Shown: positions 1 through 64,000 of the stretch, piece by piece
How positions within the stretch are numbered: position 1 is the stretch's first letter
Layout of the letters: each line of letters starts with the position of its first letter
From: Acidimicrobiia bacterium
GTDB taxonomy: Bacteria > Actinomycetota > Acidimicrobiia > Spongiisociales > ZC4RG35
Assembly: GCA_965215185.1 (NCBI GenBank)
Contig: OZ244034.1
Location: 1,856,001-1,920,000 of the forward strand
Length of the DNA: 64,000 nucleotides
Reading direction: 5' to 3'
Program-made: the position numbers and the translations under genes
The notes under the pieces: generated by a model
What the model was told of the DNA's origin: nothing
Seen by the model: only the letters and a program-made list of their open reading frames with translations
Database searches by the model: none

Positions 1-1
1 C

Positions 2-229
2 AACCATCCGGTGTTCGGCAAGATCATCCGAAGCTACCAGGGGGGTCTCACCGTCCGAGCCAAGACGATCGCTCTGATTGGGATCACCATCTCGATCAGC
101 GTTTCCGCGGTCCTTCTCACCAGCAATACGGCGCTCAGGGTGGTTCTGGTGGCAGTAGCTGCCATCGCCTGGGGGTATGTGCTAACCCGACCCACCAAGG
201 CCCTGGCCGCAGCTTCGGATCGGGTCTAA
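2..229 (+). CDS. YbaN/DUF454 family membrane protein, 3' part (runs off window start)
   Basis: NHPVFGKIIRSYQ..GLTVRAK followed by two hydrophobic helices, typical of the YbaN C-terminal half. Confidence 0.7.
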   Translation, partial: NHPVFGKIIRSYQGGLTVRAKTIALIGITISISVSAVLLTSNTALRVVLVAVAAIAWGYVLTRPTKALAAASDRV

Positions 230-262
230 CCGCGCGCCGACCGCCGCCGCGGACCTGCCGGG

Positions 263-1129
263 TCAACGGGTCGGTTCGATAACCTCCGACACAATCTTTT
301 CGACCGTCTTGTATTGCTCGGGTTGGGGTTGTTGGAAGATGAATTCGTTGACCCCCGCCCCGACGTATCTTCCCACTACTTCGGTGAACGCGTCCACGCT
401 CGACCAGACATCGGGCAAACCCTGGGAAGCCAGATGGTGGGGCCCTCCGAGGTAGGAGCGGATGATCTCGGTTGGATCCCGGCCGATTCTCTGACATGCC
501 TGGTTCAGCAGGCGGTTCCGCTCCACCATCTCCTCTACCGTCCCGGTGGAGTTCCACCGGTCCGCATAGCGGGCACAGATCCCCAGCATCCGAGGGCGGT
601 GGGCCCCCAGGGTAAAGGGTGGACGGGGCGACTGCACCGGCTGCGGATGGAGCCGGGCATCGGTCAGCTGATAATGGCAACCCTCATAGGAGACGGTCTC
701 CCCGCGCAGCAAGGGGTCGATTATCTCCAACGCCTCCTCGAATCTGTCCACCCGCACACCCGGAGGGTGAAGGGTGATCCCGAACTGCTCATGCTCATCC
801 ACATACCATCCCGCGCCGATCCCCAACTCCAACCGTCCCTCCGAAATGTGGTCGATGGTGATGGCTTGCTGTGCTAAGAGAGCCGGATGGCGGAAGGTAT
901 TGCTGCTCACCAGCACCCCCACCCGGACGCGGCGGGTGTGGGTGGCCAGAGCGGCTAGGAGCGTCCACGCCTCAAAGAACGTACCGGCAGGGCCAAACGG
1001 CTGCAGGAAGTGGTCAAAGTCCCAGATGCTGTCGAACCCCAACTCCTCGAAGTACCGCCACTGGTCCACCAGCTCACGGTAGGGCACCGTCTGGGCGGCG
1101 CCGATCCCAAACAGGATGTTGCCCTCCAC
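263..1129 (-). CDS. LLM class flavin-dependent oxidoreductase (possibly F420-dependent)
   Basis: GFDSIWDFDH, EAWTLLAALA, FRHPALLAQQAITIDHISEGRLELGIGAGW; GTG at 1129 chosen from GAGGTG SD and alignment to the neighbouring paralog. Confidence 0.9.
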   Translation of the reverse strand: MEGNILFGIGAAQTVPYRELVDQWRYFEELGFDSIWDFDHFLQPFGPAGTFFEAWTLLAALATHTRRVRVGVLVSSNTFRHPALLAQQAITIDHISEGRLELGIGAGWYVDEHEQFGITLHPPGVRVDRFEEALEIIDPLLRGETVSYEGCHYQLTDARLHPQPVQSPRPPFTLGAHRPRMLGICARYADRWNSTGTVEEMVERNRLLNQACQRIGRDPTEIIRSYLGGPHHLASQGLPDVWSSVDAFTEVVGRYVGAGVNEFIFQQPQPEQYKTVEKIVSEVIEPTR

Positions 1130-1239
1130 TAGCGCATCACCTCGATTGCCATCCCAGGAAGGGTATCGGGACGCGCATCCTGTCCCAATCTCCCTCAAAC
1201 AGTTAGCTTGGCGCGTGTTTTCTTCCCCTCGAGAATCGC

Positions 1240-2106
1240 TCAGAGACCGGGCTCGATGACCTGCGACACGATCCTCTCGGCCGTTTGGTACTGGTCGGGT
1301 CGAGGCTGGTCGAAGATGAACTCGTTGACACCTACCTCGGCGTACCTTCCCACTACTTCGGTGAAGGCATCGACGCTCTCCCATGCATCGGGCAACCCTT
1401 GCGCGGCCATATTGGAGGCCCATCCATAGAAGGAACGGATGATCTCGGTGGGGTCCCGGCCGATCTTCTCGCACGCCTCGTCCAGCAGGCGATTGCGTTC
1501 GGCGATCTCCTCCACCGTCCCAAACGAGTTCCAGCGGTCGGCGTATTGGGCGCAGATGGCCAACATGCGGGGACGATGCGCTCCCAGGGTGAGAGGCGGG
1601 CGGGGCGACTGCACCGGCCGGGGGCGGAGTCTTGCTTCTTTCAGTTGATAGTGGCGACCCTGGTGGGAGGTCGTCTCGCCACGAAGCAGGGCGTCGATGA
1701 TCTCCACCGCCTCTTCAAACCTTTCGACCAGCACGGGTGGATCGCCAAACGGTATCCCGAACCGGTCGTGCTCTTCAACGAACCACCCGGCGCCGAAACC
1801 CAGTTCCAGGCGTCCTTGCGAGATGTGGTCGATGGTGATGGCCTGCTGCGCCAAGAGCGCCGGATGGCGGAAGGTGTTGCTCCCCACCAAAACGCCCACC
1901 CGGATGCGGGAGGTCTGGGTGGCGAGAGCGGCCAGCAGGGTCCACCCCTCGAAGTAGGGGTCGCAGGGATTGCTGGGCCGAAGCAAATGGTCACAATCCC
2001 AAATGCTGTCGAATCCCAACTCCTCGAAGTACTGCCACCGCTGCACCAGCACCGGGTAGGGCTCGGCCTGGTCGGTGCAGATTCCAAACCGTATGTTCTG
2101 TTCCAA
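1240..2106 (-). CDS. LLM class flavin-dependent oxidoreductase, tandem paralog
   Basis: Same motifs and same 288-aa length as 263..1129. Confidence 0.9.
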   Translation of the reverse strand: MEQNIRFGICTDQAEPYPVLVQRWQYFEELGFDSIWDCDHLLRPSNPCDPYFEGWTLLAALATQTSRIRVGVLVGSNTFRHPALLAQQAITIDHISQGRLELGFGAGWFVEEHDRFGIPFGDPPVLVERFEEAVEIIDALLRGETTSHQGRHYQLKEARLRPRPVQSPRPPLTLGAHRPRMLAICAQYADRWNSFGTVEEIAERNRLLDEACEKIGRDPTEIIRSFYGWASNMAAQGLPDAWESVDAFTEVVGRYAEVGVNEFIFDQPRPDQYQTAERIVSQVIEPGL

Positions 2107-2268
2107 TTTAAGAGACCGCCTCTAGCTTCATCACCCACAGGTTATGCGGTGAAACAACAAACCTGCGGCTGTAAAGGCGATCTGCTTTCGGTTGAACCCC
2201 GGCTGCGGCGCTGCTCTTTTTGGGAATGCGCTACCTTATTGCCAGGCCCTCGACCATCATTGGAACAG

Positions 2269-4122
2269 ATGCCCAAACCGTCCTCCACCGACATCGCCTT
2301 TCCGGTGCCCATCCACTTCGGCGTGTCGGGTCCGCCACCCGCCGAAGGCCGAGACGACCACGCCTTTTTGGACGATCTGCTGGCACAGGGCATCTCCTCC
2401 TATGAACTTTCTTTCGTCAAGGGCTTTCCCTGGAAAGAGGATCGGTGCGCACAGTTCGGAACCCGGGCCGCCGATCGGGGTATTCGCGTCTCCGCCCATG
2501 CTCCCTACTTCGCGGTGCTGACCGTGGAAGAACCCCGAAAGGCCCACATGTGCCTTTCGGCCCTGGAGCACACCATGAAACTGGGAAAAGAACTGGGTTC
2601 GCCGCTGATAGTCGCCCATGCCGGCCATTTGAAGGGACGTGCGCCCCAACAGGTCATGGACCTGATCCGCCGGCGTCTGGAGATGCTGGGGCCCAAGGTC
2701 GAAAACCTGGGGGTGGGACTGGGGTTGGAGACCGCCGGGAATCTGCGTTCTTTCGGGACGCTCGGCGACATCGCGGTGCTGGCTTCTGAGTTCCGGTTCG
2801 TGCGGCCGGTGATCGACTGGGCGCACCTGCATGCTCTCTCGGGCGGGGGGCTGATCGGAAGAGACCGTTTCAAAACAGTGCTGGACTTCCTAAAAGACTC
2901 CTTTCCCGCCTGGATGCTCTCTCCGCTTCACACCCAGTTCACCGACAACCGGTTCGGGCCTTCGGGGGAGATCAGCCACGTTCGGTACGGGGAAGGGACC
3001 CTTCGGATCGGACCCCTGGTGGAGGCCGCCCACGAAGCAGGAATCCCCATGGTGGTGATCTCCGAAGCCCGGGAGTGGGAGAGCCACCTGGCCATCGGAG
3101 CGGAACTGGCCTCAGTCCTTGGGCGGTTGGATGAGGCTGCGCCCCCCGGTCTTCAGGCGGCTTCGGGACTGGTGGCCTTCCCCGACCCGACTCCGGTGCA
3201 ACAGGACGAGAACCGCTTCCGGCCCACCGGGGCCAAGCGGGCCGTGCGCCTGTCCAACCTGTCGAAGCGGTTCTTCCCCGAGGGCTACACCAAGGGAGAT
3301 TTGATCAGTTATTACGCCTCGATCGCCCCCACCCTGTTGCCTCATCTGCGCGACCGGCCCCTCTCCATGTCCCGCTACCCCGACGGGATCGGCGGGCCCT
3401 CCTTCTACGAGAAGCGAGCGCCGGGGCACCAGCCCGACTGGATGCGCACCCTTCCGGTGGGTTCCCGATCGGCGGGCGGGCAGATCGACTTTCTGTGCGC
3501 CGACCATCCCGAGTCGTTGATGTGGTTCGCCAACATGGGTTGTGTGGAGGTACATCCCTTCCACTCCCGCCATCCCAACCTACCCCACCCCGACTGGGCG
3601 GTGTTCGACTTCGACCCCGCCCCCGGGGCCGCCTGGACCCAGGTGGTGGCGGGCGTCCGGCTGCTGGGGGTGGCCCTGCAGCAGCTGGGATTGCGGTCGG
3701 TTCCCAAACTGTCGGGAAGCCGCGGCATGCATGTGTACCTGCCCCTGCGACCCATCCACACCCACCAGCGGGTCCGCCGGTTCGTGAAAGCGGTGGCCGA
3801 CCTGTTGGTGGCGGCCAATCCCGACGACCTGACCTTGGCCTGGGACAAATCCCAGCGGGTGGGGAAGGTGTTCATCGACCACAACCGCAACGCGTTCGGC
3901 CAGACTATCTCGTCGGTGTATTCGGTGCGGCCTCTGCCGGGAGCGCCGGTCTCCGCTCCCCTGCTCTGGGAAGAAGTGGGGCAGTTCGCCAATGGCGACA
4001 TCGACATCACCAACATCTGGGAGCGTCTCTCCCGGTACGGGGACCTGTTCTTGTCGGCGCTTGCGTCAAACCAGACCCTCGAATCCGCCGAACAGGCGCT
4101 CCATCTTGAGCCCTTGAGTTGA
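2269..4122 (+). CDS. Fusion of endonuclease IV-like TIM barrel and LigD/Prim-PolC-type primase-polymerase
   Basis: N-half SAHAPY, VAHAG, LETAG, IDWAHLHA, LHTQF, ISE; C-half TKGDLISYY, RYPDGI, VFDFDP, SGSRGMH, FIDHNRN, YSVRP; single uninterrupted frame. Confidence 0.85.
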   Translation: MPKPSSTDIAFPVPIHFGVSGPPPAEGRDDHAFLDDLLAQGISSYELSFVKGFPWKEDRCAQFGTRAADRGIRVSAHAPYFAVLTVEEPRKAHMCLSALEHTMKLGKELGSPLIVAHAGHLKGRAPQQVMDLIRRRLEMLGPKVENLGVGLGLETAGNLRSFGTLGDIAVLASEFRFVRPVIDWAHLHALSGGGLIGRDRFKTVLDFLKDSFPAWMLSPLHTQFTDNRFGPSGEISHVRYGEGTLRIGPLVEAAHEAGIPMVVISEAREWESHLAIGAELASVLGRLDEAAPPGLQAASGLVAFPDPTPVQQDENRFRPTGAKRAVRLSNLSKRFFPEGYTKGDLISYYASIAPTLLPHLRDRPLSMSRYPDGIGGPSFYEKRAPGHQPDWMRTLPVGSRSAGGQIDFLCADHPESLMWFANMGCVEVHPFHSRHPNLPHPDWAVFDFDPAPGAAWTQVVAGVRLLGVALQQLGLRSVPKLSGSRGMHVYLPLRPIHTHQRVRRFVKAVADLLVAANPDDLTLAWDKSQRVGKVFIDHNRNAFGQTISSVYSVRPLPGAPVSAPLLWEEVGQFANGDIDITNIWERLSRYGDLFLSALASNQTLESAEQALHLEPLS

Positions 4123-4179
4123 AATATGCCCCGGTCCAGCACGGGAGGCCGGACCGATAGGCGGGTATCCTCTACGCCT

Positions 4180-5304
4180 ATGGACATCTACGGGCGGATA
4201 AACATTCTGGGCGGCAGATCTGTCCGTCTTCCCGCCATGGATGTCACCGAAGCCATCATCTTGGACAACGACCCCCTGAACCGCGCCAAGAGTTGGGTCA
4301 ATCAGGGCGCCGACTATCTGCACGTGGTGGATCTGAATGCCGCGGCGCTGGCCGACTATCAAAACCGTCCCCTCATCGACGCCATCCTCACCGAACTCGA
4401 CACTCCCGTCCAGGTGGCGGGAGGGGTCCGATCGCACCTTGAGGCGGCCCGGCTAATCCAAAACGGCGCTTGGAGGGTGGTGATGGGAACCGCCGCCATC
4501 GAGGACCAGATCATGATCTGGGATCTGTGTCGAGAGTACCCGGGCAAGATCGCGGTGGCCATCGATGTGCGACCCGACCATGAGATCGTCACCCAGGGAT
4601 GGAACGAACGAAGCGGCCGTTATCTGGAAGAGGTGCTCTTGGAGATGTCGTCGGCGGGGGTGGCAGCGTTCCTGATCGCCGAAGCCGGGCGTGACCCCCT
4701 GGCGCAGCCGCTCGACCTCGACATCTACGCGGAAGCGCTGGAATTGGTGCCCGAACCGGTGATCGTGGCCGGCGGAGTGGGCACCGTGGAGGATCTGCGC
4801 ACCCTGACCCGGCTGTCGGTGGGAGGCCACAAGCTGAACGGGGTGATCGTGGGCAGGGAGGTGACCGTCGGCCGGTTCAGCCTGGCAGAAGCCAAGAAAA
4901 CCGTGAAGGCCGGCGAGAAAGCACCATCCCTCAGCCCTCGGGGAGGCATGAGCGCCGTCGTCTGGTCGGACGATCTGGAAAAGATGTCCAACTTCTATTC
5001 ACGGGCCCTTGGCCTGCAGGAGATCACCGCCCCCCACATGGCTACCCGCGGACAGGTGTGGATGTCGATCGGAGGCTCCTATCTGATCCTGCGCAAGCGC
5101 CAACCAGACTCGCCGTCCTCGGGAGGAGCAGAAATCGTGCTGATGGCCGACGACATAGCCGACTGGGGAACCCATCTGGCCGGCCAGGGCCTGGCGGTGA
5201 TCAACATGCCCTCTGCTCGAAGCGGCCTCCCCCTCGACATGCTGGGGGTGTTCGACCCCGAAGGGAATACCGTCTGGGTGAGCAACCACCCCCAGATGTT
5301 TTAG
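4180..5304 (+). CDS. Divergent HisA/PriA-like TIM barrel fused to a C-terminal VOC (glyoxalase-like) domain
   Basis: LHVVDLN, QVAGGVRS, VMGTAA, VIVAGGVG; C-terminal DLEKMSNFYSRALGL...FDPEGNTV. Confidence 0.8.
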   Translation: MDIYGRINILGGRSVRLPAMDVTEAIILDNDPLNRAKSWVNQGADYLHVVDLNAAALADYQNRPLIDAILTELDTPVQVAGGVRSHLEAARLIQNGAWRVVMGTAAIEDQIMIWDLCREYPGKIAVAIDVRPDHEIVTQGWNERSGRYLEEVLLEMSSAGVAAFLIAEAGRDPLAQPLDLDIYAEALELVPEPVIVAGGVGTVEDLRTLTRLSVGGHKLNGVIVGREVTVGRFSLAEAKKTVKAGEKAPSLSPRGGMSAVVWSDDLEKMSNFYSRALGLQEITAPHMATRGQVWMSIGGSYLILRKRQPDSPSSGGAEIVLMADDIADWGTHLAGQGLAVINMPSARSGLPLDMLGVFDPEGNTVWVSNHPQMF

Positions 5305-5418
5305 CCCCGCCGGGCCCGGCGCCGCTCCCCGGGGCAGGGCAACTGCCAATCTCATCTTGACCCGCACCTCCCGTTCAGACCACCTGTGCCTGAACGTGGC
5401 GGGCGATGGCCACGACAG

Positions 5419-5472
5419 ATCAATAGTCCTCTCCCCCGAGCAGCGAACCTGGCGGTGGAGAGAACTATTGAT
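5419..5472. repeat. 16-bp inverted repeat (hairpin) in intergenic region
   Basis: ATCAATAGTCCTCTCC ... GGAGAGAACTATTGAT, one mismatch. Confidence 0.7.
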
Positions 5473-5562
5473 GAGGATGGAGGTTTTCGGACCGACTACT
5501 GATGATTCGGGTTGATTTCGGCGGGCGGTTCTGCCAAAATGGGGCCGGTAGCGTCACCAGAC

Positions 5563-5653
5563 GCTCATCCAGAGCGGTGGAGGGATCAGGCCCCGCGAAA
5601 CCGCGGCAACCAGTCGGCACAGCCGACACGGTGCCAACGCCTGACCGATGGGT
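5563..5653 (+). promoter_or_regulatory. SAM-I (S-box) riboswitch, apparently lacking P4
   Basis: CTCATCCAGAG..GAGGGA..GGCCC..GGCAACC..GGTGCCAA..GATGGG core; TCAGGC/GCCTGA pseudoknot; upstream of metX. Confidence 0.88.
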
Positions 5654-5688
5654 AAAGGAGGGGACTTATATACCTGGGTAGACAAAGG

Positions 5689-5710
5689 TGTCACACCCGT
5701 TCGGTATTCT
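5689..5710 (+). promoter_or_regulatory. Putative tnpB promoter, TGTC-N12-TANNNT, leaderless start
   Basis: TGTC ACACCCGTTCGG TATTCT, then 7 nt, then in-frame GTG at 5718; same layout in copy 2. Confidence 0.55.
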
Positions 5711-5717
5711 GGTTTGT

Positions 5718-6907
5718 GTGTATTTGGTGCAGACTTTTAGGTTTCCCGCTAAGTGTTCCCCGTCCGCTCATCGTCGGTTGACCGAGGTGTTTTCCATGTC
5801 CGCGGAGTTGTATAACGCGGCGTTGGAGTCTTGGAGGGGAACATACGCGTGGTGGAAGGAACGCCACCCCGGAGAGGACGACAAGTTCCCCTCGGAGTTG
5901 CGGCGTTCGAAGTACGACTTGATGAAAGAGTTCACGGGGGTTCGTTCGGATATTCCCGAGTGGGAGCGGCTGGCCGTCCAGGTGGGAAGGGGCGTTGTGT
6001 GTCGTTTCGACCGGACGGTGAGTTCCTTCTACAAACGCTGCAAAGAAGGGGGCAAGCCGGGGTTTCCCCGCTTCGTTTCCGAGACAAAGGCCGTAGGTTG
6101 GCCGATGCCCTCGGTGGGGGCGCCCGGGTGGTGGAACTACGCGTGGTGAGAACGCCCCTCCGCACAGAGGTACACGTCGTGGTCCGCCACCCGGAGAGGA
6201 ACATATCCAGGGTGGAGCCCGCCAATCCCGTGGGGATAGATGTCGGTTTGACGCACCGTTTGACCCTTTCGGGCGGGCAGGTCGTCCCCCCGCGGAAAGT
6301 GGACGCGTCCCGTGTCAAGAGGGCGCAGAGAAAACTGTCCCGTGCCAAGAAAGGCTCCCGCACCAGGGGCAAGAAAGCCCACGCGCTGGCCAGACTCCAC
6401 CGCAGAGAAAAAGAGAAAGCCGTCCAGGCTGACTTCCGTCTCGCCCACCACCTCGTCCGCTCCTACGACGGGATAGCCACCGAGGACCTCAACGTGACGG
6501 GGATGCTCAAATCGAAAAGGTTCTCCAAGAAAATGTCCGAACAACGATGGTCGTCCCTCGGGAACATCCTGGAATACAAAGCCGAGAAAGCTGGCATTCC
6601 ATATGAAAGGGTGAATCCCCGCCACACCACCACAGACTGTTCGGCCTGCGGGCACCGACAGGCAATGCCTCTCCGGCAGAGGGTGTTTCACTGCGGGTCG
6701 TGTGGAATGTGCGTGGGTAGGGACGTCAACGCCGCAATCAACATACGCGCCCGGGCTTTTGGCCCGGGGTCGGGAGGGACCATCCCCGACGCGATGCGCG
6801 TAACAAACTTCGGCTGTAAGACAGGCACGCCCTCCGGGGAATGCTCTGCGGGTCGACATCGCAGAACAGTATCACCCACGGCGACATCCGTCTACCCAAG
6901 TATATAA
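5718..6907 (+). pseudogene. tnpB: TnpB RNA-guided nuclease, frameshifted by internal deletion
   Basis: N-part ..LYNAAL..GKPGFPRF and C-part VGIDVG, ATEDLNV, CSACG/CGSCG, RDVNAAINI in different frames; about 40 codons present in copies 2/3 are missing near 6070. Confidence 0.9.
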
Positions 6908-6925
6908 ATCCCTAAAGGAGAGTCG

Positions 6926-8101
6926 GTGACAATCAGCGCCCCCAACCCGCCTAACGGCCCTGAGTCTCGAACTTTGACGCCCACCCAAACCCAGTTCGTC
7001 CGCCTTGACGGTCCATTCACCACCCTGAGCGGCAGGACCATCCCGGAGGTGACTCTCGCCTATGAGATGTACGGGGAATTCAACAAGGCCCGAGACAATG
7101 TCATACTGGTGTTCCACGCCCTGACCGGAAGCCAGCACGCGGCAGGATTCAACCCGTCGGTGCCCGGGGTGGGAGATCTGTGGACCGAAGAGATGCAAGT
7201 CGGCTGGTGGGAGGATTTCATCGGACCCGGACGGGCGCTAGACACCAACAAGCACGCCGTGTTGTGCGTCAACTACCTGGGCGGATGCTATGGGTCAACC
7301 GGCCCGTCCTCCCTCAACCCCGCCACCGCCCGCCCCTACGGTTCGGCTTTTCCCTCCCTGACCATCACCGACATCGTGGACTCTCAGGTGCAGCTATTGG
7401 ACAAGCTGGGCATTGAACGGCTCCACGCCTGCACGGGAGGTTCGGTGGGTGGCCTGTTGGCGGTGGTGCTGGGGACCCGCTATCCCGACCGGGTGAACGT
7501 GGTGATACCCATCGCGGCGGGTCTGGAAGTCACCATCTTGCAGGTAATCCACAATTTCGAGCAGATGTTCGCCATCATCGCCGACCCCCATTTTCAGGGC
7601 GGCGACTTCTACGACGGTCCCCGACCCGACCTGGGGTTGGCCCTGGCCAGGATGATCAGTCACAAGACCTTTGTCTCCCTGACCGCCTTTCGGGAGCGAA
7701 TCCGCCACCAGATCATGGAGCAGGAGTACCTGGCCGGATACCGAGTGCAGCACCCGATGGAGTCGTACATGCTGCACCAAGGGGAAAAGTTCGTGGAGAG
7801 ATTCGACGCCAACACCTATCTGCGGGTGGTGCGGATCTGGCAGAAGTTCGATCTTCTCAAAGAGGTGGGTGGCCAGACTTTCGGGGACCTGTTGAGCCGG
7901 TGCCGAAACCAGCAGTGGATGGTCTTCACCATCGATTCGGATGTCTGCTTCTATCCCGGCGAGCAGGAGAACATGGTCAAGGAACTCAACGCGGCGGGGG
8001 TGCCGGCTCTATGGCACACCGTGCATTCCAACAAGGGCCACGACGCCTTCCTGTTGGAGCCTGACAAGTTCAAACCGGGTCTGCGGGCAGTTTTGGGTTA
8101 G
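6926..8101 (+). CDS. metX: Homoserine O-acetyltransferase
   Basis: FHALTGSQH, WWEDFIGPG, GGCYGSTGP, GGSVGG nucleophile, RFDANTY, GHDAFLLE; SAM riboswitch upstream. Confidence 0.95.
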   Translation: MTISAPNPPNGPESRTLTPTQTQFVRLDGPFTTLSGRTIPEVTLAYEMYGEFNKARDNVILVFHALTGSQHAAGFNPSVPGVGDLWTEEMQVGWWEDFIGPGRALDTNKHAVLCVNYLGGCYGSTGPSSLNPATARPYGSAFPSLTITDIVDSQVQLLDKLGIERLHACTGGSVGGLLAVVLGTRYPDRVNVVIPIAAGLEVTILQVIHNFEQMFAIIADPHFQGGDFYDGPRPDLGLALARMISHKTFVSLTAFRERIRHQIMEQEYLAGYRVQHPMESYMLHQGEKFVERFDANTYLRVVRIWQKFDLLKEVGGQTFGDLLSRCRNQQWMVFTIDSDVCFYPGEQENMVKELNAAGVPALWHTVHSNKGHDAFLLEPDKFKPGLRAVLG

Positions 8102-8114
8102 TCGCCTCCGCCGA

Positions 8115-9146
8115 TTAGCAAAGTTGCACCGAAGGCTTGCCTTCGATCACTTCTCCGATCGTCGCGGAGTGGACACCTTCGGCCGCCAGGCGGGCAGTGA
8201 GAGTCTCCACCCGGGAGACGGGTACCGAGATCAGCAGTCCCCCGCTGGTCTGGGCGTCGCACACCAGGCGGCGGGAAATTTCGTCACCTCCCAAGAGTCT
8301 GTGATCAACCGCGGCCAGGTTGCGAAGGCTTCCCCCCGGATAGTGTCCGGCGGCCAGCAGTCGTTCCGCGCCCGGCAGCAGCGGCAATCGGGAAATCTGG
8401 ATCCGAGCGGCCGCCCCGGAGGCGTCCAGCATGGAGAGCAAGTGCCCCGCCAAACCGTAGCCGGTCACGTCGGTGGCCGCCGAAACCCCCACCGAGGTCA
8501 TCGCCCGGCAAGCCGCATCGTTGAGGGCGCTCATCTCCTCCACCGCCGCCTCCAAAGACTCCGAAGGACAATCACCCACCTTGTGGGCAGTGGTGATGAT
8601 CCCGGTTCCGAGCGGTTTGGTCAACACCAGGCGGTCGGTAGGCCGCGCTCCGCAATTGGTGATCACCTCCTCCTCCGCCGCGATCCCCGTCACCGCGAAC
8701 CCGTACTTGGGCTCGGGATCGTCAATGGTGTGTCCGCCCACCACCGTGCACCCCGCCCGGGCCATGATCTCCGCCCCGCCCAGGGCCACCTCCCCGAGAA
8801 TATCAAGCGAAAGGTCCTGGGAGGGCCAGCACATCAACTGAAGCGCCGTGAGGGGCCTGCCCCCCATGGCGTATACATCGGAGAGAGCGTTGGCGGCGGC
8901 GATCCGCCCCCACGTCCGGGGGTCGTCCACCACCGGAGTGAAGAAGTCCACCGTCTGGATGAGGACGCGCCCCTCCGACAGGCGGTATACGCCTGCGTCG
9001 TCGCGGGTCTTCACCCCCACCACCAATTGAGGTGAGGAGAAGGCGGGATGATTCTGCAAATGGCGCAGCACCTGCGCCAGCTCGGCCGATCCGAGCTTGC
9101 AGCCTCAGCCAGCGCCGTGACTGAACTGGGTGAGCCTGATGTCCAT
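8115..9146 (-). CDS. selD: Selenide, water dikinase, selenocysteine-containing (in-frame UGA at 9107-9105)
   Basis: MDIRLTQFSHGAG-UGA-GCKLG in frame with DDAGVY, TVDFFTP, ALSDVYAMGG, DVTGYGL, DAQTSGGLL. Confidence 0.93.
9072..9102 (-). promoter_or_regulatory. Putative bacterial SECIS hairpin downstream of selD UGA
   Basis: AGCTCGG-ATCGG-CCGAGCT stem-loop beginning 7 nt after UGA, extendable by CTGC/GCAG. Confidence 0.6.
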
Positions 9147-9158
9147 CGCCACAAAGTT

Positions 9159-9285
9159 AGGGACTTATATACCTGCGCGCCCAATTTGGGCGCCGCGGGC
9201 GCCACTGTTTCACCGGGTCCGCCAAATGCTTTTGGCCGGAGTCGACTGGCGTCTTACAGCAGATATTCGTGGACTGACCACCGTC
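9159..9285 (-). mobile_element. Orphan right end (omegaRNA-like region plus TIR) of the tnpB element family
   Basis: Minus strand ACGAATATCTGCTGTAAGAC..GAAACAGT..CAGGTATATAAGTCCCT aligns colinearly with the last ~125 bp of copy 3; no tnpB or left end nearby. Confidence 0.85.
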
Positions 9286-9391
9286 TATTTCGAAGTCACC
9301 ATGTTGTTTCAACAGCCGGCGGCGAGGTGGGGCCCGCCAGCCTTATGCATCGTCGGCTCGACCCTCCGATCGCGACGATATCCTTTGGCGG

Positions 9392-9874
9392 GTGATAACC
9401 GAAGAAACAAGCACCTTCCTCACTCCCGAAGCACACCAACGGCTTCACGCTGAACTGGCGGAGCTCAAAGGACCCAAGAGGATCGAGATTTCCGATCGCA
9501 TCGCCGAGGCCCGCTCGCACGGCGACATCCGAGAAAACGCCGACTACCACGCCGCCAAGGACGAGCAAGGTCTGATGGAGGCGCGGATCGTCCACTTGGA
9601 GAGGGTTCTGCGCGACGCGCAGGTGAGAGAGGTCCACGACACCGGCAAGGTGGAGATCGGCTCGATGGTGACCGTGGTGGACAGCGATGGCGACAAACTG
9701 GAATTCCTACTGGCGCCGGCCGAGAACCGCGGATCGGCCCGGTTGGTGGTCTCGCCCACCAGTCCGTTGGGCAGCGCCGTGCTGTCCAAGTCACCCGGCG
9801 ACCTGGTGGCCTATGTGGCTCCCGGTGGAAAGTTCCAAGTAAGAGTCACCTCGGTTCGCCCCTTCTCGGGCTGA
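9392..9874 (+). CDS. greA: Transcription elongation factor GreA
   Basis: ARSHGDIRENADYHAAK, SPTSPLGSA. Confidence 0.95.
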   Translation: MITEETSTFLTPEAHQRLHAELAELKGPKRIEISDRIAEARSHGDIRENADYHAAKDEQGLMEARIVHLERVLRDAQVREVHDTGKVEIGSMVTVVDSDGDKLEFLLAPAENRGSARLVVSPTSPLGSAVLSKSPGDLVAYVAPGGKFQVRVTSVRPFSG

Positions 9875-9960
9875 CCGGGCGCCTGTCCCGGGCTCCCTTC
9901 TACAGGGCCGGGGCAATGGTGGGAGGTTGACGGGGACAAGCCCGTAACCTCTTTGAGACA

Positions 9961-11364
9961 ATGAAGTTGCGACTGGATCGCCCCCGGGAACTGGCCCAGC
10001 GCCTCCGCAGGGCCGCTCATCTTCGGCCCACCGAAGTCGAAGAGTACCTGGGCGCCAACATCCAGATGTGGAAGGCTCTGGCGGAGGCTTCTCCCCATGA
10101 TGCGGCAGACATCCTGGAGTCGGTCTCCCCCGAAATAGCCGGGGAGTTGCTTGGCCCCCTCGATCGCCAACAGAGCGCCCCAGTACTGGAGGAGCTGCGC
10201 GATACCCTGGCAGCCACTCTGCTGGAGGCACTGCCCATTTCGGAAGCGTCGGCGGTGTTGGAGGAGATGCCATCCACCGAGGCGGTGGACATTCTGGAGA
10301 ACATGCCCGCCGAAACGGTAACCGCCTTGATCGACCTGATGGCGGAACCGGCCAGTTCGGAAGTCAACCGGCTATTTCACTACCCATCCGACACCGCCGG
10401 GGGCCTGATGACCACCGAGGTGGCGGTGCTGCCCATCGGACTGACCGCCGGGGAGGCGATCGAGCGGATCCGCAATATCCGGGAAATGGTGGATGACCTC
10501 ACCTATGTTTATATCGTCGACGACTTCGGAGCCCTGCGGGGGGTGCTCTCTTTTCGGGACCTGGTATTTGCGAGACCATCGGTAGGTCTGGACGAGGCGA
10601 TGGAAGCCAACCCGATAGTGGTGCACGCCACCGCCGACCGGGAAGAAGTCTCCGAGCTGATGCAGCGCTACCGGCTGCTGGGGTTGCCGGTGATAGACGA
10701 TCTGGGTCACCTGCAGGGGATGGTGACCTATGACGAGGTGATTGACGCCGTGCAAGCCGAGGCCTCCGAAGACTTCGCCACCTCGGTGGGAGCGGGCGCC
10801 GAGGAAACCATCCACACCAGCGTGTTCTCCTCGGTAAGAATGCGCCTGCCCTGGCTGACCCTCAACCTGTTCCTGGCCTTGATCGTGGCGTTCGTGATCG
10901 AGCGGCAGACCGGGATCATCTCGGCCGAGCCGGTGCTGGCGGCGCTGATGCCGGTGGTGGCGCTTCTGGGCGGCAACGGCGGAGTCCAGAGCCTGGCGGT
11001 GGTGATACGTTCCATGGCGATAGGGGATCTGCCCCGGGCCCGGATCTGGACGGTGCTGAGACGCCAGCTGGGGATCGGGCTCTTCAACGGCGCCTTCTTG
11101 GCGGTGGCCGCCATGCTCCTGACCCTGGCGCTTCTATCAGGGGATCTATTCCACTCCAACTACGGCGCCACCAAGGTGGCGCCCGTGGTGGGACTGGCGG
11201 CGCTGGCCAACCTGACCATCGCCACCCTGGCAGGCTCCGGCATTCCCATCGCGCTGCGCAGATTGGGTTTCGACCCGGCCCTTGCCTCCAGCATCTTCCT
11301 GACCCTCATCACCGATGTAGTGGGATTCGGAGGATTCCTGATGGTGGCCGCAATCCTGCTGTAA
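9961..11364 (+). CDS. mgtE: Magnesium transporter MgtE
   Basis: TAGGLMTTE, CBS pair, RLPWL, GGNGGVQS, DPALAS..TLITDVVG. Confidence 0.93.
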   Translation: MKLRLDRPRELAQRLRRAAHLRPTEVEEYLGANIQMWKALAEASPHDAADILESVSPEIAGELLGPLDRQQSAPVLEELRDTLAATLLEALPISEASAVLEEMPSTEAVDILENMPAETVTALIDLMAEPASSEVNRLFHYPSDTAGGLMTTEVAVLPIGLTAGEAIERIRNIREMVDDLTYVYIVDDFGALRGVLSFRDLVFARPSVGLDEAMEANPIVVHATADREEVSELMQRYRLLGLPVIDDLGHLQGMVTYDEVIDAVQAEASEDFATSVGAGAEETIHTSVFSSVRMRLPWLTLNLFLALIVAFVIERQTGIISAEPVLAALMPVVALLGGNGGVQSLAVVIRSMAIGDLPRARIWTVLRRQLGIGLFNGAFLAVAAMLLTLALLSGDLFHSNYGATKVAPVVGLAALANLTIATLAGSGIPIALRRLGFDPALASSIFLTLITDVVGFGGFLMVAAILL

Positions 11365-11405
11365 GCCGCCTCGCGAAAAACCGCCCAGAATTACAGCCTC
11401 AAACC

Positions 11406-11435
11406 TTGACGTTTGTCACACACAGATCCCATATT
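11406..11435 (+). promoter_or_regulatory. Putative sigma70-type promoter for the downstream ncRNA
   Basis: TTGACG-N18-CATATT; also reads as TGTC-N12-CATATT and contains CTTGA-N6-TCACA. Confidence 0.45.
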
Positions 11436-11448
11436 GACGACAGCAGCC

Positions 11449-11610
11449 CCGTGTGGTTAGGTGGCTAATCCGCGATCGGCCTGATCTCCATCCAACATGG
11501 ATCGGCGCCCTCACCACTGAAGATGTCACCGACGACAAGTTCGGTGGATCCGGTTGGGAGTGGCGGCTGCCGGGCTACTCGGGTGGCCACCCAGACTTGC
11601 GGGCACACGG
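11449..11610 (+). ncRNA. Candidate rod-shaped structured RNA (6S-like)
   Basis: Nested pairings 11449-55/11604-10, 11460-67/11584-91, 11491-96/11553-58, 11499-503/11547-51 with an unpaired central region; intergenic between convergent genes. Confidence 0.5.
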
Positions 11611-11623
11611 AATATCCGGCGGC

Positions 11624-12199
11624 TCAGGAGCCGATTATGAACCCCTCCAGATTGGCGAAGGGACCCTGGAAACGGAGGATGGAACCTTCCAGCAGGCTCA
11701 CCAGATAGTGACGGTCCAGCAATTCGGATTCGTCCGCAGTCCGCTCTTCCTCCGCCTTGACCAACACCTCCACCGCATCTCGGTTGTCGAACACGTGGAC
11801 CTCGTAGAGGTCATCGCGCTCCTCGTACACCGACAGCACCAGATTCTCAAGTTCGCGATCGGTGTAGCTGCCCGAGGGGATCTCCAGGAACAACCGGTTG
11901 CCGTCGCGGGTCGGCTCCTGGCGGACCACCCGATAGAAGATCTCGCTGGCCTCCACGGCGTCGGTTTCGGTGTCCGAAGCGTCCTCTGCGGTCTCGGCCG
12001 GTTCCTCAACCATGGTGGGGGTATCAGGAACAGTGGTGGTTTCAAGCTCCGGAGCCGTGGTGGTGGAGGCGGCGGTGGTCACCACCCGGGAGGTGGTTGT
12101 GACCAAAGCCGGAACGTCGTCGCTTCCACAAGCCGCTGCCGCAACCGATAACAATGCGGCCACAACACAGAGCTTGAGGAGCCCTTTGTACCTGCTCAT
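11624..12199 (-). CDS. Hypothetical lipoprotein with Thr/Pro-rich linker
   Basis: Signal peptide with AAAC lipobox, TTT-rich linker, acidic C-terminal domain. Confidence 0.75.
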   Translation of the reverse strand: MSRYKGLLKLCVVAALLSVAAAACGSDDVPALVTTTSRVVTTAASTTTAPELETTTVPDTPTMVEEPAETAEDASDTETDAVEASEIFYRVVRQEPTRDGNRLFLEIPSGSYTDRELENLVLSVYEERDDLYEVHVFDNRDAVEVLVKAEEERTADESELLDRHYLVSLLEGSILRFQGPFANLEGFIIGS

Positions 12200-12248
12200 G
12201 TCAATAGTCTCCGATTCGATGTTGCCCACTCGGGTGGAAGGGGCTCCT

Positions 12249-13079
12249 TCAGGATCCATCAATTGCCTGCTGGATTCGTCTCTTGAATCCGGCGATCAGT
12301 CGGGCGGTCACCGGGCCCGCTGTATACCGGTGGTCATCCAACTCCACGATCGGGGTGATTTCCCGGGTGGTTCCGATCACCATCGCCTCATCGGCTCCCA
12401 ACATGCGATCCAGACCGAAACGACCCTCCCGGCAAGGTATGCCGAGTTCGGATACCATGTCCAGCACCACCCGGCGGGTGATGGAGTCGAGGATCCACAA
12501 ATCCAAGGATGGGGTCTCGAACACCCCGTCACACACCCAGGCCACCGAGAACACCGGTCCCTCCAAGACAGTCCCGTCCTCGGAAACGAGCAACGCCTCG
12601 TCGTATCCCTCCTTCACCGCCCGGCGGGTGGAAGCCATGTTCGGCGCGTAGGAAAGGGTCTTGCCGCCGGCCAGATCCCATTTGTGCCCGGACGAATGCC
12701 AGGGGGCGGTCATCACCTTGAGACGAATCCGGTCCGCCCGGGAGGAAACGTCCTGCCACATCACCACGCACACTTTTTCACCCGGCTGCTGGCCCCGGCC
12801 CAGCACCACCCGGATCAATCCCTCCTCGCCACAAGCCAACACCTGCTCCACCCAGGAATCGAGATCGGACCGGTCGGGCGTTTCCAGATCCAGCATCTCG
12901 GCGGATCGTTCCAGCCGGTCGAGATGAGGGCCGGCCTCAAAGGCGTGGCCCCCGTAGACCCGCATCACCTCGAAGCACCCGTCGCCTCTCAGGATGGTGG
13001 GGCTGTTGATCGAGAAGATCATCTCTCCCGAGGGCTGCCCGTTGACCAGGATCGTGGGTGCGCTCACAGCCGGTTCCAT
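12249..13079 (-). CDS. Aminotransferase class IV (PabC/IlvE/Dat-like)
   Basis: RGDGCFE, HLDRLERSA, KTLSY, GYDEALL, ILDSITR. Confidence 0.9.
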   Translation of the reverse strand: MEPAVSAPTILVNGQPSGEMIFSINSPTILRGDGCFEVMRVYGGHAFEAGPHLDRLERSAEMLDLETPDRSDLDSWVEQVLACGEEGLIRVVLGRGQQPGEKVCVVMWQDVSSRADRIRLKVMTAPWHSSGHKWDLAGGKTLSYAPNMASTRRAVKEGYDEALLVSEDGTVLEGPVFSVAWVCDGVFETPSLDLWILDSITRRVVLDMVSELGIPCREGRFGLDRMLGADEAMVIGTTREITPIVELDDHRYTAGPVTARLIAGFKRRIQQAIDGS

Positions 13080-14728
13080 CCACTGGTGAGGGGGCGGCGA
13101 CGATCCCGTCCCAGATTCTTGGTGGTGACTTTGGGACCGGGCGCGGATTGGTGTCTCTTGTATTCGGCTCGCTCCACCAATCCCACCACCCTTCGCACCA
13201 TCACCGGATCGTAACCCGACGCCGTGATCTCGTCCACCGAAAGCTCCGAATCTATGTACATGCCCAACACGGAATCCAAATCATCATAGGGAGGCAAGGA
13301 GTCGCTATCAAGCTGGTTGGGACGTAATTCCGCAGAGGGAGGCTTGGTGATAATCCCTTGCGGAATCACCGGATGGCGGCGGTTCCTCCACTGTGCCAGA
13401 CGGTACACCCAGGTCTTGTAAACGTCTTTGAGAGGAGCAAACCCTCCCACCATATCGCCATACAGGGTGGAGTAACCGACCGCCAGTTCCGACTTGTTGC
13501 CCGTGGCCAGCACCAAACCGCCGTGCTGGTTGGAGACGGCCATCAAAAAGGCACCCCGGGCGCGGGCTTGCAGGTTTTCTCCGACGATTCCCCAACCGGC
13601 GGCGCCCATCACCGGCGACAGGCTGTCCATGAAAGCACTGTGCACACGTTCGATGGGGACCATGTCGAAACGGATACCCAGATTGGAAGCCAACCGCTTG
13701 GCGTCGGTCTTGGAGTGCTCGGAGCTGTACACCGACGGCATGGAAATCCCCCAAACCCGATCCGCTCCCAAGGCGTCGGCGGCCAGACAGGCGGTTACCG
13801 CCGAATCGATCCCTCCCGAGAGGCCCACCACCGCCGAGTTGAACCCGTTCTTGCGCACGTAGTCGCCGGTGGCCAGAGTCAACGCCTCCCACACCTCCTC
13901 TTCGGATCCCATCCAGTCTCTTTCCGGGGGCGGTGGCGAGGTGGACGCCCCGGGGAGGGGAATGTCCACAATGAAACGGTCCTCGCCGAACTGGGGCGAT
14001 CGATGCAGGATCGAGCCGTCGGAGGAGGCGACCAGCGAAGCGCCGTCGAACACCAACTCGTCCTGGCCTCCCACCAGGTTCAGATAAACCAGAGCGGTTC
14101 CCGCACTCCGGGCGCGCTGGGACACCAAGGCTTCACGCTCCGAAGCCTTCCCCCGGTGATAGGGAGAGGCGTTGAGATTTACGATCACCCCGGCTCCCGC
14201 CGCGGCTAACTGTTGCCAGGGGCCGTCTTCGGTCCACAGGTCCTCACATATGGAGACTCCCACCTCGACCTGCCCGACCGGCCAGGTGCGAAGAGGGTCA
14301 CGTCCGGGATAGAACCACCGACGCTCGTCGAAAACACCGTAGTTGGGCAGAACCCGCTTGCGATAGACACCCTGAATGCGGCCTGCTCGCAAGATCGCCG
14401 CGGCGTTGGCCACCCGCCCGGAGAAGGCGTCGCCTGCACCGGGCAGGTCTTTTTGGGGAGAGGAGTCCAGGAAGCCCACCACCGTCACCGTTCGACGGGA
14501 CCGCTCGGCCAGCCTCTCCACTACGGCTCGATTGGCCTCCAGGAAGTCGCCGCGCAACGCCAAGTCCTCGGGCGGGTATCCGCAGACCGCCAACTCGGGA
14601 AACACCAGAAGATCGACATTTTGATCCTCCGCCCAGTCCATCGCGTCCAGGATTCGGCGGCAGTTGCCCTCCAAGTCCCCCACCACCATGTTGAGTTGGG
14701 CGCCGGCGATCCGAATCGTCATCCCCAT
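13064..14728 (-). CDS. nadE: Glutamine-dependent NAD+ synthetase
   Basis: Nitrilase domain FPEL..GYPPED, ICEDLW; GLSGGIDS, ENLQAR, TGNKSE, KPPSAEL. Confidence 0.95.
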   Translation of the reverse strand: MGMTIRIAGAQLNMVVGDLEGNCRRILDAMDWAEDQNVDLLVFPELAVCGYPPEDLALRGDFLEANRAVVERLAERSRRTVTVVGFLDSSPQKDLPGAGDAFSGRVANAAAILRAGRIQGVYRKRVLPNYGVFDERRWFYPGRDPLRTWPVGQVEVGVSICEDLWTEDGPWQQLAAAGAGVIVNLNASPYHRGKASEREALVSQRARSAGTALVYLNLVGGQDELVFDGASLVASSDGSILHRSPQFGEDRFIVDIPLPGASTSPPPPERDWMGSEEEVWEALTLATGDYVRKNGFNSAVVGLSGGIDSAVTACLAADALGADRVWGISMPSVYSSEHSKTDAKRLASNLGIRFDMVPIERVHSAFMDSLSPVMGAAGWGIVGENLQARARGAFLMAVSNQHGGLVLATGNKSELAVGYSTLYGDMVGGFAPLKDVYKTWVYRLAQWRNRRHPVIPQGIITKPPSAELRPNQLDSDSLPPYDDLDSVLGMYIDSELSVDEITASGYDPVMVRRVVGLVERAEYKRHQSAPGPKVTTKNLGRDRRRPLTSGWNRL

Positions 14729-14747
14729 AAGAATACGGAATAATCAC

Positions 14748-14859
14748 CGCGTTCGGACAGAAGATCTTCTGCTGTGAAACCCGACCCTCCCAGGGAGGGC
14801 AACGCTGGCGGAAACAGTATCCCTTTAGCCCCGTTGGGCACTCAGGTTTATAAGTCCCT
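14748..14859 (+). mobile_element. Orphan right end (omegaRNA-like region plus TIR) of the tnpB element family
   Basis: TTCTGCTGTGAAAC..GAAACAGTATC..GGGCACTCAGGTTTATAAGTCCCT; TIR 14836-14858 is 2 mismatches from the copy 2 right TIR. Confidence 0.82.
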
Positions 14860-14861
14860 AT

Positions 14862-14883
14862 CTTTGCGGTTGATGACGCTTGA
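14862..14883 (+). promoter_or_regulatory. Possible 3' half of a fluoride riboswitch truncated by the element end
   Basis: GCGGTTGATGACGCTT resembles the GYTGATGRC 3' segment of crcB RNA and lies just upstream of two crcB genes; no 5' half found. Confidence 0.3.
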
Positions 14884-14916
14884 TGCCACAGGCGGCCGGG
14901 ACCGCTCCGACCGCCG

Positions 14917-15312
14917 GTGAAGGCCAGACAATCTCCGGTTAGCAGCGGCTTTACGGCGCTGGCGGTTTTCTGTGGCGGGTCGTTGGGAGCTGTGGGTCGT
15001 TTCGGCCTCGGCCAGTGGCTGGAGCCGGTGGGCGAGATCGTGATCGCCACTGTGGTGGCCAACCTGGTGGGATCGGCGATACTCGGAATCCTGGCCGGGT
15101 TGGCCGAGCGACGGGCGCACCGGGGTGTGTTGTGGGCGCTGTTGGGGGTAGGCTTCGCCGGCGCATTGACCACCTTCTCCACCTTTGCGTTGGAAGCCTT
15201 GGCCCTGCTGGAAGGACCGGGCCTGCTCATAGCGGCGCTCTACGCCGGCGGCAGTGTGGTGGCCGGTTTATGGATGGCGGCGACTGCCCGGCAGCGGAGT
15301 TTGGCGTGGTGA
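14917..15312 (+). CDS. crcB: Fluoride channel Fluc/CrcB
   Basis: GGSLGAVGR, ANLVGS, GFAGALTTFSTF. Confidence 0.9.
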   Translation: MKARQSPVSSGFTALAVFCGGSLGAVGRFGLGQWLEPVGEIVIATVVANLVGSAILGILAGLAERRAHRGVLWALLGVGFAGALTTFSTFALEALALLEGPGLLIAALYAGGSVVAGLWMAATARQRSLAW

Positions 15313-15668
15313 TCCTGGGCGTGGCGCTGGCCGGGGGCGTGGGGGCCCTCATCCGATGGCTGGTGGGGATTTGGTTTTCCGAGCGCGGCCCCCGTGGCGT
15401 CGGCACTGGGGTGGTCAATCTGGTGGGCGCCTTCGGGTTGGGACTGGTGATCGCCCTGGTGGACAGCGGACGGTTCCACCCGGATGCTGGACTGGTGCTG
15501 GGGGTAGGGCTGCTGGGCGGTATGACCACCTTCTCCACTTGGATGGTCGAGACCGTCCAGGAACCAGCCGGGCGACCCTCCAGCGCGTGGCTGCGGCTGG
15601 CGCCGCTGACCGTGGCCGGAATGGCTTTAGTTTGGATCGGGATGCAGTTCGGCGGTGTCGGCAACTGA
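15309..15668 (+). CDS. crcB: Fluoride channel Fluc/CrcB, second subunit
   Basis: GGVGALIR, VNLVGAF, GLLGGMTTFSTW; GTGA overlap with upstream crcB. Confidence 0.88.
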   Translation: MILGVALAGGVGALIRWLVGIWFSERGPRGVGTGVVNLVGAFGLGLVIALVDSGRFHPDAGLVLGVGLLGGMTTFSTWMVETVQEPAGRPSSAWLRLAPLTVAGMALVWIGMQFGGVGN

Positions 15669-15753
15669 TTCGCCCAAGACCCGACCAGAGATCAAAGGGT
15701 CCTCTTTTCTGTTCACTTCGTCTCTCCGCGTCTTCCCGATAGCCTTCAACCAG

Positions 15754-16935
15754 ATGGTGGCCTGGAACTTTGTCGAAAAAGCGGTGAGGGAAGTCCTTGA
15801 TGAGGTGACCACGTTGCGCAGGACCCTTCATCGTTATCCCGAGTTGTCCCATTCGGAGTATCGAACCACCGCTCTGTTGGCCGATGCGCTCGCCGACCAC
15901 GGTATCGACGTTCGGGTTCGTCAGCCTTCTCGGACCGGTTTGGTCGCTGAGATCGGATCGGGTGGTCCTGTGGCAGCTTGGCGCTGCGATCTCGACGGAC
16001 TGCCCATCCAGGAGCCGACCGGCAACCTGCACTCCTCCAAGAATCCGGGGGTAATGCACGCCTGCGGGCATGACGCTCATGCCGCCATCGGCTTTGGGGT
16101 GGCAGCCGCTCTCAACAGGATTCCGGATCTGGGGGGCAGAGTCCGGATCGTTTTTCAGCACTCTGAGGAGTCCGGTCCCAGCGGAGCGGCGGAGATGTTG
16201 GAGGAGGGGGTGATGGAAGATGTGGTGGCCATAGCCGCGCTGCATGTCGATACGTCTCTGCAAGTGGGGAAAGTGGGGTTGAAGAAGGGTCCTATCACCA
16301 GTTCTGCCGATCTGATTCGGATAGTGTTGACCGGACCGGGGGGTCACACCGCCCGGCCTCACCTGACCACCGATCTTCTGTACGCGGCGGGAAGGGTGCT
16401 CACCGACCTTCCCGGTCTGCTGGGTCGCCTGGTCGACCCGCGATTGCCTCTTTCTTTGACCTTCGGTGCTATTCAGGGAGGAACTGCGGAGAACGTGATC
16501 CCCACTGAGGTGGTGATCCGAGGCACCTGCCGGACCTCCGACCCTGATCTGCGCCGCCGTCTTCCGCAACTGGTGCCCAGTCTTATCGAGCAGATAACGA
16601 TGCCCACCGGCGCAATCGCCCGCACCGATTGGCGGCCTATGCTGGGGCCGGTCTCCAACCACCCCTCCACAGTCGATGTCCTGCGACGATCTCTTTCGAA
16701 GATGCTGGACGCCGAAGCGGTGGCGGACACGTTCACCTCGCTTGGAGCCGAGGACTTCTCCCACTACCTCGACCATGCGCCGGGGGCGTTGATTCGCTTG
16801 GGCGCCCGGGGAGAGGGGCCGTCGAGGGATCTTCACTCGGCATGGTTCGAGATAGACGAAGAGTGCCTGCCGGTGGGAGTCAAGGTGGGCGTGGCCTCGA
16901 TGCTGGGCCTGTTGTCGCAACCGATCGACGACTAG
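15754..16935 (+). CDS. M20 family amidohydrolase
   Basis: LHRYPELS, RCDLDGLP, MHACGHDAH, FQHSEE, GAEDFS. Confidence 0.92.
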   Translation: MVAWNFVEKAVREVLDEVTTLRRTLHRYPELSHSEYRTTALLADALADHGIDVRVRQPSRTGLVAEIGSGGPVAAWRCDLDGLPIQEPTGNLHSSKNPGVMHACGHDAHAAIGFGVAAALNRIPDLGGRVRIVFQHSEESGPSGAAEMLEEGVMEDVVAIAALHVDTSLQVGKVGLKKGPITSSADLIRIVLTGPGGHTARPHLTTDLLYAAGRVLTDLPGLLGRLVDPRLPLSLTFGAIQGGTAENVIPTEVVIRGTCRTSDPDLRRRLPQLVPSLIEQITMPTGAIARTDWRPMLGPVSNHPSTVDVLRRSLSKMLDAEAVADTFTSLGAEDFSHYLDHAPGALIRLGARGEGPSRDLHSAWFEIDEECLPVGVKVGVASMLGLLSQPIDD

Positions 16936-17087
16936 GCCGGGCTCCTGTTTCTGGGATCTACCGGCGGGTGGTTGACCGCAGCCACCCGGGAATGTCGTTG
17001 CAGATCGATCGATGGGCTAGATAAGTCAACGCTATGTAGCTGTTGCTAGTGTTAGTTGTATCACACCCCGGTAGTACAGTGGTAGGT

Positions 17088-17336
17088 GTGAAAGAAACCA
17101 CGGTGAATGCGTTTTCCCGAAACCGGGCTCGGTTTGTGCCACCTTCGATACCGGTGGGGGATGCCAGTTTGGAGGGATTGCAGGAGCGGATGCGTTCCGC
17201 CAGTCAGGTGGAGGCGGAGCCCGCGGCGGCCGCGGCGGACACACCGGCCTCGCCGCCCACGCCGCAAACCGACCACCAAACTCCTACTGTGAAACATCCC
17301 TCGCGCTGGCGCATCTCAGGAACAGCGTCAGACTGA
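17088..17336 (+). CDS. Small hypothetical protein (82 aa), probably leaderless
   Basis: GTG 7 nt after TACAGT; TATC-N12-TACAGT promoter layout; Ala/Pro-rich. Confidence 0.45.
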   Translation: MKETTVNAFSRNRARFVPPSIPVGDASLEGLQERMRSASQVEAEPAAAAADTPASPPTPQTDHQTPTVKHPSRWRISGTASD

Positions 17337-17349
17337 GACCGATAGGGGG

Positions 17350-18378
17350 TCAGTCATCCAGGAGACGGAACCCCTGAGCGATCAGATCCCGGCGCAGACT
17401 GTGCGCCTCATCCGGTCGAACCGAGAGGGTGAGCACTCCCCCACCTCCGTGAGTAGCGTGTCGCAGTTGCAGGTCCCGCAAATCCACCCCGCTGGCGGCC
17501 AATGCCTGCCCCACCCGGGCGATCTCTCCCGGTTGGTCCTCCAGGAGCACCCCGAGCCCTTTTTCTGGCGGGGCGAGTGCGGCGCGGGTGCGGCGCGCCG
17601 AATCCAATAGGCCGGAGACCCATGGCAACTCCACCTCCTCCAGATGGTTAGCCCAGTCTTCCAACCCGGCCGATAGGTCTCGTATCACCGAGACCAGCGG
17701 ACGCCGGTTGGCCATCAGCAAATCCCCCCACCAGTCCGAACTGGACAAAGCGACCCTGGTGAGGTCACGGAATCCTCCCGCCACCATCGCATCGGCGGAT
17801 CGGCCGGCAGTGGCCAGTTGGTCGATCAGGGTGGCGGCCAGAACCATGGGAAGGTGGCTGACCAAGGCCACTATGTGGTCGTGGCGCGCAGCTGTCATCT
17901 CCACCGGCTGGGCTCCCAGCGTTCGAACCACCTCCGCCACCGCCTGACGATCTGTCGAAGCGGTGTTATCGGTGGTCAACACCCAGGTGGCGCCGCGGAA
18001 CAGGTCCCCACTGGCACCGAGAGGTCCCGCAACTTCTCGGCCCGCCATGGGATGGCCTCCCACGAACCGGGCAAGACCCGAAGCAGCCGCCACCACCGGC
18101 TGTTTGATGCCCGCCACATCGGTGACCAAGGCCTCGGTCGCCAAGTCCGAAAGCAGATTGGTGGTGACCTTGGGCGGAGCCGCCAAAATCACCAGGTCCA
18201 CACCATCCACCGCGTCGGAGAGGCTAGGCGCCTGTGTGGAGATGGCCCCGATTCTGGCCGCTTGCGCCAGATGGTCGGAGTTGGTGTCCCACCCGCGCAC
18301 CTCCCACCCCTTTACAGAGAGTCCGATACCGATCGAAGCGCCGATCAGGCCAGTGCCGACAACCGCGACCGACCGCAT
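17350..18378 (-). CDS. tyrA: Prephenate/arogenate dehydrogenase with ACT domain
   Basis: VGTGLIGAS, GGHPMAGRE, HDHIVALVSHLP, GFRDLTR, C-terminal DQPGEIA. Confidence 0.92.
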   Translation of the reverse strand: MRSVAVVGTGLIGASIGIGLSVKGWEVRGWDTNSDHLAQAARIGAISTQAPSLSDAVDGVDLVILAAPPKVTTNLLSDLATEALVTDVAGIKQPVVAAASGLARFVGGHPMAGREVAGPLGASGDLFRGATWVLTTDNTASTDRQAVAEVVRTLGAQPVEMTAARHDHIVALVSHLPMVLAATLIDQLATAGRSADAMVAGGFRDLTRVALSSSDWWGDLLMANRRPLVSVIRDLSAGLEDWANHLEEVELPWVSGLLDSARRTRAALAPPEKGLGVLLEDQPGEIARVGQALAASGVDLRDLQLRHATHGGGGVLTLSVRPDEAHSLRRDLIAQGFRLLDD

Positions 18379-19392
18379 CTAGAGAGGAATGCGCATGGCT
18401 TCGGCTATCACCTCGATACTGCTCATCAGTTCAGCGAACTCGTGAGGGAGGATCGCTTGGGCGCCGTCAACCAGAGCTGTTTCGGGAGTGGGATGGACAT
18501 CGATCATTATCCCGTCCGCTCCCACCGCCAAAGCCGCTCTGGAAAGGGGCGCCACCAATTGTCTTTTGCCCGACGCGTGGGAGGGATCGACGATCACCGG
18601 AAGATGGGATAGTTCTTTGAGGAGCGGAACTGCCGTGATGTCGAGAGTGTTGCGAGAGGCGGTCTCGAAAGTGCGGATACCCCGCTCAGCCATCAGAATC
18701 TCCTGATTTCCCTCTTTAAAGATGTATTCGGCGGCGTTCAGCCATTCCTCCAAAGTGGCGGTGAAGCCCCGCTTGAGCATCACCGGGGTCTTGGTGCGGC
18801 CCACTTCGGTAAGGAGGGCAAAGTTGGACATATTCCGGGTTCCGATCCGGACCATGTCGGCGTATCCGGCCACCAGTTCCACGTCTCGGGGATCCAGCAC
18901 CTCGGCCACGAACGGCATGTCAAATTCCTCGCGGGCCTCGGCCAAGAGCATCAGCCCCTTTTCCTTCAAACCCTGAAAGGAGAACGGAGAAGTGCGCGGC
19001 TTGAAGGCGTCTCCCCGCAACACCGTGGCGCCCGCCTCTCTCACGGCCTCGGCGGTTTGGAACAATACGTCCCGAGATTCCACGGCACACGGTCCCGCGA
19101 TAGCAGTAAACGACCCGTCGCCGATCCTCACCCCCCGGATCTCGATCACTGTGTTCGCCTCCTGGAACTCCCGGCTCACCAGCTTGAAAGGCCTCATCAC
19201 CGGTACGGCCTTCTCCACACCACCCAGCGCCTCCAGGGGCAATTGCAGAATCTGCTGACGATCACCCACTGCTCCTATGACAGTCCGGAAACGTCCCACC
19301 GACACATGAGCCTCACAATCTATAGACTGAAGCCGGTTCACAACGACCTGAACCTGTTCGTCGGTAGCGTCTTGTCTCATCACGATGATCAT
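18379..19392 (-). CDS. aroF: DAHP synthase type I-beta with N-terminal regulatory domain
   Basis: [38 protein letters not shown]. Confidence 0.93.
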
Positions 19393-19549
19393 CGGCGATC
19401 CCTTTTCGTCAATCTGTCTCCAATATTACGGCTCCACAAACTACCGAGAGTCGTTGAATCACCTCGCCGGAGCGCAGGACGGTGATCGCGAAGTATTCCG
19501 AAGGCCTGACCGAACCCTGCGTCCGGTGGTCCGGTAACCTCTTTCCGAT

Positions 19550-20104
19550 ATGTCCATTGATATCGCCGGATTCATTCACAACGTCAAAGAACACGCGATC
19601 AAACACGCCTTTCATATTCACGACGAGCGACACTTTGTGGAGACCTATTCGCTTCGCCAATCCTGGGAGGTGGACCTACATCCCGCCGAGTCCTGCAACC
19701 TGCCCATCGACCTGCACCTGTCGTTGGATGTTGAACCCCGGGCGCTGTTGGCCCTGCTCGACCGCCTGGAAGAGATGGACGACGACTTCGAGGAACCAGA
19801 AGACATATATCAGATGCACATGTACTTCAACTGGTCGGTTCCTCCGCTCACCAATCCGCCGGATTTGTTAGTGCTGGCCACCGATCTGGCCGGAGTGGGC
19901 GACATCCCGCTCCCCATCGAAGTGCAGGCCATCGACTCCTACGCTCCCCTGGGCCCTCCCACTCAACGGCGTCTGATGATCACCGGCACCGTTCACATCT
20001 CCATGGTCGACGTGGTGATGGGACGCGAACAGCTGTGCGAAACCTTGGACCTGGCCAAAGAGGTAAGCGTCTATTTGGCCGACCATATCGAAGCCTGGGT
20101 TTAA
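19550..20104 (+). CDS. Hypothetical protein
   Basis: 184-aa ORF with host-like codon use filling the gap before element copy 2. Confidence 0.7.
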   Translation: MSIDIAGFIHNVKEHAIKHAFHIHDERHFVETYSLRQSWEVDLHPAESCNLPIDLHLSLDVEPRALLALLDRLEEMDDDFEEPEDIYQMHMYFNWSVPPLTNPPDLLVLATDLAGVGDIPLPIEVQAIDSYAPLGPPTQRRLMITGTVHISMVDVVMGREQLCETLDLAKEVSVYLADHIEAWV

Positions 20105-20116
20105 GGGAGGGAGGGA

Positions 20117-21453
20117 GGGACTTATATACCTGAGTACCCGAGGGTGCTCTGATACTGTATCTGTGTCGTCTGCCTGCCGTTTCGCCCCGAAGAGCTCGCC
20201 GGTCTTACAGCAGAGGTTTGTATAGCGCGACACATCGGCTGACAGTCCCGGCCGATCCCGAGGTTCCCGGTGGGGAAAGCCTCGGGCGCATATGTTTCTT
20301 GCGGCGGTGTGGTCTCTGCACATGATGAGACCGCACCCTCCGCACTCGTACACTCGCACAGACAGAGGCATGCTCTGTCTGTGACCGCAGCACGAGCAGT
20401 CCGTGGAGGTGTGTGACGGGTTTACTCTCACATACGGGACACCAGTTTTCCAGGCTTTGTGTGCCAGTATCTGACAGAGAGTCTCCCATCTTTGTTCGGA
20501 CATCTTCTTGGAGAACCTCTTGGATCTGAGCATTCCCCCCACGTTCAAGCCCTCCACCGCCATGCCGTCGTGGGCGCTCACCAACTGGTGGGCTAGGCGG
20601 AAGTCGGCCTGTCGGGCTCGTTCCTTTTCTCTGCGCCACACCTTGGCGTGAGCCGCCACCTTCTTGCGGCGTGAGAGGGAACCTTTCTTCGATCTGCTGA
20701 TCTGGCGCTGGGTTCTCCTTATAGCGGAGCGATCCACCACTGGAGCGGGGATGCTCCGCCCGTTCGAGGTGGGAAGGCGGATGTGCAGTCCCAGGTCTAT
20801 ACCCACCGGATGTTGCGGCTCCTTCTCGGCCATGGGGCGGTGCGGGTGTCTCAGCACCACCTGCACCTCGGTTCTCAGAGGAGTGCGCACCACTCGCAGT
20901 TCCACCACCATGGCGCCGAGACCGAGCGCGGTAGCGAGTCGGTTGCTCCGGTCGGAGAACCGCAACCGAGGTACACCCTTCACCTGCAATCTCCACCATC
21001 GTTCCGATTGGTTGTTGCCGGTACCGGGCGCACAGACCATGGATGGGGTCGGATCGGGTATCTCTATGGAACGCCAACGGTGCGAAGGCTTGAAGCGCGG
21101 ATACCCCCGGGCCTTCCTCCTTCTTTGCACCTGCGATAGAAGGCGGCTCTGGCCCTGTCAAAACGGCGGATGACCCCTCTGCCTACCTTGACGGACAGCC
21201 GGTTCCACTCCGCAAGATCCTCGCGGACCCCGGTGAACTGCTTTATCAAGTCCTACTTGGATTGGTTCAGTTCGGAAGGGAACGTCTCCGTTTCCAGATT
21301 ATGGTGTTCCTTCCACCATGAGTATGCGCCTTTCCACGACTCCAGGCAGGCGTTGTACATCTCGGCGCACATTCCGAAAATCTCCGTGAGCCTGCGGTGC
21401 TGGGAGGGTGAACACTTGGCGGGCAGGTGCATGGCCTGAAACCAAACATCCAT
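20117..21453 (-). pseudogene. tnpB: TnpB, disrupted by a TAG stop (21255-21253) and a frameshift near 21115
   Basis: MYNACLESW, GYPRFK, VGIDLG, AVEGLNV, CSCCG/CGGCG, RDHTAARNI across three ORF pieces. Confidence 0.9.
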
Positions 21454-21461
21454 AGGGTGTC

Positions 21462-21483
21462 AGCGTACCCAGAGGGTGTGACA
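21462..21483 (-). promoter_or_regulatory. Putative tnpB promoter, TGTC-N12-TANNNT
   Basis: Minus strand TGTC ACACCCTCTGGG TACGCT, 8 nt before ATG 21453. Confidence 0.55.
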
Positions 21484-21639
21484 CTCTTTGCGCGTTAGGA
21501 GCCCGTGGGCAATCAGGTATACAAGTCCCCTTCAAAGCCATCCGCACCCTGCGGTGCTGTCCAGTTGCGCTTTGACCGACGGATCGGTGGTGGCGGGGGT
21601 GGGCCCTACGGGGGAGGAAACTAGGTGGTTTTTCGCGGG

Positions 21640-22608
21640 TTAGGGATAGCCGAACTGGGGTTGCAGTCCTACAACCTTGGGTCCGTCCTCTTCCATCTCC
21701 AAGAACACCAGCCAGGTGGACCAATCGAGTCCGCCCAGGGTCTCGTCATCTCCGGGGTCGTGTATGGCTACCCATGGGAAGTTGGCGAACGCCGAAGAAA
21801 TCGCCGATCCGGGCAGCACCGCATTGGAGCCCAACGGGAGGGCGCCCACCTCGATCGTCATGTCCTCGTCCAGGTAATCAGAGAGGAAGGCATCGGAGAT
21901 CACTTCCTTCCAGGATCCCACCGTGGCGGCCCCCTCGCTGGCCGAAGCTCCGGTGTTCGACCACTTCAAATCGGTGTCGTCGGAGGCCAATGTGCCTAGC
22001 TCCTCCGGTGTCCAGCGCCGCAAGTTGTCGTCAAAATAGATAGCGAACAGACCCCTCCAGGACACGCTGTCGGCCAAGCCTTCTCCCAGCACCAAAGCGT
22101 TGGCGAATCGGTCGAGAGCCGAACTCCATTCCCACTCCTGTTCGACCTCCGACGGCGTCCAAATCTCGGTCAGGTAATAGCCGTAGGCCCATCCCTGGAA
22201 ATCCGCAGTTCTCACTTCGTGCCAAATCCGGCCCTCGTCCACTTCGACAGCGCCGGTGGCGACCAGCTCCGCCTGAGCCGGCGCAAGCTCGCCGACGACG
22301 GGATTCTGGGTTCCCGGATCTCCCCGGACGTTCAATTTGTTGTTTGACTCACCGGGCGCAAGCACCACCACCCCCAGGCTTCGGCGAGGGATGGTGGTGG
22401 TGGTAGTGGGCGCGGCGGTGGAAGCAACCGTGGCTTGATCCGTTGTGTCGGGTGCCGCATTTGCGTCTGCTGCACCTTCCGAAGTGGTGGTGGCTTCACC
22501 ATTGGAGCCTTCTGCATCGTCGCCTCCGCATGCCGCCAGCACCAGAGTCATCAGCACCATCACCCACAGAAGTCGGCGAGGCACGGTCTGCGATGCAGTA
22601 TGGGACAT
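21640..22608 (-). CDS. Lipoprotein with SH3b-like domain
   Basis: LAAC lipobox, Thr-rich linker, LNVRGDPG..VVGEL..WHEV..GWAYGYYL. Confidence 0.8.
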   Translation of the reverse strand: MSHTASQTVPRRLLWVMVLMTLVLAACGGDDAEGSNGEATTTSEGAADANAAPDTTDQATVASTAAPTTTTTIPRRSLGVVVLAPGESNNKLNVRGDPGTQNPVVGELAPAQAELVATGAVEVDEGRIWHEVRTADFQGWAYGYYLTEIWTPSEVEQEWEWSSALDRFANALVLGEGLADSVSWRGLFAIYFDDNLRRWTPEELGTLASDDTDLKWSNTGASASEGAATVGSWKEVISDAFLSDYLDEDMTIEVGALPLGSNAVLPGSAISSAFANFPWVAIHDPGDDETLGGLDWSTWLVFLEMEEDGPKVVGLQPQFGYP

Positions 22609-22722
22609 ACCAATTCAGATTAGCACCCAGCCGGAACGTATTTCCTGTCAAAAACATGCTTTTATGAAGTCAGCGCCCTCCGTTGCATTACCAGGGTCGC
22701 CCTCCGGTCGCGTAGACACTCG

Positions 22723-23571
22723 CTAGGGCTGCTCGCCCCTCTCCAGCCGCCGGTTGATGTCACTCACCACCTCCACCAATTCCAACGGCTCGTCGATCAC
22801 ATAATGAGCGCCAGCCTCCCGCAGCAATCGACGGGTGTTTGCCAAACGCCGGGCCACCTGCGCCGACGACCACGACTCCGCCTGCTCCAAGGTGTCGGCG
22901 TTCATGTAATTGCTGTATCGGGCGATCCCCACCGTCCAGCATCCCGCCGACAAGCCCTCCTCCACTCCCGAGACCGTGTCGTCCACCTTGACCACCGACT
23001 GAATGGGGTGCACATCGAGCAGCTCCAGATTGCGATACAGCATGAAGGGGCGGGGACGGCTGCCATGAGCCACCTCGTCACCCGTCACGGTGCAATCGGG
23101 GTAAAAGCCCTGTTGGCGGGCGTGCTCCAAGAGGACATTCACCATGGATCGCAAGAACCCGGTGGTCATGCCGATCTTTACGCCGAGGTCACCCTGCAAC
23201 TTCTCCGCCATTTCCACCACGCCCGGCAGGAGTTGGGCGTACTCGGGAAGACATTCGATCTGACGCGGCTCGAACTCTTCGAACAGCGACTGAGCGTCAC
23301 TGTCACCGGGTTCTGTGCCGTGGGTGGCCATCCATCGTTCTCTGATGACAGGATCTTCCAGCAGCCTTCTGATATGCAGATCCTTGGACAAACCCATCGG
23401 ACCCCGCGCCCGTCCCATACTTATCTCCACACCCCTGGTTTTGAACACCTCCACAAAAGTCCGGGCCGGGGCCATCACATAGGCGTCACAAACGGTTCCG
23501 CTCCAATCAAGGATTGCCCCACGAACCGGGCCACGGAACTCTCGGGCCAAAGGTGATTCGAACTTCCACAT
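22723..23571 (-). CDS. phnX: Phosphonoacetaldehyde hydrolase
   Basis: ILDWSGTVCD, PMGLSKDLHIR (Schiff-base Lys), SRPRPFM, VKVDDT. Confidence 0.9.
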   Translation of the reverse strand: MWKFESPLAREFRGPVRGAILDWSGTVCDAYVMAPARTFVEVFKTRGVEISMGRARGPMGLSKDLHIRRLLEDPVIRERWMATHGTEPGDSDAQSLFEEFEPRQIECLPEYAQLLPGVVEMAEKLQGDLGVKIGMTTGFLRSMVNVLLEHARQQGFYPDCTVTGDEVAHGSRPRPFMLYRNLELLDVHPIQSVVKVDDTVSGVEEGLSAGCWTVGIARYSNYMNADTLEQAESWSSAQVARRLANTRRLLREAGAHYVIDEPLELVEVVSDINRRLERGEQP

Positions 23572-23590
23572 TGCCTTTACCAGGGAGCCG

Positions 23591-23704
23591 ATCGGAGCGA
23601 ACAATTCGTAATCAACATTTCCTCTATAAGTCTGCCAATCGGAGCGAACAATTCGTAATCAACATTTCCTCTATAAGTCTGCCAATCGGAGCGAACGATT
23701 CGTA
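23591..23704. repeat. 47-bp tandem repeat, 2.4 copies
   Basis: ATCGGAGCGAACAATTCGTAATCAACATTTCCTCTATAAGTCTGCCA at 23591 and 23638, partial at 23685. Confidence 0.95.
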
Positions 23705-23719
23705 GTATTGTCCCGTCCC

Positions 23720-24496
23720 ATGTCGGAGACTGTTCAACTATTCGTCACTTGCGTTATCGACGCCATCTTTCCGCAAGTCGGCCGCGACGTTGTTGAGGAG
23801 TTGGAAAGAAATGGTGTAACCGTTGAATTTCCCGAGGACCAGACCTGCTGCGGCCAGCCGGCCTACAACGCCGGGCATCTTCGGGAGGCATCCGAGGTGC
23901 TGGTCCACAATCTGGAGGTTCTGGACCGCACCGAAGGGCCCATAGTGATTCCCTCCGGATCCTGCACCGACTTCATCATGCATCACGGCCCGCGGGTGGC
24001 CGCCGATATTCCGGGCAGGGCCGACATTGCCAAGCGGGTGGCGGCTCGCATCCGCGAGTTCACGTCTTATCTTGTCGAAAAGCGGCGAGAAATCGCCAGC
24101 GAGGGGACCGCAGACGAAAGCGGGGACAACGGAGAGCGGCGGCGGGCCTACTACCACCCTTCCTGCCACGCTCTGCGCGGCCTGGGTCTGCGCCGAGAGG
24201 GGGAAATGCTGTTGGAATCGGTGAAGGGGGTGGAACGGGTTGAACTCGAGGGTGCCGAGGAATGCTGTGGATTCGGTGGCCTGTTCGCATTGGAGATGCC
24301 CGAAATCTCCGCCAAGATCATGAACACCAAGCTGGATCGACTGGAGAACGGGGAAGTGCAGATGCTGGTGGGCGCCGACGTGGCCTGCCTCATGCACATG
24401 GAAGGGGGCCTTCGTCGCCGCAAGAACCCCATGCAGGTGCTGCACATCGCCTCGGCGCTGGCCGGTGGCCGGGCCGTTGATGGAGAATACCAATGA
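23720..24496 (+). CDS. lutA: Lactate utilization protein A (CCG-domain Fe-S protein)
   Basis: LFVTCVID, QTCCGQPAYNAG, PSGSC, ECCGFGG, CLMHMEG. Confidence 0.9.
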   Translation: MSETVQLFVTCVIDAIFPQVGRDVVEELERNGVTVEFPEDQTCCGQPAYNAGHLREASEVLVHNLEVLDRTEGPIVIPSGSCTDFIMHHGPRVAADIPGRADIAKRVAARIREFTSYLVEKRREIASEGTADESGDNGERRRAYYHPSCHALRGLGLRREGEMLLESVKGVERVELEGAEECCGFGGLFALEMPEISAKIMNTKLDRLENGEVQMLVGADVACLMHMEGGLRRRKNPMQVLHIASALAGGRAVDGEYQ

Positions 24497-25896
24497 GCCA
24501 GCCGGTTACCTTCCGCCGTCGCGCCATTGAAGAGATGGCCACTTCCAAACCCGCGGCGGTGGACCGGGCAGCGCGCCGGTTTACCGACAAACGCCAATGG
24601 GCGGTGAACGATTTCGCAGCCATGGAGGAAACCCGCGACCGGGGCCGGGAGATCCGCCTTCACACCCTGGCCAACCTGCACCGCTACCTCGACCAATTCG
24701 CCGACTCGGTGGAACGCGCCGGAGGGCAGGTGCTGTGGGCCGCCGACGCGGCTGAGGCCAACCAGCAGATCGCCGAGTTGATAGCCAGGAAAAAGGGTTC
24801 GCTGGTGATCAAATCCAAATCGATGGTCACCGAAGAACTCGGACTCCTCCACCATCTGGAAAACGAGGGCCACACCGTGGTGGAGACCGATCTGGGAGAG
24901 TTCATCGTCCAGATCGCCAAGGACCATCCGTCCCACATCATCGCGCCGGTCATGCACCTCACCCGCCAGGACATCGGCGCCCTTTTCCAACAGGAACTGG
25001 GATTTCCCTATTCGGAGGACCCGGCTGATCTAACCCAGATGGCCCGCCGGCACCTACGACGATTTTTCCTCTCCGCCGATGTGGGGATCTCGGGAGTGAA
25101 CATGGGAGTGGCCGAGACCGGATCGATAATCACCATCACCAACGAGGGCAACGGCTGGCTGACCACCGCCGCGCCCCGGTTGCACATCGCGGTGATGGGC
25201 ATGGAGCGCCTGGTTCCCACTATGAATGACGCGGCCACCATCGTGGAGATACTGGCTCGGTCGGCCACGGGTCAACGGCTGAGCGTCTACACCAATGTGG
25301 TGACCGGCCCGAGAAGACCGGGCGACCCGGACGGGCCGGACGAGATGGCGGTGGTGATCGTGGACAACGGGCGCAGCCTCGTGTTGGAAAGCGACGCCTC
25401 CGAGATCCTGGCCTGCATCCGGTGCGGCGCCTGCCTGAACGTCTGCCCTGTGTTCCGGGAGGTGGGGGGTCACGCCTACGGACAGGTGTATCCCGGTCCG
25501 GTGGGGGCGGTGCTGGCGCCCGGGCTGGCCGACTTCAAGGATCATTTGGACCTGCCCTATGCCTCCAGCCTGTGCGGAGCGTGCCGGGAGGTATGCCCGG
25601 TGCGTATCGACATCCCCAAGCTCCTGGTCAACCAACGCGTTCGAGCCACCAAGGAAAACGATCCGTTCCGGTGGATGGGCCCGGGACTGGCCGTTTACCG
25701 CCAAGCCGGCAAGCGCCCGCTGCTGTGGAAATCGTTGCTGGCCGCCGGGCGAATGGCCGGGCGGGTAAAGAAAGAAGGCGAGTGGTTCCACCGCCTGCCC
25801 TTCCAAAGCAAAGGGTGGACCGACAGCCGCGACTTTCCCCCACCGGCGAAACAGTCCTTCCGGCAATGGTGGAAAGAAAGCCGCGATGGAACGTAG
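24493..25896 (+). CDS. lutB: Lactate utilization protein B
   Basis: KSKSMVTEE, ETDLGE, PSHIIAP, CIRCGACLNVCP, SSLCGACREVCP. Confidence 0.92.
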   Translation: MSQPVTFRRRAIEEMATSKPAAVDRAARRFTDKRQWAVNDFAAMEETRDRGREIRLHTLANLHRYLDQFADSVERAGGQVLWAADAAEANQQIAELIARKKGSLVIKSKSMVTEELGLLHHLENEGHTVVETDLGEFIVQIAKDHPSHIIAPVMHLTRQDIGALFQQELGFPYSEDPADLTQMARRHLRRFFLSADVGISGVNMGVAETGSIITITNEGNGWLTTAAPRLHIAVMGMERLVPTMNDAATIVEILARSATGQRLSVYTNVVTGPRRPGDPDGPDEMAVVIVDNGRSLVLESDASEILACIRCGACLNVCPVFREVGGHAYGQVYPGPVGAVLAPGLADFKDHLDLPYASSLCGACREVCPVRIDIPKLLVNQRVRATKENDPFRWMGPGLAVYRQAGKRPLLWKSLLAAGRMAGRVKKEGEWFHRLPFQSKGWTDSRDFPPPAKQSFRQWWKESRDGT

Positions 25897-26539
25897 CCAG
25901 TTCCTGAAGCGGATCGAACAGGCCCTCGGCTCCGATTCCCTGCCCGGGCTTCCCGCCCGCCATCCCGACCACCACCTCCCCCACCTGGAAGAGGTGGACC
26001 TGACCACTCATTTCATAGCCGCCTTCGAGCTGCTGGACGGGATAGTCCATCACGGATCGCCTCTGGACGTGATCACCCGGATCATGGAAGACCGCGGAAC
26101 CCGGGAGTACCTGGCCTGGGACCAGGAGCACCTTCCCAGCGAGGGCCTGTTAGACGCTCTGGGACAGAAGGGATACCGGCGGAAGGGAACCGTCCTGCCA
26201 TCCGACCCCGATGGTCGTATCCCCCACCAGATGGGCTACATGGACGCCGAGGTTGGGATCTCCGCGGCGATGGCCGCCCTGGCCGAGTCCGGCTCGGTGG
26301 TGGTGACTTCGGGACCCGGGCGTTCTCGTTTGGCCTCGGTGATCCCCGCCGTTCACATAGTGCTGGTGCCCACCAGGCTGATCTTTCGCTCGCTATCCCA
26401 TTGGGCGGCGCAGGTTGAATCACCCGATCAGTTGGCGAACATCATGGTCATAACCGGACCCAGCCGCACCGGCGACATCGAACTCACCCTCACCAAAGCA
26501 GTGCACGGACCCGGCGACATCCACGCCGTTCTGCTGTAG
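25886..26539 (+). CDS. lutC: Lactate utilization protein C (LUD domain)
   Basis: ALAESGSV, ITGPSRTGDIE, VHGP. Confidence 0.9.
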   Translation: MERSQFLKRIEQALGSDSLPGLPARHPDHHLPHLEEVDLTTHFIAAFELLDGIVHHGSPLDVITRIMEDRGTREYLAWDQEHLPSEGLLDALGQKGYRRKGTVLPSDPDGRIPHQMGYMDAEVGISAAMAALAESGSVVVTSGPGRSRLASVIPAVHIVLVPTRLIFRSLSHWAAQVESPDQLANIMVITGPSRTGDIELTLTKAVHGPGDIHAVLL

Positions 26540-26577
26540 GCGCCACCCCGTCCTCCTCAAGCTCCCGGGGTGTTTCA

Positions 26578-26823
26578 TCATGACAGTTGAATAGCTATCG
26601 GCTTTAGGTCTTCACTTGGAATCAAGGAGAGACCCATGAGGTTGATAATGTCTTCCCCGATCCCTTGGACGATCATCTCCCCAGGTTCTATATCTGTAGG
26701 GCCGAATGCGACTTCGCCGCCAAAGTTGACATACGCCCTGCGATAGAGATCGAAGCATTCATAGAGCACCTGATAGAGCTCTTTCGAAAAGCCTTCCTGC
26801 CCCCTGTAGTCGGCGCGACGTAG
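26578..26823 (-). pseudogene. 3' remnant of an unknown lower-GC gene cut at the right end of element copy 3
   Basis: Frame LRRADYRGQEGFSKELYQ...IAIQLS* is open right up to the TIR; its 5' part is not on the other side of the element. Confidence 0.5.
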
Positions 26824-26824
26824 A

Positions 26825-28228
26825 GGGACTTATATACCTAGGTTGACAGAGCGTCTAGGTGATACTGTTCTGCGGTGTCTGCCAGCATCTTCCGGCCTGA
26901 GCCGAAAGATGTCTTACAACAGAGATTTGTAGAGCGCACCGCGTCGGGAAACACGAGGTCATGTCCCACCCGACCCCAAGGATCCCAGGTGGGATAGTCT
27001 CGGGCGCATATGTTGATTGCAGCATTGTGGTCTCTGCACATGGTCAGTCCACACTGTTCGCACCGGAAGGTTCTCACGTTGAGGGGCATCTTTTGGTGAT
27101 GCCCGCATCGGGAACAGTCGGTGGAGGTGTGGCGAGGGTTTACCCCCGCATAGTGGACACCAGCTTTCGCGGCTTTGTGTTCCAGTATGAGATCGAAGGA
27201 TCCCCAGCGTTGCTGTGACATCTGTTTGGAGAACAGCTTGGTTTTCAGCAGTCCGGCGATATTGAGCTTTTCGACAGCTATGCCGTCGTAGGCCTTGACC
27301 AGGCGGTCGGCCAGGCGGAAGTCCGACTGGATGGCCTGTTCCTGTAGGCGGCGGTGCTGTTTGGCGAGAGTGTTTGCGCTTCTTGATGCGAGACCGTGAT
27401 CCCTTGACGGACCTGCTGAACCGGCGCTGAGCGCGCAACGCCTGTCGCAGATCCACGGTTGTGGGTGGTAGGTGTTCGCCGTCGGAAGTGACCAGGCGTG
27501 ACTTGAGGCCCTTGTCCAAACCGACGGGATTGACAGGATCTGCCACCGGTGGGCGGTCAGGGTGCTTGATGACCGCGTGTATCTCGACTCGCAGAGGAGT
27601 GCGGGCCACTCGCAGTTCCACCAGCCGGCCGCTCTCCAACGCGGTAGTGAGGCGGTCGTGTTTGTCCTCGAACCGTATCTGCGGCACGCCCTTCACCTGT
27701 AGTCTCCACCACTTCTCGCTGTGGTTCTTTCTCTCTCCCGGAGCTTTGAGCATCGCGCGGTCAGCGTTCACAATCTCTATCGACTTCCACCGGTGACGCG
27801 GCTTGAAACGGGGAAACCCGGCCTTCTTGGAAGGGTCCTTACATCTCTTATAAAAGGCCTGAATAGACCGGTCGAAGCGGCGCAACGTTCCGCGCCCCAC
27901 TCGAAGGCTCAAACGCTGCCACTCAGGATGGTCCTTGCGTACATCGGTGAACATCCGCAGACGGTCATAGTGAGACTGGTTCAGTTCTAGGGGAAGGGGT
28001 TCGTCGGGATGGTGTTCTTTCCACCACCGGTATGTGCCCTTCCATGATTCCAGGCATGCGTTATACAACTCGCAACACTGCGCGAAGATGTCATCCAAAC
28101 GACGGTGCGCCGAGCGGGAACAATGCCCTTTCAGCCGGATCGTCTGCACCCAAGGAACCATCATCTAAAAATATCCCACCCCTGCGAAAAAAGGGGTGGC
28201 TGGTTGTCAACCTAGGTATATAAGTCCC
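26825..28228 (-). mobile_element. Non-autonomous tnpB element with perfect 24-bp TIRs (copy 3)
   Basis: GGGACTTATATACCTAGGTTGACA (26825-26848) and TGTCAACCTAGGTATATAAGTCCC (28205-28228); no matching TSD. Confidence 0.92.
26838..28164 (-). pseudogene. tnpB: TnpB, single frameshift near 27370
   Basis: LYNACLESW, GFPRFK, VGLDKG then shifted frame AVEKLNI, CSRCG/CEQCG, RDHNAAINI; stop codon lies inside the TIR. Confidence 0.9.
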
Positions 28229-28308
28229 CACGATAACCCCTAGCCCGCGCCGTCGAAGAGGGACGATGGCGTCCCGCCCCCGGGCATCTTGTCTAATCTG
28301 GTTTGATC

Positions 28309-29463
28309 ATGACCGTCGCAGCGCGGCTTCGTCCGTTCGGGAACACCATCTTCACCGAGATATCCCACCGCGCCCGGCAACACAAGGCAGTCGATCTGGG
28401 GCAGGGTTTTCCCGATTTCGAGGGCCCGAACTTCGTAAAACACGCCGCCAAGACAGGAATCGATGTTGAATCCAACCAGTATCCGCCCTCGATGGGCCTT
28501 CCCGTCCTTCGAGAGGCAGTCGCGGCCCGTTTCGAAGACCAGACCGGGAGAAAAGCCGACCCCGACCGGAATGTGACGATCACCTCGGGATGCACCGAGG
28601 CGCTGGCCGCTACCTTCCTGGGCCTGGTCGAGCCCGGCGATCGGGTGATCCTTCTGCAGCCCTGGTACGACGCCTATCCGGTGGGATGTTCTCTGGCCGG
28701 CGCCGTTCCCCGGTTCGTAACCTTGCGGCCCCCCGAATTCCGACTGCCCGAAGCACAGTTGCGACAAGCTTTCGAGGCCGGCGCCCGGGCGATCGTGTTC
28801 AACACCCCTCACAATCCCACCGGGCGGGTGTTCACCCAACAGGAACTGGATCTGGTGGCACAACTATGCATCTCCCATGACGTGATCGCCGTCACCGACG
28901 AAGTGTACGAGCACATCCGTTTCGACGACCACCCCCATCTGTCATTGGCCTCCTGGCCGGGGATGTGGGAAAGGACCGTAACCTTGTCGTCGGTGGGAAA
29001 GAGCTTCTCTCTCACCGGTTGGAAGACCGGATGGGCGGTCGCCCCGGAGAATCTCACCGCCGGGGTGCGAGCCGCCCACCAGTTTCTCACTTTCACCACC
29101 CCCAACCCCATGCAGTACGGCTCGGCCGCGGCTTTGTCGGCGCCCGGGGAGTATTTCGTGGAGTTACGGGCCCTCTACACCTCCCGGCGGGACCTGTTGG
29201 CGGAGGGACTGGACCGACTGGGGTTCGAGGTGTACACGCCGCAGGGCACCTACTTTCTCCTGGCCGACCACCGGCCGTTCGGATTCCCCGATGACGTGGC
29301 CTTCGTCAACCATCTGATCAAGGAAGTGGGGGTGGCGGCCATTCCCCCGTCGGTGTTCTATAACGATCCATCCGACGGTGCCGAGATGGTCCGCTTCGCC
29401 TTCTGCAAGAGCGAGGAGACACTGCGCGCCGCATTGGAGCGCATGAAGGCACTCCGCAAATAG
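28309..29463 (+). CDS. Aminotransferase class I/II (YbdL/DapC-like)
   Basis: DLGQGFPD, NTPHNPTG, DEVYE, SSVGKSFSLTGWKTG, VRFAFCK. Confidence 0.92.
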   Translation: MTVAARLRPFGNTIFTEISHRARQHKAVDLGQGFPDFEGPNFVKHAAKTGIDVESNQYPPSMGLPVLREAVAARFEDQTGRKADPDRNVTITSGCTEALAATFLGLVEPGDRVILLQPWYDAYPVGCSLAGAVPRFVTLRPPEFRLPEAQLRQAFEAGARAIVFNTPHNPTGRVFTQQELDLVAQLCISHDVIAVTDEVYEHIRFDDHPHLSLASWPGMWERTVTLSSVGKSFSLTGWKTGWAVAPENLTAGVRAAHQFLTFTTPNPMQYGSAAALSAPGEYFVELRALYTSRRDLLAEGLDRLGFEVYTPQGTYFLLADHRPFGFPDDVAFVNHLIKEVGVAAIPPSVFYNDPSDGAEMVRFAFCKSEETLRAALERMKALRK

Positions 29464-29472
29464 CGCGGAAAG

Positions 29473-30441
29473 TTAGGGGGTGAGGATCACCTTCCCGGTG
29501 GTGGCTCTGCCTTCCAGCATCCGGTGGGCCTGGGCCGCATCCCGCGTGGGAAGACTGTGGCTGATCCGAAGGCTCAGCTCGCCGCTCACCACCATCTGGA
29601 ACACCGCGGCGGCTCTGGCCAGAAGCTCGGCGCGGGTCAACACATAGTCAGACCCCGTGGGGCGGGTCAAGAACAGCGACCCCTCCTGGGTGAGACGCAG
29701 CGGCGCCACGGGAGGCACTGGCCCGCTGGCGTTTCCGAAGGTGACCATCATCCCTCGGGGCCGAAGCACGGACAGCCCCCGATCAAAAGTGACCGCGCCC
29801 ACCCCGTCATAGACCACATCGAGAGGCCTGGGACCTGCGATCTGCTCCACGGCGTCTCCGAAGTCGACCTCCCGGTAATAGATAACATGGTCGGCCCCCG
29901 CGCTCTTGGCAATCCGACCTTTCTCTTTGGACCCCACGGTGGTGAACACTTCCGCTCCCCGCTGTTTGGCCATCTGGATCAGCAGCAGCCCCACTCCCCC
30001 CGCTCCGGCATGCACCAGCGCCCGATCACCCTGTCCGAGGGGGAAGGTGTCGTGCGCTAGGAAGTGGGCGGTCAGCCCCTGCACCAGCAGCCCCGCCGCC
30101 GACTCGATCTCGAGATTCGGGGGTACGGGAACCATCTTCTCCGCCGGCCCCACTATCTGCTCGGCGTAGGACCCCTGGCATTGGCTCCAGGCCACCCGGT
30201 CGCCCACTTCGATTCCTTCCACCCCCTCCCCCAACTCCCGCACTATCCCCGCCCCCTCCAGCCCGAGAGTGAAAGGGAGTTCCACCGGATAGAGGCCGGT
30301 CCGCTGATAGGTGTCGATGAAATTCACACCCGCGGCCAGCACCGTGACCAGCGCTTGGCCCCGACCCGGACGCGGATCAGGCACCTCCCTCCACTTCAAC
30401 TGCTCGGCGGCGCCGTGGCTCTCGACCCTTATTGCGTGCAT
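29473..30441 (-). CDS. qor: NADPH:quinone oxidoreductase (MDR family)
   Basis: GVNFIDTYQRTG, HAGAGGVG, YDGVG, FGNASG, GSLFLTRP. Confidence 0.9.
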   Translation of the reverse strand: MHAIRVESHGAAEQLKWREVPDPRPGRGQALVTVLAAGVNFIDTYQRTGLYPVELPFTLGLEGAGIVRELGEGVEGIEVGDRVAWSQCQGSYAEQIVGPAEKMVPVPPNLEIESAAGLLVQGLTAHFLAHDTFPLGQGDRALVHAGAGGVGLLLIQMAKQRGAEVFTTVGSKEKGRIAKSAGADHVIYYREVDFGDAVEQIAGPRPLDVVYDGVGAVTFDRGLSVLRPRGMMVTFGNASGPVPPVAPLRLTQEGSLFLTRPTGSDYVLTRAELLARAAAVFQMVVSGELSLRISHSLPTRDAAQAHRMLEGRATTGKVILTP

Positions 30442-30567
30442 CTCACCTCCAGGATGGGAGTCTCGATTCGCCCAGTGTATATCCTGATCGGGGTGGCTGG
30501 CAATACCCGTCCGGGGCAACGGACAAGACACAAACGGGGAGGGACAATCCGTCTAAGCTGGTGAGCA

Positions 30568-31560
30568 ATGGCAAGAGTACGACTGTTCGCCAGCCTCAGA
30601 GAAGCGGCCCGCGCCTCGGAAGTGACCATCGAGGGCGCCACGGTGGGAGAAATTCTGGAGACCGCCTGCTCCCGTTTCGGGACGCAGTTCGCCGCCGTAT
30701 TGGCCACCGCCAAGGTTTGGCGCAACGGAGAGGAAGTTGACGCTTCCCAGCCGGTCAACCCCGACGATGAAATAGCGCTGCTGCCACCCGTCTCCGGTGG
30801 CGCCTTGGACTGGGGAAGAGAGTTCGGGTCGACCGGTGTCGGCACGCTGATAGTGGTGGCGGCACTAGTGCTGGGCAACCTGTCGGGCGACCTGGACTTG
30901 TGGTCGCCCATCCTGGCCGCCATGGTGGGACTGTGGACTGTGGACATCACCTCCGCGGCCGCAGATCGGGGATATCGGATCGCGGTTGGAGCGTTGCTGG
31001 CAGCGGAAGTAGCCGCCATGGCGATCATCCATCTCATTGGCCCCTCGGCCCTGTTGCCCGCCCTGGCCATGGGAGCAATTTTCTCTCTGGGCGCGGCCGT
31101 CTTCGTGCCGTTCCGACGTCACATAACTTCCATAGCCATATCAGCCGGCATAGGCACGCTGGCTTGTGGCGCGGTGGCTTCATTGATGCTGACCAGGTCG
31201 GTATTCGAGCCAGGGGCTCGGGCGATCGGATTCTTCTTGGCGGTGACCGTGGGCACCATAATCCTGGCGGAGGTGGCCCGGCGGGTCAGGACCAATCGGC
31301 TCTTCAACCGCCAGAACACAGTCGTGATCGGGGTGGTGGTGCTCTCGGCGCTGGGAGCGCTGCTGTGGGGATTCTCCGTCACCGCATTCCTGTTGATCGG
31401 GTTTGGCATGGCGGCAGCCTATCTGGCCGGTGAGGGCTTCGGCACTCTGCTTCGCTCCGGGCGATTATGGTCCAATCCGCTGCCCGGAATTCTGGCGAAT
31501 CTGGACGGCCCACTTTGTGCGGGGATGGTCTTTTTCTCCCTGCTGACTCTCATTGTCTAA
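30568..31560 (+). CDS. MoaD/ThiS ubiquitin-like domain fused to a multi-pass membrane domain (degenerate CdsA-like)
   Basis: RVRLFASLREAA...DEIALLPPVSGG then ~250 aa of TM helices ending PGILANLDG. Confidence 0.8.
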   Translation: MARVRLFASLREAARASEVTIEGATVGEILETACSRFGTQFAAVLATAKVWRNGEEVDASQPVNPDDEIALLPPVSGGALDWGREFGSTGVGTLIVVAALVLGNLSGDLDLWSPILAAMVGLWTVDITSAAADRGYRIAVGALLAAEVAAMAIIHLIGPSALLPALAMGAIFSLGAAVFVPFRRHITSIAISAGIGTLACGAVASLMLTRSVFEPGARAIGFFLAVTVGTIILAEVARRVRTNRLFNRQNTVVIGVVVLSALGALLWGFSVTAFLLIGFGMAAAYLAGEGFGTLLRSGRLWSNPLPGILANLDGPLCAGMVFFSLLTLIV

Positions 31561-31606
31561 CACCGACGGCTCATTAGTCGGCCGATTCTCTTAACCTCTT
31601 TTACAT

Positions 31607-32824
31607 ATGGGCACATCGGTGCGTATTCCGGCCGGTCTGGTCCTCGTAGCGACCCTCATGGGGGTGATCCTGACCGCAGGGGGAGCGGTGCTTTCCATGG
31701 CGCAAGAGGAGCAGAACCAGCAAGAGGTATCTCAAATACAGAAGGAGGAGGTCGACCAGGCCTGCGCGGTCTCCCGGGTTCAACTGGCCGTCTACGAAGA
31801 CGCCCTGGGTTCTTTCCACGAGGCCACCGCCGAGTGGGATATCGTTTTGGAAGACATCGAGATAGTACAAGAGCGACACGACGTGACGCTTTCTCTGGCA
31901 GCCAGTAAAGCCGCAGAGATGGAAGCCCTACGCGCCGGATTGGAGCAAACAGCCATCGAAATCTACATGCAGCAGGGCGTTTTGAGTCTCACGCCCTTTC
32001 TTGGGGAGACCCCCGGGGATCTGCTGGTCGGCGCCCAGTACCTGGACAGCGGAACCGACACGAAACTCGCCGAGATCAACAACTACCTCAGCGCTCAGCG
32101 AGACCTGGACCGCCATCGGGCCGAAATCGAGGAACTGGGCGCCGAGCTGGCGCACTTGGAGGACCAACGGCAGGACTGGATGCGGCGTCTGTCGGTGGCT
32201 GCCCGCGATCAGCACGCCGCCTGGGATGACCTGGACGAACAATGCCAGCAACTGGTCAGACAATGGGAGGCCCAGGAGGCCCGCCGCCGCGCAGAAGAGG
32301 CCCGACAGCTCGCAGAAGAGGCCCGCCAGCGCAGGGCGGCCCTGGCCGCGGCGACCCGGCGGCGTGAACAGAATCGCATCCAAGCCATAGCCCGCGCCGC
32401 CCAACAGGGCCAGGGCGTGGGGCCCATCTCCGGGCTGGTCTGTCCCTTCCCGGGATCATCGTTCGTGGATTCCTGGGGCGCTCCCCGCTCGGGAGGCAGA
32501 ACCCACCGGGGCGTTGACATGTTCGGTCCTCAAAACGCTCGCCTGCTTGCGGTGGCAGGCGGAACCATCACCATCGTCAACGGAGGGCTGGGAGGCAGGG
32601 GTATCTGGCTTCATTCGGACAACGGAGTCGACTACTACTACGCTCACCTGAGCGGTTGGGCGGTTAACCAAGGTGACCGTGTGACGGCCGGCCAGGTGGT
32701 GGGATACAACGGCGCCAGCGGGAATGCCTATGGGGGACTGCCCCATCTGCACCTGCAACTTCATCCCAACGGGCGGACATCATCCGCATACAACCCATAC
32801 CCCACCATCCGAGCGGCTTGTTGA
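31607..32824 (+). CDS. M23 family peptidoglycan endopeptidase with coiled coil
   Basis: Signal peptide, long coiled coil, HRGVD, YYAHL, HLH. Confidence 0.9.
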   Translation: MGTSVRIPAGLVLVATLMGVILTAGGAVLSMAQEEQNQQEVSQIQKEEVDQACAVSRVQLAVYEDALGSFHEATAEWDIVLEDIEIVQERHDVTLSLAASKAAEMEALRAGLEQTAIEIYMQQGVLSLTPFLGETPGDLLVGAQYLDSGTDTKLAEINNYLSAQRDLDRHRAEIEELGAELAHLEDQRQDWMRRLSVAARDQHAAWDDLDEQCQQLVRQWEAQEARRRAEEARQLAEEARQRRAALAAATRRREQNRIQAIARAAQQGQGVGPISGLVCPFPGSSFVDSWGAPRSGGRTHRGVDMFGPQNARLLAVAGGTITIVNGGLGGRGIWLHSDNGVDYYYAHLSGWAVNQGDRVTAGQVVGYNGASGNAYGGLPHLHLQLHPNGRTSSAYNPYPTIRAAC

Positions 32825-32828
32825 CCTG

Positions 32829-33743
32829 ATGCGTTCACACCAGGACTGGGACACCACCGCCTTTAACCTGCCCACCGTCGCCCCTCATCTCGGTCCCTTT
32901 CCCGGGCGCGACTTTCTGCGGACGCTCACCGACCAGCGCTTCGGGGCCCCCACCCGGGTGGAGTTGGCGGAGACCGACGATGGGCTGCTGGCCTTGGAGT
33001 GGGAGGAACAGACGGTGCGCATGGCGGGTCGAGCCTCTTTGACCGACTATCACAGCCCGCGAGGCGCCTCGGTACCGGCGTTGGTGGCGCAGTGGTGGGA
33101 AAGCCAAGAAAAAGGCACGCATCTGGTTTGGGATTCTCTTCCCCATGCGGCCGCCCGAGCCGTGGAGGCGGGACTGAACCGGGCGGGGGCCAGTGCGGTC
33201 ACCGAGCAGACCGAGGTGGCGGCAGTATTGCATCTGCCCCCCACCTTCACAGAGTATTTGCAGATGGTGACCAAGAAGGAGCGGCACGAGATCCGTCGCA
33301 AAGCCAGACGCTACGACAAGGGTCTGGGAGAGGCGACGCTTCGCACTCGACATGGGCCCGGCTGGGAATTCGAAGAATTCGTTCGACTTCATAAACTGGC
33401 TAGCGGGCCCAAAGGACAGTTCATGGATGAGGAAACGACGCCGCTGTTCCGACAGTTAGTCGATCTTTCCGGTTGGAGGGTCGATGTGTTGGACACCGGG
33501 GACGGGCAAGCCGCCGCCTGTGTGTTCGGCTATTCCGACGAAGACTGCTATTACCTGTACAACTCCTCCTTCGACCCGTCCCACTCCGCCCTCTCTCCCG
33601 GGGTGGTCTTGCTGACTTCTTTAATCGAAAGGGTGATCGGGGAGGGTCTAACCCGTTTCGATTTCCTGAAGGGAGACGAGACCTACAAACGTCGTCTCGG
33701 AGCCGTTTATCGCCCCCTCTACACGGTTACCAGTCGAAAATGA
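32829..33743 (+). CDS. GNAT family acetyltransferase (CelD/BcsL-like)
   Basis: KERHEIRRKARR, YLYNSSFD, SPGVVL, FDFLKGDETYK. Confidence 0.85.
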   Translation: MRSHQDWDTTAFNLPTVAPHLGPFPGRDFLRTLTDQRFGAPTRVELAETDDGLLALEWEEQTVRMAGRASLTDYHSPRGASVPALVAQWWESQEKGTHLVWDSLPHAAARAVEAGLNRAGASAVTEQTEVAAVLHLPPTFTEYLQMVTKKERHEIRRKARRYDKGLGEATLRTRHGPGWEFEEFVRLHKLASGPKGQFMDEETTPLFRQLVDLSGWRVDVLDTGDGQAAACVFGYSDEDCYYLYNSSFDPSHSALSPGVVLLTSLIERVIGEGLTRFDFLKGDETYKRRLGAVYRPLYTVTSRK

Positions 33744-34960
33744 TCGCCCGGGTTGCCTTCGTCTCCATGCACACCTCCCCCCTTTTGGACCCGGGGGAAG
33801 GCGATGCGGGTGGGATGAACGTCTATCTTCATGAACTGGCGGCCACGATGGCCGCCCAAAGGGTACAGGTCCAGGTTTTCACCCGCAAGGACCATCCCGA
33901 ACTGGCCGAGACAGTGCAGGTCGCCCCGGGCTATCAGGTCCACCACTTGGAAGCCGGACCTCTGCGCCCACTGCCCATCGAAGCCCAGGTCCCGCATCTG
34001 GGGGAGTTCAGCAAGGCGTTGGTGGAGCGACTGGAAGCCGCGGCGGTCCCCCCCGATTTGGTTCACAGTCACTACTGGCTCTCGGGGTGGGCGGCCCTGG
34101 AAGCCAAGGAGCGATTGGGCATCCCGATGGCCAACTCTTTTCACACCCTGGGCAGGGTGAAGGACATTACCCGACGGGCGGATCAATCCCCCTCCGACCC
34201 GGTGCGGATCGCCGCCGAACAGACCCTGATCGCCAGCGCCAACTGTGTGGTGGCCTCCACCCCTTACGAGGCGGACGACCTTATGGATCACTACGGGGCC
34301 GATCCCACCAAGCTGTGCGTCTCCCCGCCAGGAGTGAACCGGACTTATTTCCAGCCCGGAGACCGGTCCGAGGCCCGGTCGAGACTGGGTTTGGGAGAGG
34401 AGCCCCTGGCATTGTTCGTAGGAAGGATCCAGGCCCTGAAAGGACCGGACGTGGCGGTGGCCTCGGTGGCGATGGCCCGCGATAGCCTGGAGAATCTCCG
34501 TCTGTTGATAGTGGGGGGACCGAGCGGACCCGACGGAGAGCGGGAAATGCAGGCCCTGCGCCGGGCCGCTTCTGACCTCGGACCCGACGCCGTCCTTTTC
34601 CACCCTCCGGTCGGACATAGCCGTCTCGCCGACTACTACCAGGCGGCGGATGTGCTGCTGGCCCCGTCCCGCAGCGAGTCCTTCGGACTGGTGGCCGCGG
34701 AAGCCCAAGCCTGCGGACTGCCGGTGGTGGCCGCTCGGAGGGGAGGGCTGCGGTACGTCGTGGAGGACGGAGGCTCGGGACTGCTGGTGGATGGCTGGGA
34801 CCCGCAAGGGTACGCGGCGGCCATCTGCAAGGTGATCGGGGACAACCAACTGCGCGCCTCGATGTCCGGGCGGGCGGTGGAATGGGCGCGCCAGTACTCC
34901 TGGCAGGCCACCTGCGACCGGCTTTTGGAGTTGTACCGAAGCGTGCTCTTCCACAGATGA
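33740..34960 (+). CDS. mshA: D-inositol-3-phosphate glycosyltransferase (mycothiol biosynthesis)
   Basis: SMHTSPL..PGEGDAGGMNVY, HSHYWLSG, GRIQALKG, SESFGLVAAEAQACG; followed by YbjN gene. Confidence 0.85.
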   Translation: MIARVAFVSMHTSPLLDPGEGDAGGMNVYLHELAATMAAQRVQVQVFTRKDHPELAETVQVAPGYQVHHLEAGPLRPLPIEAQVPHLGEFSKALVERLEAAAVPPDLVHSHYWLSGWAALEAKERLGIPMANSFHTLGRVKDITRRADQSPSDPVRIAAEQTLIASANCVVASTPYEADDLMDHYGADPTKLCVSPPGVNRTYFQPGDRSEARSRLGLGEEPLALFVGRIQALKGPDVAVASVAMARDSLENLRLLIVGGPSGPDGEREMQALRRAASDLGPDAVLFHPPVGHSRLADYYQAADVLLAPSRSESFGLVAAEAQACGLPVVAARRGGLRYVVEDGGSGLLVDGWDPQGYAAAICKVIGDNQLRASMSGRAVEWARQYSWQATCDRLLELYRSVLFHR

Positions 34961-35376
34961 GCCTTCTCGCCACCATCTTGGTTGAGGCCATCTCCTCGTG
35001 GGTGGATGATCCCGAAAGCGATGTCGAGTACTCCGAAAAGGTGGATGATCGCTGGGCGGTACGGATGCGACAGAGCGTCCGCTCGGCCACCACCGTCTGG
35101 TGGACCGTGGGCGACCGAAGCGTCATCGCCGAAGCGTATGTTCTCCCGGCCCCGCCCGCCAACCAGGTCAATGTGTACCGGCTGTGCCTGTTGCGCAACC
35201 ACCGCATGTGGCGATGCCATTTCGCGCTCGACCGGGAGGGAGCGTTGGTGTTGACCGGCCGGCTGGCTGCCGCCGAGGTGAACCCCCACTCATTGGATCT
35301 GCTGTTGGGCGAAATGTACGAGGCCGTGGAACTCAGCTTCCGGCCGCTGGCGATGATGGCCTTTCGCAAAAACTGA
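34957..35376 (+). CDS. YbjN domain protein
   Basis: YRLCLLRN, FALDREG, LDLLLG; usual position downstream of mshA. Confidence 0.75.
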   Translation: MSLLATILVEAISSWVDDPESDVEYSEKVDDRWAVRMRQSVRSATTVWWTVGDRSVIAEAYVLPAPPANQVNVYRLCLLRNHRMWRCHFALDREGALVLTGRLAAAEVNPHSLDLLLGEMYEAVELSFRPLAMMAFRKN

Positions 35377-35611
35377 CCAAATCTGAGAACCGGGGATAAT
35401 CCACAATCGCGAAAAGAACCCCCGAAAGGCTTGATTAGACCCACCCAGCCGGTCCATCCTGTAAGCGGCCGGGCGGAAACCGGGCGTTTCGTCGAGCGTC
35501 ACCTATAGGGAAGGCGGGATGACACCTAAAATCGCTCGCCCGCTCGGCCGCCAACGCCCCGATCGTGATCGTGATCGTGGGAGGCTTCAACAAGGATTGG
35601 GAAGTTAGACT

Positions 35612-36310
35612 TTGACGCATAAGGCTGAAAAGGAGCAACAACACATAGACCTTGAAGCCATGCAGCGGGAGATGTACCTGCTCCCCGAAGCAGCCCGCCT
35701 GCTTCGCATAAATACCACCACCCTGAAAAGATGGCTGGAAGGAGACGAGCGGCTCCCGCCCGTGATTCGTCCCCAAGCCACAGGATCCGACGCGGTGACC
35801 TGGGGAGAGTTTGTGGAAGCAGGTTTTCTGCGGGAATATCGTAGGTCCTTGAGCCTCCAGAGGATACGTCCCGCTATTGCGAAACTACGGGAAAAATTTG
35901 ATGTGCCTTATCCCTTGGCGCATTACAAGCCCTTTATCGGACCAGGGCGCCATTTGACACTGGAGGCGCAACAGGAGGCACAAGTACCCCCAGATCTGTT
36001 CATCGTCTGGGAGATAGCAACAGGACAGTTGGCGCTCGCTGATTCAGCCTTGGGCTACATCGAGAAAGTCGACTTTGCTGCAGAAGGCAGGCGTTGGGCA
36101 GAGCGTATTCATCCAGCGGGACGGGAATCCCCGGTAGTTATCGATCCCGATTACTCGTTCGGAGCGCCAACCATCCGGGGCATCAAGACCTACATCATCA
36201 CCGAACTCGTGGAAGCGGGTGAATCTCTGGAATTCGTAGCAGAGGGCTACTCGCTTTCGGTGGCTGAAATAGAAGCCGCGGTCGCTTATGAAGGGAAAGC
36301 CGCTGCCTAA
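35612..36310 (+). CDS. DUF433-domain antitoxin (VapB45-like); start may be 35660
   Basis: N-terminal HTH EAARLLRI..TLKRW, C-terminal IDPDYSFGAPTIRG..EIEAAVAYE. Confidence 0.8.
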   Translation: MTHKAEKEQQHIDLEAMQREMYLLPEAARLLRINTTTLKRWLEGDERLPPVIRPQATGSDAVTWGEFVEAGFLREYRRSLSLQRIRPAIAKLREKFDVPYPLAHYKPFIGPGRHLTLEAQQEAQVPPDLFIVWEIATGQLALADSALGYIEKVDFAAEGRRWAERIHPAGRESPVVIDPDYSFGAPTIRGIKTYIITELVEAGESLEFVAEGYSLSVAEIEAAVAYEGKAAA

Positions 36311-36752
36311 GAGAAAGCCGTCCACGGTCCGCTTCTATATGGATGCTGACGTACTCGGTCTCGCCAAGGTCATTTCCAAAATCCGGCCTGATGTCACGTA
36401 CCCGGGCGATCCGGGCGGGGAGATCAGAAAGCGGGTACGACCACCCTGCCCGATCACCGATACTGAAACCACGGACCTCATATGGATCCCACAAGTCGCC
36501 CAGCGAGACTGGACCATCATCACCCGAGACCGGAATATTTCACGAAAACCAGCGGAGCGCGATACCGTGATCGCTTACAACGCTAAGCTTTTTGTCTTTA
36601 TTAAGCCCATCAATAAGAACTTTGATCTGTGGTCTCAACTGGAAGTCCTGATGACTCGATGGCGCGACATCGAACGACTCGGCGAAGAATCCGGGCCATT
36701 TATCTATAACGTCCATCGCACCACCGTCAATAGGGTCTGGCCAGCGGTTTAG
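36288..36752 (+). CDS. PIN-domain toxin (VapC45-like)
   Basis: RFYMDAD, DLIWIPQVAQRDWTIITRDRNI..ER; overlaps antitoxin stop. Confidence 0.8.
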   Translation: MKGKPLPKRKPSTVRFYMDADVLGLAKVISKIRPDVTYPGDPGGEIRKRVRPPCPITDTETTDLIWIPQVAQRDWTIITRDRNISRKPAERDTVIAYNAKLFVFIKPINKNFDLWSQLEVLMTRWRDIERLGEESGPFIYNVHRTTVNRVWPAV

Positions 36753-36810
36753 GTTATATCTTCGGGTCTCTATTTCTGTCCGGAGGTGGAATGGGCAGTC
36801 AGTACTCCTT

Positions 36811-36893
36811 ATCCCTGAATCCCTGGACCTGCTGGTGGGAGAGATCTACGAGGAGGTGAAGCTCAGCTTAAGGCCCTGACGATGATGGCCTTC
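36811..36893 (+). repeat. Diverged copy of the 3' end of the YbjN gene (35281-35366)
   Basis: SLDLLVGEIYEEVKLSLRP..MMAF versus SLDLLLGEMYEAVELSFRPLAMMAF, with a 1-nt deletion. Confidence 0.85.
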
Positions 36894-37030
36894 CCCGATT
36901 CGCGGATAGAGCGCCCCGAATGAGCTTGAACACCCCGTCCAACCGCTGACATCCCGTCATAATCCTTCATCCTCGGCAGAGGCACTTCAACATAAACTCG
37001 GAGGCTAAAGGATGACAGGGAGTAACCCCC

Positions 37031-37231
37031 ATGGATGAGGTAACCGGTAGCGGGGAGGAGACAGCTGTCACTAAGAACGGTCGCCCGGTTTGGCTGGCGC
37101 CTTGCCGCAGAAAACCGGACTCTTTCTTGGGCCGCGACCGGGACAATATTGGCATTCTGGGCGACACCATCAAGCCAGTGAATACGGAATGGGAGGCCGA
37201 GACCAACCCAGGCAGGGTGCTGAATCCTTGA
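37031..37231 (+). pseudogene. Degenerate Phd/YefM antitoxin remnant
   Basis: MDEV..SGEETAVTKNGRPV motif; N-terminus missing; no intact toxin follows. Confidence 0.6.
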
Positions 37232-37340
37232 TCTTGCTGAATCTGGGTAGAGGCGGAGGACAGACCAGGCTTCACCTTTGGGTCGCCCGGGTTCTAGCCT
37301 GTGGAGTCTGCGGCCTTTATCCTGTTGATCAGCCAGACCC

Positions 37341-38183
37341 ATGAGCCTTCCCATCAACTTTCTCTCCGATTTTGGAACCGACGACGAATTCGTTGGCGTA
37401 GTTCACGGCGTTTTAGCCCGGATTGCTCCCCAGTCGCGGGTGATCGACATCAACCATGGGATCGCGGCGGGGAGCGTACGGGCCGGCGCCCTTTCCCTGC
37501 TCCGCGCCGTTCAATACCTTCCCGCCGGAGTGACCCTGGCGGTGGTCGATCCCGGAGTGGGGACCGACCGCCGGGCCTTGGCCGTGGAAACCCTTGAGAT
37601 GACTTTCGTCGGACCTGACAACGGCCTCCTCTCACCCGCGGTGGCCATGATGGGAGGAGCCCTTCAGATGGTCTCGATTGAAAACCCCGACTATCGCCTG
37701 CCGGGCGCCGGCAACACCTTCTGGGGACGGGATGTCTTTGCTCCCGCCGCCGGGTCGTTGGCGGCGGGAGAAGCGCGCCTGGCTGACCTTGGCCCTTCGC
37801 TCGGACCCCATGAAGTCACTCCCCTGCTACTGCCTCTGTCGGAAATAACCGCCGGCCGGGTGAGCGGTGAAGCCTGGTGGGTGGACACCTACGGCAACGT
37901 CCAAACCAACATCTCCCCAGACGACCTGCAGGTCGCCGGCCTGGAGACCTGCTCGGAGCTTGCGGTGCGATTGGGCGCCTCCGTCCACCACATTCGGATG
38001 GCAGAGACCTACGCCCAGGTGGGCAGGGGCGAGATGCTGATCCATGTCGACTCGGCGGGGATGCTGGCCTTGGCGATGAGAGGAGGGCGGGCCTGTGACC
38101 GGCTGAGCCTCACCGAGGGGAGGTCAGTGGTCATGGAGAGAACATCAGTCCCCACAGTTGCACCACCGCCGCCACCACGATGA
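37341..38183 (+). CDS. SAM hydroxide adenosyltransferase / SAM-dependent halogenase family (DUF62)
   Basis: FLSDFG, VVDPGVGTDRR, GPDNGLL, TFWGRDVFAP, VDTYGN. Confidence 0.9.
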   Translation: MSLPINFLSDFGTDDEFVGVVHGVLARIAPQSRVIDINHGIAAGSVRAGALSLLRAVQYLPAGVTLAVVDPGVGTDRRALAVETLEMTFVGPDNGLLSPAVAMMGGALQMVSIENPDYRLPGAGNTFWGRDVFAPAAGSLAAGEARLADLGPSLGPHEVTPLLLPLSEITAGRVSGEAWWVDTYGNVQTNISPDDLQVAGLETCSELAVRLGASVHHIRMAETYAQVGRGEMLIHVDSAGMLALAMRGGRACDRLSLTEGRSVVMERTSVPTVAPPPPPR

Positions 38184-38226
38184 TCAAGGCCAGGGCCACT
38201 ATCACTATCGCGGTGCCGGGTCGCAC
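38131..38226 (-). CDS. Possible 31-aa single-pass membrane peptide
   Basis: GTG-RPGTAIVIVALALIIVVAAVVQLWGLMFSP*; overlaps the low-complexity tail of the DUF62 gene. Confidence 0.35.
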   Translation of the reverse strand: MRPGTAIVIVALALIIVVAAVVQLWGLMFSP

Positions 38227-38271
38227 TATGTCACTTCCAAGAACGGGGACGGGAATTACCCAGGATATCCG

Positions 38272-38583
38272 ATGGCAGAGACGGCGGTGAGAAGCCGACG
38301 TCGCTACCTGGTGTTGTACACCCGCCCGCAGTGCCACCTGTGCGCGGTGGCGGAGCCTCGGGTGCGACGGGCCGCGATTCTGATAGGTATGGCGGTGCAA
38401 ACAGTGAACATCGATGACCAGCCTGATCTGGCGGTCGACTACGGACTTAGGATCCCGGTGGTTGAGGGTTCAAACGGGGAGGTGTTGGCCGAGGGGCAGT
38501 TCAGCACTTGGCGGCTGTGGTCGGCGATCCTGCGAAGAAGGTGGGGTCCCAGATCCCGGCAGGCGGGTCCCGAGGCGGGTTGA
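38272..38583 (+). CDS. Glutaredoxin-like protein (DUF836)
   Basis: LYTRPQCHLC, VNIDD, YGLRIPV. Confidence 0.85.
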   Translation: MAETAVRSRRRYLVLYTRPQCHLCAVAEPRVRRAAILIGMAVQTVNIDDQPDLAVDYGLRIPVVEGSNGEVLAEGQFSTWRLWSAILRRRWGPRSRQAGPEAG

Positions 38584-38602
38584 CCCGCCTCCAATGATCA
38601 GC

Positions 38603-39640
38603 CTATTCCGCCTCGGTCTCTGCGGTTTCGGCCTGGTCGGGCTCCCCGGTCCCCTCTTGCCCTCCTCCTTCACCTGGCGGCTCTTCGCCGACGATCAAGC
38701 CGCACTCCTGCAGAGTCTCATCGGGGTCGGCCCCTCCGAAGCGGATCCGCTCGAAGGCCACCACCGAGGCTATTTCCTCTGCGGTGTTGCTGGTGCCGAA
38801 GGCGGACATGAAGCCGCCTCCACCCACAGGTTTGGCCAGATCGCCATAGGTATCGATTCCCGCGTCCAGAAAACCCCCGGTGGCCAGAGTCACCCACTCT
38901 ATGTGGTCCGAGCAACTGGAGAATGTGGATAGCACGGTGGCGAGCGCCGGCCCCACTCCCCCTTCGCCGTTGGCCCCATGACATCCCGCACAGGTCTCGA
39001 AAATCGCTTCCCCCACCACCAGAAATTCACCCGCCGGGTCTTCCGCCCGACCGGTGAATTCGCTGCCGTCGCAGTTGACCACCGTGGCATTGAGCCGATC
39101 GACCGCCAACTCCACACCTCCATCAACACAACCCGCCCGCGCCGAGTTCCCCGCCAGATACAGCAAACCGATAGTAGGTATCACCAGGAATAGGGCGGCG
39201 AGCCAACGAGGCAGACTGGATGAGGTTCTCTCGGTCAGGTGAGCGGTCGGCACCGACACCACCACCGGGAAAGAAACCGCTTCTTTGAGGGTGACCTCCG
39301 ACGGCGTCGGCGGTGGGGCGGCCACGATGGGGACGGAGGGAACAGGGGCAGCGGTGGGGATCGCCGGGGTAGGCGCCGTGGGAATCGCAACAGGCGGGGG
39401 GGTGGCAGGCGGGGTAGGCGCCATCGCCGCAGTTGCGGTGGGGGCGGCCGCAGTTGGCGCGGCGGGGGTGGGCGCAGAGGCCGGAGCGGAGGCTGCTGGA
39501 GCAGATCCGCCACCTGCCCAAGCCGCCAGAATCTCCTCGACGGGGACCCCGCTTGCGGCCGACCGCGCTTCGGCCGAGCGCTGGACTAAAACCTCCGGGG
39601 CGCCCATGGCTTCAGCCGCTCTGGCCAGATTTTCACTCAT
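38603..39640 (-). CDS. Membrane-anchored c-type cytochrome with shared N-terminal module and Pro/Ala linker
   Basis: CAGCH..GEGGVGPAL, MSAF; one TM helix. Confidence 0.85.
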   Translation of the reverse strand: MSENLARAAEAMGAPEVLVQRSAEARSAASGVPVEEILAAWAGGGSAPAASAPASAPTPAAPTAAAPTATAAMAPTPPATPPPVAIPTAPTPAIPTAAPVPSVPIVAAPPPTPSEVTLKEAVSFPVVVSVPTAHLTERTSSSLPRWLAALFLVIPTIGLLYLAGNSARAGCVDGGVELAVDRLNATVVNCDGSEFTGRAEDPAGEFLVVGEAIFETCAGCHGANGEGGVGPALATVLSTFSSCSDHIEWVTLATGGFLDAGIDTYGDLAKPVGGGGFMSAFGTSNTAEEIASVVAFERIRFGGADPDETLQECGLIVGEEPPGEGGGQEGTGEPDQAETAETEAE

Positions 39641-40463
39641 CGGATCCGCCGTCGGTCAAGACTCGGGACTCCACCAGGTAAGCCACCAAAGAATCCATCG
39701 AACTGCCCCCGTAGGACAAATGCCCACCCTCACCCGAGAGCACCGCTTGGATGTCGTCGGGCGCCATCCGGTTCCCTACATTGGCCAAGTCCGGGCCATA
39801 ACGCTGCCGCCCGATCACTTGGTTGGAGTCGGACAGCGTCACCCCGCCCTGTCCCGCCAAGGCGGCCAATTGGGCGTCGGCAATTATGGGGCGGACCATT
39901 TGGGTATGGCAGGCCGCACACCCCTCCGCCAGATACTCGCCCTGACCCTGCAGAGCCATCTCACTATAGGGGATCTCGGAGTGGAGCACTCCCCTACCCA
40001 AACCCGAGATCGTGGGGACCACCAAGGTGATGGCCAGGCACAGGACCAACAGGGCGGCTGCGCCGAAGAAATACCGCAAAGGCCGATCCACCCGACCCGT
40101 CAAGATCGGGGGCGGTCCCTCGACCGTCGGGGCATAGACCACTACCGGTCTCTGAGGAGGAGAGGATACCGTAGCCGCGACGGCGGCAGGAGCGGCTGCC
40201 GGGGCCTCAGAGGGTGCGGGAGTGGCAGCAGGTACGGGCGCAGGGCGTGCAACGGCAGGCTCGAGTTCGGCGCGGGCAGGCGACGGTGCGGGGGCGGCGG
40301 CAGGCGGTGCTTCAGGGGCGGGTTCCGGTCCCTGTCCCGCCCAAGCTCTCAGGATTTCTTCGACAGAGACGCCACTGGCGCTGGCCCGGGCTTCTGCGGA
40401 GCGTTGCACCAACTCGGTGGGAGCTCCCACGACCTGCGCGGCGGCCTCCAACAGCTCGCTCAT
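39633..40463 (-). CDS. cbb3-type oxidase subunit II (CcoO/FixO)-like cytochrome c
   Basis: YLAEGCAACHTQMVRP, RYGPDLANVG; shared N-terminal module. Confidence 0.85.
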   Translation of the reverse strand: MSELLEAAAQVVGAPTELVQRSAEARASASGVSVEEILRAWAGQGPEPAPEAPPAAAPAPSPARAELEPAVARPAPVPAATPAPSEAPAAAPAAVAATVSSPPQRPVVVYAPTVEGPPPILTGRVDRPLRYFFGAAALLVLCLAITLVVPTISGLGRGVLHSEIPYSEMALQGQGEYLAEGCAACHTQMVRPIIADAQLAALAGQGGVTLSDSNQVIGRQRYGPDLANVGNRMAPDDIQAVLSGEGGHLSYGGSSMDSLVAYLVESRVLTDGGSDE

Positions 40464-41866
40464 TCTTCTTCCTCTTCCCGCATCTGAGATTCCGACGGTT
40501 CCGATCTGCCGGAATCGGCAGGTTCCTGGTCAGCGGCCAAGGCGAGAATCTCCTGGGCGGCCGGTCGTCCAGAGGTGAAGGTCCTCAACACCGCCAAACA
40601 GAAGGAGAGCTGACCTACCAGCGTCAGCAGACCCGACAGTATGGACAATCCCACCAGCAACGAGGCCATACCCACCAGACTCTCCCAACCATCCCCGGTG
40701 GGGCTGACACCGGTATAGGACCCTCCCGTCCAACCGTAACCCGACATCAGTCCGGCGCCCACCAACAGGGCGGAAGTCAAGCCCACCCCCCAGAAGGTGA
40801 AGCGCAGATGAAGCTGGGCAAGCCCCACTCCGGCCATCTTCCGGCCAGTGATCGACGGAAGCGCCTGATACGACCAAGCCGCCACCAGCAGCCCGCCGGC
40901 TCCGAACAGGGCAGCGTAGAGCACACCGTCCCAAAACGGCGTGAGACCCACCACCGCCGCCGCGGAACGGACGGCGCCGAAGCTGGTCAAAGCCGCGGTC
41001 ATCAAAGCGAAAAAGACACCCGCCAAGGCGGCCGCCACCACGGGACGCGTTCTTCGCTCCGCCCAGAACTGATCGGCGGTCAAGGCGAAGTTGGCGGCGT
41101 TGGCCAAAGCAGACACGGGAAGGGCGAGGGTCATCAGGAATGCCACCGCTTCCAACCAACCGGGAACCGGGCCGAAAACCAAGGGGGCGACTCCCGACCA
41201 TGCCGACGCGAAAGCCAGCGACCAGAAACCCACTCTGGCCAACTGCCGGCTGGCGAGAGGGTTTCCCGTCTCCTTCACCAAGGCGTAGTAGGCAAGCCCG
41301 ATTCCCATTCCCACCACCCACAGGTTGGCGAGTCCAAACAGAGCGACCGACTCGGATAGGGCTCCACCCATCGCCGAGGACGCGGGAAGCGCCCCCACCA
41401 GATACAGCAACGGAAGCCACACCACCCCACCCATGGCATACCACAAAGAAACATAGATATTGGGTTCTTGCCGATGCCGGACCGTAGAGATGGTGACCAA
41501 CATCGGCGTCAGCAGGGTCAGGAACAACGGAAGGGCGACCCACCAGGGAAGAGAGAAAGGACCCGTCCCATCTCCCCAACCCAACAACACCACTACCGCG
41601 CCCACCACGGTCACCAGGGCCGTGGCCACTCCCCCCGCCAATGCCAATCCTTCGCCGCGCAGGCGGGCGCCGGTGAGCCTGGGCAGCAAATAGTAGATTC
41701 CACCGACCAGCGACAGGGTCAACCAGCCCATCACGGCCAGCAGCAGGGCGATCGGGCGGATGCGACCGTAGGAGAAGGGCCCGGTCAGCGTCCCCGGGAA
41801 CCGCAGTTCCACCATCGCCGCCACCCACACGACCCCGGCCAGGGCCAAAAAGGCGGTGGAGATCAC
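40460..41866 (-). CDS. cbb3-type oxidase subunit I (CcoN)-like protein lacking histidine ligands; start uncertain (frame stays open upstream)
   Basis: SYGRIRP, YYLLPRLTG, IYVSLWY, GFWSLAF, about 12 TM helices; only two His in the ORF. Confidence 0.8.
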   Translation of the reverse strand: MISTAFLALAGVVWVAAMVELRFPGTLTGPFSYGRIRPIALLLAVMGWLTLSLVGGIYYLLPRLTGARLRGEGLALAGGVATALVTVVGAVVVLLGWGDGTGPFSLPWWVALPLFLTLLTPMLVTISTVRHRQEPNIYVSLWYAMGGVVWLPLLYLVGALPASSAMGGALSESVALFGLANLWVVGMGIGLAYYALVKETGNPLASRQLARVGFWSLAFASAWSGVAPLVFGPVPGWLEAVAFLMTLALPVSALANAANFALTADQFWAERRTRPVVAAALAGVFFALMTAALTSFGAVRSAAAVVGLTPFWDGVLYAALFGAGGLLVAAWSYQALPSITGRKMAGVGLAQLHLRFTFWGVGLTSALLVGAGLMSGYGWTGGSYTGVSPTGDGWESLVGMASLLVGLSILSGLLTLVGQLSFCLAVLRTFTSGRPAAQEILALAADQEPADSGRSEPSESQMREEEEE

Positions 41867-42181
41867 GATGTGCCATTTGGCAGCGGTATCAGAACCTAAG
41901 GTGTCCGACCACCCAGCGTAAGGCGCGACTCGCTTTTGCGGATGTCCGACTTGATTATTCTTTGTCGTATTCAGAGCGCTACCCCCGGTGGCTCCGGAAA
42001 TGAAAGGTTAGCCATGCTCGCCGCTCCAAAAGATAGCAAGAAAGAAACCCCACCGGGCGCAAGCGGCGCCGAGGGGCGTCAGGGCGGCCTTGGGATGAAA
42101 AAGGGTGCTAAGACTTTGTTTGAAGCACGTTCCGGTGTAAAAATAGAAGTGCTTCGACCCCGGAAGGCCATCTGGTAAGAG

Positions 42182-42811
42182 ATGCACCGCCTCGCTTCTA
42201 TAAGCTACCGAACAAGAATTCTCGTCGGTTGGTCGTCGCTATTGCTGGGAACAGGCCTCCTGGCGGTCGCCGTGCTGTGGATCCACTACTCGAAGCTGCC
42301 GCAGACCGAGATTGTCAACGGAGTGTCGACGGCGGTGGTGGTTGACTACTTCAACTGGATACCCCGAGGCTGGTTCTGGAAAAGCCTCGGTTATCTGGCC
42401 GCCCTGAGCGCCTCCCAGATGATGTTGGTGGGAGCGGCCTTCCTCTGGGTGCTTAACCAAAAGATGACCTGGGCGAGAGCGGCGTTTGCCGCCTTTTTGA
42501 TCTGGATCGAGCTGGTGATGGTGTTCGGGATCGTTCCATCCGAGTGGCTGAACCTCTCTCAGACCGACCTGGACTGGTCGGGACAGCGGATCGCGTTACG
42601 GATCCCTCCGGCCTTGATGCTGGGCAACGAGGTCTCGATTAGTTGGGCGGCCATCAAAGACTCCATTTCAGGCGCCTACAACGTGGGAACGCTGGCCGCC
42701 GCCGGCGTCTTTGCCTACCTGCTCCAGCAGGTCTACAAGCCGCCCAAGAAGCAGGCCGCCAAGGTCAAAGTGTCACCCTATGGGCGGCCGCTGGTGAAGG
42801 GAGATCGTTGA
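42182..42811 (+). CDS. Hypothetical membrane protein, first gene of Rieske/cytochrome b operon
   Basis: Four TM helices, C-terminal SPYGRPLVK; 1 nt from the next gene. Confidence 0.75.
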   Translation: MHRLASISYRTRILVGWSSLLLGTGLLAVAVLWIHYSKLPQTEIVNGVSTAVVVDYFNWIPRGWFWKSLGYLAALSASQMMLVGAAFLWVLNQKMTWARAAFAAFLIWIELVMVFGIVPSEWLNLSQTDLDWSGQRIALRIPPALMLGNEVSISWAAIKDSISGAYNVGTLAAAGVFAYLLQQVYKPPKKQAAKVKVSPYGRPLVKGDR

Positions 42812-42812
42812 G

Positions 42813-43262
42813 ATGCCCCGCGGTGTTGTGGACGAGACCCCGCCCTTTCGCGACGATTACCAGCTCACCCTGGTCGACAACAACTTCTATAACGGAAAGA
42901 TCCGTCCCAAACAGTTTCTCCACATCGATCAGTCCGAATGCATCCTTTGCGAGGGCTGTGTGGACATCTGCCCGTGGAAATGCATCTTTTATCTCTCCAT
43001 GGAGGCCATCGACGAAGCGGTCAATGTCGACGATCCCCGCGAGGACCTCACCAACTATGGTTTCTTCGTTGTCGACGAGAACGAGTGCACCCGTTGCGCC
43101 CTGTGCATCGACCGCTGTCCCACCGGCGTCATCTCACTCGGCAAATTCGAAGGTTCTCTGGCCGCCCAGGCTGAAGAAATGGGGCTCAACTCGTCGCCCT
43201 GGGAGGTGGATACCGGCCAGAGGGACTTCAAACATGGCTATACCTATGGAATGCGCTGGTAA
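42813..43262 (+). CDS. 2x[4Fe-4S] ferredoxin-like protein
   Basis: CILCEGCVDICP and CTRCALCIDRCP. Confidence 0.92.
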   Translation: MPRGVVDETPPFRDDYQLTLVDNNFYNGKIRPKQFLHIDQSECILCEGCVDICPWKCIFYLSMEAIDEAVNVDDPREDLTNYGFFVVDENECTRCALCIDRCPTGVISLGKFEGSLAAQAEEMGLNSSPWEVDTGQRDFKHGYTYGMRW

Positions 43263-43272
43263 GGAGTGAAGC

Positions 43273-44061
43273 GTGAGTAGACAAAACGGCAAACAGGGCC
43301 TTTTGACCAAAGCCCGTACCCATGCGACCGGTTTGATGGGACGGGTCTGGTCCGGCCAGTTCATGGACTCGGTTCTGCGCCCCGGCTCCCCCTTCAAGAA
43401 GGGATACACCGACACTCCTCGTAACCGCTCCTATGTGATCATGAACAACGTGCTGTATCACCTCCATCCGGTGAAGGTGAAACGACACGGTGTGAAGCTC
43501 TCCTACACCCTGTGCCTGGGGGGGATGAGCTTTTTCCTGTTCATTCTCCTGACCATCACCGGCATTTTCCTCATGTTCTATTACGCCCCCACCGCCGAGC
43601 GGGCCTACATAGATGTGCAGGCGCTGTCCACCGACATCGCGTTCGGCTCCCTGATGAGGAACATGCACCGATGGGGCGCCCATCTGATGGTGCTGACCGT
43701 GTTCCTCCACATGTCGAGAGTGTTTTACCACGGGGCTTACAAGCCGCCCCGCGAGTTCAACTGGATAGTGGGAGTCATCCTGTTGCTGTTGACCCTCCTC
43801 CTCTCCTTTACCGGGTATCTGCTTCCCTGGGACCAGTTGGCGCTGTGGGCCGTGACGGTGGGCAGCAACATGGCCGGCTTCGTTCCTGTCATAGGCGCGC
43901 AGGTGAAATTTGCCCTTTTGGGCGGAGTGGAGGTAACCGCGGGAACGCTTTTGCGATGGTATGTGCTCCACGTTCTCTTCCTGCCCTTCATCATCGTGAT
44001 CTTCCTGGCAGTCCATTTCTGGAGAGTCCGCAAAGACGGCGGCATCTCCGGCCCTCTCTAA
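43273..44061 (+). CDS. qcrB: Menaquinol-cytochrome c reductase cytochrome b (split, b6-like N-terminal subunit)
   Basis: [47 protein letters not shown]. Confidence 0.9.
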
Positions 44062-44080
44062 CCATGCAAGGTATGCGCTA

Positions 44081-45028
44081 GTGCCACAAATCCCTGAAGA
44101 ACTGCTGAGACGCTCCGCCGAGGCGAAGGCCAAAGCGCTGGGTTTGCCGGTGGAACAGGTGCTGGCCGAGATGCGAGGGGAAGCTCCGGTCACCGAGATA
44201 GCCGCCGAGTCGGTGTCGGTGCCCGCTCCCCGCTTCGTTCCCACCACAGCCCGCATCCCTGTTTCCGAGATGCCCCCCGACCCGCAGCCGCCCGACCCCG
44301 CCTCGGCGCCGCCGCCCGCCATCACGGCAGTGGACGAGGTGGAAGAAGCCCAAGCCGAAGTAGCCGAGACTCCCGCCGCTGAAGCCCCCACCGCTTCGGA
44401 ACCGGGCGCGCCGGCCGGGGAGAACAGCGCCGGGAACGGACGGCTGGCGGCGGTCGTGTCGGTTCGACCCTCGGTGCCGCCCACCGACCTGCCCAAAGGC
44501 GTACGCCATCAACGACTGCTCACGGTGGTCAAAGCCCGAGCCATCCAACAGGTAAAGGCCGATCCCACCGACAAGGTGAACACCTGGCCGCATCTGATGA
44601 TCACCGAGTTCACCGCCCTCTTGGCGATGACCGCCTTTCTCCTGGTGCTCTCGGTCATCCTTCAGGCGCCTCTCCTGGAGTCGGCCAACTTCAACTCCAC
44701 CCCCAACCCGTCCAAGGCGCCCTGGTACTTCTTGGGCCTGCAAGAGATGCTCTCCTACTTCGATCCGCAGATCGCCGGGGTGACCGTGCCGACGGTGATC
44801 GGGTTAGTGGGATTCATGATGATTCCCTACATAGACCGCAATCCCTCCACCCGCCCGTCGGACCGCAAACTGGCCATCATGCTTTACACCATCTTCCTGG
44901 CCGGGTCGGCGACCCTCACCATCCTGGGGGTGCTGTTCCGTGGCCCCGGGTTCAACTTCGTCTACCCATGGGTTGATGGGGTGTTCTTCGATGACCTGAA
45001 AGACTGGGTTGATTTTGGTGGGCACTGA
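44081..45028 (+). CDS. Cytochrome b/b6 subunit IV-like protein with N-terminal extension
   Basis: TWPHL, TPNPSKAPWYFLGLQE, PYIDRNP. Confidence 0.85.
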   Translation: MPQIPEELLRRSAEAKAKALGLPVEQVLAEMRGEAPVTEIAAESVSVPAPRFVPTTARIPVSEMPPDPQPPDPASAPPPAITAVDEVEEAQAEVAETPAAEAPTASEPGAPAGENSAGNGRLAAVVSVRPSVPPTDLPKGVRHQRLLTVVKARAIQQVKADPTDKVNTWPHLMITEFTALLAMTAFLLVLSVILQAPLLESANFNSTPNPSKAPWYFLGLQEMLSYFDPQIAGVTVPTVIGLVGFMMIPYIDRNPSTRPSDRKLAIMLYTIFLAGSATLTILGVLFRGPGFNFVYPWVDGVFFDDLKDWVDFGGH

Positions 45029-45056
45029 TGGCCGTTAACTGGATTCGGACGGCCTG

Positions 45057-45920
45057 ATGGGCGGCGTCGAACTGATCATCATCGGTGTGGCGGCGGTCGC
45101 CATCGCCGCCGCGGTGGGTGCCTTCACCATCGCCTTCCGCCGCGCCGAACCCGACCCCGCTTCTCTGTGGCCCAAGAAGCTGGAGCGTGGCGCCCGGAAA
45201 GCGGACCGTTCCACCTCCACCATGGAACTGGTGCTTACCACCGAGGCGGATGCTGTGGACGAGGACGAGGAAGTCGATGCACCAGAATACGAAGCCCCGG
45301 CCCCGGTGGCAGAGCGCTTGGCGCCCATCACCGAATCCCAGGTAATCGTTGAGGCGTCTGCAGAGGAGGTGGGGGTAACCCGCCGACAGTTCTTCAACCG
45401 GTCCCTGGCCGCCATGTCGGTGGCCTGGTTCGGGATCATGGGAATCGAGATCCTGGCCTTCCTGTGGCCCAAGATCACCGGAGGATTCGGAAGCGACGTC
45501 GACGCCGGGAGCGCCGCCGACCTGGTTCCCGAGATGACCGACACCGCGGGCCTGGTAACTCCGGCTTTCATCCCCGACGCCCGCGCCTACGTGGTACCGG
45601 CGCCCGTTGAGATGAGTCAGCAATTCGCTGGCAGAGATGTGGCGGCCGGAGGGCTGATGGCGCTCTACCAGCGGTGCGTCCACCTGGGATGCCGGGTGCC
45701 CTGGTGCGACGACTCCCAGGGCTTCGAATGTCCCTGCCACGGCTCCAAATACAACTCGGTCGGAGAGTATTTTGCTGGCCCCGCACCCCGAAATCTGGAC
45801 CGTTTCTCGGTCCACGTCACCGACGATGGGCGTCTGATAATCAGGACCGGGGTTATAGTGGAAACCCCCCGGGCTAACGCTCAGTCTGTGTCATATCCGC
45901 AAGGCCCCTCCTGCATATAG
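45057..45920 (+). CDS. qcrA: Rieske iron-sulfur subunit
   Basis: CVHLGC and CPCHGS boxes, GPAPR; internal TRRQF Tat motif after an N-terminal TM helix. Confidence 0.9.
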
Positions 45921-45930
45921 GGGAGATATT

Positions 45931-47637
45931 GTGGATTCCTCGCTAGTAATAACCCTGGTGGTGGTGGGAGCCGTAATCTGGCTCTCCTTTTTGGGAGTGG
46001 CCGCCCTGCGCTCCCGACGGCGGGAAGGAATCCCTCCCAACCAGGCGCCGGGCGTCACCGACGACGCTTTGGAAACCCGCCGCCTGGAACGTATCCAACA
46101 GGCCGCCGTCCTGCTGTCGGCCTTCCTGGCGGTGGGGCTGGCTGTTTACTACCTGAGCGAAACCGATCGACAGGAAAGCTTCGTGGACCAGTTCCACGAG
46201 GAGTCGGTGGAACGCGGCGCCGAACTGGTCGGGCCCGACGAGGCCGACTGCTGGAGTTGTCACGGCCCCAGCGGAGTGGGAGGTGTGGCCAGCTATGTGG
46301 AGAAGCGCACCGGGGTGAACGTGTCATGGTCGGCGCCTTCACTCGATGACATCTTCTTGCGTTATGACCGTGACATAATCACCTATTGGGTGACCTATGG
46401 GCGAGGCAACTCCCCCATGCCGCCGTGGGGCACGGTGGGAGGCGGTCCCATGAACGAACAACAGGTTTTCGACATCGTCAACTACCTGGAAAGTATCCAA
46501 CTCTCTCAGCAGAACATCCTCCGCAAGGCCGACACCATCGTGGTGGGTCAGCTGAGTGTTCTGGAGAATGCCGACCAGGCCCTGGAAAAGGCCATTATCG
46601 AACAGCGCCAACTGATCGCCGACATCGAGGCGGCGCCCCGGTACGCCGAGATGATGGCCAATCTGGTAGCGCTCGCCCGCCAGAGCCTGAATGGCTCGGA
46701 CCGGGGGATCGATCGCGACGGTGACAACTTGTCGGACGTTTCAGAAGTGACGATCTCCCAACTGACCGCTGCCGCAGCGGCCCTGTTCGACATCAATCAG
46801 ATCGAGGCTCTGACATTCGATCCGCAGAATCCCGCCACTGACGGCCGTCCCGACGCAGATGTAGCCGACCATGCCATCTCCCATCTGCAGGAGGTGGTGC
46901 CCCAGGTGCCGATTCTCGAGTTGCGCGTGCAGTCCATCAGAACGGCGCTGCTGGCCGAGGACGAGGAGGACTCCGACGGTGACCAACTCTCCGATCGGGC
47001 GGAAAGAGTGCTAACCGCCGAACTGGCCATCGCCAGGACGGCGCTTCGCCCTAATACCTTGACAGTGGTGAACCTCGACCCGGAGCGTGCTTCTTCGGGT
47101 GGGGGAGTCAACGATGATCAAACCGCCGCCACCGCCGTCTCGGGTATGGAGGCCGCCGCCGTAAACCTGGCGGTACGAACCGAAAACGGCGAGCGGCTGC
47201 TCGGTCCGGCCCGGGCGGGACTGGAAGAGTTACTGGCCGCCCAGGAGCAGCGGAAATGGGAGATAGACCTGGAAGGCGTGGCCGCGGCCGCCTTCTTTGG
47301 AAATTCGGAGCAGGCCTCCCGGGCGGTCGGTGTGTTCACCGGGTATTGCGCGCGCTGCCACACTTCCGGCTGGTCGGCGGGGACCCCCTACGCTGCTCAA
47401 CCCGGCTCGGGGGGATTCGGGCCGGCGCTTTGGAAGGGCCGACCGCATGTTCAGTTCCTAAACAAGGAGAAACTGCGCTCCTTCCTGTTGGTGGGAGCGG
47501 TTGCGGACCGGCCTTACGGAGTGAACGGATTCGGAAATGGCCAGATGCCCGCCTTCGGGACGGTGCTCTCATCCGACGACCTGGACCTGCTGGTGGAGTA
47601 CTTGTGGGCAGGGAATCTTAACGGCAAGGGAACCTAA
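45931..47637 (+). CDS. Membrane-bound diheme cytochrome c
   Basis: CWSCH..MPPWG and CARCH..MPAFG; two DxDGDxLSD acidic repeats in the linker. Confidence 0.88.
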   Translation: MDSSLVITLVVVGAVIWLSFLGVAALRSRRREGIPPNQAPGVTDDALETRRLERIQQAAVLLSAFLAVGLAVYYLSETDRQESFVDQFHEESVERGAELVGPDEADCWSCHGPSGVGGVASYVEKRTGVNVSWSAPSLDDIFLRYDRDIITYWVTYGRGNSPMPPWGTVGGGPMNEQQVFDIVNYLESIQLSQQNILRKADTIVVGQLSVLENADQALEKAIIEQRQLIADIEAAPRYAEMMANLVALARQSLNGSDRGIDRDGDNLSDVSEVTISQLTAAAAALFDINQIEALTFDPQNPATDGRPDADVADHAISHLQEVVPQVPILELRVQSIRTALLAEDEEDSDGDQLSDRAERVLTAELAIARTALRPNTLTVVNLDPERASSGGGVNDDQTAATAVSGMEAAAVNLAVRTENGERLLGPARAGLEELLAAQEQRKWEIDLEGVAAAAFFGNSEQASRAVGVFTGYCARCHTSGWSAGTPYAAQPGSGGFGPALWKGRPHVQFLNKEKLRSFLLVGAVADRPYGVNGFGNGQMPAFGTVLSSDDLDLLVEYLWAGNLNGKGT

Positions 47638-47640
47638 GTA

Positions 47641-48000
47641 ATGCGTGAACTGTTTCGCTCGCTGCTATCGGCCAACCTGTTCGTCACCGGGATCATCCTG
47701 CTGGTGACGGCGATCTTGGTCTTCTACGGCACCGTCTACCTTCTCAACTACACCAACCTAGGAAAGAAGCTGGCGTTCCTGGTGACCGGGGCCGGGATCT
47801 CGGCCTGGATGACCATAGGCAGCATGCTCTTCGTCCTCTACGCTCCCCGCGGCCCCCGCCCGGCCAACATCGAGGGACTCAACGCCTTCGAAGTGCGGAT
47901 CATCCCCATCACTTTCACAGTGGTCTCGGCCGTTCTTTTCATCGGATTCCTGGTAGCCCTCCACCAATACGAAGAAGCCCGAGAAAAAGCCGACCTTTAA
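47641..48000 (+). CDS. Small membrane protein, last gene of the operon
   Basis: Three TM helices, 3 nt after the cytochrome c stop. Confidence 0.75.
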   Translation: MRELFRSLLSANLFVTGIILLVTAILVFYGTVYLLNYTNLGKKLAFLVTGAGISAWMTIGSMLFVLYAPRGPRPANIEGLNAFEVRIIPITFTVVSAVLFIGFLVALHQYEEAREKADL

Positions 48001-48118
48001 GGCCCCGGCATTAAGCCGACCCAAGGGGCATCCCTGATCGCAAAGCCTCAAACGGCCCCTCTTTCACATTAAGCTCTGGCGAATGGTCTCTGCTAGACGG
48101 TCCTTTCGTGCCCGGCGC

Positions 48119-49429
48119 ATGGGACGCGCATCGCACGGCAGACTGCTGATCGCCTTGGCGCTATTCGGACTGCTGACCGCTTCCTGTAGCGGGTCCGCGC
48201 CAACCGAGCACCTCGGTGACGGCTCCCTGGGATTCGTGGAGGTGGAGCGGGGTGAGACCATCCAAATTCGATCCGTATACACCAATCCCGGAGATATCGC
48301 CCTGTTGGGCAACTCCGCGGAGAAGGCGATCGTGTTCGCCGTGGAGGACTACGGCCCCATCCGCGGGTACGATGTTGACCTCGGCGTGGGACTCGATGAC
48401 ATGTGTTCCCCCGAAGGAGGAATGATTACCGGCTCACTGGTCATCGCCGAGGGGAACGTGCTGGGCGTGATCGGCACCAACTGTTCGGCGGCGGCCGCCG
48501 AGGCGGCGCCGCTCATCACCAGTGCGGGCATGGTCTTGATCTCCCCATCCAACACCGCCCCGTCACTCACTTCGGATCTGGCCGGCAACGAGGGCAGCAG
48601 TCACTTCCCCGGCTACTACCGAACCGCCCACAACGATCTGATTCAAGGCGAATCCGTGGCGCATTTCCTGTTCGGAGAGGGTGTCTCTACCGCGGCCGTC
48701 GTTCACGACGGCGGCCCCTATACGATGGGGTTGGCTTCGGCCTTCTCCAACGCATTCGAGGAACACGGCGGCGCCATCACCGGTACTTGGGAAGTGGACC
48801 GCAGAGAGCAGGATCTGGTCCCGGTTCTCACCGAGATAGCCGCCGGTGAGCCAGAAGCCCTGTTCTTCCCGCTTTTCTTCCCGACCGGCGGTTTCTTGGT
48901 GAAGCAGGCAGCTGAGATGCCTGCCTTTTCGGAGACGGTGTTCGCCGCCGCCGACGGTCTGCTCAACGATGATTTTCTATCGGTGCCCGAAACCGAGGGC
49001 ATGTTTATCTCCGGTCCCGATACCCGTTTCGGAGACAACTACAACCAAAGCACCGGACAGAGCGCCGCCGACCTGCTGGCACGCTATCAGGAGACGGTGG
49101 GCTCGGCTCCCACCGGCACATTCTGGGGCCACGCCTACGACGCCACCACCCTGCTCTTGGACGCCATTAACGCCTCCTCTTACCTGCGCTCCGGAGGCAA
49201 CACCCTGGTGATAGATCGGGCCGGACTACGCCAATACCTCGACAACCTGTCCGGCTTCCAAGGAGTGACCGGGATTCTCAGCTGCGACCAATTCGGAGAC
49301 TGCGGCACCTCCCGGGTGGTGATCCACGAACACCTGGATTCCACCAATATCGAAGCCACCAGGCAGAGCGTGGTCTTCGAAGTCGGACCCGACGGTCAAC
49401 AGACACCGGCTTCGCTCACCGGACACTAA
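48119..49429 (+). CDS. Branched-chain amino acid ABC substrate-binding lipoprotein (LivK-like)
   Basis: TASC lipobox, DDMCS, GVIGTNCS, ISPSNTAPSLT, YYRTAHND, AYDAT. Confidence 0.88.
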   Translation: MGRASHGRLLIALALFGLLTASCSGSAPTEHLGDGSLGFVEVERGETIQIRSVYTNPGDIALLGNSAEKAIVFAVEDYGPIRGYDVDLGVGLDDMCSPEGGMITGSLVIAEGNVLGVIGTNCSAAAAEAAPLITSAGMVLISPSNTAPSLTSDLAGNEGSSHFPGYYRTAHNDLIQGESVAHFLFGEGVSTAAVVHDGGPYTMGLASAFSNAFEEHGGAITGTWEVDRREQDLVPVLTEIAAGEPEALFFPLFFPTGGFLVKQAAEMPAFSETVFAAADGLLNDDFLSVPETEGMFISGPDTRFGDNYNQSTGQSAADLLARYQETVGSAPTGTFWGHAYDATTLLLDAINASSYLRSGGNTLVIDRAGLRQYLDNLSGFQGVTGILSCDQFGDCGTSRVVIHEHLDSTNIEATRQSVVFEVGPDGQQTPASLTGH

Positions 49430-49543
49430 ATCGGACCACCGCACGCTGCACGGGAGGAGACAACTGGCGGCCTTCGCCAAGGTATCTCCATCTCGGCAAA
49501 CCCTTACCTCAAGACGAGCCAACCCCTGAGGATGGTCTTGAGG

Positions 49544-49610
49544 TAGGCCTACCTCTCGCCCTCAAGTAGGCCTACCCTTCGTCCTCAAATAGGTCTACCC
49601 CTCGTCCTCC
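49544..49610. repeat. Degenerate 23-bp tandem repeat (3 copies) overlapping the flotillin stop codon
   Basis: TAGGCCTACCTCTCGCCCTCAAG / TAGGCCTACCCTTCGTCCTCAAA / TAGGTCTACCCCTCGTCCTCC. Confidence 0.8.
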
Positions 49611-50893
49611 GGCGAGTCTTGGGAACTGCGGCGTAGCGAGTCGAGGATGTCGACGCCGGTAACAGCGTCTATCTGTTCGGTTAGGGCCACCAAAGCAGCG
49701 GGGAGTTGGGCAACCAGGCCGGGGATCCCTCCTCCACCGCTGCCCCGGTCGCTGTTGGTGTCCACCACGGCCACCCGGTCGATGTTGACCCCCTGCACGG
49801 TGGCGACGATCTTGTCTATGAGTTCGGGAAGCATGTTCAACACCAGCACGTGATGCCCGTCCTGGCCCGCCGCCTGGTATTGGTCGGTCAGGAGTTTGAA
49901 CACTTCCACTTGGGCTCTACCGTCTTCAATGATGCTCGCCGCTTCGGCCCGGGCTCGTAGCTGTTGGGCTTCCAAGTCGGCTCGGGCGGGAACCACCACC
50001 GCCGCCTCCACGCGTCGTGTCTCCAGCTCGATGCGCTGGCCTTCCAACTCCTGACTGGCCACGACTCTGGCGACATCTCCCGCCACCAGAGCTTCCGCCT
50101 CACGTGCGTTAGAGACGGCCTCCAGTTCGGCGGTACGTACCCGCAGGCCGTTGTTTTCCACCACGATCGCCCTGTCCGCCTCAAGGCCAGCGACCTGTCC
50201 CACTTGCCGGGAGGCAGCCTCGGCCTGTTCCGCTTCGGCTTTGCGTTCTGCTTCCACCACCCGGGCATTTCGAATCACCTCGGCGGTGAGAAGGCGCCCC
50301 ACCGATGTCAGATAATGGACATCGTCGGTGACGTTCTGGATCTTGAGGACATCCAGTTCCAGGCCCAAGGTCTTGATGTCGTCGTCGGCCTCGTCGATCA
50401 ACTGATGGGAGAATTTGAGCCGATCTTCGTTCACCTCTTCCGGCGACAGGGTGGCTAGGACGCCCCTCAGGTTGGCTTCCAGGGTCTCCTTGGCGATCTG
50501 ACCGATCTGGGCGCTGGAACGCCCCAGGAATCTCTCGGCAGCGTTCTCCAGCAGCCCTTCTCGGCTCGAAACCTTGACGTTGGCAATGCCCGCCACATTG
50601 AGAGGAATAGTCCCCCGCGAATAGGCGTTGGTCACCGCAACCTCCAACGGAATGGTGTTCAGACTCATCCACTGAACATTCTCGATGAGGGGAATCCGGA
50701 TCGTCCGTCCTCCCTGCAGCAGGCGGTATCCCACCTTTCGCCCATCACTCAGCGCCCGTTTCCGTCCGGAAATGACCGCTACCCGGTTGGGTGGGCAAAT
50801 AATTATCAACGACTTAATGATGAAGATCAGGATCAACAACACCACGGCCAGGCCGACACCGGCTAACACCGGTAAACTTAAGTTATCACTCAT
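49595..50893 (-). CDS. Flotillin/SPFH domain protein
   Basis: PPNRVAVISG, AAERFLG, TLEANLRGVLATLSPEEVNEDR, Ala/Glu coiled coil. Confidence 0.9.
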   Translation of the reverse strand: MSDNLSLPVLAGVGLAVVLLILIFIIKSLIIICPPNRVAVISGRKRALSDGRKVGYRLLQGGRTIRIPLIENVQWMSLNTIPLEVAVTNAYSRGTIPLNVAGIANVKVSSREGLLENAAERFLGRSSAQIGQIAKETLEANLRGVLATLSPEEVNEDRLKFSHQLIDEADDDIKTLGLELDVLKIQNVTDDVHYLTSVGRLLTAEVIRNARVVEAERKAEAEQAEAASRQVGQVAGLEADRAIVVENNGLRVRTAELEAVSNAREAEALVAGDVARVVASQELEGQRIELETRRVEAAVVVPARADLEAQQLRARAEAASIIEDGRAQVEVFKLLTDQYQAAGQDGHHVLVLNMLPELIDKIVATVQGVNIDRVAVVDTNSDRGSGGGGIPGLVAQLPAALVALTEQIDAVTGVDILDSLRRSSQDSPEDEG

Positions 50894-51396
50894 TAACTAC
50901 TTCCTCTTTCTTTTTCTTGCCTTGCGACGAGAGCCACCGCGCCGTCCACCTCCACGATGGTGACCCTCTCGCCTTTCTTAATCAGATCCTCCCGGTTGGC
51001 GGGTGAGGCGCTGATCCTATGGCGCGCCCCGGCCGCGTCGACAACTACCTGCCCCCTGTGTTCGGTGGACACTCCCAACACCACTACGGCTGTTGACCCC
51101 TCAAGATCTGCATTGGTAACCTCGCTGGACGCTTCGGTGCGGCGCAGCCAACCAAACAGAGCGTTGTGGAAAGATGCTCCCAGAACACCCACTCCGGCGG
51201 CGATCAATCCCCCGGAAAGAGCGGAAAGGCTCACCCAGACCGTGATAAGACCCGCTAAACCAAAAAACGCCGCTCCAAAAGAGACAGCGCTGAACGAGAT
51301 CCATGAAAAGAAACCTCCACCCGAACCGGTATCAGAATCCCCCCCCAATTCGCCTCCGAAGGCAAAAATCAGCAACAACGGCAAACCGACCGCCAT
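50893..51396 (-). CDS. NfeD-like membrane protein (flotillin partner); start uncertain
   Basis: TM helices then OB-fold-like GQVVV..IKKGERVTIVEVDG; directly upstream of flotillin. Confidence 0.8.
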   Translation of the reverse strand: MAVGLPLLLIFAFGGELGGDSDTGSGGGFFSWISFSAVSFGAAFFGLAGLITVWVSLSALSGGLIAAGVGVLGASFHNALFGWLRRTEASSEVTNADLEGSTAVVVLGVSTEHRGQVVVDAAGARHRISASPANREDLIKKGERVTIVEVDGAVALVARQEKERGSS

Positions 51397-51429
51397 CGCG
51401 AAAATATATAAGAAAAGTACGGCCGCTCC

Positions 51430-51548
51430 CTACCTAGCTTCAGCCTTAACCCAGACTAGTCGTCCACCCGTGGTTAGGTCTAATAGACGGGCGAATCGTT
51501 TGCCGGCGATGACCAGGGCCATCAGCGTCACCACCAACGGGGCGTCTA
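51430..51548 (-). repeat. Diverged copy of the 3' end of the ABC permease gene (52642-52735)
   Basis: DAPLVVTLMALVIAGKRFARLLDLTTG versus DALPFVVTLLALVVARKRFARLLDLSTAG. Confidence 0.85.
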
Positions 51549-51603
51549 TGAAAACCACGGGGAAGCCGTCGCACTGGCAGCAACACCCGGCACTCGGCTA
51601 GGG

Positions 51604-52440
51604 CTAAAAGACCGGCTTACCGCGATCCTCCAAACAACGCGCACCATCGTCGTTGGTGTCCAACGCCACATCCCGTGCCACGTCTACAATGAACGCTTCC
51701 TGGCGTGTGACGTCCTCCAGTGCGAACTTGGTCATCACCGCTATGGCATAGGGTCGGTTCCTCAGAAACACAATTCCAGCATCGCAGCGGACCCGTTCCA
51801 TGCCGCCCGATTTGTTCGCAACTACCAAGTCGGACGGTACCGCCCGATTCAACGGCGCCGATTTGGGCTTGCCGATGATACGCAGGACCTGCTCCGCCAC
51901 TTTGGATGACGGCTTACCTTGATACAGCATCTCCAGCATCGTGACAAGTTCGTTCGGCGTCGAAACATTCTCGTCACCCCTGTGTATAGCCTCGCTGTCC
52001 ATCATCTTGCGCCGCAACTTTGTGGCTGTCAGCCCCATATCACCCAACAACCTGTTGGTTGCCTCCATGCCGGCCCAATCTATGCACATGTTCGTTGCAG
52101 TGTTGTCCGACACAACGATCATCAGGATGGCGATATCCAGCACTGACAACTCGGGCTCACCCTCCATATAGTGGATTACGCCACTACCTGTTCCGCACAT
52201 CTGCGGCTTGATTCTGACGCGCTCATTGAGGTCAATCTCACCCCTCTCGCCACGGCTCAATAGCTGTGTCAAGATGTGTATTTTGATAGTGGATGCGGTG
52301 GGGAACTCCTCGCTACCACGTACGGACACTGCGTCTCCACGTTTCAGATCCAGCACCGAAATACCCGCTACTCCCGCGAACTTCTCAATCTTGTGAGTTA
52401 ACCGTTCCTCCAAACGCTCCCAAAGCCTCCTGTTGCTCAT
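51604..52440 (-). CDS. Class A beta-lactamase-like serine hydrolase, no signal peptide
   Basis: ASTIK (SxxK), SDN, KSG motifs; lower GC than neighbours. Confidence 0.85.
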   Translation of the reverse strand: MSNRRLWERLEERLTHKIEKFAGVAGISVLDLKRGDAVSVRGSEEFPTASTIKIHILTQLLSRGERGEIDLNERVRIKPQMCGTGSGVIHYMEGEPELSVLDIAILMIVVSDNTATNMCIDWAGMEATNRLLGDMGLTATKLRRKMMDSEAIHRGDENVSTPNELVTMLEMLYQGKPSSKVAEQVLRIIGKPKSAPLNRAVPSDLVVANKSGGMERVRCDAGIVFLRNRPYAIAVMTKFALEDVTRQEAFIVDVARDVALDTNDDGARCLEDRGKPVF

Positions 52441-52638
52441 TCCACTGCTCCTTAGGTTCTCAACTCGGTGAAGTATCCCATTTGAAATCCTCTGTATTCA
52501 CGTTGCGCATGTTAAGACTTTCAGAATTACGAACCTCGACAGAATCGGGGTCAGCGTATTGTTCACTCGCACCTAAGCCAAACCCCCCGTTTCTCCCCGC
52601 CTTGCGATGAGGCAGACGCCGACCAAACCGCAACCTAA

Positions 52639-53556
52639 TCAACCGGCGGTAGACAGGTCGAGCAGGCGGGCGAATCGCTTGCGGGCGACCACCAGAGCCA
52701 GCAGGGTCACCACGAAGGGAAGGGCGTCGGTTATTTGCACCGGCAGACCGTTGCCCTGGAAGCGGAAACCAAGCGCCTCGGCCAGAGCGAACAGGGCGCA
52801 GGCGCCAACCACACCCGCGGGATGGGCCCGGCCCAGCATCACCGCCACCACCGCTACCCAACCCCGGCCGCTCGACATGTTCTCCGCGAACTGCACCACG
52901 TTGCCCAATGAGAGTTGAGCCCCGGCCATCCCGGCCAGGGCGCCGGACGCCAGAACCGCTCCGTACTTGTAGACGGTGGGACTCACCCCGAGAGTCTCCG
53001 CAGCCAAGGGCCGCTCACCCACCCCCCGGAGACGCAAGCCGATCGGAGTGCGGAAAAAGAAAACCCACAGCGCTGGCACCAGCAACAAAGCGAGAAAGGT
53101 GAGAACCGTGTTGTCAAAGAGCACCGGCCCGACCCAGGGGATCTGCGACAGTCCTGGAATGGCGATCCTGTCCAATCTATCTATCCGGGGATGCTGGAAT
53201 ACCCCGCGAACGTCGAAGATTTGCGGAAGCAGGAAACCGGTAAGACCCATGGCTAGCAGGTTGAGCGAGATTCCCAATACGATCGGATCACCCCGACGAG
53301 TAACCGTGCCATAGGCCAACGCCAGGGAGACCGCCATCCCGGCCAGTATCCCGAAGGCTATCCCCACGGTGGAACTCAGAGCCAGATAGGAGCCGGCCAC
53401 CGCCGCGAAGGCGCCAGCCAGCATTATCCCCTCCAAGGCGATCTGAAAAACCCCGGCCCGCTCGCAGATCATGCCACCCAGCGCCGCCAACAGGATGGGA
53501 ACCATCGCCCGGGTGGCCGAGTCGAACAAGGCTGTGTCGAAAAGCTGCTCGAACAT
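52639..53556 (-). CDS. Nucleoside ABC transporter permease
   Basis: ERAGVFQIALEG, GLRLRGVGE, GRGWVA. Confidence 0.9.
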   Translation of the reverse strand: MFEQLFDTALFDSATRAMVPILLAALGGMICERAGVFQIALEGIMLAGAFAAVAGSYLALSSTVGIAFGILAGMAVSLALAYGTVTRRGDPIVLGISLNLLAMGLTGFLLPQIFDVRGVFQHPRIDRLDRIAIPGLSQIPWVGPVLFDNTVLTFLALLLVPALWVFFFRTPIGLRLRGVGERPLAAETLGVSPTVYKYGAVLASGALAGMAGAQLSLGNVVQFAENMSSGRGWVAVVAVMLGRAHPAGVVGACALFALAEALGFRFQGNGLPVQITDALPFVVTLLALVVARKRFARLLDLSTAG

Positions 53557-54650
53557 CAGACCTCCCCCACCACCACAGCCTCGGTCTCACCCGCCTCGGG
53601 CGGTGGTCGCTCTCCCCGCCGAATGGCAAGCCGGCAAGCCACCGCCACGATTACCACCGCCTGCAACACCTGCGAAAGGCGCCACGACACGCCCGCGTTC
53701 CGCTGCATAGCAAGACCGCCGATCTGAAGACCCGAAAAGAAGAGCCCCGTAACGAAAATGGGAATCGGCCGGTTCACCGCCAAGAGGGCGACCAGGAGAC
53801 CGGTCCAGGCAAAGCCGCTCAGCACCAACTCGCCGTCGATGTAACGAATTGCCTCACCGACAATGAGATGGGTCCCGATCAGTCCCCCGATCGCCCCGCC
53901 CACCACCATTACCTGTACTGTCCTCCCCTCCACATCGATGCCCCCATAGCGGGCGGAGCGCATGTTGAAACCCGCCATTTGCGTCTCGTAGCCGGCCACG
54001 GTGCGGGTGTACACCATCCAGAGAATCACCACCAGCAATATGACGAGAATCAGCGACAGGCTGACACCTCCGAAGACCGGCATCTTGGGCATGCGGGCGG
54101 AATCAGGAACCCGGCGGGTGGTCGCCAGAGTGACCGAAACGTCCGCCAGCGGGAACCGCACCAGGTATCCGGTGATGGCGCGGGCCACGTAATTGAGGAG
54201 GAGGCTGGTGATAAGAATGGGAAGACGAAGCCGGGTCTGCCCGTAGGCGGGTAAAAGCGCCCACAGGGCGCCCACCACAGCTCCCGTAAGCATCGCCAAG
54301 GGAATTATCAGCGTCCCCGGACCCGGCACGTAAATGGCCACGATCGTCCCTGCCAGCCCGCCGATCACCATCTGACCCTCTCCCCCCAGATTGATGATTC
54401 CCGATCGAAAGGCGATAGAGACCGCCAAGGCCATACCCACTATCGGGATCGCTCGGCCCAGGGTGTTGCGCAGCCCGGAACCGGTTACCGCTCCGGTGAA
54501 CATCTCCTCCCCTGCCGCCAGGGGATCGCCACCGGTGACCGCCACAATGGCAGCGGCCAGAGCAAAGGCAAAGAGCAACGAGAAGGTCACCGGACTCACC
54601 AGCGCCCGTTGGCTGATACTGCGGAGCTCGTCCAGAAACCTCTTAAGCAA
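53556..54650 (-). CDS. Nucleoside ABC transporter permease
   Basis: INLGGEGQ, SLLLNY, RTVAGYE..ARYGGI. Confidence 0.9.
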   Translation of the reverse strand: MLKRFLDELRSISQRALVSPVTFSLLFAFALAAAIVAVTGGDPLAAGEEMFTGAVTGSGLRNTLGRAIPIVGMALAVSIAFRSGIINLGGEGQMVIGGLAGTIVAIYVPGPGTLIIPLAMLTGAVVGALWALLPAYGQTRLRLPILITSLLLNYVARAITGYLVRFPLADVSVTLATTRRVPDSARMPKMPVFGGVSLSLILVILLVVILWMVYTRTVAGYETQMAGFNMRSARYGGIDVEGRTVQVMVVGGAIGGLIGTHLIVGEAIRYIDGELVLSGFAWTGLLVALLAVNRPIPIFVTGLFFSGLQIGGLAMQRNAGVSWRLSQVLQAVVIVAVACRLAIRRGERPPPEAGETEAVVVGEV

Positions 54651-56166
54651 CCGACGCCTCCAAGTGCGCTCCGGTCATGTACAGGCCGATCTCGGGTTCG
54701 GCGACGCTTCGGGGATCAAGACTTGCCACGATGCGCCCCTCGAACATCACCAGGATGCGGGTGCTCAACGCCAAGATCTCCGACAATTCGGCCGACACCA
54801 TCAGCACCGCTCCGCCCTGGTCGCGGTAATCCACTAACTGGCTGTGAACGAACTCGATGGCGCCGATGTCGAGTCCGCGGGTGGGCTGCTCGGCGATGAG
54901 GAGCGGCGTGCCGTATTCCATCTCTCGAGCCACCACCACCTTCTGCAGGTTCCCGCCCGAGAGCGTGGAAACCGGATCTGACACCGAACCCACCTTGATC
55001 CCGAACACCTCCACCAGCCGTCGGGTGAGTTCGGTCACCGCGCCGCGGTCGAACCAGCCCTTACGCTGGACTTTCGTTCCCCGGTGATGGCCCATCAGAA
55101 GGTTCTCGGAGACCGATGCCTGACGGGTGGTACCCACCCCGTAGCGATCCTCGGGTATGTATGCCAGTCCGGCATCCCGCCGTCCGGCCACATTGACACT
55201 GGTGATGTCCTTACCCGATAGGGTCACCGAGCCAAAGGCCGCCTCCCGCAGCCCGCAGAGCGCCTCAATCAGCTCGCTCTGGCCGTTTCCTGCCACCCCG
55301 GCTATTCCCACTATCTCCCCCGATCTCACCTCGAAGGTGGCGTCCTCCACTACCGCCCGCTCGTGGCCGCCCAGCACGGTGAGACCCTCCACCTTGAGCA
55401 CAACCCGGTCGGGTTGGTGTTCAGGAGCCCTCCGACCCAAGTCGACCGCCCGGCCGGTCATGTGCAAAGTGATCTCGGTCGGGTTGGTCTCGGCGGTCAC
55501 CAGGTCGGCCACCGACCGACCGTTGCGGAGTACGGTCACCCGGTCGGAGATCGCCATCACCTCCCCCAGCTTGTGGGTGATGAAGAGAATCGTTCGCCCC
55601 GCATCACGCAGTCTCCGGATAACCTCGAACAGCTGGTCCCGTTCCTGGGGGGTAAGCACCGCCGTGGGCTCATCCAGAATGAGGACCTGAGCGTCCCGGT
55701 AGAGGGCCTTCAGGATCTCCACCCGCTGCAGCACTCCCACCGGGAGATCCTCCACCGCTGCCTCGGGGTCCACTGCCAAGCCATACCGGTCGGCCAGATC
55801 CCGGACCCGGGCGGCGCTGGCCGCCCGGTCGATAAGCCCGCCACGGGTGGGTTCCTGGCGGAACACCACATTTTCAGCCACGCTTAGGGTGGGAAAGAGC
55901 CTGAAGGACTGGTGCACCATCCCAAGACCAGCCGCGATGGCGTCCAGAGCCGAGGAGAACTGCACCGCTTCACCCCGGATGAAGATCTCCCCTTCGTCGG
56001 GGGGGAAAAGCCCATAGAGCAGGGACATCAGGGTGGTCTTCCCAGCCCCGTTTTCCCCCACGATGGCGTGGATCTCCGCGGGACGGACGGTCAGGTCCAC
56101 GGCGTCATTGGCAAGGACGCCGGGGTACCGCTTCGTTATCCCGCGGAGTTCCAGCTCAAATGTCAA
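54643..56166 (-). CDS. Nucleoside ABC transporter ATP-binding protein (tandem domains)
   Basis: GENGAGKT, LDEPT, LSGGNLQK, QPTRGLD. Confidence 0.93.
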   Translation of the reverse strand: MTFELELRGITKRYPGVLANDAVDLTVRPAEIHAIVGENGAGKTTLMSLLYGLFPPDEGEIFIRGEAVQFSSALDAIAAGLGMVHQSFRLFPTLSVAENVVFRQEPTRGGLIDRAASAARVRDLADRYGLAVDPEAAVEDLPVGVLQRVEILKALYRDAQVLILDEPTAVLTPQERDQLFEVIRRLRDAGRTILFITHKLGEVMAISDRVTVLRNGRSVADLVTAETNPTEITLHMTGRAVDLGRRAPEHQPDRVVLKVEGLTVLGGHERAVVEDATFEVRSGEIVGIAGVAGNGQSELIEALCGLREAAFGSVTLSGKDITSVNVAGRRDAGLAYIPEDRYGVGTTRQASVSENLLMGHHRGTKVQRKGWFDRGAVTELTRRLVEVFGIKVGSVSDPVSTLSGGNLQKVVVAREMEYGTPLLIAEQPTRGLDIGAIEFVHSQLVDYRDQGGAVLMVSAELSEILALSTRILVMFEGRIVASLDPRSVAEPEIGLYMTGAHLEASVA

Positions 56167-56170
56167 GTAA

Positions 56171-57205
56171 TCAACCGAACAGGGGATCGGGGACTACGAT
56201 GTCGCCGGCCACGATGCCGTCCCGGGCCGCGCGGACCTCGGCCACGATGTCGGGATGATCGGCAATCACACATTGGCTTGCGGCCAGTTCCTCATCAGAG
56301 GCCAGAGCCACCACCCCGGTGCCGCCCTCGGCCAGACCGAAGGCCACTATCTGGCCGGCTGTTCCGTCCAGCACCTGCTTCGCCAACTGTTCGACCAAAA
56401 CATCCACCAACTTCAGGTTGTTGTCAACGATGCTTCCCGGGGCGTCCGGGCACTGGTTGATATCCACACCGTAGCTCAGGAATCCCTCTTGCACGGCAGC
56501 TTCGAACGTGCCTCCGTTGGATCCTGCGCCCACTGCGAAGATGTGATCGGCGCCTCGCGCCGCCACCGCCAGGGCCTGCTCTTTGGCCCGGGCCGGATCG
56601 GAGAAGGGATTGTCGCCACCGATGAACACTTGCGTGTCGGTGATGGAGGGATCGATGCTCTGGGCGCCTAGAGCGAAGCTGTCGGACCAGCGGTGCAGGA
56701 AGGGGATGTCCAGCGCCACGATCGAGCCGACCTGCTTGGTCTGGCTGAGACGGCCTGCCATGATGCCCAGCAGATAGGCGCCTTCATGTTCGCGGAAGAC
56801 TCCGCAGTGCAGGTTGGCGGCGGGCGCGTCGGGGCAGGCGTCGATCAGGATGAACTGCTGATCGGGATTGGCCTTGGAGACTTCGTCAGCCAACTCGACC
56901 AGGGTAAAAGTGGTGAGAACCACGACATCGGGCGCCTCGTCGATGGCCGCCTCGATGTTGGCGCGCCGATCAGAATCATTGGTCGACTCGAAAGTCTTCC
57001 AAGACCCGCCTAATTCTTCGGCCACCCGCTGCGTACCCACCTGACCTAACTCCAGGAACTTGTTCACGCCAATCGGGTTGGGGGTGACATAGATCAAACT
57101 CGGGCCTTCGGGCGCCGCTTCTTCGTCCTCACCGCCGCATGCCGACGCCAGCAGAGCCAGCGCCGTCAACACCGCCACGGCGAGAAATGTCTTCTTGGTC
57201 TTCAT
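56171..57205 (-). CDS. BMP family nucleoside-binding lipoprotein
   Basis: ASAC lipobox, FREHEGAYLLG, FSDPARAKE, GVDINQ. Confidence 0.9.
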   Translation of the reverse strand: MKTKKTFLAVAVLTALALLASACGGEDEEAAPEGPSLIYVTPNPIGVNKFLELGQVGTQRVAEELGGSWKTFESTNDSDRRANIEAAIDEAPDVVVLTTFTLVELADEVSKANPDQQFILIDACPDAPAANLHCGVFREHEGAYLLGIMAGRLSQTKQVGSIVALDIPFLHRWSDSFALGAQSIDPSITDTQVFIGGDNPFSDPARAKEQALAVAARGADHIFAVGAGSNGGTFEAAVQEGFLSYGVDINQCPDAPGSIVDNNLKLVDVLVEQLAKQVLDGTAGQIVAFGLAEGGTGVVALASDEELAASQCVIADHPDIVAEVRAARDGIVAGDIVVPDPLFG

Positions 57206-57236
57206 TGCCTTTACCTCCTTGGTAAAAGTTGTTCTA

Positions 57237-58292
57237 TCACGTGCAAACTTTCAGTTCTCCAAAGGGTACGTTGGCGGGAGTTTGGCCCCGGTCGGGTCTG
57301 ATTATCCGGCGGTCGGTAACGATGGCGGTGATGAACTCCGCCGGGGTGATGTCGAAAGCGGGATTCAGGGCCTGGGAGCCGGGCGGGGCAACATCCACTC
57401 CTCCCAGGGACACCACTTCCTCCGAACCCCGGTCCTCGATGTCTATGTCGGCGCCCGAGGGAGTTTCAAGGTCGATCGTCGACTCGGGCGCCACCACTAT
57501 GAATGGAACGCCGGCGTGGCGGGAAGCCAGCGCCAGGCTGAAGGTCCCGATCTTGTTGGCTACATCGCCGTTTGCGGCGACCCGGTCGGCCCCAGCAAAA
57601 ACCAGGTTCGCCTCTCCCCGGGCCAATAGAAACGGCCCGGCCCCGTCCACCAGCAAACGGAAAGGCGCTCCCATCCTGGCCAACTCCCAGGTGGTGAGGC
57701 GTCCGCCCTGCAGAAGAGGCCGAGTTTCCACGGGAAGCGCCATCTCCAAGCGGCCCCGTTCATGAAGTGTTTGGATCACGGCCAGCGCAGTCCCCCTGGC
57801 GACCGTCGCTAAACCGCCCGTATTGCAGATGGTCATGGTCCGCGCCGCCGCTTCGCCGATCAGTTCCTCGGCCAGGTCCGCCCCGTACTCGCCCATGGAT
57901 ATGGAGGCGGCCAACTCCTCGTCACGGATCTGGTGGGCTTCGTCCAGGACCCTTTCCAAGCCTTGCGACACCAGCGCAGCGGTCCGATCCACCATCTTTG
58001 CCAGGTTGACGGCAGTTGGACGGGCCGCGCGGAGGCTGGCGATCGCCTTCTCCAAGCCCGGCCCCTCGGTCCCGTACAGGTGGACCGCCAAGGCCACACC
58101 GTAAGCGCCGGCTACTCCGATAGCGGGAGCGCCCCGCACCGACAGCCGCTGAATCGCAGCCACCAGGGAAGGGATGTTGAGAATGTTGAGAATGACTAAA
58201 TCTTGGGGAAGACGGGTCTGGTCGATCATCTTCACAACCCCGTCATCCCATTCCACTGTTTCGAACGAGGTGCGTTCGCCATTGCGTTCCAT
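57237..58292 (-). CDS. mtnA: Methylthioribose-1-phosphate isomerase
   Basis: IDQTRLP, VRGAPAIG, ARPTAVNL, TICNTG, ETRPLLQG, ANKIGT, NPAFDITP. Confidence 0.93.
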   Translation of the reverse strand: MERNGERTSFETVEWDDGVVKMIDQTRLPQDLVILNILNIPSLVAAIQRLSVRGAPAIGVAGAYGVALAVHLYGTEGPGLEKAIASLRAARPTAVNLAKMVDRTAALVSQGLERVLDEAHQIRDEELAASISMGEYGADLAEELIGEAAARTMTICNTGGLATVARGTALAVIQTLHERGRLEMALPVETRPLLQGGRLTTWELARMGAPFRLLVDGAGPFLLARGEANLVFAGADRVAANGDVANKIGTFSLALASRHAGVPFIVVAPESTIDLETPSGADIDIEDRGSEEVVSLGGVDVAPPGSQALNPAFDITPAEFITAIVTDRRIIRPDRGQTPANVPFGELKVCT

Positions 58293-58316
58293 GACAAGCC
58301 TCTAGCCTAAAGGAAT

Positions 58317-59636
58317 ATGACCAAGACATATCGATATCTGGCCGATCATCTGATCCCCATGGACGACGAGGGATCCATCCACTCACCGGGCGTGGTGGAG
58401 GTGGAAGATGGAGCGGTGGTTTGGGCGGGAACGGTTGACAACGCGCCGTCGCAGCGGGAAGAGACGGTCATTGAGAAGGTGGAGGGAGTGCTGCTTCCCG
58501 GCATGGTCAACATCCACTGCCACACTCCCATGGTGCTGCTGCGGGGCGCCGGCGAGAACCTTCCGGTGGACCGGTGGCTGCACGAGGTCATGTGGCCGCG
58601 TGAGGCCCGTCTCACCCCCGAGGACGTGGAAATGGGAATGATGGCCGGCGCTGCGGAACTGCTGGCCGGTGGGATAACCACTTCGTTGGAGATGTATTTC
58701 CATGGAGAGGCAGTGGCTTCGGGAGCGGCCCGGGCCGGATTGCGCTGCGTGGTAACCGCTCCCCTCATCGAAGACGCCCAACTGAGCGGGTTCGGTACCT
58801 GGCAGGACCAGTTGGATCAGATGACCCAAATGGCCAAGGATTGGGAGGAAAGCGACCTCATCCAGATAGGAATCGGCCCCCACGCCGTGTATTCGCTCTC
58901 GCAGCAGTGCTTACAGCGGGTGGCCGAGGCGGCGGCCGCCAACGGAATGTTGATCCACACCCATGTCGACGAACAGGAATGGGAGGTGGAGGCGGTGAGG
59001 AAGCAGACCGGAATGTCGGCGACCGCCTACCTGGCGAAGATGGGCATTCTGGACTCACCGACGATGGTGGCCCATGCGGTGTGGGTCTCACCCGACGACA
59101 TCGCCATCCTGGCCGAGACGGGAACGGGAGTGGCCCACTGTCCCTGCTCCAACGGCAAGCATGCCTCGGGCATCGCCCCGGTGGCCGAGATGCGAGCAGC
59201 CGGCATTCCGGTGGGCATTGCCACCGACGGACCGGCCTCGCATCATCGCTTGGATCTGTTCGAGGAGATGCGGATGGCCCTGCGCCTGGCCCGGATACGG
59301 GCGGGTGACGCTGGCGCCCTGCTGCCCCATGACGCCCTGACGATGGTCACCAGGGAGGCGGCCGACGCCATAGGCCGGCCCGACCTGGGCAGGCTTTCCC
59401 CCGGGAATCCGGCCGACATGATCGCCGTATCCACCACCGATCCCGCCTTCGGGCCGGTGATCCCCGAAGAGGACGATCTCCTCTCCCGCCTGGTCTGGTC
59501 GGGTTCTCCGGCCGCAGTCCACTCCTCGTGGGTGGGGGGAAAGCGGGTGATGTCGAAAGGCAAGGTGCTGACAGTGGACATGGAAACGTCCCGGGCAGAT
59601 GTCTCCCGGATCGCCGCCCGCCTGGCGACAGGATGA
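58317..59636 (+). CDS. Amidohydrolase, MTA/SAH/5'-deoxyadenosine deaminase-like
   Basis: PGMVNIHCH, GPHAVYS, HTHVDE, AHAVW, HCPCSNGK, IATDG. Confidence 0.82.
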   Translation: MTKTYRYLADHLIPMDDEGSIHSPGVVEVEDGAVVWAGTVDNAPSQREETVIEKVEGVLLPGMVNIHCHTPMVLLRGAGENLPVDRWLHEVMWPREARLTPEDVEMGMMAGAAELLAGGITTSLEMYFHGEAVASGAARAGLRCVVTAPLIEDAQLSGFGTWQDQLDQMTQMAKDWEESDLIQIGIGPHAVYSLSQQCLQRVAEAAAANGMLIHTHVDEQEWEVEAVRKQTGMSATAYLAKMGILDSPTMVAHAVWVSPDDIAILAETGTGVAHCPCSNGKHASGIAPVAEMRAAGIPVGIATDGPASHHRLDLFEEMRMALRLARIRAGDAGALLPHDALTMVTREAADAIGRPDLGRLSPGNPADMIAVSTTDPAFGPVIPEEDDLLSRLVWSGSPAAVHSSWVGGKRVMSKGKVLTVDMETSRADVSRIAARLATG

Positions 59637-60082
59637 ACGCCGACCAAATCATCACTTTATTGGGCCTGGAACCCATGCCGCAAGAGGGTGGCATGTGGGC
59701 TCAGACCTGGCTTGACGACCACGGAAGCGCCATCTACTTCCTGATGCGGCCCGGCGATTTCTCCGCCATGCACCAGCTGGACGCGCCGGAGATCTGGCAT
59801 CACTACCAGGGTGCGCCAGCGAGCATGCTGCTGCTCTTCCCCGACGGATCGATCACCCAACCCTGCCTGGGCCAAGAGTTGACGCAAGGTCAGCGGCCTT
59901 GCGTGCCGGTGCCTCAAGGAGCGTGGATGGGCGCCTCAACCTTGGGAGAGTGGAGCCTGGTGGGAACCACCATGGCTCCTGCCTTCAATCCCGACGGATT
60001 CCAGTTGGCAGAACGATCCTTACTGGCGGGCCAATACCCCGAGGCCTGCGACCGAATCGCCGAACTCACCCGCCAGCACTGA
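59633..60082 (+). CDS. Cupin domain protein (DUF985)
   Basis: LGLEPMPQEGG, SAIYFL, EIWHHY, MAPAF. Confidence 0.85.
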   Translation: MNADQIITLLGLEPMPQEGGMWAQTWLDDHGSAIYFLMRPGDFSAMHQLDAPEIWHHYQGAPASMLLLFPDGSITQPCLGQELTQGQRPCVPVPQGAWMGASTLGEWSLVGTTMAPAFNPDGFQLAERSLLAGQYPEACDRIAELTRQH

Positions 60083-60852
60083 TGGCCCTCCCTTCACCCT
60101 CTGCCATGCTCGACCTTTCCGGGATGGTGGTGGCCGTCACCGGAGCGGGAGGGGGAATCGGCCAGGGTATAGCCCGCCGATTCTCCGAGGCCGGCGCATC
60201 GGTCGTGGCCCACACCCGCACCACCGAACTCGAGTCGCTGCTCGACTGCCTGCCCGGCCCGGCGACCGAAGTCACCGCCGACCTGCGCCATCGCGACGGA
60301 CCCGGCCAGGTGGTGGAGGCCGCAGTCGCTTTTTTCGGCAAACTGGATGCGTTGGTTAACAACGCCGCGGTGCAAACCCTGGCCGGGATGGCGGAGATGG
60401 ACGACCGGGAGTGGCAGGCAATGGTTGACACCAACCTGACCGCGTTGCATCGCCTCACCCAGGCAGTGGCAGCTCATCTCATCTCTCGGCAGTCTCCGGG
60501 CTCGGTGATCCACATTTCCTCCATCGAGGGCAGCCAACCTGCGCCTTTCCATGGCCACTATGCGGTTACCAAGGCCGGGGTGATCATGCACGCCCGGGCC
60601 GCGGCGCTGGAGTACGGGCCCCATGGAATCCGGGTCAACTCGGTCTCGCCGGGACTGATTTACCGATCCGGGCTCGAAGAGCAGTGGCCGGAAGGGGTGG
60701 CCCGATGGAAGGCCGCCGCGCCTCTGACCAGGCTCGGAACGCCCGAGGACGTGGCAGATGCCTGCCTGTTCCTGGCATCACCCCTGGCCCGGTGGATAAC
60801 CGGCGCCAATCTGGTGGTGGACGGGGGCGTCTTGGCTCACCCCACCTGGTAA
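60082..60852 (+). CDS. Short-chain dehydrogenase/reductase
   Basis: TGAGGGIG, NNAA, YAVTK. Confidence 0.92.
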   Translation: MALPSPSAMLDLSGMVVAVTGAGGGIGQGIARRFSEAGASVVAHTRTTELESLLDCLPGPATEVTADLRHRDGPGQVVEAAVAFFGKLDALVNNAAVQTLAGMAEMDDREWQAMVDTNLTALHRLTQAVAAHLISRQSPGSVIHISSIEGSQPAPFHGHYAVTKAGVIMHARAAALEYGPHGIRVNSVSPGLIYRSGLEEQWPEGVARWKAAAPLTRLGTPEDVADACLFLASPLARWITGANLVVDGGVLAHPTW

Positions 60853-60862
60853 GGAGTATCCA

Positions 60863-61636
60863 ATGATGAGATTGGCAGATCGTGTGTACGTCGTTACCGG
60901 CGCCGGAGGAGGGATCGGGCAGGGCATCACCCAGGCTCTGCTGGAGGACGGCGCCCGCGGCGTGGCCATGGTGGACCTGGCTGCTCCGACGGAGGCGGCG
61001 GCCGAGGTCGATCCCGGCCAGGACCGCACGCTGGCCTTGGCAGCCGACGTCACCTCCAAAAACGACGCGCAGCGGGTGGTGGCCGAGACCGTGGAGCGCT
61101 TCCAGCGCCTGGACGGCCTGGTGAACTGCGCGGGGGTGGTGTTTCTCGACACCGCCTGGGACGCCTCCGCATCGGACTGGAATCGCCAGTTGGAGGTGAA
61201 CGTCACCGGCTCCTTCGTCTCCACCCAGGCGGTCGGCGTCCATCTTCGGGAACACGGCGGCGGGGCGGTGGTCAATGTGAGTTCCAACTGCGGGAAGGCC
61301 GGATATCCGAACATGGCCGGCTACAACGCCTCCAAGGCGGCGGTGCTGGGACTCACCCGCTCGCTTTCCATGGAATGGGCCGAAGATCACATCAACGTAA
61401 ACGCGGTATGCCCGGGAGGGGTGGACACACCCATGCTGAGCGGGGTGGCGGAGTGGCTTTCGCCCCGGCTCGGATTGCCCGCCGACGAGTTGTTGGGGCA
61501 GATGGGACCCGCCCAGTTGGGCCGGAAGATCAAACCGGTGGAGGTGGGCCGGGTGATAGCCTTCCTGCTCTCCGACGACGCTCTGATCATCCGAGGCCAG
61601 TCGATCAGCATCGACGGCGGAGATACTCCCTACTAG
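60863..61636 (+). CDS. Short-chain dehydrogenase/reductase
   Basis: TGAGGGIG, NCAG, YNASK. Confidence 0.92.
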   Translation: MMRLADRVYVVTGAGGGIGQGITQALLEDGARGVAMVDLAAPTEAAAEVDPGQDRTLALAADVTSKNDAQRVVAETVERFQRLDGLVNCAGVVFLDTAWDASASDWNRQLEVNVTGSFVSTQAVGVHLREHGGGAVVNVSSNCGKAGYPNMAGYNASKAAVLGLTRSLSMEWAEDHINVNAVCPGGVDTPMLSGVAEWLSPRLGLPADELLGQMGPAQLGRKIKPVEVGRVIAFLLSDDALIIRGQSISIDGGDTPY

Positions 61637-61653
61637 GACCGAGGAGACGGGTG

Positions 61654-63621
61654 ATGGAAGACCTTTGGAACGACGATGTAGCCCCAAGCCCTTCCGATCC
61701 CCTCGCCGAGTGCGTTTACGGATCGCGGCTGCTGGGGTCCGATCCGTCCCTGGTGCTGCATGGTGGGGGCAATTCCTCGGTGAAAGCACCATTTCGGGAT
61801 ATCACCGGCGGCCAGGTGGAGGCCTTATGGGTGAAGGGTTCGGGATGGGATATGGCCAGCATCAAGGCGGCAGGTTTCACTCCCCTACCGCGGCATCGTC
61901 TTCACCAACTGCTGGAGCTGGAAAGCCTTTCCGACCGGGACATGATGCGGGAACTGTCGGCGGCGCGCCTGGACCCCGCCTCCCCCCAACCGTCGGTGGA
62001 GTGCCTACTCCACGCCCTCATTCCCCACCGAGCGGTCTTCCACAGCCACGCCGATGTGATCGTCACTCTCACCAACCTCTCCGACGGCGCCGACCGGGTG
62101 CGAGAGGTGTTTGGAGACGAGATGATGATCGTGCCCTATGTGATGCCCGGTTTTGACCTGGCCGGGACAGTGCGGGACATGTGGCCCGACGGTGGCGATG
62201 ATTCAACCGGCATGGTGCTGATGAATCACGGTTTGTTCACCTACGGCGCCACCGCCAGACAGGCCTACCGACGTCATATGGCGCTCATCCAACGGGCGGC
62301 CCGGTGGCTGGACACTCATGCTCCCCACGCAGGTGCGGGCGAGCAACCATTGGACAGGGTGGACTCCTTGGAGTTGGCCCGGGTGCGAGCTGACATCTCC
62401 CGAGCGGCGGGGCGACCAATGATCTCGGTTCGTTATGCCACCGGGGAGGTGGCGCGCTTTGTGAGCCGCCGCGACCTGGCCTCCCTGGCCACCCGGGGAC
62501 CACTCACCCCCGATCACATCATCCGGACCAAGCGCACCCCGATGGTGGGCCGTAATGTGGCCGACTACGCCGAGGAGTACCGCCGCTACTACCGGCGCAA
62601 CCGGGAACGCGCCCGAGGAGAGACCACCATGCTGGATCCGGCTCCCCGGGTGGTGTTGGATCCCGAACTGGGCATGCTGGCCATTGGCGCCACCGCGTCG
62701 GCGGCGCACATAGCTTCAGATATCTATTACCACACCATGACTGCCCTGATCCGGGCCGAGGATCACCTGGGAGGGTACGAGGCCCTGCCGGAAGGAGACC
62801 TGTTCGAAGTGGAGTACTGGGAGCTGGAGCAGGCCAAGCTGCGGCGCCAAGGCTCACCCCCCGAGATGACCGGAATGGCGGCGCTGGTAACGGGAGCGGG
62901 ATCGGGCATCGGAAGGGCGTGTGCAGAAGAACTGTTGAGACGGGGAGCGGCGGTGACCGGCCTGGATATCTCTGCGGGAGTGGTCGACGCCTTCGACTCT
63001 CCATCCTGGTTGGGCATCACCTGCGATGTGACCGACCCGGCCGCCCAGGCAGCAGCGTTGGAACGATCCGTGGAACGCTTTGGGGGAATTGACATTGTGG
63101 TGGTCTGCGCCGGGATATTCGTGGGGTCCGCCCCGATTGCCGAACTGGACCGCTCCGCCTGGCGGCAGTCCATGGCAGTCAATGTGGATGCAGCAGCGGA
63201 CCTGCTCACCGGAGTCCATCCTCTCCTTCGCCTGTCTCCGGCCGGTGGCCGGGTGGTGGTGGTCTCCACCAGGAATGTGGCGGCGCCGGGTCCGGGCGCG
63301 GCTGCCTACTCCTCTTCCAAGGCAGCTCTCACCCAGTTGGCGAGGGTGGCCGCCTTGGAGTGGGCCTCGGATGGAATCAGGGTCAACATCGTCAATCCCG
63401 ACGCCGTGTTCGATACGGGCATTTGGAACGAAGAACTGTTGGCTGCCCGTGCCGCGCAGTACAACATGGATGTGGATTCTTACAAACGACGGAACCTGTT
63501 GGGTACCGCGGTCACTTCCCGGCAGGTGGCGGCCGTGGTGGCCGAGTTGGTGAGCGACCGGTTCGCCGCCACCACCGGCGCGCAAATACCCATAGACGGT
63601 GGAAATGAAAGGGTGGTGTGA
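61654..63621 (+). CDS. Bifunctional class II aldolase/short-chain dehydrogenase (RhaD/RhaEW-like)
   Basis: GGGNSSVK, PSVECLLH, HSHAD, NHGL, TPDH, EYWELEQAKL, then SDR TGAGSGIG..YSSSK. Confidence 0.92.
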   Translation: MEDLWNDDVAPSPSDPLAECVYGSRLLGSDPSLVLHGGGNSSVKAPFRDITGGQVEALWVKGSGWDMASIKAAGFTPLPRHRLHQLLELESLSDRDMMRELSAARLDPASPQPSVECLLHALIPHRAVFHSHADVIVTLTNLSDGADRVREVFGDEMMIVPYVMPGFDLAGTVRDMWPDGGDDSTGMVLMNHGLFTYGATARQAYRRHMALIQRAARWLDTHAPHAGAGEQPLDRVDSLELARVRADISRAAGRPMISVRYATGEVARFVSRRDLASLATRGPLTPDHIIRTKRTPMVGRNVADYAEEYRRYYRRNRERARGETTMLDPAPRVVLDPELGMLAIGATASAAHIASDIYYHTMTALIRAEDHLGGYEALPEGDLFEVEYWELEQAKLRRQGSPPEMTGMAALVTGAGSGIGRACAEELLRRGAAVTGLDISAGVVDAFDSPSWLGITCDVTDPAAQAAALERSVERFGGIDIVVVCAGIFVGSAPIAELDRSAWRQSMAVNVDAAADLLTGVHPLLRLSPAGGRVVVVSTRNVAAPGPGAAAYSSSKAALTQLARVAALEWASDGIRVNIVNPDAVFDTGIWNEELLAARAAQYNMDVDSYKRRNLLGTAVTSRQVAAVVAELVSDRFAATTGAQIPIDGGNERVV

Positions 63622-63623
63622 GG

Positions 63624-64000
63624 ATGTTTCTTCCCCTGTTGAACATTGCTGCTAAGGAAATCCCTGAACGAGTAATGGTGGTCGGTGACCCCGATCGCGC
63701 CCGCCGGGCGTCCGCCTATCTTGACGATTCTGTCGAGGTGGGAAACAACCGGGAGTACGTAACCCTGGTTGGCCGTCATCGGGGAGTCAAAGTGGGGGTG
63801 GTGTCCCACGGAGTGGGATCGGCGGGAGCGGCGGTGTGCTTCGACGAGCTTCTCAGGGCAGGGGCGCAGCGTTTAATCCGGGCGGGGAGCTGTGGGGGTA
63901 TGCAGGACAACGTCATCGACGGCCATCTGGTGATAGTCACCGGGGCAGTACGCAACGAGGGTTTCACCTCCCAGATTGTGCCGGATGGATATCCGGCATT
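63624..64000 (+). CDS. Nucleoside phosphorylase (uridine phosphorylase/PNP family), partial at window end
   Basis: VVGDPDRA, NREY, SHGVG, IRAGSCG. Confidence 0.88.
   Translation, partial: MFLPLLNIAAKEIPERVMVVGDPDRARRASAYLDDSVEVGNNREYVTLVGRHRGVKVGVVSHGVGSAGAAVCFDELLRAGAQRLIRAGSCGGMQDNVIDGHLVIVTGAVRNEGFTSQIVPDGYPA

Follow-up and report, generated by a model that had tools for sequence, protein, structure and literature searches.

A total of three elements that carry tnpB alone and end in terminal inverted repeats (TIRs) were confirmed in the window, that is, the whole stretch of 64,000 nucleotides analysed here. Very probably these are non-autonomous derivatives of the IS1595 family, bearing tnpB together with a putative omegaRNA gene and moved in trans by a separately encoded transposase. 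The pairing of TnpB with a DDE transposase is not new as a concept; the new point is a signature in the flanks of the tnpB insertions, a G at position -1, at the location where the TAM would lie on the empty allele.

The inverted repeats, 23-24 bp in length, pair at 5661/6912, 20117/21529 and 26825/28228, as the earlier note had claimed. Copy 1 (5661-6912, plus strand, 1252 bp) has its TIRs at 5661-5683 and 6890-6912, copy 2 (20117-21529, minus strand, 1413 bp) has its right end at 20117 and its left end at 21529, and copy 3 (26825-28228, minus strand, 1404 bp) is bounded by perfect 24-bp TIRs at 26825-26848 and 28205-28228. TIR identity is 24/24 in copy 3 and, as counted by eye on the end sequences, 21/23 in copy 1 and ~20/23 in copy 2. 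With up to two mismatches allowed, GGGACTTRTATACC is matched nine times in the window against an expectation of 0.27, and nine matches were reached in none of 100 shuffles. Further, unpaired ends are present at 9160 (+) and 14858 (-). These were considered as the termini of a 5.7-kb helper transposon and rejected as such, as they enclose genes for GreA, MgtE and NAD synthase and both are right-end remnants in inverted orientation. The solo remnants occupy 9160-9300 (minus strand) and 14740-14858 (plus strand), each comprising a TIR and part of the omegaRNA-like region described below, with approximate inner limits. Congener matches reach into the former in genomes G002 and G011 only, and the locus of the latter is without a match in 16 congeners.

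The sole coding content of each window element is tnpB-like, and all three genes are broken. Copy 1 is ~180 bp shorter than the intact sister copy e1844, with an internal stretch missing and a frame change that leave ORF pieces at 5688-6149 and 5831-6907 (plus strand). In copy 2, the tnpB frame changes several times and is interrupted by stops. In copy 3 the N-terminal frame runs from 28164 downward and the C-terminal frame from 27692 to 26841 (minus strand), with a frameshift near residue 265, so that the 401-aa ORF joins parts of two frames; this ORF scores only 63.7 bits against NF040570. RuvC and zinc-finger motifs are present in the window copies, but the reading frames are broken; all three are pseudogenes and therefore fossils, as are most tnpB copies in this genome. 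Two intact genomic copies score 157 and 191 bits against NF040570 (cut-off 100), and the intact sister copies, at genome positions 1844345-1845777 and 1952610-1954085, match PF07282 at 5.8e-18. Among the congeners, G003 also has intact copies. The translations contain NPVGID, IAxE, CxxCG..CxxCG and RDxNAAxNI, corresponding to the RuvC D-E-D residues and a zinc finger, and an alignment of 16 homologues shows no variation in the D and C columns and almost none in the E column. Weak, sub-threshold NCBIfam matches to IS200_TnpB and IS607_TnpB were also recorded. Outside this genome, no TnpB match at E <= 1e-25 turned up among 400 genomes sampled from the phylum, which left no outgroup with a different vehicle.

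Copy 1 carries TAAAGGAG on both flanks, as had been proposed, with the left copy of the 8-bp duplication at 5653-5660 and the right copy at 6913-6920 (no strand assigned to either), the latter doubling as the ribosome-binding site of a gene that starts at 6926. The empty site of this insertion was recovered in 16/16 congener genomes; in each, the match to the left flank runs up to the last base preceding the element and the match to the right flank opens with the first base following it. The overlap between these matches measures 8 bp in 15 congeners and 7 bp in the other, and three directly aligned empty alleles hold one TAAAGGAG each. The boundaries given for copy 1 are in this way borne out externally, with a single octamer, not both copies, at the empty sites. 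Inspection of the flanks of copies 2 and 3 revealed no target duplication. Eight TIR-bounded elements of this genome were considered, seven bearing tnpB and one being a 3.5-kb composite; four have perfect duplications and one matches at 7/8 positions. Perfect 8-bp duplications were also found in 8/11 TIR pairs of G011 and in 20/34 TIR pairs among 51 related TnpB loci, with six more at 7/8. Further copies with duplications, which the earlier note had looked to, are thus the rule in all three sets; overall, about one TIR pair in three lacks a duplication.

The 3.5-kb element, located elsewhere in the genome and flanked by the duplication ACAGAAAA, was examined as a candidate autonomous copy and rejected; none of its three ORFs (640, 170 and 253 aa) has a match in Pfam or NCBIfam, and it has the right-end type at both ends. 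Small TIR-bounded elements of 116, 275 and 360 bp are without tnpB and contain the right-end sequence of the tnpB element, from which they consequently derive.

The 3' 180 nt of the element form a conserved structured region with covariation, at 6733-6912 (plus strand) in copy 1, where it terminates in the right TIR, 20117-20296 (minus strand) in copy 2 and 26825-27004 (minus strand) in copy 3. Across 27 pairs in four helices, 82.1% of cells are paired compared with 71.1% in shuffles (0/500 reaching the observed value), a figure that drops to 39-54% when partners are slid, and 18/27 pairs have changed on both sides. The last hairpin draws on the inner TIR. No Rfam family matches these 3' regions, which we describe as omegaRNA-like, a putative guide-RNA scaffold judged from sequence. 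One metatranscriptome run yielded a contig that covers 6423-6913 at ~91% identity and continues 110 nt beyond the right TIR; the library may hold DNA, and since such contigs give neither RNA ends nor strand it was not counted as support.

The IS1595 identity of the vehicle is supported by elements of congener genomes. The earlier note had likened the ends and the 8-bp repeats to those of IS1595, and congener elements encoding an IS1595 transposase do share both the TIR family and the 8-bp duplications. Seventeen autonomous elements were identified that have both TIRs and a perfect 8-bp duplication; the autonomous elements of the congeners encode a Zn-ribbon/DDE transposase of the IS1595 family (PF12762 and PF12760). 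One such helper, G007:C42:51122-54045, is bounded by a perfect 30-bp TIR (GGGAATTATATACCTAAGTGGCGAAACCGG) and flanked by the duplication TTACGTTT; its transposase, 324 aa long, matches PF12762 (1.8e-37), PF12760 and NF033547 (182.7 bits, cut-off 75). Between window TIRs and those of autonomous elements, 18-23 of 26 positions are identical, with 23/26 for copy 1's right end against the G009 element, and matching TIR subtypes are common to tnpB elements and autonomous elements. In sister genomes the helper's passenger is a fusion of a DNA methyltransferase with an Mrr-like or HNH nuclease.

Helper and tnpB are encoded apart. No IS1595 transposase was found in the window elements themselves or within 4 kb of any of the 51 related TnpB loci, in agreement with the non-autonomous vehicle put forward earlier. 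The DDE transposase with shared TIRs that had been anticipated was found in congener genomes, but this genome holds only a 96-aa fragment of an IS1595 transposase and no intact one. A TIR-like GGGACCTATATAC adjoins that fragment, the only one in the genome; no conclusion was drawn from it, because the motif lies in-frame within the fragment and matches with two mismatches are expected genome-wide by chance. An intact transposase was likewise not found in G011 (95% complete, 10 contigs), despite its having the most and youngest-looking copies, many of them near-identical. Co-occurrence across the genus is poor, with intact transposases in G007, G009, G013 and G016 and TnpB elements in G000, G002, G003, G004, G007, G011 and G015.

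In the orientation of tnpB, a G immediately precedes the left duplication on its 5' side in 22/24 insertions with perfect duplications (binomial p = 1.9e-8, the genome background being 0.358), compared with 3/17 autonomous IS1595 elements (Fisher p = 1.9e-6). The same base was found in 6/7 insertions whose duplications match at 6-7/8 positions and in 7/7 left flanks added from metagenome contigs. Among the tnpB insertions no base is favoured at positions -2 to -5, and at the mirror position C at +8 occurs in 6/24. Comparison of copies 2 and 3 with congeners had suggested that lost duplications are biased to the right-end side; this claim was dropped because G at -1 is kept in 7/11 duplication-less elements, as equal-sided adjacent deletions predict.

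Based on these observations, we propose a mechanism for these elements, in which IS1595-type TIRs (GGGAC/GTTATATACC..TTGAC) enclose tnpB as the only gene for a protein, without a transposase, and the putative omegaRNA gene would overlap the 3' end of tnpB and continue into the right TIR. An IS1595-family DDE transposase encoded on separate, same-ended elements would act in trans, inserting these elements into AT-rich octamers and duplicating 8 bp. The RNA would presumably be made, and would read out across the right TIR, so that its guide would be the duplicated octamer plus the right flank; given that guide, G at -1 would occupy the exact place of the TAM on an unoccupied allele. TnpB would cut this allele, the G 5' of the octamer acting as the TAM or part of it, and an allele already carrying the element would escape cutting, since its TIR has a terminal C where the empty site has the G. 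A TAM of a single base would be unusually short. In this genome, the helper has been lost and the three window copies are dead.

The usual carriers of TnpB are IS200/IS605 and IS607 elements, and the window copies could be ordinary members of these (IS1341 group in the former case), their apparent repeats arising by chance or from left and right hairpins. Such an origin would fit the sub-threshold NCBIfam matches to both TnpB types and, for IS607, the one resolvase-domain gene of the genome, but it is highly improbable given true inverted repeats of up to 24/24, 8-bp duplications in 20/34 pairs and empty sites that indicate duplication as opposed to simple insertion. A Y1 or serine TnpA, the means of mobilisation that the earlier note had set against its own reading, also finds no place here: the genome gave no Y1_Tnp (PF01797) match while control genomes do match, and its single resolvase hit (genome position 2415447) lies ~530 kb from the window, beside none of the elements. 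TIRs could alternatively belong to the target, as the two halves of a REP- or MITE-like palindrome that was already present when a tnpB element inserted into its middle, and the small TIR-bounded elements of 116, 275 and 360 bp without tnpB might be taken for such targets. However, these contain right-end sequence of the tnpB element, the empty alleles of copy 1 show a single octamer and no TIR half, and the TIRs accompany the element at unrelated sites that each show a separate duplication; we regard this origin as scarcely credible.

Far harder to set aside is an explanation that accepts the DDE vehicle and attributes G at -1 to the target preference of the transposase or to an effect of orientation, TnpB being carried along passively or in decay. 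Conservation is confined to a single position, the tnpB copies of this genome are mostly pseudogenes, and DDE transposases frequently have a target consensus that extends beyond the duplication; we give this explanation a substantial chance, a little below even. Against it, the preference is seen on one side only (G at -1 in 22/24 versus C at +8 in 6/24), autonomous elements of the same TIR family are without it (3/17 and 2/17), and the signature tracks the direction of tnpB. In addition, catalytic motifs and RNA structure are kept down to ~45% protein identity, which argues for selection on the nuclease function. That the nuclease and not the transposase decides which DDE-element insertions survive, with G at -1 as the footprint of RNA-guided retention or homing, is accordingly offered as a tentative reading, one we would not yet put at even. 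On this reading the transposase would insert regardless of the base next to the octamer, and retention would act on a cut-and-paste transposon with a target choice unrelated to the TAM.

In IS200/IS605 and IS607 elements, TnpB is thought to earn its keep by cutting the empty site, which is scarless, once more. For DDE elements, where excision in itself produces a break, a 2026 review raises the question of why TnpB should be retained (PMC13565253). The present clade provides a clean natural case for this question, with a defined DDE family (IS1595), strict separation of helper and passenger elements, many dated insertions with empty alleles and a one-sided flank signature that lends itself to testing as a TAM. 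Should it prove to be one, retention driven by TnpB operates even where transposase target choice and TAM are uncoupled, and a short TnpB (~450 aa) with a possibly minimal TAM could be of interest to tool builders. If it reflects transposase preference only, the clade extends the list of DDE-TnpB associations by one entry, for which the partner family is newly named.

The earlier note had considered TIR-borne relatives to be best known from the eukaryotic Fanzors; as the sole precedent this does not hold, prokaryotic DDE-linked TnpBs, including solo copies with the same ends, being in print (PMC10691335). Altae-Tran et al. (2023, PNAS) described the DDE-associated TnpB branches DDE-1 to DDE-6, together with solo TnpBs that have the ends of transposase elements and for which movement in trans was inferred (PMC10691335). 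Our elements resemble these branches in descriptive features, namely a prokaryotic TnpB within inverted terminal repeats, a tnpB 3' end near the transposon end and solo copies (PMC10691335), and differ in that no element combines tnpB with the transposase (0/51 loci). IS630 is the only family named in the main text of that paper, and the 2026 review lists ISL2, IS630 and IS1031 (PMC13565253); we did not find IS1595 named as a TnpB partner, and the name has no occurrence in the main text of PMC10691335. Fanzor1 and Fanzor2* belong to eukaryotic and viral transposons with TIRs and target duplications (Yoon et al. 2023, NAR, PMC10711439), and share with the elements studied here a TnpB-family nuclease in non-autonomous cut-and-paste elements with short duplications, as well as a guide-RNA scaffold through the TIR and an RNA continuing past the duplication, both predicted in our case (PMC10711439). 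The bacterial host, the IS1595 vehicle, the 8-bp duplications of variable sequence and the canonical RuvC motifs set our elements apart, the Fanzor transposon families being different ones (PMC10711439).

Elements of the IS1341 group of IS200/IS605 are similar in size (~1.3-1.5 kb), in having tnpB as their sole gene and in the omegaRNA, here putative, at the 3' end, but that group is without TIRs or duplications and depends on a Y1 TnpA (PMC13565253), whereas our elements have both and their genome has no Y1 TnpA. The same TIRs and duplications distinguish them from IS607, which has neither and uses a serine recombinase TnpA. For the IS1595 family, ISfinder records 8-bp repeats and subgroups that carry passengers. 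Passenger-carrying IS1595 elements are matched here in TIRs and 8-bp duplications, the 17 helper elements tested carrying a transposase with Zn-ribbon and DDE_Tnp_IS1595 domains; the window elements differ from them in having lost, or never had, this transposase and in carrying tnpB instead.

A search of the window for GGGACTTRTATACC, allowing up to two mismatches, returned nine occurrences against 0.27 expected by chance. Six of these form three pairs bounding elements on the plus strand at 5661/6912 (copy 1) and on the minus strand at 20117/21529 (copy 2) and 26825/28228 (copy 3), exactly where an earlier note had placed tnpB elements with inverted-repeat ends. The terminal inverted repeats (TIRs) of copy 3 are perfect over 24 bp, and by-eye counts on the end sequences gave identities of 21/23 positions for copy 1 and ~20/23 for copy 2. 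The octamer TAAAGGAG is present at both flanks of copy 1, confirming the target duplication described in that note, and no duplication was found at the flanks of copies 2 and 3. When copy 1 and its flanks were compared with 16 other genomes of the genus, the match to the left flank stopped at the base immediately preceding the element and that to the right flank started at the base immediately following it in all 16 congeners, with the two matches overlapping in the subject by 8 bp in 15 congeners and by 7 bp in one. Three empty alleles aligned with both junctions contain TAAAGGAG only once, in agreement with the boundaries originally proposed. These empty sites show that copy 1 is an insertion specific to this genome that duplicated 8 bp of its target, and its inverted repeats are part of the element, not of the target.

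A SAM riboswitch (RF00162, 69.6 bits) at 5562–5654 (+) ends 6 bases before copy 1, which therefore sits between the riboswitch and an alpha/beta-hydrolase-fold gene at 6926–8101 (+). This gene is preceded by a SAM riboswitch in 16/16 congeners, and the octamer TAAAGGAG is its ribosome-binding site. With copy 1 in this position, the gene is probably no longer under SAM control in this genome. DDE transposition commonly produces adjacent deletions, and comparison with congeners suggests that sequence beside the right ends of copies 2 and 3 has been lost: G004 tracks the flank of copy 3 exactly to the right-end boundary and continues with ~730 bp absent from this genome, and in G002 the interval from the upstream gene to the site matching the left flank of copy 2 is ~190 bp longer. 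No side bias of losses was apparent over all elements lacking a duplication. Two solo right-end remnants (9149–9184 and 14834–14869) flank GreA, MgtE and NAD synthase genes as an inverted pair; the repeat as a whole spans 36 nt at 86% and takes in outer flanks that are alike (TAACTTTGTGG vs TATCTTTGCGG, 9/11 by eye). Among the 16 congeners, only in G002 and G011 does the match reach into the first remnant, and none has a match at the locus of the second. A 47-nt unit repeated three times in tandem, with copies 77–81% identical to the first, occupies 23565–23705, just upstream of an ORF starting at 23708.

The genome, a single contig of 3.12 Mb, contains seven tnpB elements with paired ends and one 3.5-kb composite with the same TIRs, together with some solo ends and small derivatives. 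Perfect 8-bp duplications flank four of these eight TIR-bounded elements (ACAGAAAA, TAATCGAA, ATTGTTTA and TAAAGGAG) and a 7/8 duplication flanks one more. No Y1 TnpA, named in the earlier note as a mobiliser that would contradict a DDE vehicle, was found genome-wide; the one resolvase-domain gene lies ~530 kb from the window, and the only IS1595-type DDE domain is a 96-aa fragment. The composite (genome 952908–956420; 501–4013 of locus L001) has two right-end-type TIRs and the duplication ACAGAAAA, and its three ORFs (640, 170 and 253 aa) match no family in Pfam or NCBIfam. The 640-aa ORF has a 78%-identical copy (3618–5588 of locus L005), which is located near another tnpB element and adjoins a 116-bp miniature element.

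Copies 1–3 contain only tnpB-like sequence, and all three are dead, with tnpB broken in each. Copy 1 is ~180 bp shorter than an intact sister (genome 1844345–1845777), with an internal stretch missing and a frame change, and several frame changes and stops disrupt copy 2. A frame shift near residue 265 makes the 401-aa ORF of copy 3 a chimera of two frames and confines its Pfam and NCBIfam matches to the first 265 residues. Only two tnpB genes in the whole genome are intact. In the intact copies at 522–1925 of locus L003 and 506–1912 of L005, the tnpB frame is open across the whole omegaRNA-like region, ending in a TAA within the right TIR; the sister at 1844345–1845777 has a short duplication beyond the last RuvC motif. 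Alignment of the 3'-most 180 nt from 28 elements revealed invariant blocks TAAGAC and CAGAACAGTA, between which lie stems whose sequence changes while pairing is kept. RNAalifold predicted two helices in this region and two more were read from the alignment. The 27 pairs in these helices are 82.1% paired compared to 71.1% in column shuffles (0/500 reached the observed value) and 39–54% for slid partners, with changes on both sides in 18 pairs. By eye, the final hairpin of the predicted RNA uses the inner right TIR (GTCAAC or GTCTAC), consistent with the earlier expectation that an omegaRNA would have to include this TIR. No Rfam family matched the 3' regions.

The TnpB family was present in 6/16 congeners and in none of 24 sampled more distant relatives. 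A 16-sequence TnpB alignment, used to scan a single genome from each species, yielded 51 TnpB loci, down to ~45% identity, several of them in other genera of the same class. TIRs could be paired in 34 of the 51, with perfect 8-bp duplications in 20 and 7/8 matches in 6 more. An IS1595 transposase was found within 4 kb of none of the 51 loci, and no additional TnpB match at E ≤ 1e-25 came from 400 sampled genomes of the phylum; this is thus a narrow TnpB clade living only in transposase-less IS1595-type shells. The congener G011 has the most copies, some near-identical with perfect duplications, and its 95%-complete assembly yielded no IS1595 transposase; its helper may have been lost, be unassembled or lie on another replicon. 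At least six G011 copies (L014, L017, L020, L022, L024 and L027) have one common TIR sequence pair, and four of these carry perfect duplications.

Candidate helpers were found as separate elements in congeners. A 2924-bp element in G007 (contig C42, 51122–54045) has perfect 30-bp TIRs starting GGGAATTATATACCTAAGTGGC and the duplication TTACGTTT, and encodes a 324-aa protein with an IS1595 zinc ribbon and DDE domain, as well as a fusion of a DNA methyltransferase with an Mrr-like nuclease. Further such elements occur in G009, G013, G016, other genera and a 300-genome class sample, giving 17 autonomous elements that have both TIRs and perfect 8-bp duplications. The subtypes of their TIRs parallel those seen among the tnpB elements: the end GGGAATTACATACTTGGGTAGACGG of an element on contig C36 of G009 shares 23/26 positions with the right end of copy 1, and the AAGTGGCGAA subtype recurs in G011 in one deleted tnpB element and one small derivative. 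Discovery of a DDE transposase within the same TIR family supports the earlier proposal of a non-autonomous DDE vehicle mobilised in trans, including IS1595 as helper family. Co-occurrence of helpers and tnpB elements is patchy among genomes. In the autonomous elements of the genus, the passenger joins an N6/N4 DNA methyltransferase to a nuclease domain, either Mrr-like or HNH (L011, 809–2164; L038, 1205–2557; L034, 1515–2537).

The flanks of 24 distinct insertions with perfect duplications, oriented by tnpB, are asymmetric. The base directly 5' of the left octamer copy (position –1) is G in 22/24 (binomial p = 1.9e-8, using the genome background of 0.358 beside AT-rich octamers), and an A or T occupies octamer bases 1, 2 and 3 in 23, 23 and 21 of the 24, respectively. 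Neither the mirror position after the right octamer copy (C in 6/24) nor positions –2 to –5 have a preference. The G recurs in 6/7 insertions with 6–7/8 matching duplication bases and in 7/7 additional left flanks, all distinct, taken from metagenome contigs. When the 17 autonomous IS1595 elements are oriented by transposase, G is at –1 in 3 and C at +8 in 2 (Fisher's test for G at –1 in tnpB versus autonomous elements, p = 1.9e-6). G at –1 could tentatively be a TAM position, a reading to which we give somewhat less than even chances. If, as in other TnpB elements, the guide were read from DNA beyond the right TIR, it would comprise the octamer and right flank; the unoccupied allele would present G at TAM position –1, and in the occupied allele the TIR would place C there. 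The rival explanation is that the transposase itself has a target preference that depends on orientation.

Six DDE-transposase-associated TnpB branches, all with inverted terminal repeats, and solo TnpBs with the same ends, inferred to move in trans, have been reported (Altae-Tran et al. 2023, PMC10691335). A 2026 review names ISL2, IS630 and IS1031 as DDE partners of TnpB and raises the question of why DDE elements keep TnpB (PMC13565253), and in Fanzors the TIR and duplication belong to the guide-RNA scaffold (Yoon et al. 2023, PMC10711439). A full-text literature search for TnpB with IS1595, judged by title and abstract start, returned no paper on such a link, nor did one for TnpB with ISXO2, IS1016, ISNwi1 or Merlin; IS1595 does not occur in the main text of PMC10691335, the supplements of which may list this clade. 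Systems of this kind, in which a prokaryotic TnpB occupies a DDE/TIR shell mobilised in trans, have already been described. What is new here is that the partner is IS1595, that helper and passenger are strictly separate and, most of all, that the G occurs on one side only.
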